Notes: generated by a model from the letters alone, not told the origin. A stretch of 64,000 nucleotides of DNA from Phallusia mammillata (GCA_965637545.1 OZ281497.1:20894001-20958000), one strand, 5' to 3'. Positions 1 to 64,000 are shown, counted from the stretch's first letter. Numbers and translations are program-made.

Positions 1-25
1 ACACATCGCAGTACTGAGATCTTAC

Positions 26-2338
26 CAACACAAATAGTTCCATTGCCAAAATAACCCAAGTTACAGGAGCAAGTAAAGGTTCCTTGTTTGTTGGTGCATG
101 CTGCTTTTTCGTGGCAATTATGAATGCCGAGGGAACATTCGTCAATGTCTAAAATGATACATATTTTGTAGCAAGTTAAACAGTCTCCGAGCATTGGTAA
201 CATGAAAAAATATACAATTTTTTAACATAAAATCAAACAAATATTTTGTATTCAGCAAATATTGTGATATCATGCACTGCATGGGCTTTAAACTGTTGCG
301 TAATTGTATCTTCATGACAACTCTCTTGTACGTATTAATAGTTGATATTGTTTGTGACGTTTGGGAATGTTACCAAATTTCGATAAACTTTTCTGTTTTA
401 CAAACTAAGAATGTAATTATGCATGTTCGTATTGGTCGCAAGAAATCACAATTCTTTTAAGAAGATTTTGGTCGCGACAACTAAAAACGGTTGTGCAGAA
501 TTGCCTTAAGCCGCTTCCTTCAAGAAGTTATTGGCAAAGTGCACTTGCCCAAAGCATTTTTATCGGTTTTATATGCTTAATTGTAAAAAAATCGGTCAAA
601 GAGATCTGAAAACTCAAAATGGGCGAGTAAACAAAATGTAGGAATTACCGAGGCAGTCAGAACCAATAAGTTGAAAACCAGCTCCGCAAACATCACTAGT
701 TGTCGCTGGAGAGTTAGTAGGTTCAGCCACAAATGGCCCTGCAAAAAAACACAGATAGGACGTTAACTATAGTTTTTTATGACAATAGTCACAAAAAGAT
801 TCAAACTTAAAAAGTTTGCTTCAAATATTACTTTAAGTATCATTGTCCCATTGTCCTCTAATTGTAACTTACTTGTTTGAGCATAAATGGTAGCGGATGA
901 CGTGTTTCCTATGGTATTGTGACCCACGACGATAAGTTTATAAGCAGTTGAAGGCTTTAGAAAAGAAAATCCCGCTTTTCCTGCTATGTGCTGCTCGTAG
1001 GAAGTATCATCACCAACAAGAAACGCATTGGAAAATACGACGTTTGCTGGGTCCCAAGCAAAGCTCAAACCAGAGCTCCCAGTCCAAGTTACCCGAAGGT
1101 TGCTAATGACTGGTTGTTCAACTAAAATTGCAAATATGTGATATATTTCATATGCTTATATGATATATTTCAGATTTGAATACCACCAAATGCTTTGTAC
1201 AAACAGATGCTGAACCAGAGCTAAAGAAAATCAGATTAATTGTAAATTTCTTTTTTTACTTTATTTTTAGATTGCATTTCGTTACCGTTCAGATAACGAA
1301 ATGCAGTTTCGTTTGTACCTTAGTAAAACAAGAATAAAAAGTGTTTTCTTATTCAAAGAGTTAGATCTATACAGATTGTTTTTAAAATAACTCACCAATG
1401 TTAAGATCTAAATAGGCATGATCCGCGTAACAGACACCCCTACCAAAACAGGGGTAGTCACCGCAATGACCTGTAAAATGCAACCAGTTGAAACCAAATC
1501 TGCTCATGCCTAAAAAGTGTTCATATGCTTACGTGTGCAGGTAATACCATCGCCTACAAAGCATACGTCGCATTTGCAGATGACACCGCCCTCTGTACTA
1601 TTGCACGTTGCGTTGTCGCCACAACTGCCACAATCAGTTGTATTTGCCGGCGGAATAGCTGGATAGGTTGGAGCAGGAACTAAAATATACGGTTTTATGT
1701 GGTAAAATTATGGCACAAAATTTAGGTTTAAACAGTTATTTAGGTTAAAATTAAAAAAAAATAGTTTTAGGTTTAAACAGTAGGTTTAAACATGTACATT
1801 TCTAAAATCGTAAAATCGTAAAAAAAACAGCTACAGGTAAAAAATGCAAATTTTGGCTAAATTCGCCATACCGAAAGCACGAGAAATACCAGGGTTAAAT
1901 TGCTGACCACAGAGTTACACTAGTTTAGTCCACGCACGGCTTCTCTAACAACTGAAAGTTTAGTTTGTTTCTACTATTATCTACAAAGATGTCGACAAAC
2001 ACCCTCGATTTCGTTCATCATTCCAAACAAGAACCTTTTTACCCAAAAGTAATGGAGGTATAGTAACAAAGTGTAACATATGATACTTCTTCTGAACTTA
2101 CGAGTTCTGGCAGTAAAATTCTTTACCGCAGACAAGGGGAAATTGCTGGCTTTCAATACCATCACATATTCGGTGTCCGGCTGGAGGTAAATGTAAGCAA
2201 CCTGTGTTTTGCCGTCAAAACCGTATTCCACATTTGGAATTGATGAGTAAATAAATGCCGCGTTGCTGACAGTCCAGCCGAAGAACAAACTATTGTGTGT
2301 TCTCCATAGCAGTTGAATGTCATGAATTACTGGGACAT
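26..2338 (-). CDS. EFG-1: partial EGF/FN3 paralog (FN3-EGF-Cys3-FN3-linker-cbEGF), continues off the left edge; 5' exons not found
   Basis: Open phase-1 exons with AG/GT borders: 2338-2102 (FN3, [17 protein letters not shown]...), 1679-1533 (EGF with extra Cys, [14 protein letters not shown]), 1470-1396 ([13 protein letters not shown]), 1121-873 (FN3), 738-649 ([12 protein letters not shown]), 148-26 ([12 protein letters not shown]...). Exon lengths are identical to those of EFG-2. Confidence 0.8.
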
Positions 2339-4012
2339 CTGAAACCATAAAGACAAACGTGTATACTTCACATTGTTTCCTCCAAATGCCTCTACTTAAA
2401 TTTTGTTTTAGGTACGACATACGATACACACTATCATTAGCGAATCTTACAAATATTAGTAATTTTCTATTTGAATTAGTTATCTTTTGCGATTTTATAG
2501 AAAGAACAGTCATTTAGAATAATTTCTTAAAAGCAAAGAAAGGGAACAATGCAAATTTATTTCTAATTAAATTTAAAAATTTTACCCTTGACCCGCAGTT
2601 CTTATAAGCCATTTCTCGCGGTCCGCAGCGTTATTAGGACATCGTTATTAGGGAAATTTTAAAACAATTATTCATATCTTGGCAAATATAAACCAAAGGT
2701 GAAATGCAAAGGGCAAAAAATAAAATCAGCTTGGAGGCAATTAAAAAAGATAAGACTTGATGAAAATTGCGGACAAAAACATTTACTTGTACCTGATTCA
2801 GTATGAAAGAAATGCTTTTGCAGCAGACGTAACTATTTAAAGAATACCCGATTGGCTTACTTCAACAGGTGGAGCTAGCATTTTTAGAGAAATATTCTTT
2901 CAAATATTCTTTAGGTTCTTATGTCAGCAGATCTTTTTCCAAGTTGGTTACTGGAGTTGAACAATATTAACGACGCATATTGTCGACAATAGATTTTATC
3001 CCCATGAGAATTTTGGCTCTTTTATTTTGGTCGTTTCGGATCTGAAACGAAACTTTATTTAAAGCCTATTTGATCAAGATATACCTAAAAATTAATACAA
3101 ATCCTGAGAGCTATTTGTGCTGTAAAATTAAATTTTTAAGTGTGCCTAATGACAGAAACAAGATTAGTTGTATCAGCGCAATTCTACACCAATTTCATTT
3201 CAACTTAAATAACCCGCCCAAACCGACTGCAACCGGCTCATACCCATCGGGAAATCTTAGGCCTCAGTTACATTTGTATGCTTTAATTCTATGGTGTGAA
3301 CTGGCTTTGGTTCCATTGTTCCACAAAAAAGAGCAACAAAATGGTAGATGATATCAGAGTATGTTCATGAAAACGCAAATAGGCCTATACGTATCTTAAT
3401 AAAATGAGCCTTGTTTATATACGGATATTTTCGACTTCAGAGCCGTGTCCCACTTTTCATAGTGATATTGATGATTGCCGATTTTGCAGAAGCAAAGCTT
3501 AGAAAACTGTTTGAGTTTAGGTTTATTTAAAGCAACAATGAACTGAAGCTTGCAGATAGATTTTTAGTCACGCAATGACATTACTTTTCCACATGAAAGA
3601 CTATCGCAGCATTGTTCGACTTTTGATACCGACCAGTGTTTTTCGGATTTGTCTTTGCTTTTTTGTTTACACCAATCAAGGTAAGACTGTGGCTAAAATG
3701 CCTAAAAATAAGACATAAAATTTTGCAGAAACACTATTTCCTGGTTTCCAAACGATACAACCTGTGGTATGTGCTAAACTTTTGGGTGATCTTGGATATC
3801 AACGTACTTTTACAAACCATCGTCCTGAAGTGGTTTCTCCATAAAACAAGGAATAAAGGACAACAAGAATTCAAAGCAGAAATCAATTTGTTTTAATTTT
3901 TTACACCATACTTGAAAAGAAATGAATGCATCGGTTTGAGTAAGTATAAATGTTTAATTACAAAACATTTTATAGACATTGGTTCATTTCACGCATAAAA
4001 TGTATGGCATAC

Positions 4013-4387
4013 CAGAGTTGCAAGTCGGACCGGGCTTTTCGGGTCGGGTTCGGGCTCGGGCCGGGTTCGGGCTTAGGTATTTGTCAGAAAACGGGCTCAA
4101 AACTGACTTTACGTTCCGTTTCCGCGTTTTTTAAGTAACAGTTCTCTGGCTTTGACCTAATGCCCACCCTCCTCTAAAACGTATTGTTTACCCCATTGTC
4201 TGCTATTGTTCATTGTGTTTGTTGTCTTTTACTTTGCTGCAAGGCTTTCGTGGATAGGCCTGTCAATCAAAATTTCGGGCCTAAACGGGCTTCTCAAAAA
4301 CGTTTTGGGTTCGGGTCGGGCTTCGGGCTTGTACTTTCGGGTTCGGGCCGGGTTCGGGCTCAGATTTCGGGCCCGCTTGCAACTCTG
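4013..4387. mobile_element. hAT-type MITE, family with CAGAGTTGCAAG TIRs
   Basis: TIRs CAGAGTTGCAAG...CTTGCAACTCTG, internal TCGGG repeats, 8-bp flanks TGGCATAC/TGACATAC (1 mismatch). Related copies at 13210 and 23589. Confidence 0.85.
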
Positions 4388-4901
4388 TGACATACAAACA
4401 ATCGTAGTTCAAAGTGTGGACCATACACAAATTTTCTTGCAGTTTTTTACCACGATTAGTATCACAGCAATATTTATAGCGACTAAGTTATGCCCACATT
4501 TATAGTTGATTAGTTTGTTTCAAAAAGGAACAGGCAAAAACATCTCACTACCATTTGACCGACCCCCTAAAATTGGTCTCCAAAGTTTTTAAATGAAGAA
4601 AATTTTCCGTACACTTTTCGGTTAAAGCATTTGAAAGTGTGATTGGGGTTTCTATTTCAAGAGGGCTATAGACAGCGAATATACGTTATTTACACAATTG
4701 TTGCTTGTCACAAAATCTCGCCAAGCGCCAAAAATGTTTTATGGTCCACAAGGACGGTAACAATCTTGCCACTTTTGAAATTCGTTTTTCCACTCGTTGT
4801 ATGCCTCACGGTATTCCCTGCATTACATAAACATGATTATCCTACACCAATTGAAACACCATACTAAAAAACAAATATTCGGTCAAACAAATAAGGTAGA
4901 G

Positions 4902-5094
4902 CTAATCACACAAGAATTCACAGACATGCCTGTTAATTTCCGAAAAGTGACGCAACGGAGCATAGGCTTTTACTGTGATAATAATTGCTGACTCAGCAAA
5001 TTGCTGAGCGATTATTGCCATAGTAAAAGCCTATGCTCCGTTGCGCCACCTTTTGGAAATTAACAGGCCTGTTTGTGAGTTCTTGTGTTAGTAG
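4902..5094. mobile_element. Palindromic (foldback) MITE
   Basis: Long imperfect inverted arms around a central TGCTGACTCAGCA (4986-4998). Related element at 46111-46363. Confidence 0.65.
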
Positions 5095-5225
5095 ATTTTA
5101 CAACAAATAATGCAAAACCGCTGTATAGCTTCTGGCTAATATGCAACCAACAATTTAAATAAAGCTCGTATAGTCCCAAACGTTTGACCAAGTAGATCCA
5201 GAAGAATAAAACAAGGGCTGCAAAC

Positions 5226-8200
5226 CTACCCCTTTGAAGGATTTTGTTCACAGTCTCGTGGGCCAGTTGTCGATGTTGGGTTAGGGGTTGTAAAGGGTCT
5301 GTCGGTCGTTGGCAAAACAGTTTGGGCAGTGGTAGATGTACCTAGATTAAACGTAAAATGCAAGTCTAACCAGCTCAAAACAATACGTCAGTAAAAAAGG
5401 CCATTATAATCTACAGTTGCAAGTCGGGCACGGCTTTTCGGGTCGGGTTTGGTCCGGCAAATTGTTAGGATCTATTAAACCAGCTGAATTCGGGTCTGAC
5501 TTTACATTCAAAAAAACATTTGTGTCACAATTTCACGTTGGTAAATCAAACTTTAGGACAAATTCGATCTTATACCTTTGTATTCGTGTCGAGTTGGGCT
5601 TTTTGTTCCCTAGTGCAAGCCTTGTATAGTCGTAAAAAATATTTTTACCCAACAATTCCACATGACAATATGATATCAAAACGCAGTGTTACCTGTGAAA
5701 AAAGTGTAACTAGCTGAATAGTTTGTGGGAGCATATTCCGGTTTGAATGTAAGGGTGTAAACAGTATCAGACTTCAAACTGCCGAACGTTGCTTCCTTGT
5801 CATGGTAGCGAGAATATATTGCTACAAGTTGATCTCTTTCGTATAATTCCAGGATGTATGTATAATCAACATAAGATGGAATCACTTTCTTCCAGGCAAT
5901 AGTGATATAATCTGGTCCTCTTATTTCGTTTGTTACGACCAACGCAGGATCACCTTCAATGGAGATATATGACTATAAAGTCACCAATTCATACGCTTTG
6001 TTGATCATGTATTGCTACAAAGCGTTTCCGTAAAGCATTTAATGGAGAGTACCTGGACAAACCCCGTACAAACAGTAACACGAGGTTCCGTATTTGTTTT
6101 GATCGCAGTAGCCTCCTACACCACATAAAGAATATGTGGAGGTTTCACATAGACCTGCAATAAGTAAAGACAAAAATATTAACATGTTGTTAAACATTTC
6201 GCACTGCTTAAGATCTCACCAACACAAATAGTTCCATTGCCAAAATAACCAAAATTGCATGAGCAAGTAAAGGTTCCTCGTTTGTTGGTGCATACTGCCC
6301 TTTCGTGACAATTATGAATGCCGAGTGAACATTCGTCAATATCTGAAATTAAACACGTTTTATTTGAAATAAAACCATCGTCTGTGCATATTGAAATAGG
6401 AAAGAAGCAAAATATTGTTTGCAACAAAAACAATGATTCAAGTAGTTTTTAATGGTATCATGTACACTTTATAAGTTAATTTTTCTGGACTTGCGACGCA
6501 CCAGCAAATAAAAGGAAATGAGGAAAAACAAATAAAAGGTAATGAGGAAAACCAAGATTAATGCCCGCCAAGCGACGCCCCAGACACGCGCTGATCACGC
6601 ACGTGCTGCATGGGCTGCATTTTCGATCAAAAACGTAATTTAACGTCAATACACACGCTACGCAAAACGTCTTTGGACGTACATATACGTCAACCGCACT
6701 GAAAGTGTTAACCTACGTTTTATGAGATAACCTAAGTTCAGCCATGAAACGGAACTATTCTGCGACGCCCTTGGAAGATTGAAACAACACATCAGGGCGT
6801 CGCGGCGCACAGTTTGAGAACTACTGCTCTAAGGTAACAAAAATGTTTAAAGAGTTACAAAAAACTCAAAATATGTAAACAAAAAATTGGAATTACCGAC
6901 GCAGTCAGAACCAATCAGTTGAAAACCAGCTCCACATACGTCACTAGTAGTCGCTGGAGAGTTAGTAGGTTCATCCACAAATGGCCCTGCAAACAAAACA
7001 ACACATAAGACGTTAAGAACAAGTCAAAAAGATTTAAACTTAAATAGTTTGCTTCAAATATTACTTTTTTTATCTAAAGTTTCAATAACCTTCAAGTTTG
7101 ACTTACTTGTTTGAGCTAAAATGCTAGCGGATGACGTGTTTCCTATGGTATTGTAACCCACGACGGTAAGTTTATAAGTTGTTGAAGGCTTTAGGAAAGA
7201 AAATCCCGCTGTACCAGCTATGTGCTGCTCGTAAGAAGTATCATCACCGACCAGAAACGCATTGGAAAATACGACGTTTGCTGCGTCCCATGCAAAACTT
7301 AAACCAGAGCTTCCAGTCCAAGTTACCCGAAGATTATTTATGGTCGGTTGTTCAGCTGAAAGTACAGATACGGAATGTGTTGTTACCCGGCATATTTCAT
7401 AAACTTTCATTTTTATTCAAATGCCACACTACCCAAATGATCTGGAAATTTCTTTTAATTACTTTTATACTTTTTTAATTGCATTTATATTGGTCGTATT
7501 AATTACAAACGGCGGTTGCATTTGTACCTTAAAGCATGAAGAGTGTTTTCTTAATCAAAGATTCAAAGCTATACAGATTGTTCGTTTTTTTCAAAAAAAA
7601 AAGAAACTTACTAATGTTAAGATCTCTGTAAGTATGATCCCCGTAGCAGACACCCAAAGAAAAGCAAGGATCGTCACCGCAATGCCCTGTACAATGCAAC
7701 TAGGTAAAAACAAAAGCTCTTTTTTTGCTTAAAAAGTGTTCATATGCTTACGTGTACAAGTAATACCATCACCAACAAAACACTCGGTGCATTTGCAGGT
7801 GAAACCACCCTCTGTACTGTTGCAGATTGAGTTGATGGCACAATTACCACAATCAGTAGTATTTACTATCGGATTAACTGGATAGGTTGGAGCAGGGACT
7901 GAAAGTCAGAAATCCACAGTCATTGTATGGGTGTCATAAAAAATACAGGGTTAAATATATAAAACTGTATGATGATGTATGAAATCGTACATTAGTGTCC
8001 AAGCAAAAACTAAGCTAGGTGCCTATAGGCAAAATTTGATTAATTCGCCCCACAAAAGCATGAGAAATACCAGCATAAATTGCAGATACTAGAGTCACAC
8101 TATTTTGGTCCAGATACGGCGTCTCTAACCAATGAAAGTTCTGTTTGTTCCTACTATTGTCTCCATATATATCAACAACACTCTCAATTTCTTGCATCAT

Positions 8201-10289
8201 TCCAAACAACTATTTTTGTACCCAAACGAAATGAAAGTCCATTAAAAACAAGTGTAACATGTGATAATCCTTCTGAACTTACGAGTTCTGGCAGTAAAAT
8301 TCTTTTCCGCAGACAAGGGGTAATTACTGACTCTCAATACCATCACATATTCGGTGTCTGGCTGGAGGTAAATGTAAGCAACCTGTGTTTTGCCGGCAAC
8401 ACCATATGCCCCGCTTGGAATTGATGAGGAAACAAAGAGAGCGTTGCTGACAGTCCAGCCGAAGAACAAACTATTATGTGTTCTCCATAGCAGTTGAATG
8501 TCATGAATTACTGGGACATCTGAAACCACAGCGACAAACAGTTAAACTCAATATCGGTTGCTTTAAGTCTCTCGACTGTAAGGTATATATTTTAGGTTTA
8601 GGAGACACACTATCATTACCGATTTGTAGTATTATATATGTATTTGTATTTTGCGATTTTGTATCTTTCGTACAAAAAGTGTGCATTGCAAATTTATTTC
8701 GAAATGACATTTAAAAATTAAAAAAAATGTAATTTATTTCAAAATTTTTTTGAGATTTAAAAAAAAATTCTATAGTTTATTTATATTGTTGTATATAAAC
8801 TGTATGTAATATATTATAAATCACGAATCATCAGATATCGAATCAGTACGAGAGGTGAAGAACAAACTCCAGGTTAAACTTGTTTGTATTTTCTGTGCCA
8901 ACTCTTGCCATGTCGTTTATGAATGCCTTTTATGTGTGTTAAATTTTCCTTAAGGGAACTGAAAACACAACAAAAAAACATTTTTATGTCTCACCGTCGC
9001 TCGTACAAAATTCATCTCGACAAAAGCAAGTGTAACCGTTTGCACCTTCTCTACATTCTCCAATGCTGCTGCAGGACTCGTTACAAAAACCTAAAAAAAC
9101 GTTTTCCATTATATAATTGGCCTGTAAAGTCGATCAAAGCAACTTCGTAAATAACGATGTCAATAACAATGCATGTACTATTACTAGGGTTTTTATACCG
9201 TCCCTATTTCAAAAACATATTTTAAAAGGTCTTAGTGTCCTTGGAAAAAGAAAAATTAGTGTCCTTATTTCGAAGAGTGGTAGGCTACTTGTTTTTGACT
9301 TGAGTCCTTATTTTCTCTCATTTTCAACAGTTACAAGTCAAATTCCTGCTACAAGTAACAGTAAACCTAGACCTGTAGTAAGATGCACGTGGTATTTTCT
9401 ACAAACAAGGAATTGCTGGAACAGATTGTTTTTGGCCAAAATTATGGATCGTATAAATGCAAAGATTTGTTCAAAAACATTCGTTTGTTTCGTGAAAATT
9501 TATTTTTTCGCATGCCCTTATTTTGGGTTCCATGTCAATAGCATTACACAAAAGATTGAATGATAGACAATAAGCTGGATTTTTGCAGATAGACAGTACG
9601 AAGAACAGCAACAAAATCACCTGGTACAAAATAAAGAACATTTTTAAAAAAAAAACAAGCAAGAGATTACTCACCTTTGCAGTCGTAACCGTCTCCAGCA
9701 AACCATTCTTTACATTGACAGTCATAACCCCCAAAAGTGTTGATGCATCTAGCCTCAACATGACAGTTGTGGGTTCCTAGAGCGCATTCGTCAATATCTA
9801 AAAAGACAATTTCAGCGGGTGATCATACTTTTTGTAATACTGTCAACTTTAAGAATGAAATCTAAAGATAATAAACTACATGGTGTTATACTATATAAGC
9901 CCTTACTATCATCGATTTTTTTCTTGTAAAGGGGACATTTTGAAAAAAAAAACTGTTTGGGTGCTGTACAAAACAAATTTGCTTTTAACAACAATTAATT
10001 GTTTGAAGTTGCATGATTTAAATCACATTGCACACCGACAATTTTGAATTTGAAAAACACAAAAATACCGCCACATGTAAACACAGTCTAGCAATGCACA
10101 TTCTTGTGCAATTGGTATTACTTAAAACACAGCAAAATTATTTTGTTACGGTTTAGCGCTGTAAACTTAGGCAATTCCATCGAAAAACACGGCAACTGTT
10201 TAACTCTTTCTAGCGTGTATAACATACAACATACCTTGACCTATAGCAGGCAACATTATCGCAAGAAATATCACGATACCACAATACAT
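5226..10289 (-). CDS. EFG-2: secreted EGF/FN3 modular protein, 12 exons
   Basis: Exons: 10289-10235 (signal [18 protein letters not shown]|G), 9797-9675 cbEGF, 9090-8995 EGF, 8519-8283 FN3, 7898-7752 EGF(7C), 7686-7612 Cys3, 7355-7107 FN3, 6986-6897 linker/half-EGF, 6342-6220 cbEGF, 6154-6053 EGF, 5953-5693 FN3 (AAG acceptor), 5341-5226 Thr/Pro-rich exon ending in TAG. All lengths preserve frame. The 3' end is uncertain. Confidence 0.82.
5412..5629. mobile_element. Degenerate relative of the CAGAGTTGCAAG MITE
   Basis: Starts TACAGTTGCAAGTCGGGCACGGCTTTTCGGGTCGGG, like the 4013 element. The right end is decayed and no TSD is seen. Confidence 0.45.
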
Positions 10290-11500
10290 CGTAAAAGCCA
10301 TATCCAACCGTTCAGCAGGTAAGCCGTGAAACTGAAATGATGTAAAGTTTTGTACCTCGTGGGTAAAATCAACCGTAGGAAAAAAGGTTTGAGGGTAAGG
10401 GGAACTAGCGCGCCAGTATCATTGTCAAAACAAGTCCAGTTCATAATCGCTTACTCGGCACGTTTCGGGTTCTGGTGGTTTTTCCGGTTTTTTTCCATCA
10501 CGTAACGCTTCTTACCACGACATTGGGGTAAAAGGACTACAACGACACGCTTTTGCCCATCAAAACATTTCGCATTTCACCATTTGACAAGTAAGCTTTG
10601 GTTGTATTTTCTACAGCAAGTTTTTAAAGCGGGCACCAAATAGGTGCTAACAAGTATTACTGGAAACACTGGACCCAAAAATAGCAATTTGTTGTTGTCA
10701 TATAAGACATTTAGTTGTCACATAAGACATTTATATTCCGTTCCATTAAAAAATACAGCAACTGGTTTTACTTTCTTTGGCGTTGTATAACAAACAACAT
10801 ATACCCTTATCTATAGCAGGCCAAAAATATTACTATACCACGATACATCTGAAAAGGGCAAATTCAAATAAGCCGTTAAACTGAAATGACGTAAAGTTAA
10901 GCAGCTCGTGGGTAAAAACGTCTGAAGAAAAAGGGGTTTAGGGTCGGAAAAACAGGCAAGGCGCACCAGTATCACCGTCAAAACAAGTTACGGGTAATTC
11001 CTAGTCTGTCATCCGGCAAGTTTCGGTTGTTTGTAGTTTTCAAGGTTTTTCCACGAAGCGCTCCTTATTACAACATTGGGGTAAAAGTACTACAACAAAC
11101 CGCTTTTGCCGAACAAAACATTTTGCATTTCACCATAACATTTGACTAGTAATTTTTTGTTGTATCCCGACAACAAGTTATCCAAGCGGGCACCAAATAG
11201 TCAAGGTGCTAACAAGTATTACTGGAAACACTCGGCACAAAAAAGTGATTGGTTGTTTATAGTTGTGAAATAAGACAGTTCTATTGGAACACACTGGTTT
11301 AACTTTTCCTGGCGTACAACATAACTTGACCTATAACAGGCAACATTACCTCCAGATATATCACGATGCCACAATACAATACCTCCAAAATAAGTTACAG
11401 GTGAATACAGATCCGCTTTTGTAGATCACAACATGTCGCATTTTACCAGCACATTTGGCATGTAACCTTGGTTGTTTTTATCCGTAGGAAGATCTCAATA
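10195..11500 (-). repeat. Tandem triplication (~560-bp unit, third copy partial) of the EFG-2 promoter plus signal-peptide exon
   Basis: Three homologous signal-exon copies: 10235-10289 is intact; ~10804-10848 has a deletion giving MYRGIVIFLACYR*; ~11324-11380 has ATG changed to TTG and the donor GT changed to TT. Confidence 0.75.
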
Positions 11501-12837
11501 GAGCGCTTTAAAGTCATTTCAATATTTTCATGTATTCAGACTCTGAAGTTATCGCATTATTTTCAATGTAGTTTGTACAAGCATGCAACGTACTTGAAAA
11601 CGCCAAATGACGTTTTCAATAATCCAAAGTAATTGAAAACGCCAAATGACGTTTTCAATAATCCAAAGTCTATACACTTTTTAATAATTAATCGATGACT
11701 CCAAACTGACCTAAACGTCACTTATCAAAGAGAAATTGAAGAAGAAATAGTTGTTATATTCAAGCCACGAGAGAGAAAGCATTCGACAGTTTATGAACAT
11801 GAACCTCTGCAAACTGAATCCAACTTTGTCACGGCTCACACAGGTTAGTAGTAAACTATGTAATTTTACTTGTCTGAACCCAGATGTCGTTTTGATTCCA
11901 CTATAGTTAGTTAGAACATAGTCAGTTACAAACGTTTGTCGATTGGCTGCACATATGTCGATTGCCGATAAAGTAAAATGCGGTCTCAAGGTTTCGCAGA
12001 GAAATAGATCTATTGGGGAGTCAATGTACGGACGCAAAGTCACAACAACGGAGTACATAAAAACACCAAAAAGTAGCTGCAACTTAAAAGCAGTGTTAAG
12101 CTTTCAACCAACCATGAATTGCGTGTGTAGAACGTGTGCAACTAATCAAAACGTAAATCAGAGTAACAATTTAGAGTGGTCTGGGGTCGCGTGCAAAAAC
12201 CTGTGGTATTTATAGGCACGATCGATTTGGCTCAAATTTACGATTGGATCAATGGCCAGAAGTGGAAAGCAAAGCAAAGCGCGAATAATCATTTTGGAGG
12301 GCAATAAGGAACGATAAGGCTTGATTTATTTGTAAAAAAACGATTTTTGTCATATACGCACAATTCCTAATTCGATCTGTATACTGCACAACTTTCAACG
12401 GATCGCCATTTTTTTAAAAAGGTTTTTCCGTGTTGATAAGAAACATCAGGCAAAAGAGAGATTTAAAGTAAATTAGTAGGGTTTTATGCAAATCGTTTAA
12501 TAATCATGTAACTGTAGGTATTTTTTAATGTAAAGAGTGTGTATGATCCTGGCCCTCTCATTTGTTTGTTAAATTATACGTGATTTCTTTTCTGCAAAAG
12601 GTGCAAAGTATGATACATGAAATTAATATATTTGAAAAATGCGCTTAGGCGAAAGTGAAAGAATATTAAAAAACCTTTACAGAAACTGGATGTTAGCTAA
12701 AACCAATGGCTGCTAACTTTCCGACTTTGATTTGTGAATGTCATGATATTGTCACTATGGCAATTTTGATGTGTATAAATATAAAAAAGTAAATAAAATC
12801 TGTTTGGAAAATTTGGTTTTGTAAAGCCGCCTCGATT

Positions 12838-15800
12838 TTAAATTTTTAAAAATAACACGGCTAAAGATGTTGCAAACACAAGCATAATATGAACGTTCTT
12901 TAGGATTGTGGTTGATAGCGCTCTACTCGTTGTAGATGGGTTGGTGGTTGTCGTAGTTTGGGTGCAAGGACAAGTCCTGACCGGTTCAGGCGTAGTAACT
13001 GCATCAATTCCTGGAAAGCAAATTGTAATAAATGTGTATATATTATATATAGATACAATGATACGTTAGCTGCATATATATACAGTGTTGTCTACTTTTG
13101 AAATTAAGGAATCATGGGATATGTACAAGGCTTATAACGCATCGTCGTACACAACTTAAAGGTGTTATATAAATTTGGGAAGCATAACAACCGTCTAGTG
13201 ACTATAGACCAGAGTTGCAGGTCGGGCCGGGCTTTTCGGGCCGGGTTCGGGTTCGGGCCGGGTTCGAGCCGGGTTCGGGCTTGGATACTCCACCCAACTC
13301 TAAAACGTGTTGTTTACCCCATTGTCTACTTTTGTTCATTGTGTTTGTTTATATTTCCCTTTTTTTCTTTCTCATACTTTGTTGCAAGGCTTTCGTGGAT
13401 AGGCCTGTCAATCAAAATTTCGGGCCTAAACGGGCTTCTCAAACACGTTTCGGGTTCGGGCCGGGCTTCGGGCTTATACTTTCGGGTTCGGGCCAGGTTC
13501 GGGCTTAAATTTCGGGCCCGCTTGCAACTCTGCTATAGACTGTAGTTTAATGAGCTAAGCTCTATTTTTCTAGCAATTACAAAACTAAAGTCGGAAACAA
13601 GCTTTCGAAGAAATCCTTCAATGCTGCCCAGGTCATTTTAATATTCAGCAGTGGGTCATTTAACAAAAAAGTATTACGTGCGCAAAGGTAGACGAATTCC
13701 ACGAACTCGCAGATGTTTTGCGACACAATGCAAAACAACACTTTGCGAGACAATGTTTTAAAAATTGACCTCCGAGTTAACATTTAGAATTACTTGTCTC
13801 AATTGCTGTATTAAACCTACCTGGGACAAAAGTAATATTGGTCTGTTCGCTTTTTGTGCAAGTCGATTGAATTGAGATTGTGTAAGAACTTCCAGGTTTT
13901 AGTTTGCCGAAACTAGCTCGTTTGTTTATAAGCGACGTGTAACTTGTCCGGAGCAATCCGTTCTCGTACAGCTTTGCGTTATAAAGGAAACCAGTGTAGG
14001 CCGAAACCACCCTCTTCCAGGAGACAGAGATGTAGTTTTGTCCTTTACTGTCCACCTTAATATTTACTGCCGTGTCTCCTGAAAGTAAATCGTAAGAAAT
14101 AATATATTTTCAAACGATTTCAACCACAATTTGTAGTTCTAAAGTTATTCATAACGACCTTTAAAAAAGAACGGGAAAAATTTCAGCATTTCAGTATTTA
14201 CCAATTTTTTTCGAAACAATGATACGTTCTACATAATTGCACACTATTTTCGATCAGTAGGGTCTTGTGACTGCAGCTGGTGACAAGGTATTGGTTGCAA
14301 GTGAAAGCATAGCCAGGCTATTGCACTCGTCGTTAAGACTTACAGGCTGAAAGCAATCTTAAGATACTTGTTACCATCTGCACTGAAGAAACCTTATAGG
14401 TCAAACCAGCGTGCACTGTCTACATTCATTTTCAGTATTTGTTTTGTTAAAAACAGATTAAGAGTTTACGATCATCCGAAACACCTTGACATTTCGAGTC
14501 ATCCCAGTTAATGCAGGTGCTCCCGTATCTGCTTGTCTCACACATCCCGGTGTTGCTGCATATTGAAGAAGAAGACGAATCGCATCGACCTGAGTGAAAA
14601 TTAAATAAGAACAGGAAAATATGCATCGGTTTTGTTTGGCCTTACCTACGCATATGATTCCATTGCCAAAATAACCCAAATTGCAATTGCAAGTAAAGCT
14701 CCCCAGTGTGTTGGTGCATACCGCCTCCTCGTGGCAATTGTGAGTGCCCTCGGAACATTCGTTGATATCTAGAATTTAAACCGTTTTGCCTTGAAACAGT
14801 TTCAAGCTTTCTAAACATTTCACACAAAGTGTAAGTAAGTGTTGATTTGTAGGCGAAACTCGGGGAGTTACTCACAAATATTTATTTTATCATTTGACAA
14901 CTTAGCAAATATTTTTTGATCTGCTTTTTTTTTCAAAATTCAAAATCTTAATTCGTTATAGGCAGTTAATCCTCTCATTCGGTAACAGCCGTTGTTAAAA
15001 TTGGCTGGAAAGTAAGACATCCACACGCCAAAGTTTAAAGTAAATATAATAAACGTTGTTGACATTTATTGAAGACTTTTACGTGAAGCTGTAACGTTCA
15101 TTAACTTACCAACACAACTTGAGTTTAGCGCTTTAAAGCCGGTTCCACAATTCCTGGTTGTCATCACAGTATTTGAAATCGTCTGGGTGGGCTCTGTGAG
15201 ACCAAGTGATAATCACATATTGTCTGTCAAAAGAACAAATCTAAACTCCTAAATCTAACAACAACTCACCTGTTGTAACTAAGATGCTAGCAGAAGCTGA
15301 CCCTGCTTGGTTGTTGGCTATCACCGTTAGGTTATATGTGATTGAAGGGAGTAAAAAAGAGAATGCTGCTTCTTCGTGCAAGTGCTGCTCATACGATGTG
15401 TAATCACCGGAGAGAAATGCATTTGACTCTAAAGCTCGCGGGGCACTCCATGCAAAACTTAGCCCCGTTTGTCCAATCCATACTGAGCGAAGGTTGTCGA
15501 TGGATGGTTTTGTGTCTGTATACAGTCAATACAGATTGAAGGTTAACTTTTTTTAGGCAGAAAAAAATACCTCACTTCATGTGAAGCTTGTTTAGCATAG
15601 AAGGTTACTCAAGACAAACAATGTTGTTCAAACAATGTTAAGTCAATTTTTCTATTGATTTTTTAAAACCTTGAATTATTTTTGGGTATTCGTTCATATA
15701 CACCAGAAGTGCGCACCTTAGATATTGCGAGGCCAAATGTATACTAGATTAACCTAACAGTGGGCTGCATCTAAAAAGCTCTTTTTATAGTTACAATAAA

Positions 15801-18800
15801 ATTTATTGATTCTAGCGGCGTTTTTAAACGTCACAAAAAAGCAATTTGAGTCGCTCGTTTACAGTACGGTTTCACGAACCTAATTTCATTTAATGAGCAC
15901 TAGTTTCTACTGCCACAAATGCTTCAATTAAAACGGTCGCATTAGGTTGCAGTTTGCACATCTAAGATGTAACTGGCAATAATAAACCAATAGTTGTATG
16001 CTTTTATTATACTCTTAAGTTCAACTCACTGAAGATTTTGGCAGGAAATACACCAATGTCGCAATTCCACTTTGAAAAACATGCTTTACCACCACAATGA
16101 CCTGTGCATAAAATCGGTTTACACGATGGGTGCGTGGAAAGGTAAAAATGAAATGCATCCCATGTACAAGTGTGGATATTGTTCATCAAAGTCAGGGGTT
16201 CCCAACCTTTTTACGATCTCGTACCACTTGGACGCTCTGCACTGCCACGCGTACCACCATATCTATCTATGGTACCACTTCTTGCAGAACAACTAATTTG
16301 TTCGAATCATATTTCATTCAACGCTAGCTTAAGCTACAAAACAGTAGATGATATCTATCAAGAGCAATCATTTGACATAATTAACGCCCACTGTGCCACA
16401 GCGTGGTTCGGCTTTTCATAGCAAGTAGCAACTATGCTTTTTGTTGAGAATTGACATGACCTGTATTTTGAAGATCGTAATGAAACGAAACAACAGGAAT
16501 AGTTACGTAACAATGACAATAGGCCCGGGGAATGTTTTTTTTGTAAACAAAACCAGACAAACAAAATATAAAGTTGTAAATGGAGGTTTTTGTGAACAAA
16601 ACAGAAGCTACTCGCGTACCACCTGAAAAAGGCCTTGTCGCGAGAAGTTTTTGCAGTGCGCGGTTAATTAAATCCAAACGGCACAGCCATTGCCACATAC
16701 ACGTCTGTGACACTATTCCTAAACACTATGGTCCTCCAACCCAAACTAACGCCATCTTTATTTAAAAAAAATCACTAGAATGTGTCATTTTCACATCTAA
16801 ATCCACATTACGGTTCATCTAAAGTTTTATTAAACTCGAACATTCTTACGATTAATCGGATGATTGGCTTACTAAGCAATAGACAAGTAATTACCTCAAA
16901 ATGGATGATTCGACATATATTTAGGAAGGAATTCAATCATAACGTTTTGGTTATGTGACGTCATAGTATGTGGTTTTAAAGAGAGGTGCAAATATAGTGA
17001 ATATGGTTGTTTTCGGCGTTAATGATATTAAAAAGCTCCACTGCAATACAGTATCATTAAATGGTACATGCGATGAACAGATGAGTTCGAATAAACATTA
17101 GTGCAGTTTTCTTTGCAGTAAAACACTTACGTGTGCATTTCAGACCATCCCCAATGAAACAGGCGTTGCATTTGCAGGTTAAACGACCTTGTACATTCAT
17201 GCATTGAGAGTTTTTATCGCAGCTGGATGAATCCACACATGAGGATGAGTTTGACGCTGGAGGATTGCTCAAAACTGAAACGATTGCATGAAAAAATTAC
17301 CATGAAAACATGGACCTTTAAAGCAGAGTTTCGCAAACAAAAATTATCATGTAAAACTGCTACTGTGCTTTTATGGCAAATTTTGAGAATGTGTATCTGG
17401 GAGGCAGTTTTTCCAATAAGCATTTTCTTCTAATTTCAAAAACAATTTGATTTTTTGTTTGCAAAAAAAAACTTTTAAAGTATAATTGATCATTAGACTA
17501 GCTGTATTAAGCAAGCGTCTAAACCCATGCGGAGAAGTAATATTTGGAAATTGTTTTGAAAGAAACAGAGGAAAATGAATATGTCCATAATTACCATCAC
17601 TCTCACGAGTTTTTGTAATAAGTGTTCTTGTTGTTGTCCCTTGAAAGTTTCTTGCTGTTATAGTCACTTCATATCGGGTGTCTGGTCTCAAATAGATAAA
17701 AGCAACCTGACTTGTACCGGAGGCAAAAAGTCGTACACCATCAATGGAAGCTTGCACACTAAAAGCGTTGCTGGCATTCCAGGCCACAAACAAACTGTTT
17801 GATGTTCGCCAAAGCACACTGACGTCACGAATCAGTGGTGAATCTGCAATTCGTGCCGAATGTATCATCGTTATTAAACTTTCTACTTATAATCGGAAAG
17901 TCACAGAACTAAAACAACGGCACACATCTTGATTTATAGTCGAAATAACGCTTGGTAAGTTTGTTGACTTGAGGCGAGCTGAGCAACCGTGTTTTCAAAC
18001 GCGTTTGGAAAGAAATGCTGTTTGAAACGATATTTTAATAAGTTAGCGTTTCGGATATGGAAATAGATAATAAAAGAGAAACAACAGTAGGGAAAGAAGG
18101 CATTTGACGTTTTGCCGAATATCGGTTTTCGGTCCGAACCTTATAAGGCGTAAATTTTGACTTACCCTCGTATGTATTATAGCCCACATGCCGCGCCTGT
18201 ATCTGTATGTGAAACAGAGCTTGACATAAAGGCGATTTTCACCAGTAAGTTGCAAGAGTGTTCGTAAAACGCAGGACAAACGTATGGCTAGCGCATTTCC
18301 CAACGCACTGCCATTCATCAATTCGAATTAAAATTCTGACCAAATCAGTAAAATCCTGACAAAATCAGTAACAAAGCCACAAAATATCACAAAGTAATTA
18401 GGCTAACAATAAACGGAATGTAGAAATATTTTGTCTCACCACTTCTACAGTTTTGCTTGCAGAAACAGGTGTAGCCATTAACTCCTTCTTTGCATTCGCC
18501 TTTTGGGGAACATGAATCATCGCAAAAACCTACAGCATTAGAATGTATATAAACTGTTGTATAAGACGAAAGGGGTTTATATATTCATGTATGATAATGT
18601 CTAGCATAAAGTCTACGTACCTCTGCAATCAAAACCGTCTCCGACAAACCAGTTTTTACATTGACAAGTGTAACTTCCGTTAGTGTTAATGCAATTTGCC
18701 TCAATGTGACACTTGTGGGTTCCTAACGCGCATTCGTTGACGTCTGAAAAACATAGCATTAAAAATGTGCCATGTGAAAGTGCCCAGTTTGATTCCAAAA

Positions 18801-20295
18801 ACGAAGGTGCATTTTAATTTGTTGTCGTTGTTACCACTAAAATTTAGCTCAAGCATTACCTAAAAATAAGCAGCTATGAAACATACGTTTGAAAGGATTT
18901 TAATAAAACATCTTACCCTTACAATCCATTTTTTGGAAAATGTGGTATAGCCTATATTAGGGTTGCCATATTTTATGATACACAATCCCTGACAAAATTT
19001 ATCTTGGTTGCGTTAACCCAGTTTTTCTCGTTCATTTTCTTTTCTTTTTTCTAAACGGTCCCTTTGCATTATTTCGAGGGCTCGCGGTCAGTAAGCCTGC
19101 TGAATGTGTATTTCGGAAAAACGAAAGTTGATTGAGGATTTTAGCCAGTTATGCAAAATTGCGCATAACAATGATCCAAATCTGACATTACAGACAAGAC
19201 AAAAAGTATTACAATTGTGCGCGAACAATTGCATTTTTGTTGGTTGTCATGCAATAAAGCCTATTGTTTAGCAATGGAGATGGTCGATTCTCACGTTCAC
19301 TTTGATTCAAACTTATTCAGATGCACAAACTGACGCCAATAAGAATATAGAATTACTTCCACCTTTTCGCGGTCCCCGCAAAATGCCCTGAAGGACCGCG
19401 GACCCCAGTTTGAGAACCTCTACGTTACCCATTTTTGCGATCTAAACACTTCCATTCCGGAGCAAATTTAGAATATTCGGAAGTCACACGGACGGCGACA
19501 CGAGAAAACGTTAGATATGGTACTCCGATCCTTGTCAATTAACTTTCTGTGTATGCTTCAGTTTAGTTAAGATTATTAGGCCAAGCTCACAACTCTTACT
19601 ATCTTTGAACCAATAAGCACATATATCACGGGTCGCACCTTTACCACTCTAAAAAAACAAACAACTGGAGCCACAAAGACCTGTTTCAATTTGAAATAAA
19701 GTGCTACTGTAAAAACGTTTTTATGTCTCACGACATTCGACTTTTCGTTGTTAGTTAGTTCCTTGCATATTAGGTGCACAGTTGAAGCAAATGAAATTTC
19801 CCACGTCCCACGTAGCATCGAATGATGTGTTTTCTTAAGACGCGGATTTTTATTTGTGTATTTAACGCGTATTGTCAGACAACTAGTAACTAACAGGTAT
19901 TGTTACGCGCGCACACCCACTGCCAAACGAAACAGTAACCTTGTACGTTAACTTGCGCGCCGCCAGTTTACCTCTTTACATTCCATGGTATAGACGCGGT
20001 TGTAGCTAAATACAAGAAACTTTCTCCGTTGGTAGATTAATTTCATAGTATATGTATATATTTTTAAATTCCTGACTTTTAAGTACATTTTAACATTTCT
20101 CCCTGACGCAGATTTAAACACTAAATTCCCTGACATGTCAGGGAAAATCCTGACGTATGGCAACCCTAGCCTATATGTCATAATTTCAACCGAGGCTGAT
20201 TAACACAAGCATTAACACCACTACCAAACGCGGTACGTACCTTGACAAGCAGCAAATGACCATAGTGCAACAATTATAACAAAGTAAACGACCAT
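12838..20295 (-). CDS. EFG-3: EGF/FN3 protein with predicted GPI tail and an alternative stop-containing exon
   Basis: Exons: 20295-20241 ([18 protein letters not shown]|G), 18743-18621, 18529-18440, 17843-17607, 17274-17131, 16101-16030, 15515-15270, 15193-15110, 14768-14646, 14589-14447 (to TAA), 14078-13821, 13010-12838 (...[32 protein letters not shown]). Confidence 0.88.
13210..13532. mobile_element. hAT-type MITE in the last intron of EFG-3
   Basis: CAGAGTTGCAGG...CTTGCAACTCTG with a perfect 8-bp TSD, CTATAGAC. The empty site is visible in EFG-5 near 41050. Confidence 0.9.
16193..16300. mobile_element. One-ended hAT/Charlie-type MITE fragment
   Basis: CAGGGGTTCCCAACCTTTT left end. No right TIR or TSD found. 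Confidence 0.45.
18958..20168. mobile_element. 1.2-kb non-autonomous hAT-type element in intron 1 of EFG-3
   Basis: TIRs TAGGGTTGCCATA...TATGGCAACCCTA and a perfect 8-bp TSD, GCCTATAT. Absent from the homologous introns of EFG-4 and EFG-5. No transposase ORF. Confidence 0.9.
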
Positions 20296-21043
20296 TTTCT
20301 TTGCTCCTAATGCCTACACCCTTGCCTACTGAAATAGTCTTCGGTTTTGCGCCCGTGAAAACAAACTACCCAGGAACAACGGTCAACACCCTTATATCCC
20401 AACTTCCGTACATAAGCCATTAGTCCATGTCTTGGCGCAGACGTCGCACAATAAAGTCACGTAGGACTAGTCTTTGTTAATTTGTCATTCCGTTTCTGAT
20501 TTTTCGTCATTCCTTAATACGAAGGCCGCACGATTTGTACATCATCGTCATCGTTATAAACGTTTTTTGTGAACATCGATCATTTGTCGCATTTTTGTTC
20601 ACCATCAATCATCTGATAAACAAAATTTTAAAATACTGCTGTGAAAAACAACGTAATCTCAATGTGCCTTTTTCTTGTCCATTGCTAACGTTCTTCGTGG
20701 AGTCGGTTGCTTTCTGTGTCGCGTGGCGCATTTTATACTTGTTTCGCATGTAGCGCTGTAGTTTCAAGGCATGGTATTTGCTGATTGTGCAAGTTTCGGT
20801 TGCTGGCAGTTTCCCAGTTTTTTCCCGCCACGTTAGCACATGACTAGTAAACTTTGTATTTCCACAGCAAGATCTCAACATAGGGTTTTAAAGATAATTA
20901 AATGCCTTCATCACTTCAATTATAAATAACAACTTATCCCATTTTTCATAATAGTTTGTACACGCATGCAACGTGCTTGCTAAATGACGTTTTCGCCTAA
21001 AGTTGGTAGGACTGAAGTTGCATTTAATCCTACAAAACCTAAT

Positions 21044-23320
21044 TGTTACATCTTATTTGCCAGTAATTGCCGATTTTTATTGATTCCCGCTTTTCCTCAC
21101 TACAACTTGTGTTGTAATCTATTGCGTTGTGTGACGTAATAATCGACTGCCAGTTTGTGTGATAACGCAACGTGGTTTTGCTCTTTTCGTTGCTGACTTC
21201 CGTGGAGCACGGTGCTGCGTCGGTTGTATTAGAAAAGCCGTTTATTGTCGTGTTGACGATTATTAGTGAGTCACTTTGTATATATATGTGTGTTTAATGT
21301 CTCCAAAATGTTAATTACTATAATGAATGCAAACTTAACTGCAATGACTTAAAATGGCATTTCGCTTTGTAATAGTTGTACTGTAGGTGTAGTTGGGTTG
21401 ATTCAAGTTGCTTATATAGTTGCAATTGTTTACGCAGTCTTGTACGATACTCACGTGAAGCGTGATTTCTCTAGTCTACGCTGTTGCTTTACATAGCTTG
21501 GCAAGCATTGTGTATTACGTCATAATGGCATATTGTGGTCTTATGCTTTATTGTGTATGTGTCAGTGATTTCTGGATTGCTCATGTTATGTGTTTTCTTC
21601 CGGTTCCCATAACAGTTGGTGAGCTTTAGGTTACATTTCTACGTTTAAAGCGCAGTGCTAATGCCATTTCTTTGTAGAAACCGTTTCCATCGTCTGCTAC
21701 CGTCCTCTTTGTTGTTCATTGAATGTGTTTGCAGAATAAGATCTACAAACCACCCTATCTGTGTGGACAGCTTGTTGGAGGTCATTAGGAATCGCGTTTC
21801 TCTCTCGTGTGACATTCCGGGCGCGTTCACGGGACGTTACATGAAAGTTTTAACTGGGTGTTGGACACGATCTGCAGTTGAAATGAAGTTTCAACTGCTT
21901 CCTGAAATCAAGTTTTAACTGTTTACTGAACAGTACTTTGCAGTTGAAAGAAAGCTTCAACTGCTTGCAAAAAGAAGTTTAACCGTTTGTTGAATATTGA
22001 AGCGGTCGAAGATGAGCCAATCAAACGTTACAACTTCTGAAGCGGTCGCTGATTGTCGTCGACGTCTAAGTGAACAATACGTAGCCGCCGAGTGTCTGAT
22101 GAAGGACCACCGCAACAAGCAGGTGCTCGAGACGGTTTTGGTTGCACTTAAACATCTTTTTGTCGATGCTGTTGCTGCCTACGCGACGCATCCTGATCTT
22201 GCCGATGAACTAGCAATGGTGAGGAAAAACAAGGCCAAATTCGATGACCGAGTTTCCCATAGGGTTCGTGAGGTAAATTCTCCATATGGCAGTGTTTTAC
22301 CTGTTAACATAGCTAGCCCAGGTGGAAGCATTGATAAGAGTCCACGGGACAACGACTCGTTCTGCGGACGGAATAGGCCCTCTAGTTTTTCGACTAACAG
22401 TAGAACTAGAGTTAAAGTAACTACACAGCTCGCGCGTCTTGCTGTTTAACAGACTGCACAGAAACAGGAGATGTCAGGAAACACGGAGTACGTGACGGCA
22501 TAGGAAATGGTGAGTCGACCACGCCTCCCCAGGAGAAGCCTCTCGAGGATCAACGTCGCGTATCGTTCACCGCCTGTCACGTCGTATCGAAGCCCCCCTG
22601 ACCAGCGGTATGTGGTTTACTATGTTGCTCCGTCAGAGCCCCTGTCCCAATTTGCGCCTAAATTTAAATCTTCGTTTGATGAGAAAGGTTCTTTCACCGC
22701 AGCAAACCCAATTGTAAATAATTCTTGTACATATGATTCAGTCAAGCCAACTGGCGTACATGACAATGAAATTGCATCGCTTGTGAAACATATAAACAGA
22801 CCAAAGACCAAAGTTCTCGTTTTTGACGGCAATTCAATGGATTATTGGAAATTCGTTCGCAATTTCGATTCTCGTATCGACGACAAAGTTGATGACGATG
22901 GTGCCAAATTGTCGTATTTGGCGCAGCATTGTGACGGGAAGGCCCGTAAACTGATTGAACACTGCTTTAGACTAAAGGAAAACGGGTACCAACAAGCGAG
23001 AAAGTTGCTGTACGACAAGTATGGCAAGTCACATAGAATCGCTGATATATGAGTAAGGTGTGTTGTCAATGGCCCAGAATTGCGACCGAACGATGCTGCT
23101 GGTTTGAGCGAGCTTCCGCAGTCGCTGCGCGATTGTTTACTTACACTTTCAGTCATTGACGACCTTTCCGAGATGAACAATTACCCTACGTTGATTGCTG
23201 TCGTGAACCGTTTACCGTTTAAGATGCAGGAGGCTTGGAAACGGCGTGTCGCAGCAATCAGAGAGTATGGCCGTGAACCTCTGTTCGAACATCTTGTTAG
23301 TTTCGTGGAAACCGAGGACC
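21044..23320 (+). mobile_element. Truncated BEL/Pao LTR retrotransposon (5' LTR plus broken gag)
   Basis: Putative LTR 21044-21841 (TGTTACA...GACGTTACA, the same terminus as the full element). Gag fragments 21997-22449, 22507-23052 (FDGNSMDYWKFVRNF...QHCDGKARKLIEHC) and 23080 onward align to the Gag of the 31504 element. Host spacer homology resumes near 23320. Confidence 0.82.
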
Positions 23321-23588
23321 AAACACCTGCCCTGCTGAACAGCCTACTAAGTTTGTAAAATAAAGTGAAATGATTTTTGTTTGGGAAATTGTACAAATAT
23401 ATTGTAGCCACAAAACTCTTAAGCTAATACATATAATACCAATAAAGTAAAATACGGTCTAAAGGTTTCGCTGAGAGACAGATCCATTAACCTGTCAATG
23501 TAAAGACCCATAGTCAAAACAAAGGAATACATAAAAACACCAAAAAGTTGCTGCAACTGTAAAGCAGTATTGTATCTTTCTCCCAGTA

Positions 23589-23964
23589 CACAGTTGCAAG
23601 TCGGGCCGGGTTCGGGCTTAGGTATTTGTGAGAAAACGGGCTTAGAACGGGCCTTACTTAACGTTCTGTGTCCGCTGTTTTTTTTAAATCACTCAGCTAA
23701 GTAACATTTCTCTAACTTTGACCTAATGCCCACCCTCCTCTGAAACGTATAGTTTACCCCATTGTCTACTATTGTTCATTGTGTTTGTTGTCTTTCTCTT
23801 TTTTCTTTCTCATCCTTTGTTGCAAGGCTTTCGTGGATAGGCCTGTCAATCAAAATTTCGGGCCGAAACGGGCTTCTCAAAAACGTTTCGGGTTCGGGCT
23901 TATACATTCGGGTTCGGGCCGGGTTCGGGTTCGGGCTCAAATTTCGGGCCCGCTTGCAACTCTG
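23589..23964. mobile_element. hAT-type MITE (CAGAGTTGCAAG family)
   Basis: CACAGTTGCAAG...CTTGCAACTCTG with a perfect 8-bp TSD, TCCCAGTA. Confidence 0.9.
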
Positions 23965-24628
23965 TCCCAGTAGGTTGATGCTGAAACAACCACCTATGAA
24001 TTGGACAAGTGTGCGACTAATCAAAAAGTAAATCGAAGCAGTGTAACAATTTAGAGTGGTCTGGAGGTGCGTGCAAAAATGTTGTGATGAGGCACGGTAG
24101 GATCAAATGTCCAAAAGTGGAAATAAAAGCAAAGCGCAGAAAATTATAAATCACTTTGGAGGGCAATTAGGAACAAAAATGTATGATGTGAAAAAAAAAC
24201 GATTTTGTCTTTACACACATTTTCCATCTCGACTTCGCAATTTTCAACAGATCGTAATTTTCCTATGTTGAAAAGATATAGTTTAGGCAAAAGAGGGATT
24301 TAAAGTCAATTAGTAAAGTTTTATGCAAATCGATTTTATTAATCATAATGAAAATGCAGGATTCTTCTCCTCTCATTGGTACATAATTTCTGTTCTCCAG
24401 AATGTACAAGATATGATACACGAAATTATGATGTTTAAAAAATACGCTTAGGCGACAATAAAATCTCATAAAGTTAGCTGAAAAAAATCACTGCTAACTT
24501 TCCGATTTTAATTTGTGAATGGCAACATATAAAATTGTCACTATGGCAATTTTGATATGCATCAGATCTAAATATTAAATAGTAAGTAAGGTGTGTTTAA
24601 ATTTTTTTCCTTTAGCCGCAGGGGCAAT

Positions 24629-27600
24629 TTAAGGTTTTAAAAATAATACAGCAGTTGTTGCAAGCGCAAACAAAATGTTAACATTTTTAGAAATTATGGG
24701 TAAGGGCGCTCCACTCGTTGTTGATGGGTTGGTGGTTGTGGTTTGGGCACAAGGACAGGAGCTGACCGGTCCAGGTGTAGTAACTGCATCAATTCCTGAA
24801 AAGTTTTACAGAATGAATTTATATTCCATAAGTTGTATTTGGTCTACTGTTAACTACTAAAAAAGATAATTACCACTACAAAACCTTAAGGTGCAAAGTA
24901 CCCACAGAAAAAATGAAAATGTTGAAGTAGCAAAGATTTGGTCATCTTGAGCAAATGATAGGTACAATTCTTAAAGCACATCGTAGTGCACAACGTAATG
25001 GTGCAAACGCGTTACACAACCTAAAATTGGGAGCATAATAACCGTCTATCTCAAGTTCTTATATTTCGAAATTACAAACTTAATGTCGGAATGTCGGAAA
25101 CAAGCCTTCCGAGCGCAAACCAAATTTGCGAATCCCAAAACCTTCAATCTTTGTGATTTTGCAACTTCTTGTCAAAGAAATCTTTTAAAGGTGCCTAAGC
25201 GTTTTTAATATTCAACAATGGCTCTTTTAACAAAAAACTACACGCATAAGTGTACACGCAAGCGACGAACGCTCAAAATGCAGACCTTTACATATCAATA
25301 TCTTCTCAAAAAACAACAGTTTGCGAAAAAACACACAGATAAAAACAACCTTTAAAGCTTGACCTCCGAGTTAAATTTTAGAATAACTTGTCTTAATTGC
25401 TGTGTTAAACCTACCTGGGACAAAAGTAATATTAGTCTGTTCGCTGTTTGTGCAAGTCGGTTGGATTCCGATTGTGTAAGAACTTCCAGGTTTCAGTTTG
25501 CCGAAACTAGCCCGTTTGTTTACAAGCGACGTGTAACTTGTCAGAAGCAATCCGTTCTCGTACAGTTTTGCGTTATAACGGAAACCAGTGTAGGCCGAAA
25601 CCACCCTCTTCCAGGAGACAGAGATGTAATTCTGTCCTTTACTTTCCACTTTAATATTTACTGCCGTGTCTCCTGAAATGAATTGCATCAAGGAAAATTA
25701 CATTTTAAACCATTCAAGCGCATTCGGTAGTTATTAATTTTTCAACTTAAAAATTAGGTTATTAAACTTAAACATTGAAAAAACATTGACAATGTTTCCA
25801 GCATTCTAGTTGTACCTTTACAATGACAAGTTAGCTACAGACAGTTTACACTATTTTGACTATAGTCGTGCAGCTGGTGACAAGACATTGGTCGGACAGG
25901 TTAGCATCCAATTTGTTGGAAATTACATGGTGAAAGACATTTTTGTCACATCTTAAGATACTTGCTACCACTGGAAAAATAGTGTAAACTGTCTGGAAAA
26001 ACCTTACTGGTCGAAACAGCGTGCACTGCTTGCAGTTACTTTAAATCAGGGGTCGGCAACCTTTTTTGCACTGCGGACCGGTTTTGAAACTAAAATTTTA
26101 TCGCGGACCGGTCTTTAAAAAACTACAAATATTTAGCAATAAAAACGCTTAAGTTAGTTTATCATCCCCGGGATACATGGGCAAAATGTTACATAACATT
26201 TAACCTGAAAAATTATACGGCCCGGTAACGAACTCCTCGCGGACCGGTACCGGGCCGCGGACCGGCGGTTGCCGACCACTGCTTTAAATAACTTGTTTGT
26301 TTCGTTAAAAACAGACTAAGTGTGAAAGACCTTTCGAAACACTTCGACATTTCGAGTCATCCCAGCTAATACAGATGCTCCCGTATCTGCCTGTCGCACA
26401 CGACCCGGTGTCGCTGCACATTGAATAAGAAGACGAATCGCATCGACCTGAGTAAAATTTAAATAAGAACAAGAAAATATGCATCGGTTTTGTTTGACCT
26501 TACCTACACATATGATTCCATTGCCAAAATAACCTAAATTACAATTGCAAGTAAAGCTCCCCGGTGTGTTGGTGCATACCGCCTCCTCGTGGCAGCTATG
26601 GGTGCCCTCAGAACATTCGTTGATATCTAGGAGTTAAGCTGTTTTACCTTAAAACAGTTTCAAGCTTCCTAACGTTTTACACAAAGTGTAAATCCTTAGT
26701 TTTGCCAGAGGATTTTACCACACAAATATTAATTTGATCATTAAATTTTTTATCGTTTGAAAATTACCAAATAATTTTTTGCCTGATTTTCAAACATCCA
26801 AATATATTTAGGCAGACAATTTACGCTTTAAAAAAATCAAAACCAGAAATAAACAAGCCAGTATATTTGCATAAAACATAACGTTTTGACAATCAACCTT
26901 CGTGAATGCAAAACCAAGCAGCGCGTAAAACCGGGAAAGGCATTAAAAATGGCGAGAACAAGCTCGAATGGTAGGCAATCTACACGCTGTTATTTACACG
27001 TTTTTAGTGACTGATCCTTGTGCAGTGACTTACCCACACAACTCGAATTTTGCGCTTTAAAGCCGGTCCCACAATCCCTGGTTGTCATCACGGTAGTTGA
27101 AATCGTCTTGGTGGGCTCTGTGGACCAATTGATAATTATATATTATCCGCCAAACTTTATCTGCTAAATTAAACTCGCCCGTTGTAACTAAGATGGTAGC
27201 AGAAGCTGACCCTGCTTGATTGCCGGCTATCACCGTTAGGTTGTATGTGGTTGAAGGGAGTAGAAAAGAGAATGCCGCTTCTTCGTGCAAGTGCTGCTCA
27301 TACGATGTGTCACCACCGGAGAGAAATGAATTTGATCCTAAAGCTCTCGGGGCACTCCATGCAAAACTTAGCCCCGTTCGTCCAATCCAAATAGAGCGTA
27401 GGTTGCCGATGGACGGTTTTGTGTCTGCATACAGTCAATAAAGTTTACGGAAACAAATGTTTCAGAATAAAATAATTGCCGTATTTTTCGTGATGCTTTT
27501 TTCTACGTGGCAACAGCAAACAAGTTTTCTCAAATTACGTTGAGCATTTCTTCATATGATTTTTCAAAACCTTGGGTTCTTGTAATCTCGAACTGCGCAC

Positions 27601-30595
27601 TTTAGATATTGTAAGGCAAGTAACCCGGCCATGCGCCGAATCTAAAAATCCGTTTCATAGATCCAGTAAAATTTATTGATTCTAGCGGCATTTTGAAACG
27701 CCCACAAAACGTAATTTGAATCACTCGCTTGCAGTACGGTTTCACGCACTAAACTTTATTTAATTACCACAAGTTTCTACAGCCACAAATGTTTTTTATC
27801 AAATTGCCACATTCAAATGCAGGTCGCAGGTTGCTCACCTATGATGTAAACTTTCAATATTCAAAAGATCTGCATCTCAGATGCAAGTATGAATGTTGTT
27901 CATCTAATCTAAACCGTGTACTTTTTTGTCATAAAAGGCCTAGAAACGATACGAACACATAACAGCTTGGCAACAGCTTATAGCTGTTGCTAGTAGTTTT
28001 CACAGTGCACATTAACTATTATACTATGCCTATACAGTATCATCCAATCCAAACTAACGTCACCAAAATTAAAGAAAAAAACTCTGGGTTGTGTCATTTT
28101 CACTTCGAAACCCGCAAATCATCCAATGAAATGTTTTATTCATTTCGAACCTGCAGTAATCGTTATACGAATACCTGAAACATTTTCTTAGTGTGCAATT
28201 AACCAATGGGTATTAACCTGAAATGAGTAATTTACACTTTTAAGGGGAAAATAAATCATGAGGTTTTGGTTCTAAAACGTAATAGTATAATGTGGTTAAC
28301 ATTACGTAAACATTAGTGCAATTTTTATTGGAGGAAAATACTTACGTGTGCATATGAGACCATCCCCAAGGAAGCAGCCGCTGCATTTGTTGGTTAAGGA
28401 TGAGTTTGACGCTGGAGAATTGCTCAAAACTAAAATGTTTGCATGAAAAATTTGCCGTTGAAATATGAAACTTTAACGCAGAGCTTTGCAAACAAAAATT
28501 GCTATTGTGGTTCTTTGTGAAAAAAATAGGAAAAGTGGTTCTGGGTGTCAGAATTTGCAATAAGCATTTTGTTCTAATCTCAAACCCATTTTAATTTTTT
28601 GTTAATATGCAGACTTTTACTCAAACTGCTGTGCAGGTCAGTATTTTTGAACAAGGCCGACAAGTGAGCCATGAATGTAACGTAGGTAATGAATGCTTTT
28701 CAACAGCATGGTTATCACAGTGCAAATATATGTAGACCTAAATAAACATACTTACCACTCGTTATAAAATTTTAAAATATAATTGGTGATTAGACTAAAA
28801 AAACAAGAAGAGAAATAGAGCGACAATATTTGGAAATTGTTTTGAAACAGAGGAAAATAAATATGCCCATAGTTACCATCACTTTCACGAGTTTTTGCGA
28901 TAAGTGTTCTTGTTGTTGTCCCTTGAAAGTTTCTTGCTGTTATAGTCACTTCATATTGGGTGTCTGGCTTCAAATAGATAAAAGCAACCTGACTTGTACC
29001 GGAGCGAAAACTTCGTACACCATCAATGGAAGCTTGTACACTAAAAGCGTTGCTGGCATTCCAGGCCACAAACAAACTGTTTGATGTTCGCCAAAGCACT
29101 CTGACATCACGAATCAGTGGTGAATCTGCAATTCGTACCGAATGTATCATTGTTAATACTTTGGAGCCTACAAATAAAAGTCACAGAACTGAGACAGCGG
29201 CACAACTTGATTTATAGTCGAAATAAGGCACTCTTGGCAAATTTGTTGATTTGAGGCTAGGTGACTGCTAAGCAAATCAAACTACCAATGGTGTTCATAT
29301 CAGTTTGGTCACAACCGTATTTTTAAACGCGTTTGGAAAGAAATACGGTTTGGAAAAAAAAACTTTTGGGCTACGATATTGTAATATGTTAGCATTTCGG
29401 ATTTTGAAACAAATAATAAAAGGAAATAACAGCTATGAACAAAATACAAACAAGTTAGTTATATTTGGGTAATAAATTAATCATTCTCTCTTTCAAAACA
29501 GTCACTATCGCCCAGGGAAAGAAGGTATTTGACGTTTTGCCAAATATAGGTTTTCGGTTCGAAGCTTTTAAGGCGCATTCATTCGTTTATAAGTGTTGTG
29601 TAAATTGTACATTTTGACTTAATCCATGTATGTATTCCAGCCAATGGACCATTAATGACGCGCCTGTGTCTGTACGTCAAGCTGTGCTTGCCATAAAAGG
29701 CATTTACGTCAAGCTGTGGTTGCCAGCTGTACGTCAAGCTGTGCTTGCCATAAAAGGCACCAGAAAGTTGCAAGAGCGTTTATAAAACGCAGGACAAACG
29801 TATGGTTGGCGCATTTCCTAAAGCACTGCCCATTCATCATTTTGCAAATCAAAATCCTCACCATATCAATAAAGTCGTGACGAATTGAGTAACGAAGCAA
29901 AAAAATACCAGAAAGTAATCCGGGTAATTATAACTTAAAAGAAATGTAGAATTAATTTGTCTCACCACTTATACAGTTTTGCTTGCAGAAACAGGTGTAG
30001 CCGTTAACTCCTTCTTTACATTCGCCTCTTGGGGAACACGAATCATCGCAAAAACCTACAAAGTTAAAATGTATATAAACTGTTATACAAGACGAACGGG
30101 GTTTATATATTCATGTTATGATAACTGATAGACTAGACGTACCTCTGCAATCAAAACCGTCTCCGACAAACCAGTTTTTACATTGACAAGTGTAACTTCC
30201 GTCAGTGTTGATGCAATTTGCTTCAATATGGCAATTGTGGGTTCCTAACGCGCATTCGTCGATGTCTGAAAAAATAGCTTCAAAATGTGCAACTTAAAAG
30301 TGCCTAGGTTGATTCCAAAAGTAAAGGTGCATTTTAATGTGTTGTCGTTTCTACCGCTAAAATTTAGGTCAAGCATCAGCTAAAACGAAGTAGCTTCAAA
30401 ATGGACGTTTAAAATGACTTTAATAAAACATTCTACCCTTACAATTCATTTATTTGGAAAACGTTGAAAAGCTTGTGTCATATTTTCAACCAGGGCTGAT
30501 TAACACAAGCATTAACACCACTACCAAACGCGGTACGTACCTTGACAAGCCACAAATGACCATAGGGCAACGATTATAACAAAGTAAACGATCAT
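24629..30595 (-). CDS. EFG-4: EGF/FN3 GPI-type paralog with an in-frame truncated EGF and no Cys3 exon
   Basis: Exons: 30595-30541 ([18 protein letters not shown]|G), 30265-30143, 30055-29966, 29125-28889, 28429-28346 (84 nt versus 144 nt), 27424-27179 (GC donor), 27117-27034, 26626-26504, 26447-26305 (to TAA), 25672-25415, 24795-24629 (...STTSGAPLPIISKNVNILFALATTAVLFLKP*). Confidence 0.85.
26047..26281. mobile_element. hAT/Charlie-type MITE
   Basis: CAGGGGTCGGCAACC...GGTTGCCGACCACTG with a perfect 8-bp TSD, CTTTAAAT. Confidence 0.9.
29672..29760. repeat. Short tandem triplication in an EFG-4 intron
   Basis: TACGTCAAGCTGTG(C/G)TTGCCA occurs three times; the homologous introns have a single copy. 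Confidence 0.6.
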
Positions 30596-30872
30596 TTTCT
30601 TCACACTTCACACTGCCTATACTCTTACGTACTGAAATAGTCTACGGTTTAGTTTAAGCTCTCGTGAAAGCAAACTGCCCAGGAAGACCGTCATCAGTTT
30701 CACTTCCGTACGTGAGCTTATATCACAACTTCCGTACGTGAGCCATCATCATCACAAACTTTTTTGTTAACATCGATCATTTGTCGCATTTTTGTTCACC
30801 ATCAATTATCTGATTAAAAAGTTTTTTAAAATACAGCTGTCAAAATCAATGTACTCTCAATGTATTTTGGTT

Positions 30873-30962
30873 TTGTGTGTAAGGAAAAAAGAAAACAGAC
30901 CTGCCAATACTCTATGTTGCATTAACACAAAGCACAGAGTTTGCCTAAAGTTGGAAATAATG
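30873..30962 (+). pseudogene. Fragment of EXOSC1 exon 2
   Basis: About 90 bp closely matching 49041-49134 (GTAAGGAA...AAACAGACCTGCCAATA...CACAAAGCACAGAGT...AAGTTGGAAATA) with small frameshifting indels. Confidence 0.8.
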
Positions 30963-31503
30963 TACAGAAAATAGCTGGGGTACCTGGACCTACGGAAATA
31001 GCCTTCAGCAAAAAACAGACTGGAGTCGGTAACCCTGGAAAATAGGTCGACCCACTTATATTCTAACTTTGTCGCACAGTAAAGTCACGTATAGGATGCT
31101 GGTAATTTGTTATTCCATCGACATGAAGGCAGCACGATTTTGTACATCATCATCATAAACTATGCAACATTTGTCGCATTTTTGTTCGCATCGCAGCGTG
31201 TACTAAAATGATGTAAAGTTATGCAGCTCGTGGGTAAAGGAAGAAATGGTTTTAGGGTAGGGGAAACCAGAAAAGCGTACCGGTATCGCCGTCAAAACAA
31301 GTTACGGGATAATTATTATTCTCTCATCCGGCAAGTTTCGATTGCTGGTAGTTTTCCTGTTTTAGTCCATCAACACTCATTAGCAGAAAATTAAGTTATA
31401 GCTTGTGCGTAGTTGTACACGCATGCATTGCCTTTGTCAAATGACATTTTCAACTATGGATGTCTCCAAACTGACATCAACGTGAATTCCTTACCTTGGG
31501 GAA

Positions 31504-32172
31504 TGTAACATCGTAAATCACTCAACCGTAACCTACGTCACGTCTTATATGGTGTGATTGCACCACAATGCCAGAATCCCCTATGACGTAACAATATCAT
31601 TGTAGTTTATTTCTCTATGCTGTGCCTTTGGCCATTTAGTATTGAGTTTAGTTTGGACCACGTGTAGTTCGTTGGTTGCTGACTTTAATTTGCAAACGTT
31701 AGATAAAGTAATGAAAGTGACTAATTATAATTTGTTTGTCATTAATAGATGGTAATGCTTTATAAACTTAAAAACTCTGACGAAAAGGAATAATGTTGCC
31801 TTTGCAAGGTAAGCTTGATTTGTATTTCAGTTGCCCGATTTGCCGTACATTTGAATTATCGTTTTTCATCTGTGTAGAACGCTTTCTGACGATATCAAAC
31901 TGTGTTTATCTTTGATACCCTGGTCCAAAACTCTGGTAAGCTTTATTTCTGCCGGCTTAAAATTAACTTCTGTTTCCCAGTTTTGAGTGAATGTTCTCTT
32001 TGCAGAAAACCGTGTCTACCGTGAACGTGACGTGTCTACCGTGAACGTGACGTGATTACCGTGTCGTATTGAACCGTGTTGACGTGTAAAATAAATTCAC
32101 GCGTTTCCAGAAATTGGACTTCTCTAGTGTGACGCCAGCGCGGTACCAGGCGCGCAAATTCCTGACGTTACA
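31504..32172 (+). repeat. 5' LTR
   Basis: Direct repeat of 38407-39075, with two substitutions seen on manual comparison. Contains an internal 20-bp tandem repeat (GTGTCTACCGTGAACGTGAC). Confidence 0.97.
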
Positions 32173-32287
32173 TTAAAGTTTTCAGAGTGGCGGAAAATAA
32201 AGTTTTCAGAGTTACCTGGAAATAAAGTTTCCAGAGGCTACTATATACAAGGATTCCAGAGTTATCTATAAAGCGACTTTCGCCACG

Positions 32288-35200
32288 ATGGCTGAAGATT
32301 TGGAGAAGACACTATCTCCGATGGAATCGCCGGTGCCTACACGTTTGAGACCATTTGCTGCACAACCGGTCCCAACCTATACGACGATCTACGCCGATGT
32401 GCAGATAAATTGAATAGCTGGTATGTTGTGGCTGAAACTGGCATTCTAAATAAAGAGCACTCCACGTTGCGAGTGGCTCAAAAACAAATTGACGAAAACT
32501 ACACGATACTTCACAGTATGTACGATGCATTTATTAATTCATGTAACGACCCAGAGAAACTTGCTGCTTCCAAAGAAGATTTAAAATCTCTTGAACACAG
32601 CAAACTTGAATTCGAAAATAGAGTATCAGAGCTACCGCCTTCCAAAATGCCTGACTCACTGCCAGAACTTGTGCTAAGTCCGCAGTTCAGGGCCCCTACT
32701 GTTGTCTCTAGTAGGACATCACGGTCTGGCCGCTCACGTATATCTAGCGCGAGCACATCCGCTTCTGCGAGAAGTCGCCGAGAAGCTAAGGTAGAGCGGG
32801 AGCTGGCATTACTTCGCCTCAAACAAGTCGATGAAGAAAACGATCTCGCAAACGAAAAGCGAAAGTTAAAGGCAAAATACGAGTTTCAAGCGGCCGACGC
32901 AAGAGCTAGAATCCTGAATGAAGACGACGAACGTTTATCACAAATGGACAAGAGGTCCAACGAGGAACAGATTCCAGACATATTCCCGGTTTTTCCGGAC
33001 ATTGCCTCGAATGATGGTCCAATGACATCCTCTGCTGCTAGGAACTGTACGTTTCCTATCCGAGATAGAGAAGAACCACAGGAAATTATGCGTCCTAATG
33101 TACGTGTTCCTGTGACGAAAGCTCAATCAGTTGTTAAAGTGAACGAAGAAAACCCAGCTGTGCTTCCATGTATAGTGAAGGCAGTTGGAGAGGGCATGAG
33201 TATGCCGAAGCCCGATCACATGACGTTATCGGGCAATCCTACTGATTATTGGATGTTTGTACGCTACTTTGAATCCAATCTCGAATACAAAACACGAAGC
33301 GATGATATGCGATTGACACTGCTTATTAATCAGTGCAGGGGAAAAGCGAGGTCTTTAATTGAACATTGCTCTGTTCTGGATACAGAAGAAGGTTATCCCA
33401 AGGCAAGAAGCATTCTTTATGAGAACTTCGGTAAGCCCTACATAGTTGCTAGAGCCTTTGTTGAAGAGTTAACTAAGGGTCCGAACTTAAAACCGGACGA
33501 TGCTACTGGTATGCGCACTTATGCGCAGACTATGAGAAAATGTCTGCTGGTACTTCGCCAGCTAGGGAATTTTGCTGATCTTAACACAGTTGACCGTTTA
33601 GTGGCTCTTGCAAATAGGCTCCCGTACGAGTCGCAAAAGCTTTGGCGCCGCCGAGTCGCGCAGACTGTAAGGAAAACTGGAAGAGAAGCGGATTTTGCCG
33701 ATCTCGTTGAGTTTGTCGAAGAAGAGTCTGCCGTTGTAAATACTTTACCTGGTCAATTGTGTGTTTCCCGAAAGGCTGAAGAAAAGAAGCGCCCCGCAAA
33801 ACCCGGTGGGAGGAACGTTACCTGTGCGACTGTGACCACAAACCAGAGTCCTGCTTCTGTGTCACCAATAAGCTGCCCGTGTTGTAAACGAAATCACGTG
33901 TTGGAAAGATGTGAAGTGTTCGGCAGAAAGTCCACGGTGCAGAGAAGAGAGTTTCTAAGAGATAAGTTTATGTGCTTTAACTGTTTCGGTTATCGACATA
34001 CGTCAAGGGTTTGTACTCAACCCAGCGCCTGTACTGTGAGAGGTTGCAACCTTTCACACCACACGTTGCTACATGAAAATATGCAAAATCCCGTGCGTTC
34101 CAGGGCATATGCACATGCTCCTGAGAGATACAACAGAGCTCCGCGCAGCGAACCTCCTAATGGACAGGCATCTAGTTCTACAGCCAGGTGCAACGCGATA
34201 AAGAATTGTCATTCATCGTACTTTTCTGTTATTCCAGTGAAAATTCGGTCGAACGGTCAGGAGATCATAACGTACGCGTTCCTCGACCAAGGGTCTGACA
34301 CAAGCTTCTATGATAAAAGGTTAGCAGATCTGCTTCCAATAAGAGGAAGACCGAAACAAGTTACGATGTCCAGCGTCGGAAGAAGACCGGCGAACCACAG
34401 CGGAATAAGCGCAAGTTTTAGCGTTTTATCATTAGATGAAAATGAAGAGATTAGTGTCGACAATGCTCTGTCCATCGACACCATACCGGTTGAGCCAAAT
34501 CCGACGCCAACGAAGTCGGAAGTTAATAGGTTTCCACACCTACAGGGCTTGGAATTTCCTGAGTTGGATGAAGGAGAGGTGCTACTACTTATCGGCACTG
34601 ACGTCCTATATGCACATAGAGTACTGGAAATGAGAACAGGGGAACGCAAGCAACCTTTTGCTGCGAGAACCCCGCTCGGATGGTCACTTGTTGGCCCATC
34701 CGTCTGCTATCCTGCTGTTGATAATATTTCGGTAAACTTCTTTAGATGCAAAGAGACCCAGGAACTAAGCGGTGATTCTTGGGTGGACGAATTTATGCAA
34801 GACCCAAACGACTTGCCCTTTCCTACGTCAGTTGAAGACCGGAAGGTGCTACGCATGATGAAGAGCTCAGTGAAACACACGGACGGACATTTTTATTTGC
34901 CTCTTCCGTGGCGAAGTGATGTCACTTTACCGAAAGACAGCCGTCACATGGCTGAACGACGGCTTTGGTCGCTGAAGAAACGCTTTTCGCGTGACGTCTC
35001 TCTTAAAGACAAGTATGTCCAGAAGATGCAAGACTACATTGATGAGGGATATGCAGAAGAAGTTACAAATGAAGAAGCACAGGACGCTTCAGGCAAAACT
35101 CAATGGTATTTGCCACATCATCCAGTTTGCCACCCGCGCAAACCCGACAAGGTACGCACGTTTTTGATTGCGCAGCGCAACACAGAGGATTGTCTCTTAA

Positions 35201-38122
35201 CGACGCCTTACTGCAAGGACCCGATTTGGTTAATAGTTTAATCGGTGTCTTGGAACGATTTCGTATGAACAGTATTGCTCTGGTAGCGGACGTGGAAGCA
35301 ATGTTCCACCAGGTCCGCGTTCACAAGTCTGACATTGATGCTTTAAGGTTTTTGTGGTGGCCGGGGGGAGATTTATCCCGAACGCCCACCGTTCATCGTA
35401 TGCTCGTGCACATTTTTGGCGCTACGTCATCGCCCAGCTGCGCCACATTCTGCTTGCGTGAAACCGCCGAGCAGTTTGGGAAAATGTTTGATAAAGATGT
35501 TGGGGACATCGTCCGCAATGATTTTTACGTAGACGATTGTTTGACGTCAGCCGAAACAGTCGAGCGCGCCACAGAGTTGGTCACGCAACTACGTGCCTTG
35601 CTGAAGAAGGGAGGATTTCGCCTGACCAAATGGCTATCTAACAACCAATACGTCATGGATCAAATCCCAGAGGCGGAAAGAGCAAAATCGCTGACCGATG
35701 TAAACTTGGACGCTTCCGTAAAAGAGCGCGTTCTAGGTGTATACTGGCGGGTACAGAGTGACGAATTTGGATTCAGCATAACTGACACGATGCAAGGCAA
35801 GAAATTTACCCGACGCAATATTTTATGTGCTGTTAACACGCTTTATGACCCTTTGGGTTTTGCCGCACCTGTAACTTTGATTGCTAAGGTGTAACAACAA
35901 GAAATAGTCCGAAAGAAGCTGGGGTGGGATGACGAGCTGCCCAAAGACGACATTGACGAATGGCGACGCTGGCTTTCTCAATTGCCGGAGCTCGAGAAGT
36001 TAACACTTCCCCGCTGCTTTAAGCCTCCTACCTTCGGCTCAGTCGCGAAATGCGAGATGCACCATTTTTCGGATGCTTCAACTCAAGGCTATGGAATTGT
36101 GTCCTACCTTCGTCTGAAAGATGTTGATGGACAAGTCCACTGTTCGTTTCTATTCGGAAAATCGAAGGTGACACCCCCGAAAACTGAAAGCATTCCGAGG
36201 CTTGAACTTGCTGCTGCTGTCTTAGCTGTAAAAGCGGACAAATGGCTTCGACGCCAGCTAAAATTTGATAACTGCGAGTCCGTGTTTTGGACAGACAAAG
36301 TATTTACAACCAAAGCAAACGCTTTGGTACGTTTGTTGCCAACAGGTTGGCCGAAATTCATCGACAGACAAGTCCTGATCAATGGAGGCACGTAAGTTCC
36401 CAGCTAAACACCGCCGATGATGCTTCGCGAGGTTTGTCCGTGCACAAGCTCATCCGCTCTCGATGGCTGACTGGTCCAAAGTTTCTCTGGCAAACTAAAG
36501 ATCGATGGCCAACCCCGCCGGAGTTGAAGACTCGGCTTACTCCAGAGTTCCAGCCAGCTGAGCGGAAGAGGATTGTTGTAAACGTTTCTGCACAGTCAGG
36601 GTCAACCGATCGTCTGCTGAATCGATATTCATCTCTTCATAACCTGAAGACAACGGCCGCATGGCTGCTGCGTTTTAAGTCGTTCCTGCGCTCAAAGATT
36701 TCTGTGCCCACCGGCAAGCTGAGCGTGGATGAGCTGGAGGATGCGGAGTTAGAGATAATAAAGTATGTGCAACGCCAGTGTTTCGCTCCTGCTATCGACG
36801 TTTTGTCCAGCGGCGGGCAATCCGATAGGGAGCTGCTAAGGAAATTGAAGAAATCGCCACACGCTAACTCGCTGGCGAAACTTAGCCCCCAGGTTTTTAA
36901 TGGTCTACTTCGAATTGGGGGGAGATTGGAAAAAGCGCCCATTGCCTTTGACGCAAAACACCCGATTATACTGCCGTATGATCACCACCTAACAAGAATG
37001 ATTATTCAGAGCCATCATCAAGAAGTTGGCCATTGTGGAACTGCTCATACCTGGACGTCACTGCGCCAGCGCTTCTGGATTATTAAGGGAGGCGCCGCTG
37101 TGAGGAAGGAACTCAGCAATTACATGCTGTGTCGCAAGAGAACCGTACGACGAGGACAACAGCAAATGGCAGAACTGCCATTCGCCCGATTGAAGCCTGA
37201 TGAGCCACCGTATACTTATGTTGGCATTGACTACTTCGGTCCATTCATGGTGAAGCGAGGAAGAAGTGAAACGAAAAGTTATGGGTGCATATTCACCTGC
37301 TTGACTATGCGAGCTGTACACATCGAGGTGGCACCTGATTTATCCACTGATGCATTTATCAATGCCCTGCGTCGATTCATAGGAAGAAGAGGCAGACCAA
37401 AGGAGATATACAGCGATAACGGCACGAACTTTGTTGGTGCTGAAAGAGTATTACGTGAAGCCCTACAAGGTCTCCAGCAGTCCCGACTAGAATCGTACTT
37501 TAAACGACTGGAAATCAAGTGGAATTTCAATTGTCCCGCTGCTTCTCACATGGGAGGTTCGTGGGAGAGAATGATTAGATCTATTCGTCGCATCCTAAAT
37601 GCGATGCTAACAAGAAACCAAACGATCGGTGCGGACATGTTGCAAACTTTGATGATCGAAGTGGAAAGCATTTTAAATTCCAGACCGTTGACACCGATCA
37701 GCTTCACGTCTACTGAAGATGAGCCACTGTCGCCCAACCATTTGTTGTTGGGGCGTGCTTCTGACAGTGTTCCAGTGGGACTTATCAATCCAAAGGACTG
37801 CTATAGCCGAAGACGATGGAAACAAATCCAACTTCTCGCCGATGATTTCTGGAGAAGATGGTCTCGGGAATATTTGCCCACAATTGCCTTACGCCAAAAG
37901 TGGCCCGACCGACAACGCAATTTCCAACCGGGAGACGTGGTGATGATCGTTGATGAGACTCAGCCTCGACGTCGATGGGAGATTGGACGCGTTCTGCACG
38001 CGTTTCCGGACAAACACGGTGTTGTCCGCCAAGTCAACGTTAAAACGCAATCTGGTTCCACGTACAGACGGCCGATTGCAAAATTGTGCTTGCTCTGCGA
38101 GGCAAGCACCAAATGCCAATAA
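32288..38122 (+). pseudogene. BEL/Pao gag-pol, disrupted
   Basis: Gag with Cys/His knuckles (CPCCKRNHVLERC, CFNCFGYRHTSRVC, CTVRGCNLSHHTLLH), protease FLDQGSD, RT FYVDD, RNase H HFSDAS...TDS region, integrase IYSDNGTNFVGA...GGSWER. Lesions: frameshift near 32400, frameshift near 35160, in-frame TAA at 35892-35894, frameshifting deletion near 36295. Confidence 0.93.
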
Positions 38123-38406
38123 GTGCATCCGACGCATTCAGGCCACGCCGTCGTCGAACTGACCCTGAATTGCGGTGCACAAGATCCTGGTGCTGATGAA
38201 AGAAGAAATATCATGGACGGTATGCTGTTTGCTGCATTACGCATGCCGCACTCTGAAATACGCCAGGTTGGAGCTTTGCTCACCAACGGCGTTTCGCGAC
38301 GCGACTGTTTAGCTTTCGTGTGTGTTTTCGTTGTTTCATGATTCGATGTTTTCTTGGTTTGTTTGTAAATGTGTTTGAAGTGTAAGCACACATTTAGGGG
38401 GGAGAA

Positions 38407-39075
38407 TGTAACATCGTAAATCACTCAACCGTAACCTACGTCACATCTTATATGGTGTGATTGCACCACAATGCCAGAATCCCCTATGACGTAACAATAT
38501 CATTGTAGTTTATTTCTCTATGCTGTGCCTTTGGCCATTTAGTATTGAGTTTAGTTTGGACCACGTGTAGTTCGTTAGTTGCTGACTTTAATTTGCAAAC
38601 GTTAGATAAAGTAATGAAAGTGACTAATTATAATTTGTTTGTCATTAATAGATGGTAATGCTTTATAAACTTAAAAACTCTGACGAAAAGGAATAATGTT
38701 GCCTTTGCAAGGTAAGCTTGATTTGTATTTCAGTTGCCCGATTTGCCGTACATTTGAATTATCGTTTTTCATCTGTGTAGAACGCTTTCTGACGATATCA
38801 AACTGTGTTTATCTTTGATACCCTGGTCCAAAACTCTGGTAAGCTTTATTTCTGCCGGCTTAAAATTAACTTCTGTTTCCCAGTTTTGAGTGAATGTTCT
38901 CTTTGCAGAAAACCGTGTCTACCGTGAACGTGACGTGTCTACCGTGAACGTGACGTGATTACCGTGTCGTATTGAACCGTGTTGACGTGTAAAATAAATT
39001 CACGCGTTTCCAGAAATTGGACTTCTCTAGTGTGACGCCAGCGCGGTACCAGGCGCGCAAATTCCTGACGTTACA
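38407..39075 (+). repeat. 3' LTR
   Basis: Preceded by the polypurine tract and followed by the GGGAA TSD. Confidence 0.97.
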
Positions 39076-40527
39076 GGGAAGAAACAGTGTTATATGAAAG
39101 CTAGCGATAGAAAGCATTTGACAGTTTGTGAACATGAACCTCTGCAAACAAGATCCAACTTCAGCACGCCACACAAAGGCTAGGAATAAACTACGTGTAT
39201 TCTTTTACTCGTCTAAACCCAGGTATGGTTCATGGCGAAAAGTTACGCCACCCTTGAATTCCTGCACTTTGATTTTACTGCACTATAGTTACTGCACTAT
39301 ATAGACAAGATACAGCGGCTGGCTGTATCTGCAGACACACCACAGTATCTCTAGGCAGGTTTTTTTAAGGTTTGGTTTGGGTGACCGCTAAGTAGTTTTA
39401 AGAGACCGCAAGTGTTTCATTTAAACACCAAAAACTGTAGTTGTAGTTGCAAGTCCAAATTTTAGGAAACCACTGGAGAAATTTGGGGGACCGTTTCCGT
39501 CCCCCAAAACACCTTAAAAAAACATTGTCTCTAGGTACGATTTTTTTCCACTAACACCTGTCCTACTGTAAAGCCTGCTGACGGTCTTTGCCCAAGTTTG
39601 TAAAACAAGGTAGATGATTGTTCATGTTTTAGAAAATGTGCGAAAATATTGTAGCCACAAAACCCTTAAGCTAATACATATAAAGCCAATAAAGTAAAAC
39701 ACGGTCTAAAGGTCTCGATGAGAGACAGATCCATTAATCTGTCAATGTAAAAAAGCATAGTTAAAACAACGGAATACATAAAAACACCCAAAAGTAGCTG
39801 CAACTGTGAAGCAGTATTATATCTTTCTGGGTTGAAGCTGAAACAACCACCCATGAACTGCGCAAGTGTGTGAAAAATCAGTAATGTAACAATTTAGAGT
39901 GGTCTGGAGGCACGTACAAAAAAGTTGTGGTAAGGCAATGTAGGATCAGGTGTCCAGAAGTGGAAAGCAAAGCAAAGCGCAGAAAATTTTAAATCAGCAT
40001 GAAGGGCAATTAGGAACGAAAAGGTGTGCTGTGACAAAAAAAGCTTTTTGTCTTATACACACATTTTCCAACTCGATAAGTATAATGCACAATTTTCAAC
40101 GAAACGCAATTTTTTTAGGTTTTCCAATGTTGATAAGAAAGTTCAGGCAAAATTGGGATTTAAAGTAAATTACTAAAGTTTTATGCAAATCGATTAATTA
40201 TTATTCATGCAACTGCAGGTACTTTTGCGTTTAATGAAAATGTAGGATCCCTCTCCTCTCATTTGTACTTGATTTCTGTTCTCCAGAATGTACAAAGTAT
40301 GATACACGAAATTGAGATGTTTAAAAAATATGCATAGGCGAAAGTAAAATCTCATACAGGAACTTGGCGTTCGCTGAAAAAATCACTGCTAACTTTCTTA
40401 TTTTAATTTGTGAATGGCAAGATACATATGATATGATCACTATGGCAATTTTGATGTGCATCAGATATAAATATTAAATAGTAGGTAAGATGTGTTTAAT
40501 TTTTTTTCTCTTAGCTGTAGGAGCAAT

Positions 40528-43500
40528 TTAAGGTTTTAAAAATAATACAGCAGTTGTTGCAAGCGCAAACAAAATGTTAACATTTTTATGAATTATGGTT
40601 AAGGGCGCTCCACTCGTTGTGGATGGGTTGGGGGTTGTGGTTTGGGCACAAGGACAGTTGCTGACCGGTCCAGCTGTAGTAACTGCATCAATTCCTGAAA
40701 CATTTTAGAGAATAAATTTATATCCCATAGATTATATGTAGTCTACTGTTAACTACTAAAAAACACTATTACCACTACAAAACCTTAAGGGGCAAAGTGC
40801 TCACAGAAAAATGAAAATGTTGAAGTAGCATGGATTTGGTCATCTTGAGCAAAACTGATCATTGAAACAAATGCAAACAGCTTTTCTATACAGTTTTGCA
40901 AGCACGCGAAAACACAAATCTGGTGCATGTTGTGCACTTTTGAAATTAGGGAATCAAAGGAATTGTACAATTCTTAAAGCGCATCATAGTGCACAACGTG
41001 ATGGTGCATATCGTTATGCAATCTAAAATTGGGGAGCATAATAAACGTCTAGTGACTAGACTGTAGTTTCATAAGCCAAGATCTTAGATTTCTAAATTAC
41101 AAACTTAATGTCGGAAAAAAGCCTTCCGAGTGCAAACCAAATTTGCGAATCCCAACAGCTTCAATCTTTTTGATTTTGCAACTTCCTAGTATTAAAATTT
41201 TGCTGTTCAAAGAAATCCTTCAAAGCTGCCTAAGCTTTTTTAATATCCAACAGTGGCTTTGGAACACTATATACGGATCTGTTCATAAGTTTAATGGTGA
41301 AAATAACGGCCCAAATAGACGTTAAAAGCGACATGCTTTATTGATCAAACGTTTCGGCAAATGCTCATGCCATCATCAGTGATATGAAGGCCACATCAAT
41401 TGCACCCAGTTATATACACTTTAGTCGCATAAAAGAATGATAAAAAGGTGCGAAACAAGCGTCGCATAAAAACGATAGATAAAAAGGTGCGCAGAAGCGA
41501 GGTGTAAGCCACCTGCAAATGTGTGCGTCTGACCAAACAGGTGCAGAGCAACTACGACATACAATATATTTACAAACAAAGAAACAATAGTAGGACAGCA
41601 CGTCACATGGCATGAGCATTTGCCGAAACGTTTGATCAATAAAGCATGTCGCTTTTAACGTCTATTTGGGCCGTTATTTTCACCATTAAACTTATCAACA
41701 GTGGCTCCTTTAACAAAAAACTACACGCATAAGTGAACACGCAAGCGACGAACACTTAAATGCAAACCTTTACATATCTATATCTTCTCAAAAAACAACG
41801 GTTTGCGAAAAAAAACTTAGATAAAACCAATGTTTGAAGCTTGACCTCCGAGTTAAAGTTTAGAATTACTTGTCTTTATTGCTGTGTTAATCCTACCTGG
41901 GACAAAAGTAATATTAGTCTGTTCGCTGTTTATGCAAGTCGATTGAATTGAGATTGTGTAAGAACTTCCAGGTTTTAGTTTGCCGAAACTAGCCCGTTTG
42001 TTTACAAGCGACGTGTAACCAGTCCGAAGCAATCCATTCTCGTATAGCTTTGCGTTATAACGGAAACCAACGTAGGCCGAAACCACCCTCTTCCAGGAGA
42101 CAGAGATGTAGTTTTGTCCTTTACTGTCCACCTTAACACTTACTGCTGTGTCTCCTGAAAGTAAATCGTAAGAAATGATATGTTTTCAAACGATTTAAAA
42201 ACCATATTTAGTAGTTGGTAAGTTTTTTACAACGACTTTGAAAAAGGCACGGAAAATCGTTTCAGCTTTTTAGTATTTTTAAAAATGTGCCGATAAATTA
42301 TTACGTTAGCTGAAGACATTGCGCACAGTTTTTGACCAGTAAGGTTTTGTCAGTGCAGCTGGTGACAAGGTATTGGTCGCAAAGGATGGTACAGCCATCC
42401 TTCTGTTATCATCCTTCTGTCACCATCTTCTTTGCTACCATCTGCACTGAAGAAACCTTATAGGTCGAAACAGCGTGTCTGCATGCACTTCTGTATTTGT
42501 TTTGTCAAAAACAGATTAAGGGTTTAAGACCATCCGAAACACCTTGACAGTTCGATTTATCCCAGTTAATGCAGGTGCTCCCGTATCTGCCTGTCTCACA
42601 CATCCCGGTGTTGCTGCATATTGAATAAGAAGACGAATCGCATCGACCTGAGTGAAAATTAATTAAGAACAGGAAAATATGTATCGGTTTTGTTTGACCT
42701 TACCTACACATATAACTCCATTGCCAAAATAACCTAAATTACAATTGCAAGTGAAGCTCCCCGGTGTGTTGGTGCATACCGCCTCCTCGTGGCAGTTGTG
42801 AGTGCCCTCGGAACATTCGTTGATATCTGGGAGTTAAACCGTTTTGCTTTAAAATAGTTTCATGCTTCGTAAACGTTTCACGCAAGTCTAGAAGTTTATT
42901 TCGAATAGTGGGCGAAACTAGAGATGTTACAACACAAATATTCATTTGATCATTCAACTTTTTTATGATTTAACAAAAAAATATTTTTGGCCTGTTTTTT
43001 TTCCAAAAATCAAACAATTCTTCATAGGCAGTGTAGCAGTAAAACATCATTGACATAAGAATTGAAAAATAGAACGGTTTGAAAAATGAAAACCTTTATT
43101 TGGTAAAGATAAAAAACGTCGATATATGAGATTTTTATGCGAAGCCATGCTGTAACGTACCCACACAACTCGAATTTTGTGGTCTGAAGCCGGTGCCACA
43201 ATCCCTTGGTGTCTTCATAGTGGTTGAAATCGTCTGGGTGGGCTCTGTGGACCAAATGATAATTATATTTTATCCGCCAAAGAACTAACCTTGACTCTTT
43301 AATCTAACAACAACTCGCCCGTTGTAACTAAGATGCTAGCAGAATTTGAGCCTGCTTGATTGCTGGCTATCACCGTTAGTTTGTATGTGGTTGAAGGGAG
43401 TAAAAAAGAGAATGCTGCTTCTTCGTGCAAGTGCTGCACATACGATGTGTCACCACCGGAGAGAAATGCTTTTGATTCGTCAGCTCTATGGGCACTCCAT

Positions 43501-46500
43501 GCAAAACTTAGCCCCGTTTGTCCAATCCATATTGAGCGTAGGTTGACGATGGATGGTATCGTGTCTGTCAATAAACTATACATAAAATCTTGTTTCATAC
43601 AAAATATGCCCAATTTTTCGTGATAATAGTTTAACGTAACAACATCAAACAAGTTCACTGAAATAACGTTGAGCAAATTTTTTAATTTGACTTTTTAAAA
43701 CCTTGCGTTCATGTAATCCTATACTGCACACCTTAGATAATGTAAGGTCAGATATGTACTTTAACAACCTGACCATGGGCCGAATTTAAAAGGCTGTTTC
43801 ATAGATCCAATACAATTTATTAGTTCTTCGGCGTTTTGAAACGCAACAAAAACGTAATTTGAATCGTTCGCTTGCGGTACGGTTTCATGAAACACACTTC
43901 ATTTAATTATCGAAAGCTTCGACAGCCACAGATGTTTCAATTAAAAAGGCCACATTGGGTTGCAGGTTGAAAACTTATGTGTAAACTGCCAATAATAAAA
44001 GCAAGAGTTTCATGCATTTATTATACTCTTAGCGTTCAACTTACTTGTGTAAGGAAAACTGTTGGTGGAGGAAAGCACTGGAAAGTCGCAAACCCCTTTT
44101 GAAAAACATGCTTTACCACCGCAATGTCCTATAACATAAACAAACATTTGTTCAATGCATACGAACCTGTTTGACTGCATAGTCAAATAATTAGGCTTTG
44201 AGAAGTTATTTGAGTAAAATTGGTTTGCACCAGGGGTGTGCAACCTGCGGCTCGCGGGCCAAATGCGGCCCTTAAAAAAAGGTTGTGCGGCCCGCGGAGA
44301 CGCTTGAATTTCAAATTGACTGACAAACGAGTCTAACTATTACATATTTTTGAGCAAATTAATGCGCCCGATACTATTTTTCTGCGACCAGGCAATATGT
44401 GACTAGATTCAAATGCGAATTTTAGTTGTAGTTAAGAATATTTGGTAAGCAACAAAGTAAAATCACCTTGTGTTATACATAGGTGCGGCCCGCGATCTAA
44501 TTTTGGCTGTTGTATTTGGCCCGACAGTAACAAAGGTTGCACACCCCTGGTTTACGCGAAGAGTTCGGGACAAAGTGAAAGTGAAATGCGTCTCACATAC
44601 AAGTGTTGATAATGTTTTTTCTAAACCGCGGATGAGTTTGTCTTAAAAGGCCTAGAAACATTGCAAACATGTAACAGCTCGCTGTCTCTAGATTCTAGAC
44701 TCTAGAACAGTGGTTCCCGACCTGGGGTTCGCGGACCCCCAAGGGGTCCGTGAGATAGCTTCAGGGGGTCCGTGGAGGTAAACATTTTTAGTATCATAAA
44801 CCAACAGTAAAATATTTGTAGGTTTCCAAATCGTTTTTACAATCCTGCATACACGTGCAGACTGTTTATCAAACCTTCGGGTCAGGTAAAATTACTTTTT
44901 TTGTGATTGTTATCTCCGTTGTGACATCACAACACACATGAACAATGGAAATTATAGTGCTTTGTTTCAATCTTACACACCAGAAAATCTATCTCTTTGT
45001 TGCCACAGTACAGAACTTCAATGAGATTTAAGGTCTATTGTGAAGGTTGATTAAAATGCTACCCAAAAAGCATAATAACGTATAATGCAAAAAACGAAAA
45101 ACATAGAGAGACTTACGGAAAATTAGGGGTTAAGCAGACATATAAAATTTATAAAAGGGGTCCGTGACTACAAAAAGGTTGGGAACCACTGCTCTAGAAG
45201 TTGTGCGCAGTTATTTAAATCTAAACGGTACAACCTGCCCGGCATTTGCGTTTGTGACCCCAAATCTGAACAGTTTCGTCTTCTTCAACCCAAACTAAAG
45301 TATATATATTTAAAAAATCACTAAAATGTGTCATTTTCACCTCCAAATCAACATTGCGATTCGTCCAATGAAATATTTTGTTTAAACCAAACGTGCAGTA
45401 ATCGTAATGCGGGTAACCTGAAAATGTTCTTATTATGCAATAGACGGTGGATAATTACCTCAAAATGGGTAATTTAACACATTTAGGGGGGAATTAAATC
45501 ATTACGTTTTGGTTCTGTGACGTCAGAGTTTGTGATTTTAGTTTCTTTAAGAGAGATGTAAATAAAGTTTAGATGGTTGTTTTCAGGCTTAATGATATTA
45601 AAAAGCTCAAGAACCACTGCAATACAATCTCTTTAAATGCAATATGCGATGAACAGATGAGTTCGCATGAACTTTACCGCAGTTTTCAGGAAAACGAAAA
45701 GAGAAGTAAATATGAAATTCATCTGGTTGTTTTCAGTGGAAATGATAATAAATGAATAAGAACCACAGCAATACTGTCTCATTAAAACGTAATATGCAAT
45801 AAGCGTGAGTCGACATAATCAATAGTGCAGTTTACATTGCAGTACAACACTTACGTGTGCATTTCAGACCATCCCCTATGAAACAGGTGTTGCATTTGCA
45901 GGTTAACGATACATTCATGCATTGAGCGTTTTGATCGCAGCTGGATGAATCCACACATGAGGATGAGTTTGACGCTGGAGGATTACTCAAAACTGAAACG
46001 AGTGCATGCAAAAATTTCCTTGAAACATGGACCTTTAAAGCAAAGTTCCGCAAACAAAAATTATGGTGTAACACAATAACTGCTTAGCGGGTCAGGATTC
46101 TGGGGAAGATCTACTAACACAGGAACTCACAACACGCCCGGTTTGGCATTTTGCGGTAATTGGCGAATAGGCATTCATGGTGACAATAATTACAAAATGT
46201 TGCAACAAACTTTAACGGAGAATAGGCATTCATGGTGACCAGTATTACAGCATGTTGCAACTTGCTGACTCAGCAATTATTGCAACCATTAGCGCCTATT
46301 CTCCGTTGCGCCACTTACCGGAAATTCCCAAACGGGGCGTGTTGTGAGTTCCTGTGTTAGTAGTTCCACCGGATTCTGGAACAAGGCCAATTCACAAAAC
46401 GACAAATGCGTCATGGGTGTAACTTAGGTAATGAATGCTTTTCAACTCGTTGTCACAGTACAAGTATATGTAGGCCTAAATCAACCTATAAACCACTCGT

Positions 46501-48087
46501 TACAAAACTAATAAATAATTTTTACATAAATAATTACCATCACTCTCACGAGTTTTTGCGATAAGTGTTCTTGTTGTTGTCCCTTGAAAGTTTCTTGCTG
46601 TTATAGTCACTTCATATCGGGTGTCTGGTCTTAAATAAAGAAAAGCAACTTGGCTTGTACCGGAAGCAAAAAGTCGTACACCATCAATGGAAGCTTGTAC
46701 ACGGAAAGCGTTGCTGACATTCCAGGCCACAAACAAACTGTTTGAAGTTTGCCAAAGCACTTTGACGTCACGAATCAATGGTAAATCTACAATTCGTAAC
46801 GAATGTATCATTGCTATTCGACTTTCCATTATTAAAACTCACAGAACTGAGACAACGGCAAAACTTGATTTATAGTCGAAATAAGACACGCTTGGCAAAT
46901 TTGTTGATTTGAGGCAAGTCCATTGCTAAGCATAGCAAATTCCCAATGATGGTTTGATAATAAAGAAACAAATAATAAAAGGAAATAACAGCTATGAGTA
47001 AAAAAATAAGTTAGTTATATTTGGGTAATAAATTATTCATCAGCCACTATCGCTCAGGGAAAGAAGGGCGTTTTGTCAAATATAGGTTTTCGGTCCGAAC
47101 CTTTAAAGGCGCATTCAGTCGTTTATAAGTTTTGTGTAAATTGTAAATTTTGACTTAATCCATGTAAGTTATGTATTCCAGCCCATGGGTCATTAATGAC
47201 GCGCCTGTGTCTGTAAGTCAAACTATGCTTGACATAAAAGGTGATTTATCAGAAAGTTGGAGCGTTCATAAAGCGCAAGATAAACGTATGGTTGGCGGAT
47301 TTCCTAACGCACTGCCCATTCATAATTTTGCTAATCAAAATCCTCACCATATCAATAAAGTCGTGACGAATTGAGTAACGAAGCGACAAAATACCCGAAA
47401 GTATTCCGGGTAAGTATAGCCGAAAAGGAATGTACAATTACTTTTATTTGTCTCACCATTTCTACAGTTTTGCTTGCAGAAACAGGTGTAGCCATTAACT
47501 CCTTCTTTACATTCGCCTCTTAGGGAACATAAGTCATCGCAAACACCTACAGAGTTAGAATGTATATAAATTGTTGTACAAGACGAACGGGGTTTATGTA
47601 TTCATGTTATGGTAACTTATAGACTAGACGTACCTCTGCAGTCAAAACCGTCTCCGACAAACCAGTTTTTACATTGACAAGTGTAACTTCCGTCAGTGTT
47701 AATGCAATTTGCCTCAATGTGACAATTGTGGGTTCCTAACGCGCATTCGTTGACATCTGAAAAATAGCTTTAAAAATGTACCTTTTGAAAGTGCCCAGTT
47801 TGGTTCCGAAAAGTAAAGGCGCATTTTATTCTGTTGTCGTTGCTACCACTAAAATTTAGCTCAAGCATTACCTAAAAATAAGCAGCTATGAAATGTACGT
47901 TTAAAAGGATTTTAATAAACCATTTTACCCTTACAATTCATTTATTTGGAAAACGTTGAAAGGCTTGTGTCATATTTTCAACCAGGGCTGATTAACACAA
48001 GTATTAACACCACTACCAAACGCGGTACGTACCTTGACAAGCAGCAAATGACCACAGGGCAACGATTATAACGAAGTAAACGACCAT
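40528..48087 (-). CDS. EFG-5: EGF/FN3 protein with predicted GPI tail and an alternative stop-containing exon
   Basis: Exons: 48087-48033 ([18 protein letters not shown]|G), 47756-47634, 47546-47457, 46786-46550, 45992-45855, 44128-44045, 43564-43319 (GC donor), 43244-43161, 42826-42704, 42647-42505 (to TGA), 42154-41897, 40694-40528 (...STTSGAPLTIIHKNVNILFALATTAVLFLKP*). Confidence 0.88.
41259..41695 (-). mobile_element. Penelope-like pLTR insertion with an inverted terminal duplication
   Basis: Perfect 89-bp inverted repeat (41285-41373 / 41607-41695), flanking duplication CAACAGTGGCT (41248-41258, 41696-41706), absent at the homologous site of EFG-4 (~25215), and carries a hammerhead core. 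Confidence 0.72.
41344..41383 (-). ncRNA. Minimal type I hammerhead ribozyme motif (Penelope type)
   Basis: Minus strand reads AUCA-CUGAUGA-U-GGCA(UGAGCAUU)UGCC-GAAA-CGUU-UGAU: conserved core, stem II, palindromic stem III (ACGU), and a 4-bp stem I AUCA/UGAU. Confidence 0.68.
44231..44549. mobile_element. hAT/Charlie-type MITE
   Basis: CAGGGGTGTGCAACCT...AGGTTGCACACCCCTG with flanks GTTTGCAC/GTTTACGC (2 mismatches). Confidence 0.82.
44708..45191. mobile_element. hAT/Charlie-type MITE
   Basis: CAGTGGTTCCCGACC...GGTTGGGAACCACTG with a perfect 8-bp TSD, CTCTAGAA. Confidence 0.9.
46111..46363. mobile_element. Palindromic MITE in an EFG-5 intron
   Basis: TIRs CTACTAACACAGGAACTCACAACACGCCC / GGGCGTGTTGTGAGTTCCTGTGTTAGTAG, with TGCTGACTCAGCA at 46263-46275. 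Same family as 4902-5094. Confidence 0.75.
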
Positions 48088-48606
48088 TTTCTTCACACTT
48101 CACACTGCCAAAACTCTTACGTACTGAAATAGTCTTCGGTTTAGTTTGAGTTTGAGCTCTCGTGAAAGCAAACTGCCCAGGAAGCACGTCATCAGTTTCA
48201 CTTCCGTACGTGAGCTAATATCACAAATTCCGTACGTGAGCTAGTTATATCACAACTTCCGTACGTGAGCCATCATCATCATAAACTTCCGTACGCGAGA
48301 CATCATCATCATAAACTGTTTTGTTAACATCAATCATTTGTCGCATTTTTGTTCACCGTCATTCATCTGATTAAAAAGTTTTTAAATCACAGCTGTCAAA
48401 ATCAATGTAGTCACAATGTACCATTTTCCTGTGGAATGCGAACGTTCTTCGTAAATTTACTCAACTTAACTAAAAAAACGGTTGCTGTATGTGTCGCATG
48501 CCGCATTTCATACTTTTGTCGCATGTCGCGCTGTAGTTTCAAAGCATGGGATTTGTTGATGTTGTTATTCGTTACTCTTTTGTTGTTTTGCTTTGCCTTT
48601 ATTTCA
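48088..48606. promoter_or_regulatory. Putative bidirectional promoter between EFG-5 and EXOSC1
   Basis: Head-to-head ATGs about 520 bp apart. Four copies of (A)CTTCCGTACG(T/C)GAG at about 48200-48300. Confidence 0.55.
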
Positions 48607-49861
48607 ATGGAGCATATTCTGGGACAAAAATGCATACCTGGTAAGTAGTTTGCATGTTTGTTTACCGTCGTTTTTTTAATTACATAGCATATCCCCTTTA
48701 TTGTGTTTCAGTTTGTTTTTGGTTATTCAGGTCCATTCTTTTAGATGACTTTTCAGAAACGTATGCTTAATAGTTCTGACTCAGTTAGTACTTGAACACT
48801 ATAAACAACCAACTATTTTAATCAGTAATTATAAATTAAACAAATTTAAATTTTCCCCTGACATTTTGATGCTCAATGGTAACTTCAAAACATACAAGAC
48901 AATTAGAATTTTTTAAACAGATAACCTTAAAATGTTCTTCTGCACTGTTTTAGGTGAAAGATTAACTAGTGTTGAGTCATGTCGAAGTGGGACTGGTACT
49001 TATCAACGTCAAGGTTATATTTTTGCCTCTCTCACTGGAGTTGTATGTAAGGAAGAAAAGGAAACAGACCTGCCAATATTGTATGTTGCATCAAGACACA
49101 AAGCACAGAGTGTGCCCGAAGTTGGAAATATTGTGACTTGCAAGGTTTTAAAAATGATCTGAATCTAAACATTGTGTAATATGTTACCAGTTGAAAAAGC
49201 CATTAATGCAAATATGTTATGGGGCATTGCTTTTGTAGCTGATAACTATATATATTGCTGTGTGTATATGGAACTTCAGTTTAGCTTGTGCAAAAAAATA
49301 TGTTATGATTGCAGATTACACAAATTTCCTCCAGATTTGCCAAATGTCAAATAACTGCAGTGAACAACTGTAGTTTGGCTCATGCATTTCGTGGAATGAT
49401 TCGCAAAGAGGATGTAAGATCAACCGAACGTGATAAAGTGGAAATTTTTAAATCATTTCACCCTGGAGACATTGTCCTTGCCAAAGTAGTAAGTGTTGTG
49501 TACGGACAGTTGATAAATTTATGGTGTAAAACCTATTTGTTGAAGTAAATATGAAATATATAGCTTTAAAAAACTCCTTAGTAAAGTATATATAATTTCA
49601 TATGAACCTAAAAGCACTTCTTTCAACATACAGAAATGCCAATAAACCATAAATATTTTTCAGCTGTCTTTGGGTGATGCTCAATGGTACCTTTTGACGA
49701 CTGCTGAAAATGAACTGGGAGTGGTTGTTGCACAAAGTGAGAATGGAACGCCACTCACTGCCCTCAGTCACAATGAGATGCAATGCCCAGTAACGCATGT
49801 AAAGGAAAGTCGAAAAGTTGCTAGACCACAGAAAGAACACATCGGTTTTCCAGAAAGATAA
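48607..49861 (+). CDS. EXOSC1: Exosome complex component CSL4
   Basis: Exons 48607-48640, 48954-49144, 49315-49488, 49664-49861. Motifs CIPGERL, SGTGTYQRQGYIFASLTG, FRGMIRKEDVRSTERDKVE, PGDIVLAKV and YLLTTAENELGVVVAQSE match CSL4/EXOSC1. Confidence 0.95.
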
Positions 49862-50118
49862 ACACAAAAGCTGTACAGTATTTGTGTTTGTCTATGCGCA
49901 ACACCACTGGAAAGCACTGATGTAGTTATTTGCCAGGGCACAACAAACCAACGAATGCAAGTTTGAAATAAAAGCAAAATCCTGAGAATGATAGCTTACC
50001 ATGTAGCATGTACCAACAAAAACAAAACAATTCCACTGTATGATATGGCTTGTAGTATGAAAATGATTTCAAGTCACCCCAGTAATAACGTTACTGAGCA
50101 TATTGTACAACTTACAAA

Positions 50119-51819
50119 TCAAATGTCGTCGAGTTGGTCAATTTCGTTTGCTGGAATAAGAAAATCGGATTGACCAGTGAAAAAATCGGGCCTGCTCTTT
50201 TCAATAAATGCAGTGAAAGCTGATCGGGTGTCTTTCAACTTTTTCACATAGGAGTTCTTTAGGCCCTCCATTGCATTGTATGCAAGTTCCGTCTTTCGTT
50301 GCTTGTTTTCCAGATCTGCTATGTTTTGTCGTAGGTCGGCAATGTGGTTCCTAAACTCTTCTGAAACCTTAAAGTACAGATTTGTTTCTTGTACACGCAT
50401 ATGGACTAAACTTTAAAAGAAAACTTTTTTTAAAATCACTAAAATACATGGCGATCGATTATAAGTTTTGAAAGATAGCATTTTAAAAACTATGCCCATC
50501 ACATCCTGCCTAAGCACATATCGCACAAAAACTAAAAACAAAGTTGGTCGGTTGTATTATACGGCAGAACATACCCGGTTTACTTCAAACAGTTTTCAAG
50601 TAAAAGGACAGTTGACTCGATCACCCATATTTTTGTGTCCTTTTAACGAAACCGTTGACAAATTGATGCGACAATGCAATTATATTTGGCTTGTAATTCA
50701 AATGCTCAGCACAATTTAATTTCAAGAAACAAACCTGGTTAAGTGTTTCTTGTGCTGTTTGCTGCTCTTCCAGCCTTGCCTCATGTACAGTTTGTTTCAT
50801 TTCCTCCAACATCCTTTCTTTTAGATTTTCCAGTTCTTGGCTTTCGTGGCGCACATCTTCATCGTGTTGATCTTGTAACGCTTGTTGGTGCAGCCTAAAA
50901 CCAATGATAGCAAAAATGGAATAACTCTTTTGCTTATGGCTTTGACACCTATTAAACACCTTTCAGTTTCTTCGGCGTTTTTATAAGCAGTACCCTGTTC
51001 CTCAGCACGTGCAACGGCAACGGCCGCTGTCTTTTCGACGACGAAGTTCTGATGCAGTTTTGCAACTACTTCGTTTAATTTCTTTTCCCCGGCCTGTTTC
51101 TCCTGAAAGACTTTTTCCATTCCCTTTTGATAGACAATGCCTGTTAGATGTAAAATACTTTGAAGAATAGTAAACGCACCAAAAACGCTTACAAAGATTT
51201 TAAACGACCGACAGCGCAAGTGGTACAGTAAAACATAAGCAATGTGCGGGATGCATCGAATCCCTTTGTATTGACCACAATAGCATAGATTTACGCTGCG
51301 CGTGTTTGACAAGTTGTCCAAGCATATAAGAGCAACTGTATTTTTAGGGTCATTACCTTCAAGGCGAGACAGTTCGTTCTTCATCTGTTTCTCATGTTGC
51401 TGAGTTAGCTGTTTAATACGCCTTTCTTCCCTTTGTTTTGCCTCTAACAGAGATCTTTCCACACACTCATCTTTGTAAACTTCCGCCTTTTGCCAAACCT
51501 CTGCTTCGCAACTTCTTAAAGCCCGGTCTGTTTCAGCTTTACTGACTTCTTGCGACCGCTCAAAAATCCGTTGTCCAATGTCTATGATAAAAGTCGTTTA
51601 ATTGTTTCAAATAGTAATAGCAATAAGTTATATTCTTGACTTCTATTTGCTGTTGTCTAAATTTGACAGGAAAATGTCAGTTACTTATTTGTGTCGTACT
51701 TTTAAGATAAACATACCTATAATACTCTCATGCACAAATGCTTGATTCAGAGCAGGTTTGGTATCTTCGTAACGTTTCGGCAAAGCTGTTATATTTTTTA
51801 ATTGTTCTTGCTCCTCCAT
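50119..51819 (-). CDS. C6orf163: Coiled-coil protein, C6orf163-like
   Basis: Exons 51819-51717, 51581-51357, 51140-50960, 50894-50735, 50367-50119 give one open frame. FVHESIIDIGQRIF, EAEVWQKA and LKDTRSAFTAFIEKSRPDFFTGQSDFLIP resemble vertebrate C6orf163 as I recall it. The start codon is uncertain. Confidence 0.72.
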
Positions 51820-52544
51820 GTTGTACAATCCCCTCGAGATATGATAAATATGGCCTATCTTTTCGATAGCAGCATCAGGCCAAGTAAAGGTAAGTAGCCA
51901 TAACCACAACAGACGCGGTTTTCGGAGTTTATCCTCTACTCTACATGGTGAACAAAAAATATGGTTTGTTATTTTGTGGATAAGGTTTTTCAAACTCGTC
52001 AATAACATTTCAAATATTACCTGGCTAACAACTTTTGTACTAACAAACAATACGCAGCTACACAAAAGAAGTTAAACCATTTGCAAACTAGTTTTATCAA
52101 ATCTACGATGGTTCGGATCTAACTTGCGTTGCTAAGAGAAATCAACAGACGGTGGCAGTAAAGAAAAAATATTTATTGTGGCTGGGGTAAGATTTGCATG
52201 AAGTAGACAACACAGAAGTAAGAATCCATTTTTGGTAGCAGCGCTAGGAGTACCATGTTTTTATCCTTAATAATGAGGATACCCTGCCGTTACAGATTTT
52301 AGACAACTGGTTTTTATGCTCCAAAAGTACAAAATTAGATGCAATGGTGGAACACTTGGCTACTTTGTAATGCCAGCCAGGGTCAAATTACATTTTACTA
52401 AAACCAAGGACATGCCATCCTAACAGAGGTGGTATGGTAGGATTAAAAAAAAACACGTTTATCTGCAAATTATTAAATCAAGACACAGAAAATAAATATT
52501 TTGTATTTGTAACTTTGATTGCATACAAACAAAGGAAAGTGAAT

Positions 52545-53822
52545 TTAATATAGGTCCTGATCAGCCCAATGAAATTCTCTTGATTTATCTTTAAAAACAT
52601 GAAGAAAGTTGCAAGTATCCCAATGTGAACAATTACCCCGGCGGTAATGCATTCCACAAATTGCTTTCTTCCAACTTCGAATCTTAACAAATTTGCATTG
52701 CAACAGTTTTCCATCATAAAATCGGTTGTTCAATTTTTCAAAGGCTACCTTAGCCTCAGGTTTTTTGTCATACTCAACATAAACGTTTCCTTGCAGATGT
52801 TTCGTCCGGTTACAGCACACTTTGAATTGAAACAACTTTCCATATTTTTTTAACTCCCTCAGTACATCTTTAGAAAATTCCAGAAAACTATCATACATAT
52901 CATCATCACTGTATTCAAGGCCTAAATCATGAATATCACCCCTTTTACCACCACCACGTTTTGCCCTGTGAGTCATGTCAAGGCCAAAAGTTTTAAACAT
53001 ACCAGGAATTAGTATAGTTGTACTAACACGTGCAGTTTTATGCCTTCGTGTGCACTCATCTCCAAAACGACAGCAACCAATCGTGTCATAAAAGAAGCAA
53101 CGCTCTTTTTTCTGGACAGGTATTTCTTTTTCAATGACTTGTTTTTGTGCGGATATCTGCGGTGTTTGAAATGTTGATGATTGGACAACAGTTTCAACAG
53201 TGGTTTCATTTGTAGTCTCAACATAGGGATTATGCCATTCTTCAATCTCAACATCCAGATTTGTTAAAAGTGCTTCAATTTCATTGTCTTTTGCATTTGT
53301 ATTACATTCTATAACTTCACTCACTTTACCATTTTCCTTGATATCTGATGAGGTGCTAGGGTTGTGAATGTCATTCGCTGCAGTTTTAGTAGTTTCACTA
53401 TCTTCTTCAATCTGATTTGGGACTTTGGATGACACTTGTTTTGTTTTCTCGAAACCAGACTGCTCAGCAGCTAAGATAATTTGCACTTGATCCATTAAGT
53501 GTCCAATAGCAAATGGATCCATTACTTTTACATTGCTTCCTTCTTGTGTCTCACAGATGGAAGTATTGTTCCATTTTTTAGTTTGTAGTTTAATTGCAAT
53601 CATATGTCGCTTTGCTTTGCGTTTGTGCTTTTTAATAATTTTTCTTCGATTTTTGTAATTTAGTGTTTTTGAAACCTTGACTACTGACTCCCAATCCATC
53701 AATGACTTTTGATCATCTTTGTTCATGCCTAGTTCTATTAGAGTGTGTGTATCACTGAATTTTATCCACATTGCTTGTGTTAAGTAGAAAGGAAATGTGC
53801 CATGTGCACTTTCTGTATGCAC
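52545..53822 (-). CDS. ZRSR2: U2AF35-related CCCH-UHM-CCCH splicing factor (ZRSR2/URP), single exon
   Basis: CFFYDTIGCCRFGDECTRRH, LEYSDDDMYDSFLEF, QFKVCCNRTKHLQGNVYVEY, WKKAICG...CNFLHVF...ADQDLY. The basic N-terminal KKHKRKAKRH and the LEYS insert are typical of ZRSR rather than U2AF1. The true start may be Met at 53726. Confidence 0.88.
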   Translation of the reverse strand: MHTESAHGTFPFYLTQAMWIKFSDTHTLIELGMNKDDQKSLMDWESVVKVSKTLNYKNRRKIIKKHKRKAKRHMIAIKLQTKKWNNTSICETQEGSNVKVMDPFAIGHLMDQVQIILAAEQSGFEKTKQVSSKVPNQIEEDSETTKTAANDIHNPSTSSDIKENGKVSEVIECNTNAKDNEIEALLTNLDVEIEEWHNPYVETTNETTVETVVQSSTFQTPQISAQKQVIEKEIPVQKKERCFFYDTIGCCRFGDECTRRHKTARVSTTILIPGMFKTFGLDMTHRAKRGGGKRGDIHDLGLEYSDDDMYDSFLEFSKDVLRELKKYGKLFQFKVCCNRTKHLQGNVYVEYDKKPEAKVAFEKLNNRFYDGKLLQCKFVKIRSWKKAICGMHYRRGNCSHWDTCNFLHVFKDKSREFHWADQDLY

Positions 53823-56090
53823 TCACATCACTCAGTACAAAACAGGGAACAAACGTGAAAATTATGTAGATATATGAGTGATGGGTCTTTTCAGTTAGCT
53901 GTGAAACGACTGTAGAAACATTACATTTACATTGCCCTGAAATAAAACTGTATTACATTATTTCCTCCTTAAAACCTTGACGAAATGGTGTATACGTGTC
54001 TACTCTACTCCTACGTTTATTCGCTTATTTCACCAAGCGAAGTGGTCAAGTGACTGAAACTGAACACGAGCAAAAGCTACACATTGTGCCTAATCAACCG
54101 TGACGGCCATAACATTGTAATAAATTGTGTGAATTAAGTTATCTATGGTGATATCATTGTGGTGTAGTTTTTAGCTCAGAAGTGATTTTTATGTTTACTT
54201 GTTTTCACAAAATTATTTCTCTAAATTATTTCTGAATCAAATTAAAAATGGCTTTGACGTAATGAATAAATATATGTTCCGTCTTTGCAAAAAAGTGCTT
54301 ACTGGTATACTTTTCAGAAAATACCAAGGGCGCTAAACCGTGACTAGAGATAATCCCCGCATCTACATTCGGCCCAAAATATAATTTTCTGGTGAGGGTA
54401 GTGAGGTTGTTTGGAAAGGGAATTTTGTTTTTGACGTGGATTGCCAGTTAGCGCAGTACACCATCCCAACAGAGTAGTTCAAACACAGACGCTATCACAA
54501 CAAGTGGAATGGTAAATGTTTGAATGACCATTTCGTGGAACGGGCAAGTCCGTTCTGTTTCTTACTCTTGGGCCTATGCATTGTTTGATAGTTTGTCAGT
54601 GTTCAGCCGTGTTTTGTCCGGTTTCGGTGTCATACGTATTTTTTTGCTGGAATATGTTGTGCTGATTAAAACTTATTGACTTACTAAACTTAATGATCGT
54701 GCTTCCCGTTTCAAAAAGGAAGTGTTTAAATGAGCGCATCAAAGTGCTGACAATGAAGTAAACGTAGTTGAAATATAAAAACGTGATCCAAATGACTAAA
54801 CCGGCAGCATTTCCAGCACTGAGATGAAGTCACACAGTTTGTTGTTCATTCATGCGCTTGGCCCACGCCTTTGCATACGTCACCAGCGGACGTTTTGTTG
54901 ATTGAGATTAACGCATAGCAAAGGGCTGAGCTGTTCTGTGTTGAAGTCGGTATCCTATTGAAAGTAAGTGATATTTGGAAAGCGACCTTTTGACGTAAAC
55001 CTAGCAATTATATTTGTAACATGATCTTGCGTGAGTGTTACATAAATAACAGTGAGGTATTCTCGGGAGTGACAGAGTTGTCTGGGCTTTTGTCGATAGA
55101 ACATCGTATGAACTGTCTTTTATTGGGTGTTTATCAAACAAGAAAGATGACTGTGCGAAGAAGTTTTTTTACAATGTTACGTCAACGTAGGGTGCTAGTC
55201 AAACATGTTGTTGACGTTGTGTTTTCGCAACATCGTTTCATCGTTCAAACGTGATTTTGACAAAGTGAGTCATATTCAGATGCTTAGCGTGTGTAAGTCT
55301 ATTTACAAACCGTTTTTCTTTTTGTAGGCACAGCGCATGTACGTAAATTTGTTGGTGATGAAATATATACAAGTAGGAATCGGGTGGGCATAGTTTTGTT
55401 GCTTGACGTGCTGTTAAAAATAATGTAACGGCGCTCAGTGTATACTTGCAAGAGGAATGTGTAACGTTGCTTTATTGAAAGCTGACTGTATTCACGCCAT
55501 AAAGTTATATTCAAAGATATAATGTTCAAATAGCTGCAGGCTAACTTTATGGCGTGTATCAACTGCATGTCTAAGTTTTCAGCAGGTTTGAAAGTTTGTA
55601 CAGGTGTATTAAGACAGTAGATTTGTGAGGCTACTATAATTCCTGATAAAATGTGATAAATGAGTTGAAAACGCGGCAGGTAAAATACGTGCTGACACTT
55701 TATTTGCGATGCTATACCAAGCCATACTTCATACTGTCCGACAGTCAAGACATGATTTGTCTGTTGAACGTACGTGACGTCTTTACGTTGTTGGCAAAGC
55801 TAATTTCAGGGTCCACTGCCTTTGCAGGCAGGGGTAAAGAGAAACCGACTTGTGAGGTGATCAACAACGAAGACCAGTTAGACTTGACGTGTATTAGTCG
55901 GGCAACTTATCTGCATCGAGTCAAACAACAAAATATTTTTGAAACTGTACTGGATATTCCAAAGTACATCTATTTTGCTGGCTTAATGCATACTGTTACG
56001 TGGCGCATTTAAACTTTTGCTTGTTTTGTAGACTAACTTTAGTAGCGCTGTTATTGTGTTTTCCCGGCAAACAGAAGAACATACAAAGAA

Positions 56091-59000
56091 ATGAGAATAC
56101 CTGCATTGTTGCTCTTCATTCTTATTGCATTCAATGGATGTAAAGGTCAGTAGGTTAGATAAGCGATTCTAACCTTGTTTCAAGGGCCTTTTTTATGAGC
56201 CATATTTCGGTTATGTTGTAACTTTTAGTTCAAGAATAGTCGCTGAATTTCCTTAGAAATGGTTTTAGATCGATCTATAGATCATTTACTAAGTGCTAAA
56301 ATATAAAACATTGTTAGTAAATTAATTTCCGATACTTAAATGTTAATTACCACAATACAAGAACTATAATACATACTTTTTAACTTTAAGATTTTTAAGA
56401 TTCACATGCCTCTTTATGACCCTAAATAGGAATTTTTATTTCAGAGCATTTGGTACATATTAATCACGTTAAGCCTTTAAACCACACTTTAATCTAATTG
56501 AATTGCTATTTAATGCCAAAGGAGCGTAGGAAGTAGGTAGTGATATTCCATTGATAACTGACTCAGCGTAGCGTGTTGTCATACCACAGTATTATACGCA
56601 TGGGCATCAGGATATTACTTCAACCATGGGCTGTCATCGCGTATATAGCGGTAAGCTAAATAGGTTTGCTATTAGGCGCTGTGCAGACAGTGCATAGCAA
56701 AAGTATCTGTAGTCAAATACGACATCTTACATCTATACAGTTGTATTTCACCCAACATTGTTTCCTTTTGTTGAAATAAATCTGTGAATTGAAACACTTG
56801 TTTGTCCTGAAACGAGTACGAGTATACCTGCGTTACAAGGATACGAAACATCCTACCGTATTTGTACAACATAAGGATAATGACACCCTTGCAACGTACA
56901 TCGCATGAATAAAGACTGTCCCTAATGTTTTCATTGATAAAAATATTTTGAACACAATCGATAACATTGTTGACATAGGTAGGGTTACAAATGAGGTTTA
57001 AATGGTAAGCCTGCAAAATAAACAGCATGAAGTTTTTCTAATCAATAAACCTCACGGCAATTTGACGCAACTTTTGTTGTCTAAAATTCCCTCCAACTAC
57101 AAATCTTCGCACTATACTTATGTAATATATTTTTTAACTCAAACATATCCTTTTTAATTATTGTTAGAACTAAAAGCGCTCTTTAGTGAGGTCCATATGG
57201 CTTCATGAGGATGTAAACATAACCAATGATTGTCCTCGGGGCATCCGAGTCTTCCTTTCGAATTTTAGGAAACGTTTTAGGAAAGGAACCATGCTGAGGT
57301 TTTCGTTTAGGCAGGTTTTGTTTTACCTGCAAACCCACGAGTTCAACCATAGTTTAATGCAACCTGCTGTACCCAACCAGATTGTTTGACCGGTTGTGAT
57401 TCTGCAGCAACACATACACAGGGCACTTCAGCTCAAACACCATTAATTCGAATCACCTGGACTCGATAACCAATGCTTTCAAATCAGAGAAAAACAACAA
57501 AATAAAAAGTTTACCATCCCTTTTGTGGCCCGGGAGCCTGACTACAGGAAAAGACTATTTCTTGAGTCATGGAATATTCACCAACGGGGCAACACAATGA
57601 ACATCAAAACAGACGTGATGCTTCCAGCGTGCTACAGGCACCTGCTAAAAGATTAGAGGCCAATCTTTTGTTATCGCGCGGTGATTTCGTTGCGTTGTGA
57701 CGTGCTTGTGTTCCATTCTTTTTTCCTTTGTTCATGCACTGTACTAGTCGCATTCAGTGTTATTTACCCTGATGAAGACGACCTGTATAGGACGTCGAAA
57801 CGTTGGAATAAAATTACATTTGCCAGAAGAGCTCTTTAAACTTGATACTATGCCTGGCAGCAATAGCTTATAAACCATCCCTTTTGTCGGGATTTAGGAG
57901 TTACATTTAGGTAGGCGAGCAATATTTTGACAACATATTGTATTGCAAAATTTCAGCTCAACCTATCGACATTGTGTTTCTGGTGGACAGCACTTCATCA
58001 ATAACAAATGCTCAGTTTGAAACGTACAGGAATGCTTTTCTAACATTAGCTGATAGTCTTGGAACGGGGTTTGCCTCAAATCTTCTGCAAGTAGCTATTC
58101 TTCAGTACGGAAACAACAACATTTTGGGGTAAATAGATTTTATGCATATAAAAATGATTTCTATGGACAGTGATAAATTCCTTGTATTTGAAATTATACC
58201 TAAAAAAACAAATTTGCAGCCAAACAATTTCATGCATATCTCATTGACAGCCTTGACTACAACGACAACAGCTTTTACCAGAATCCTACCACTCTTGGAA
58301 ATTGCTCCACAGTCCAATGCTTCAGGAATGCTGTGACTACTAATATGCCCCATCTTCTGGCAGGAAACACCTTTACTGCAACCGCCATCGAGAGAGCTGT
58401 AAAAGTAAGTGACGTTGGCCTGAACAAAATAATAGGTGGAAAACATAAGACATTTAACAATGTGCGCTGTTTAGATCGACTTTGCTAACTCTGCTAACGC
58501 TGCAACTTCTACGAAGTTTCTTATCCTCACAACGGATGGTGCTGCAACCGACGCCCACTTATTGGCAACCAGGTTGGTGATCTCTGTCCGGAAATAATTC
58601 AAAAACGTTTTAAATTTTAGCGTCCAGTTGCCTAACTTACAGCCGTTCTCAATCATTTTGTCCTGGAGAATTTAGTGGTTTACACTTTTAACTGTTTTCT
58701 GTGCGTTTTTTGATGCACGATGGCGCCTACATACATGCGAAACAACTATTGATTGCAAATCAATTAGGTAATTTCTTTTGCTTTTTATGGGACCAAATAA
58801 AACCTTGTTTAAAGGACCGGATAAGCACAAATTTTGTCGATCAGATTTCGTTTACTAGTAAAACCTTCTGTTTTGCAAGAAACAAAACTGCGTACTTTTT
58901 ATCTCTGTAACAGTAATGCTATTTTGCCCAAAGTGGGACTGTTTGTAAAAGCATCAAGCCTGTTTGGGTTTGGGGTGGTTACATGTAGCAACATGCTGTA

Positions 59001-59957
59001 TAACACATGTTTGGTGTGGACAAAGATGTTTATTGATACCGTCCGAAGGTTTGCTCAGGCAGATATGGTAACCCTATTTTATGGCAACTTCCTAGTTCGT
59101 TCAAAATTCGTTCACACGTCAATGTTTGATTATTGTTGCATTTTGTTCAATTTGAAAATAACATAGGTATATAGAATCTGTCTTAACTTATTTAAAAACT
59201 GGAAATTGGATTGTCTTGGGTTTTGAAGGTAACTCATGCTATTTATACAGTCGTACTTAAGTTAAATATTTAGAACATATCAATACCACAACTATTGTAT
59301 TTATTTTGACCAGTTACGGCTTCACCAGTAGCGCCAACATCACAGTGTACGCTATCGGAATTGGGTCTGAGGTTGTTCAAAGTGAGCTTCAAACCATTGC
59401 CAACAACGGCGTCAGCAACGACAGAGTCACAGTGTTGACCGATTTTTCAACTCTTGGTGAAACCCTAGTAAACATTTCGTCAAGCCTTATACCGGAAGGT
59501 AACTAAACTGATATAAAGTACGAAATCAGTTACCTTGTTTCAGTTACAAAGGAAACGCTCCAGCGCTTGGTTTTAACCTTCGTAAACGTTTCTAAAATCA
59601 AACCGTTTTACCTCTGGTGTGGTCTACAATTATGACTTTCGGAAAGTTTTTAAAATAGTTAATTGTAACGAAAAGTTAAAAAAAATTTACGCATACAATT
59701 GCACAGTAGCAATTTTTTTTAATATTAAAGCGTGAAGAAATTTCACTCTTTTACAAATATGCCAAAAAGGTCTTTATGTTTATTGTGTCTAATGCCCCCC
59801 TGCTTTGTTGCTTCGGTACTCTAGGTCAAATTTTTAACTTTGATTTTGCAGCACCAACAACGACACAACAAACAACAACAACAACAACGAGTACTACAAC
59901 ACCATCAACAACAATAACAACAATGACCCAAGTCGGTGCGACGACTCCAACAGCAAC

Positions 59958-59994
<37 letters not shown>

Positions 59995-62900
59995 ACAGGT
60001 TTGTTCAAACTGTAAAATGCGATGAAAATTCTAGTTGTTGGACTTCCTTTATTTTATAGCTAATTACGTTTTTTAAATTCTAAAAAAAGTAACAAAAAAC
60101 TACAGATCAGTCGAATGGTTTTTATTTTGGGTGGCAGGTGCTGGAACAACGTTGCGACCAAGTTCGTTTCTAATCTTATTGGTCTGTGCTGTTTTGCTTT
60201 TTTAACTAGATACTATTGACGATCTTTATTTCATTATTGCACCATTTACCAATTTTGTTATAGTTTTATAGTTTATATATTCCGATTTCCACAAAGTTCA
60301 GTTTGTAGACTTTTTGCTTGTGCTTATGTAGTATAACTACACGTATTTACGCTCTCCTGGATCTGTTCAAAAACCAATGCTTACAGCTATGACTGCCGCA
60401 TATACTGCGCTTTGTTGAAATAACCCGTTCATCGATCTAAGTGTACAGAAGTGTGACTGAAAAACACTCTATAACGTGCACTGGAAATGCTTTTCGATTT
60501 TTGTTGGACTTTGTGGTGGTATAAATTGGTGAACGTAGTTGCGAAACACACCGCTAGATCTTGGGAAGATAATGGCGAAACAGCAACCCTCGTGTCTAGC
60601 ACCACATGTATAGGTGCCGATACCTGCAGGAAAATTGAGCTACGGTATTTGTTACTGCGTTTTTTTAAAACATGTGTATTGAAGTTACCGTACCAATTGG
60701 GAAAGATTGGCCCCCGGAAAATTTTATTTCGTGTTGTTTGACGAATATTTAAAACAGGCAATTTCTAACATCTTATAACCAGATGTTGGGCGTCTGTTGA
60801 AAACGTACGACTTTCCTATTTTTCATAAAAAGCATTTAATATTCTATACTACATTATCTTATGTTTTACACTTCGAAACCCATGGCATGGTCAACTGTCA
60901 CATGCGTGCCGTATGTTACCTTTTGAACGATCTTTGATCGCAATGAAATTTTGCTTTAGTTGCGACATTACTAAATTTGTATTGCAGCTGTACACTTCCA
61001 TATACGGAGACCACGTTGGTCAGACAAAATAATAAATTAAGGGCTTGTTTGCTATTGTTAGTCAAAACGTATTTGTTGACTTAATGATTGTTTTTCTAGT
61101 TGTGTGGCAATGTTTTTATATCTCATTTATTTTACGCTCCACTGCGTATTAATGATTGCGCAACTTCGTGATTGCGCAGCTATTAAATCAATTTATTTTC
61201 ATTTTTGTCCACAAAATAACACAGCAGTTTTTATTTACCTGCTAAAAGATTAGAGGCCAATCTTTTGTTATCGCGCGGTGATTTTGTTGCATTGTGACGT
61301 GCTTGTGTTCCATTCTTTTTACCTTTGTTTATGCACTGTACTAGTCGCATTCAGTGTTATTTACCCTGATGAAGACGACCTGTATAGGACGTCGAAACGT
61401 CGGAATAAAATTACATTTGCCAGAAGAGCTCTTTAAACTTGATACTATGCCTGGCAGCAATAGCTTATAAACCATCCCTTTTGTCGGGATTTAGGAGTTA
61501 CATTTAGGTAGGCGAGCAATATTTTGACAACATATTGTATTGCAAAATTTCAGCTCAACCTATCGACATTGTGTTTCTGGTGGACAGCACTTCATCAATA
61601 ACAAATGCTCAGTTTGAAACGTACAGGAATGCTTTTCTGACATTAGCTGATAGTCTTGGAACGGGGTTTGCCTCAAACCTTCTGCAAGTAGCTATTCTTC
61701 AGTACGGAAACAACAACATTTTGGGGTAAATAGATTTTATGCATATAAAAATGATTTCTATGGACAGTGATAAATTCCTTGTATTTGAAATTATATACCT
61801 AAAAAAACAAATTTGCAGCCAAACAATTTCATGCATATCTCATTGACAGCCTTGACTACAACGACAACAGCTTTTACCAGAATCCTACCACTCTTGGAAA
61901 TTGCACCACAGTCCAATGCTTCAGGAATGCTGTGACTACTAATATGCCCCATCTTCTGGCAGGAAACACCTTTACTGCAACCGCCATCGAGAGAGCTGTA
62001 AAAGTAAGTGACGTTGGCCTGAACAAAATAATAGGTGGAAAACATAAAGACCTTTAACAATGTGCGCTGTTTAGATCGACTTTGCTAACTCTGCTAACGC
62101 TGCAACTTCTACGAAGTTTCTTATCCTCACAACGGATGGTGCTGCAACAGACGCCCACTTATTGCCAACCAGGTTGGTGTTACACTATGACTATACGAGT
62201 CGCCTGTATGGTAGGGTTGCCGGATGCCCGGAATTTTCTGGACAAGTCCGGAATTTAGACCTTGTTAAAGCGACCGGATCGCCCCAAAACTTTGTCGATC
62301 AGATTTCGCGTGCTTTTTATCTCTGTAACAGTAATGCTATTTTGCCCAAAGTGGGACTGTTTGTAAAAGCATCAAGCCTGTTTGGGTTTGGGGTGGTTAC
62401 ATGTAGCAACATGCTGTATAACACATGTTTGGTGTGGACAAAGATGTTTATTGATACCGTCCGAAGGTTTGCTCAGGCAGATATGGTAACCCTCATGCTA
62501 TTTATACAGTCGTACTTAAGTTAAATATTTAGAACATATCAATACCACAACTATTGTATTTATTTTGACCAGTTACGGCTTCACCAGTAGCGCCAACATC
62601 ACAGTGTACGCTATCGGAATTGGGTCTGAGGTTGTTCAAAGTGAGCTTCAAACCATTGCCAACAACGGCGTCAGCAACGACAGAGTCACAGTGTTGACCG
62701 ATTTTTCAACTCTTGGTGAAACCCTAGTAAACATTTCGTCAAGCCTTATACCGGAAGGTAACTAAACTGATATAAAGTACGAAATCAGTTACCTTGTTTC
62801 AGTTACAAAGGAAACGCTCCAGCGCGTGGTTTTAACCTTCGTAAACGTTTCTAAAATCAAACCGTTTTACCTCTGGTGTGGTCTACAATTATGACTTTCG

Positions 62901-63215
62901 GAAAGTTTTTAAAATAGTTAATTGTAACGAAAAGTTAAAAAAAATTACGCATACAATTGCACAGTAGCAATTTTTTTTAATATTAAAGCGTGAAGAAATT
63001 TCACTCTTTCACAAATATGCCAAAAAGGTCTTTATGTTTATTGTGTCTAATGCCCCCCTGCTTTGTTGCTTCGGTACTCTAGGTCAAATTTTTAACTTTG
63101 ATTTTGCAGCACCAACAACGACACAACAAACAACAACAACAACAACGAGTACTACAACACCATCAACAACAATAACAACAATGACCCAAGTCGGTGCGAC
63201 GACTCCAACAGCAAC

Positions 63216-63276
<61 letters not shown>

Positions 63277-63280
63277 ACAG
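56091..63280 (+). CDS. Secreted protein of tandem VWA domain + Thr-rich (mucin-like) modules; continues beyond the window
   Basis: Signal exon 56091-56145 (MRIPALLLFILIAFNGCK|G). Module 1: 57957-58128, 58251-58404, 58475-58572, 59314-59498, 59852-59998. Module 2: 61554-61725, 61850-62003, 62075-62172, 62573-62757, 63110-63280. VWA motifs DIVFLVDSTSSI, GNTFTATAI, LILTTDG, ITVYAIGIG. Splice phases are consistent. Confidence 0.85.
57527..57873 (+). mobile_element. 5'-truncated Penelope-like retroelement (GIY-YIG endonuclease C-terminus + pLTR)
   Basis: Encodes AREPDYRKRLFLESWNIHQRGNTMNIKTDVMLPACYRHLLKD* (TAG at 57654-57656), the characteristic PLE endonuclease tail. Flanked by a 14-bp duplication, ACCATCCCTTTTGT (57513-57526, 57874-57887). 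Confidence 0.8.
57760..57811 (+). ncRNA. Minimal type I hammerhead ribozyme motif, copy 1 (GUU triplet)
   Basis: UUAUU(UA)CC-CUGAUGA-A-GACGACCU(GUAU)AGGACGUC-GAAA-CGUU-GGAAUAA. Confidence 0.7.
61357..61408 (+). ncRNA. Minimal type I hammerhead ribozyme motif, copy 2 (GUC triplet)
   Basis: Same as copy 1 but reads GAAACGUC. Confidence 0.72.
62212..62493. mobile_element. Internally deleted TAGGGTTGCC-type hAT element in the third VWA intron
   Basis: Left TIR TAGGGTTGCC at 62212 and right-end TATGGTAACCCT at about 62483-62493 (intact right TIR at 59064-59076 in unit 1). No TSD recovered. Confidence 0.5.
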
Positions 63281-64000
63281 GTTTGTTCAAACTGTAAAAT
63301 GCGATGAAAATTCTAGTTGTTGGACTTCCTTTATTTTATAGCTAATTACGTTTTTTAAATTCTAAAAAAAGTAACAAAAAACTACAGATCAGTCGAATGG
63401 TTTTTATTTTGGGTGGCAGGTGCTGGAACAACGTTGCGACCAAGTTCGTTTCTAATCTTATTGGTCTGTGCTGTTTTGCTTTTTTAACTAGATACTATTG
63501 ACGATCTTTATTTCATTATTGCACCATTTACCAATTTTGTTATAGTTTTATAGTTTATATATTCCGATTTCCACAAAGTTCAGTTTGTAGACTTTTTGCT
63601 TGTGCTTATGTAGTATAACTACACGTATTTACGCTCTCCTGGATCTGTTCAAAAACCAATGCTTACAGCTATGACTGCCGCATATACTGCGCTTTGTTGA
63701 AATAACCCGTTCATCGATCTAAGTGTACAGAAGTGTGACTGAAAAACACTCTATAACGTGCACTGGAAATGCTTTTCGATTTTTGTTGGACTTTGTGGTG
63801 GTATAAATTGGTGAACGTAGTTGCGAAACACACCGCTAGATCTTGGGAAGATAATGGCGAAACAGCAACCCTCGTGTCTAGCACCACATGTATAGGTGCC
63901 GATACCTGCAGGAAAATTGAGCTACGGTATTTGTTACTGCGTTTTTTTAAAACATGTGTATTGAAGTTACCGTACCAATTGGGAAAGATTGGCCCCCGGA

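What the first reader, a model, noticed from the sequence alone, without database searches (positions are those of the whole stretch)
26..48087. Five-member tandem array of an unrecognised EGF/FN3 cell-surface/secreted protein family built from phase-1 exon modules
Seen: five units with the same exon order (SP-cbEGF-EGF-FN3-EGF7C-Cys3-FN3-linker/half-EGF-cbEGF-EGF-FN3-Thr/GPI), in two subfamilies (EFG-1/2 versus EFG-3/4/5), with open frames in the exons I translated. Established: phase 1-1 exons can be skipped, lost or swapped without frameshift. I do not recognise this domain order as any named gene. Inference: a lineage-specific, birth-and-death family of surface proteins. Candidate roles are adhesion/tunic, immune recognition or allorecognition, since EGF-rich polymorphic proteins serve gamete and allorecognition in ascidians.
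Basis: partly seen in the sequence, partly recalled or inferred. Interest (0 to 1): 0.72.

Follow-up and report, generated by a model that had tools for sequence, protein, structure and literature searches.

The report
Sea-squirt EGF/FN3 surface-protein gene array
A row of six related sea-squirt genes (five of them in this window) encodes secreted or lipid-anchored proteins built from calcium-binding EGF and fibronectin-III modules; the family is real and I found no description of it, but it is one of many such clusters in this genome and its job is unknown.

Summary
The array is real. On the minus strand there are four complete genes (U2-U5) and one 5'-truncated gene (U1). A sixth, complete member (U0) lies about 14 kb before the window.

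All 45 internal module exons in the window are multiples of 3 and phase 1-1.

Corrections:
- U1 has no SP/cbEGF/EGF exons, and its last four exons lie off the window.
- U4 has lost the 3-Cys exon and 60 nt of the 7-Cys EGF exon, in frame.
- Only U3-U5 end in a GPI-like signal.
- U0-U2 splice the Thr exon (phase 1-2) to an extra tail exon that encodes an aromatic helix plus a cysteine pair, so they are predicted to be secreted.

One RNA contig confirms the U2 EGF-to-FN3 junction exactly. Selection is purifying on every branch (omega 0.23-0.48), including truncated U1, which therefore probably borrows U2's 5' exons.

The only relatives found are the ectodomains of two tandem adhesion GPCR genes on another chromosome; two protein-library searches with the FN3b exon profile found no family relative. 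An allorecognition role is not supported. The scan has noted several comparable EGF gene arrays elsewhere in this genome.

The parts
26..2338 (-).
   Evidence: Exons in the window: FN3a 2338-2102, EGF7C 1679-1533, Cys3 1470-1396, FN3b 1121-873, half-EGF 738-649, cbEGF2 148-26. EGFb, FN3c, Thr and tail exons lie at G000:C4:20892590-20893961. There is no SP/cbEGF1/EGFa exon. The branch shows 44 synonymous and 34 nonsynonymous changes, omega about 0.23, p = 1e-10 against neutrality.
4739..10301 (-). U2 (EFG-2), complete 13-exon gene, 586 aa, predicted secreted
   Evidence: Exons: SP 10301-10235, cbEGF1 9797-9675, EGFa 9090-8995, FN3a 8519-8283, EGF7C 7898-7752, Cys3 7686-7612, FN3b 7355-7107, half 6986-6897, cbEGF2 6342-6220, EGFb 6154-6053, FN3c 5953-5693, Thr 5341-5230 (phase 1-2), tail 4817-4739.
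8519..8995 (-). RNA-supported splice junction EGFa to FN3a of U2 (intron 8520-8994)
   Evidence: In run X3 a 151-nt contig lies on 8477-8519 and 8995-9092 and skips 475 nt. The ends read CT..AC on the plus strand, which is GT..AG on the minus strand. This matches the predicted exon edges exactly.
4739..4817 (-). Tail exon of subfamily A: about 25 aa, aromatic residues at heptad a/d spacing, then C-x3-C and a stop
   Evidence: The exon is conserved in U0, U1 and U2 with the same phase-2 acceptor and the same stop position. U1 against U2 shows 0 nonsynonymous and 3 synonymous differences.
12838..20295 (-). U3 (EFG-3), complete 12-exon gene, 569 aa, GPI-like C-terminus
   Evidence: Exons: SP 20295-20241, 18743-18621, 18529-18440, 17843-17607, 17274-17131, 16101-16030, 15515-15270, 15193-15110, 14768-14646, 14589-14485, 14078-13821, Thr/GPI 13010-12838.
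24629..30595 (-). U4 (EFG-4), 11 exons, 523 aa; Cys3 exon deleted and EGF7C exon shortened by 60 nt, still in frame
   Evidence: Exons: SP 30595-30541, 30265-30143, 30055-29966, 29125-28889, EGF7C remnant 28429-28346, FN3b 27424-27179 (GC donor), 27117-27034, 26626-26504, 26447-26343, 25672-25415, Thr/GPI 24795-24629. Branch omega is about 0.48.
40528..48087 (-). U5 (EFG-5), complete 12-exon gene, 569 aa, GPI-like C-terminus
   Evidence: Exons: SP 48087-48033, 47756-47634, 47546-47457, 46786-46550, 45992-45855, 44128-44045, FN3b 43564-43319 (GC donor), 43244-43161, 42826-42704, 42647-42543, 42154-41897, Thr/GPI 40694-40528.
31498..39075 (+). LTR retrotransposon (BEL/Pao type) inserted between U4 and U5; not part of the family
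   Evidence: The two 675-bp LTRs (31498-32172 and 38401-39075) are 99.6% identical. The open frames carry DUF1759, RVT_1, rve, Integrase_H2C2 and DUF5641, spread over three reading frames. Observed only.

Best explanation
The window holds five of six tandem paralogues of a sea-squirt gene family. Each mature protein is three repeats of a supermodule: an EGF-type domain, a small cysteine module and an FN3 domain. The order is cbEGF-EGF-FN3, then 7-Cys EGF-3-Cys-FN3-half EGF, then cbEGF-EGF-FN3. A threonine-rich, probably O-glycosylated stalk follows.

Subfamily B (U3-U5) ends in a small-residue site, a spacer and a hydrophobic tail of about 14 residues with no cytoplasmic part. It is therefore most likely GPI-anchored on the cell surface.

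Subfamily A (U0-U2) splices the stalk exon to an extra last exon that encodes an amphipathic aromatic helix and a cysteine pair. It is therefore most likely secreted, and possibly oligomerised or tethered through that tail.

Because every module exon is phase 1-1, the family grows and shrinks by whole exons without losing frame. The family shares ancestry with the ligand-binding arm of two adhesion GPCR genes on another chromosome.

What is shown: the gene structures, the domains, the paralogy, purifying selection and one spliced transcript. What is inferred: the localisation, and a role in calcium-dependent extracellular adhesion or ligand binding.
For: - Tandem structure and exon models.
- Signal-peptide exons ending in a phase-1 GT donor in U0 and U2-U5.
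- Pfam EGF_3/EGF_CA and fn3 hits.
- FN3c fold.
- The FN3b profile retrieves multi-FN3 proteins.
- C-terminal sequences.
- Tail exon conserved in three paralogues, with matching phase and 0 nonsynonymous changes between U1 and U2.
- Spliced RNA contig at exactly the predicted EGFa/FN3a junction.
- Pairwise dN/dS 0.16-0.40 and branch omega 0.23-0.48.
- Own-genome search finds only the six array members plus two loci on C2.
- Those C2 loci carry a GPS motif (48.6 bits) and 7tm_2 (34.4 bits). Their phase 1-1 first cbEGF exon is 82% identical to U3's, and the adjoining EGF is 77% identical to U2's.
Against: - Expression evidence is one low-depth contig for one gene. U3-U5 have no transcript evidence here.
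- The GPI anchor and the signal peptides are judged by rule, not by a predictor or experiment.
- The Thr-to-tail splice of subfamily A has no RNA support. A stop codon sits inside the donor, so an unspliced end is also possible.
- FN3b is below the Pfam cut-off, and its AlphaFold model is poor (pLDDT 54).
- The spliced full-length protein was never searched, and it is unknown how well the libraries cover tunicates, so orthologues in other sea squirts may exist.
- Nothing here tests binding or adhesion.
Confidence: 0.72

Rival explanations
1. U2 and U1 form one compound locus. U1 has no first exons of its own and is expressed from U2's promoter, in one of two ways. Either the SP-cbEGF-EGF exons are spliced to U1's ten-exon set instead of U2's (alternative 3' exon sets), or U2's FN3c exon is joined to U1's FN3a exon to give a long read-through protein. 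This refines the main explanation and does not replace it.
For: - U1 was born truncated or became so: the homology breakpoint lies in intron 3, about 240 nt upstream of FN3a, and no remnant of the 5' exons survives.
- Even so, its branch shows 44 synonymous and 34 nonsynonymous changes (omega about 0.23, p = 1e-10). It has no stop in 502 codons, where P is about 0.03 under neutrality.
- All its splice sites are intact, and its FN3c exon carries a 30-nt in-frame insertion.
- U1's first acceptor is only 2.4 kb downstream of U2's stop, on the same strand, and all donors concerned are phase 1.
- U2 has no AATAAA or ATTAAA within 780 nt of its stop, unlike the other five units.
- The Thr and tail exons of both copies are conserved, which fits two alternative ends.
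Against: - No read or contig joins U2 to U1. The single reads call covered 4401-10400 and RNA depth was minimal.
- The branch counts rest on parsimony with an outgroup whose dS is near 1.
- An undetected, very divergent first exon for U1 cannot be excluded.
Confidence: 0.4
2. U1 and U4 are pseudogenes: dead relics of duplication that merely have not yet acquired stops.
For: U1 lacks a start codon, a signal peptide and two domains. U4 lost the Cys3 exon and four cysteines of EGF7C, which leaves an odd cysteine count. U4 has the highest branch omega, 0.48.
Against: Both keep open frames, intact splice sites and a significant excess of synonymous change (U1 p = 1e-10, U4 p = 0.002). U4's losses are exact in-frame events.
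Confidence: 0.2
3. The family is a polymorphic self/non-self or gamete-recognition system, as the first reader proposed by analogy with EGF-rich ascidian recognition proteins.
For: - It is a multi-copy family of surface and secreted EGF proteins.
- In subfamily B the small EGFb exon has pN/pS 3.3 (2 synonymous, 26 nonsynonymous differences summed over three pairs).
- In U2 an allelic patch of 12 differences lies within 109 nt of the FN3c exon.
Against: - Every gene-wide estimate shows purifying selection.
- The EGFb excess is not significant against neutrality, and the three pairs are not independent.
- Only 7 of 586 residues differ between the reference and the two DNA runs in U2.
- The FN3c patch shares states with the paralogues (7 of 12 with U1, 5 of 12 with U0), as gene conversion or an old allele would.
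- No ZP, Ig or other domain typical of known ascidian recognition genes was found.
Confidence: 0.07
4. The proteins are free copies of the adhesion-GPCR ectodomain. As secreted or GPI-anchored competitors or bridges, they modulate the ligand of the two C2 receptors.
For: The only detectable relatives are those two receptors' ectodomains. They share a distinctive cbEGF signature and the same cbEGF-EGF-FN3 order with phase 1-1 exons.
Against: Similarity is strong only for the first two small modules; the FN3 modules are 33-34% identical, and third-codon positions show an old split. There are no co-expression or binding data.
Confidence: 0.12

Closest known systems
EGF-bearing adhesion GPCRs (EGF-TM7 / ADGRE-like; unclassified Ciona adhesion GPCRs with N-terminal EGF repeats, PMC2396169)
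   Same: Two tandem genes at G000:C2:30660000-30700000 start with the same cbEGF-EGF-FN3 module order in phase 1-1 exons. Their first cbEGF is 82% identical to U3's, the next EGF is 77% identical to U2's, and their FN3 modules are 33-34% identical.
   Different: The array genes stop after the third FN3 and a Thr stalk. They have no GAIN/GPS and no 7TM region, whereas the C2 genes have both (GPS and 7tm_2) plus four more cbEGF domains.
Tenascins (definition as in PMC11401434)
   Same: Secreted chordate glycoproteins that combine EGF-type and FN3 domains, with FN3 modules in phase 1-1 exons. The subfamily A tail (a heptad-like helix next to cysteines) recalls an assembly region.
   Different: [quoted passage not shown] Here EGF and FN3 alternate, two of the EGFs are calcium-binding, there is no fibrinogen domain, and the helix is C-terminal.
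Ascidian EGF-repeat vitelline-coat proteins (HrVC70 / CiVC57), recalled from memory and not checked here
   Different: As recalled, those are EGF repeats cut from a ZP-domain precursor and are highly polymorphic. Here there are FN3 domains, no ZP domain, purifying selection and modest allelic difference.
Other tandem EGF surface-protein arrays noted by this scan in the same genome (s1-394852, s1-353669, s1-410947 and others)
   Same: The same theme: lineage-specific tandem clusters of modular, often GPI-anchored EGF proteins built from phase-1 exons.
   Different: They are different DNA with different partner domains (EGF rods, Ly6/uPAR, lectin, LCCL). None is reported with the alternating EGF/FN3 triplet plan. 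I did not test these notes.

Membership tests
Calcium-binding EGF domain (Pfam EGF_CA / EGF_3) | Profile match above the curated cut-off; D/N-x-D/N-E/Q-C start; six cysteines; the C-x-[DN]-x4-[FY]-x-C-x-C hydroxylation consensus | tested here: met
   cbEGF1 scores EGF_3 48.7 and EGF_CA 41.4 bits; cbEGF2 scores 50.2 and 43.3 (cut-offs 28.5 and 27). The D-I-D-E-C start needs the G of the preceding exon to complete its first codon. The sequences are shown.
Fibronectin type III domain | fn3 profile match, or a seven-strand beta-sandwich fold matching solved FN3 domains | tested here: met
   FN3a scores 26.9 bits (cut-off 25). FN3c scores 24.7 bits, and its AlphaFold model (pLDDT 79) matches fibronectin's 10th FN3 domain and monobodies at TM 0.74-0.83. 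FN3b scores only 19 bits and its model is poor, but its profile retrieves multi-FN3 proteins down to E = 7.5e-20.
GPI-anchored surface protein | N-terminal signal peptide | tested here: met
   An 18-22 aa hydrophobic first exon starts at an ATG and ends in a phase-1 GT donor in U0 and U2-U5. This was judged by hydropathy rule only.
GPI-anchored surface protein | C-terminal signal: small omega residues, a short polar spacer, a hydrophobic tail of about 12-20 residues, and no cytoplasmic residues | tested here: inconclusive
   U3-U5 end with S-G-A (S-R-A in U3), a spacer of about 9 residues, a hydrophobic stretch of about 14 residues and then 2 residues. That fits by inspection, but no predictor was run. 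U0-U2 have no hydrophobic end, so the feature is not met for subfamily A.
GPI-anchored surface protein | Release by PI-PLC, or a lipid anchor shown chemically | not testable with these tools
   This needs bench work.
Tenascin | C-terminal fibrinogen-related domain and N-terminal assembly domain (PMC11401434) | tested here: not met
   No exon of U3 gives a fibrinogen hit. The models end in a Thr stalk plus a GPI signal or a tail helix, and cbEGF1 follows the signal peptide directly.
Adhesion GPCR | GAIN/GPS motif followed by a secretin-type 7TM region | tested here: not met
   Each array gene ends in a stop before the next gene's signal-peptide exon. None of the 150 scored GPS matches in the genome lies in C4:20864001-20958000 (only 150 of 231 candidates were scored). 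The C2 paralogues do have GPS and 7tm_2.
ZP-domain EGF proteins (uromodulin; VC70-precursor type) | Zona pellucida domain after the EGF repeats | tested here: not met
   No ZP hit in any U3 exon at E <= 1.

The most novel reading that the evidence does not exclude
The array encodes free versions of the ligand-binding arm of the two chromosome-2 adhesion GPCRs: secreted in subfamily A and GPI-anchored in subfamily B. These tune or bridge the receptors' ligand. In addition, U2 and U1 act as one locus, in which a single promoter and three shared 5' exons feed two alternative ten-exon 3' sets, an unusual way to diversify an extracellular protein.
Probability: 0.12. Interest if true: 0.62.

Novelty: new variant of a known kind. 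Interest (0 to 1): 0.4.

Why it matters
If the models hold, this is a sea-squirt protein family that I found described nowhere, with a regular (EGF, small Cys module, FN3) x3 plan. It shows in one place how phase-1 exon modules let genes gain, lose and re-end (GPI anchor or secreted tail) without breaking frame.

Two points go beyond routine annotation. First, a copy that has lost its promoter-proximal exons is still under clear purifying selection, which predicts shared 5' exons with its neighbour. Second, the family is kin to the ectodomain of adhesion GPCRs, which gives a concrete lead to binding partners.

Against that, the domains are ordinary, the function is unknown, and this genome holds many comparable EGF arrays.

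Tried and rejected
- **Word-index protein search with the FN3b alignment:** no hit. This is uninformative, because only proteins of 45-142 aa could be candidates.
- **Exhaustive HMM search with the FN3b profile:** it returned only generic multi-FN3 proteins. Ten hits checked by Pfam had no EGF, and none of the 150 best had an EGF motif or more than 4% Cys.
- **Joined spliced proteins:** Exons were searched one by one by reference. Joining was done only inside scripts, for frame checks, identity and dN/dS.
- **Looking for U1's missing exons:** I tried tBLASTn, an ATG/hydropathy/phase-1 donor scan, the in-frame extension upstream of FN3a, which is not signal-like, and a sensitive BLASTN. Nothing was found.
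- **Treating the stop after U2's Thr exon as the true end:** rejected in favour of a phase-2 donor plus a conserved tail exon, because all three subfamily A copies agree.
- **Small exons (Cys3, half-EGF, SP) against the C2 genes:** no significant match.
- **AlphaFold of FN3b:** too low in confidence to search.
- **RNA runs:** only two of twelve guessed-RNA runs held any words (0.01-0.02). Most of what they laid was intronic high-copy repeat (6480-6826, 9200-9600, 5001-5100), not gene expression.
- **Literature:** no paper describes this architecture in ascidians.
- **Organism:** I did not verify this myself.
Full report
**Setting.** The window is G000:C4:20894001-20958000. All genes of the finding lie on the minus strand.

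**Is the array there?** Yes.
- A self-comparison shows five related DNA units at about 17-2443, 6211-8622, 13751-20785, 25351-30864 and 41695-48560.
tBLASTn places each block in every unit.
- I fixed the exon edges from alignments of the units with their flanks and from a scan for in-frame AG and GT sites.
- All 45 internal module exons in the window are multiples of three, begin and end in phase 1, and carry AG...GT. The FN3b exons of U4 and U5 have a GC donor in an otherwise good consensus, shared by both copies.
- First exons of 18-22 hydrophobic residues, starting at an ATG and ending in a phase-1 donor, precede U2-U5.
- Joined inside a script only, the models give one open frame each: U2 586 aa, U3 569, U4 523 and U5 569.

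**Domains.**
- Pfam places both cbEGF exons in EGF_3/EGF_CA well above the cut-offs, and the 7-Cys exon in EGF_3.
- FN3a is just above the fn3 cut-off, FN3c just below it, and FN3b further below. EGFa has only a weak hEGF hit. EGFb, Cys3 and the half-EGF exon have no hit.
- FN3c folds with pLDDT 79 and matches fibronectin type III domains at TM 0.74-0.83.
- The FN3b profile retrieves multi-FN3 proteins, but its own model is poor.
- The protein is best read as three copies of a supermodule: an EGF domain, a small cysteine module and an FN3 domain.

**Corrections to the observation.**
1. U1 has only the exons from FN3a onward. Homology to U2 ends inside intron 3, about 240 nt upstream of the FN3a exon. 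No signal-peptide, cbEGF1 or EGFa exon lies between it and U2. The open frame upstream of FN3a is not signal-like. Its last four exons lie just before the window.
2. U4 has lost the Cys3 exon and 60 nt of the EGF7C exon. Both losses are in frame and leave an odd number of cysteines.
3. The endings differ between the subfamilies.
   - U3-U5 end with a Thr-rich stretch, small residues (S-G-A or S-R-A), a spacer of about 9 residues and a hydrophobic stretch of about 14 residues followed by two residues. By rule this is a GPI signal.
   - In U0-U2 the Thr exon ends at a phase-2 donor, and the apparent stop codon lies inside that donor.
   - About 400 nt downstream there is a short exon, conserved in all three copies, with a matching phase-2 acceptor and a shared stop.
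   - That exon encodes about 25 residues with aromatic side chains at 4-3-4-3 spacing, then C-x3-C. U1 and U2 differ there by three synonymous changes and no nonsynonymous change.
   - These proteins are therefore predicted to be secreted, not GPI-anchored. No RNA confirms this splice.
4. A sixth, complete 13-exon member (U0, 605 aa) lies at C4:20874108-20880875.

**Expression and alleles.** The run search found two DNA-like runs holding the stretch, and twelve guessed-RNA runs holding almost none of it.
- I laid four runs on 4401-10400. One X3 contig of 151 nt covers 8477-8519 and 8995-9092 and skips 475 nt with GT..AG ends on the minus strand. That is exactly the predicted EGFa-to-FN3a junction of U2.
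- The 11 further letters of that contig are consistent with the cbEGF1-to-EGFa junction.
- So U2 is transcribed and spliced as modelled, at low level in that sample. The other RNA signal lay on intronic high-copy repeats.
- The two DNA runs differ from the reference at 17 exonic positions of U2. These give 7 amino-acid changes, and 12 of the differences cluster in 109 nt of the FN3c exon.
- In that cluster the variant shares 7 of 12 states with U1 and 5 of 12 with U0. This is compatible with gene conversion or an old allele.
- Differences were listed only in exons. I attribute that to contigs of the other haplotype failing the 95% threshold in introns, not to biology.

**Selection.**
- Pairwise dN/dS is 0.16-0.40.
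- Polarised branch counts (synonymous/nonsynonymous) are: U1 44/34, U2 32/40, U3 33/34, U4 27/43 and U5 27/40. These give omega of about 0.23-0.48, and every branch has a significant excess of synonymous change.
- The one exon above 1 is EGFb in subfamily B: pN/pS 3.3, from 2 synonymous and 26 nonsynonymous differences over three non-independent pairs. It is not significant against neutrality.
- That exon has five cysteines, while the following FN3c exon has gained one.
- The result for U1 is the most interesting. A copy without a start, a signal peptide or its first two domains has been kept under constraint, with no stop in 502 codons, all splice sites intact and an in-frame 30-nt insertion.
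- The simplest way for U1 to make a secreted protein is to use U2's 5' exons. U1's first acceptor lies 2.4 kb downstream of U2's stop on the same strand, all relevant donors are phase 1, and U2 alone lacks a poly(A) hexamer within 780 nt of its stop. This is inference; I could not lay reads on that interval.

**Relatives.**
- In the own genome the FN3b and FN3c exons match only the six array members and two loci on contig C2.
- Those loci are two tandem genes. Each begins with a phase 1-1 cbEGF exon (82% identical to U3's, with the same K-x-W-F-x-G-D-G signature), then an EGF (77% identical to U2's) and an FN3.
- They continue with further cbEGF/EGF/FN3 sets and four more cbEGF domains, and end in a GPS motif and a secretin-type 7TM region. 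They are adhesion GPCRs.
- Third-codon identity (0.53, against 0.62-0.65 between the subfamilies) indicates a split older than the A/B split.
- Outside the genome, the FN3b profile found nothing better than generic multi-FN3 proteins among 1.84 billion representatives. None of the 150 best has an EGF motif. The word-index search was blank.
- The full spliced proteins were not searched, by instruction, and tunicate coverage of the libraries is unknown. "No relatives found" is therefore a limited statement.
- Papers on Ciona GPCRs mention unclassified adhesion GPCRs with EGF repeats (PMC2396169). The tenascin literature defines a different architecture (PMC11401434). I found no paper on an alternating EGF/FN3 family in ascidians.

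**How it most likely works.**
- Shown: six paralogues, the modular exon plan, the domains, purifying selection, one spliced transcript, and kinship with adhesion-GPCR ectodomains.
- Inferred: subfamily B is displayed on the cell surface through a GPI anchor on an O-glycosylated stalk.
- Inferred: subfamily A is secreted, and its aromatic helix with a cysteine pair serves oligomerisation or attachment.
- Inferred: both subfamilies act in calcium-dependent extracellular binding or adhesion, possibly towards the same partners as the C2 receptors.
- The allorecognition idea is not supported by the selection and allele data, though it is not excluded.

**Verdict.** The gene family is real and was well observed, with four corrections. 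It is a new arrangement of common domains, and one of several lineage-specific EGF arrays this scan has noted in the same genome on other DNA. Interest is moderate. The testable prediction that truncated U1 shares U2's 5' exons is the part most worth following up.

Noticed in passing
window 31498-39075 (+): A BEL/Pao-type LTR retrotransposon sits between U4 and U5. Its two 675-bp LTRs are 99.6% identical, so the insertion is young. Its gag-like, RT and integrase parts lie in three different reading frames. Observed only.
   Followed up: partly
G000:C2:30660000-30700000 (L004-L008): Two tandem adhesion GPCR genes have an unusually long ectodomain of repeated cbEGF/EGF/FN3 sets plus four cbEGF domains before the GPS and 7TM region. 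They are the array's only detected relatives. The genome holds at least 150 GPS motifs, many of them in tandem clusters.
   Followed up: partly
window 4739-4817 (-) and L009:4141-4485 (+): The tail exon of subfamily A weakly resembles the last repeat of the aromatic-helix C-terminal domain of a neighbouring gene about 14 kb beyond the window (a shared W-K-x3-[QK]-x-W-x-D-C pattern). A shuffle test gave p of about 0.002-0.02. This may be a shared small module.
   Followed up: partly
window 14446-14484, 26304-26342, 42504-42542 (-): In U3-U5 the frame stays open for 12-13 codons past the EGFb donor and ends in a conserved ...[IV]-C-F stop. Another first-reader note (s1-369029) reads this as a secreted isoform made by intron retention. 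At about 85% DNA identity between the copies, the conservation alone proves little.
   Followed up: partly
window 4011-4388, 13208-13532, 23601-23965: A short interspersed repeat (80-92% identical copies) lies downstream of U2, inside the last intron of U3 and downstream of U4. Other high-copy repeats at 6480-6826, 9200-9600 and 5001-5100 show very high contig depth in the DNA runs.
   Followed up: no
window 27179 and 43319 (-): The FN3b exons of U4 and U5 share a GC donor (G|GCGAGT) where U3 has GT. This is probably a functional GC-AG intron inherited by both copies.
   Followed up: no
window 57640-60718 and 61237-64000: This is a 98% identical tandem duplication outside the finding. Other notes of the scan assign it to a VWA/mucin-type gene.
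   Followed up: no
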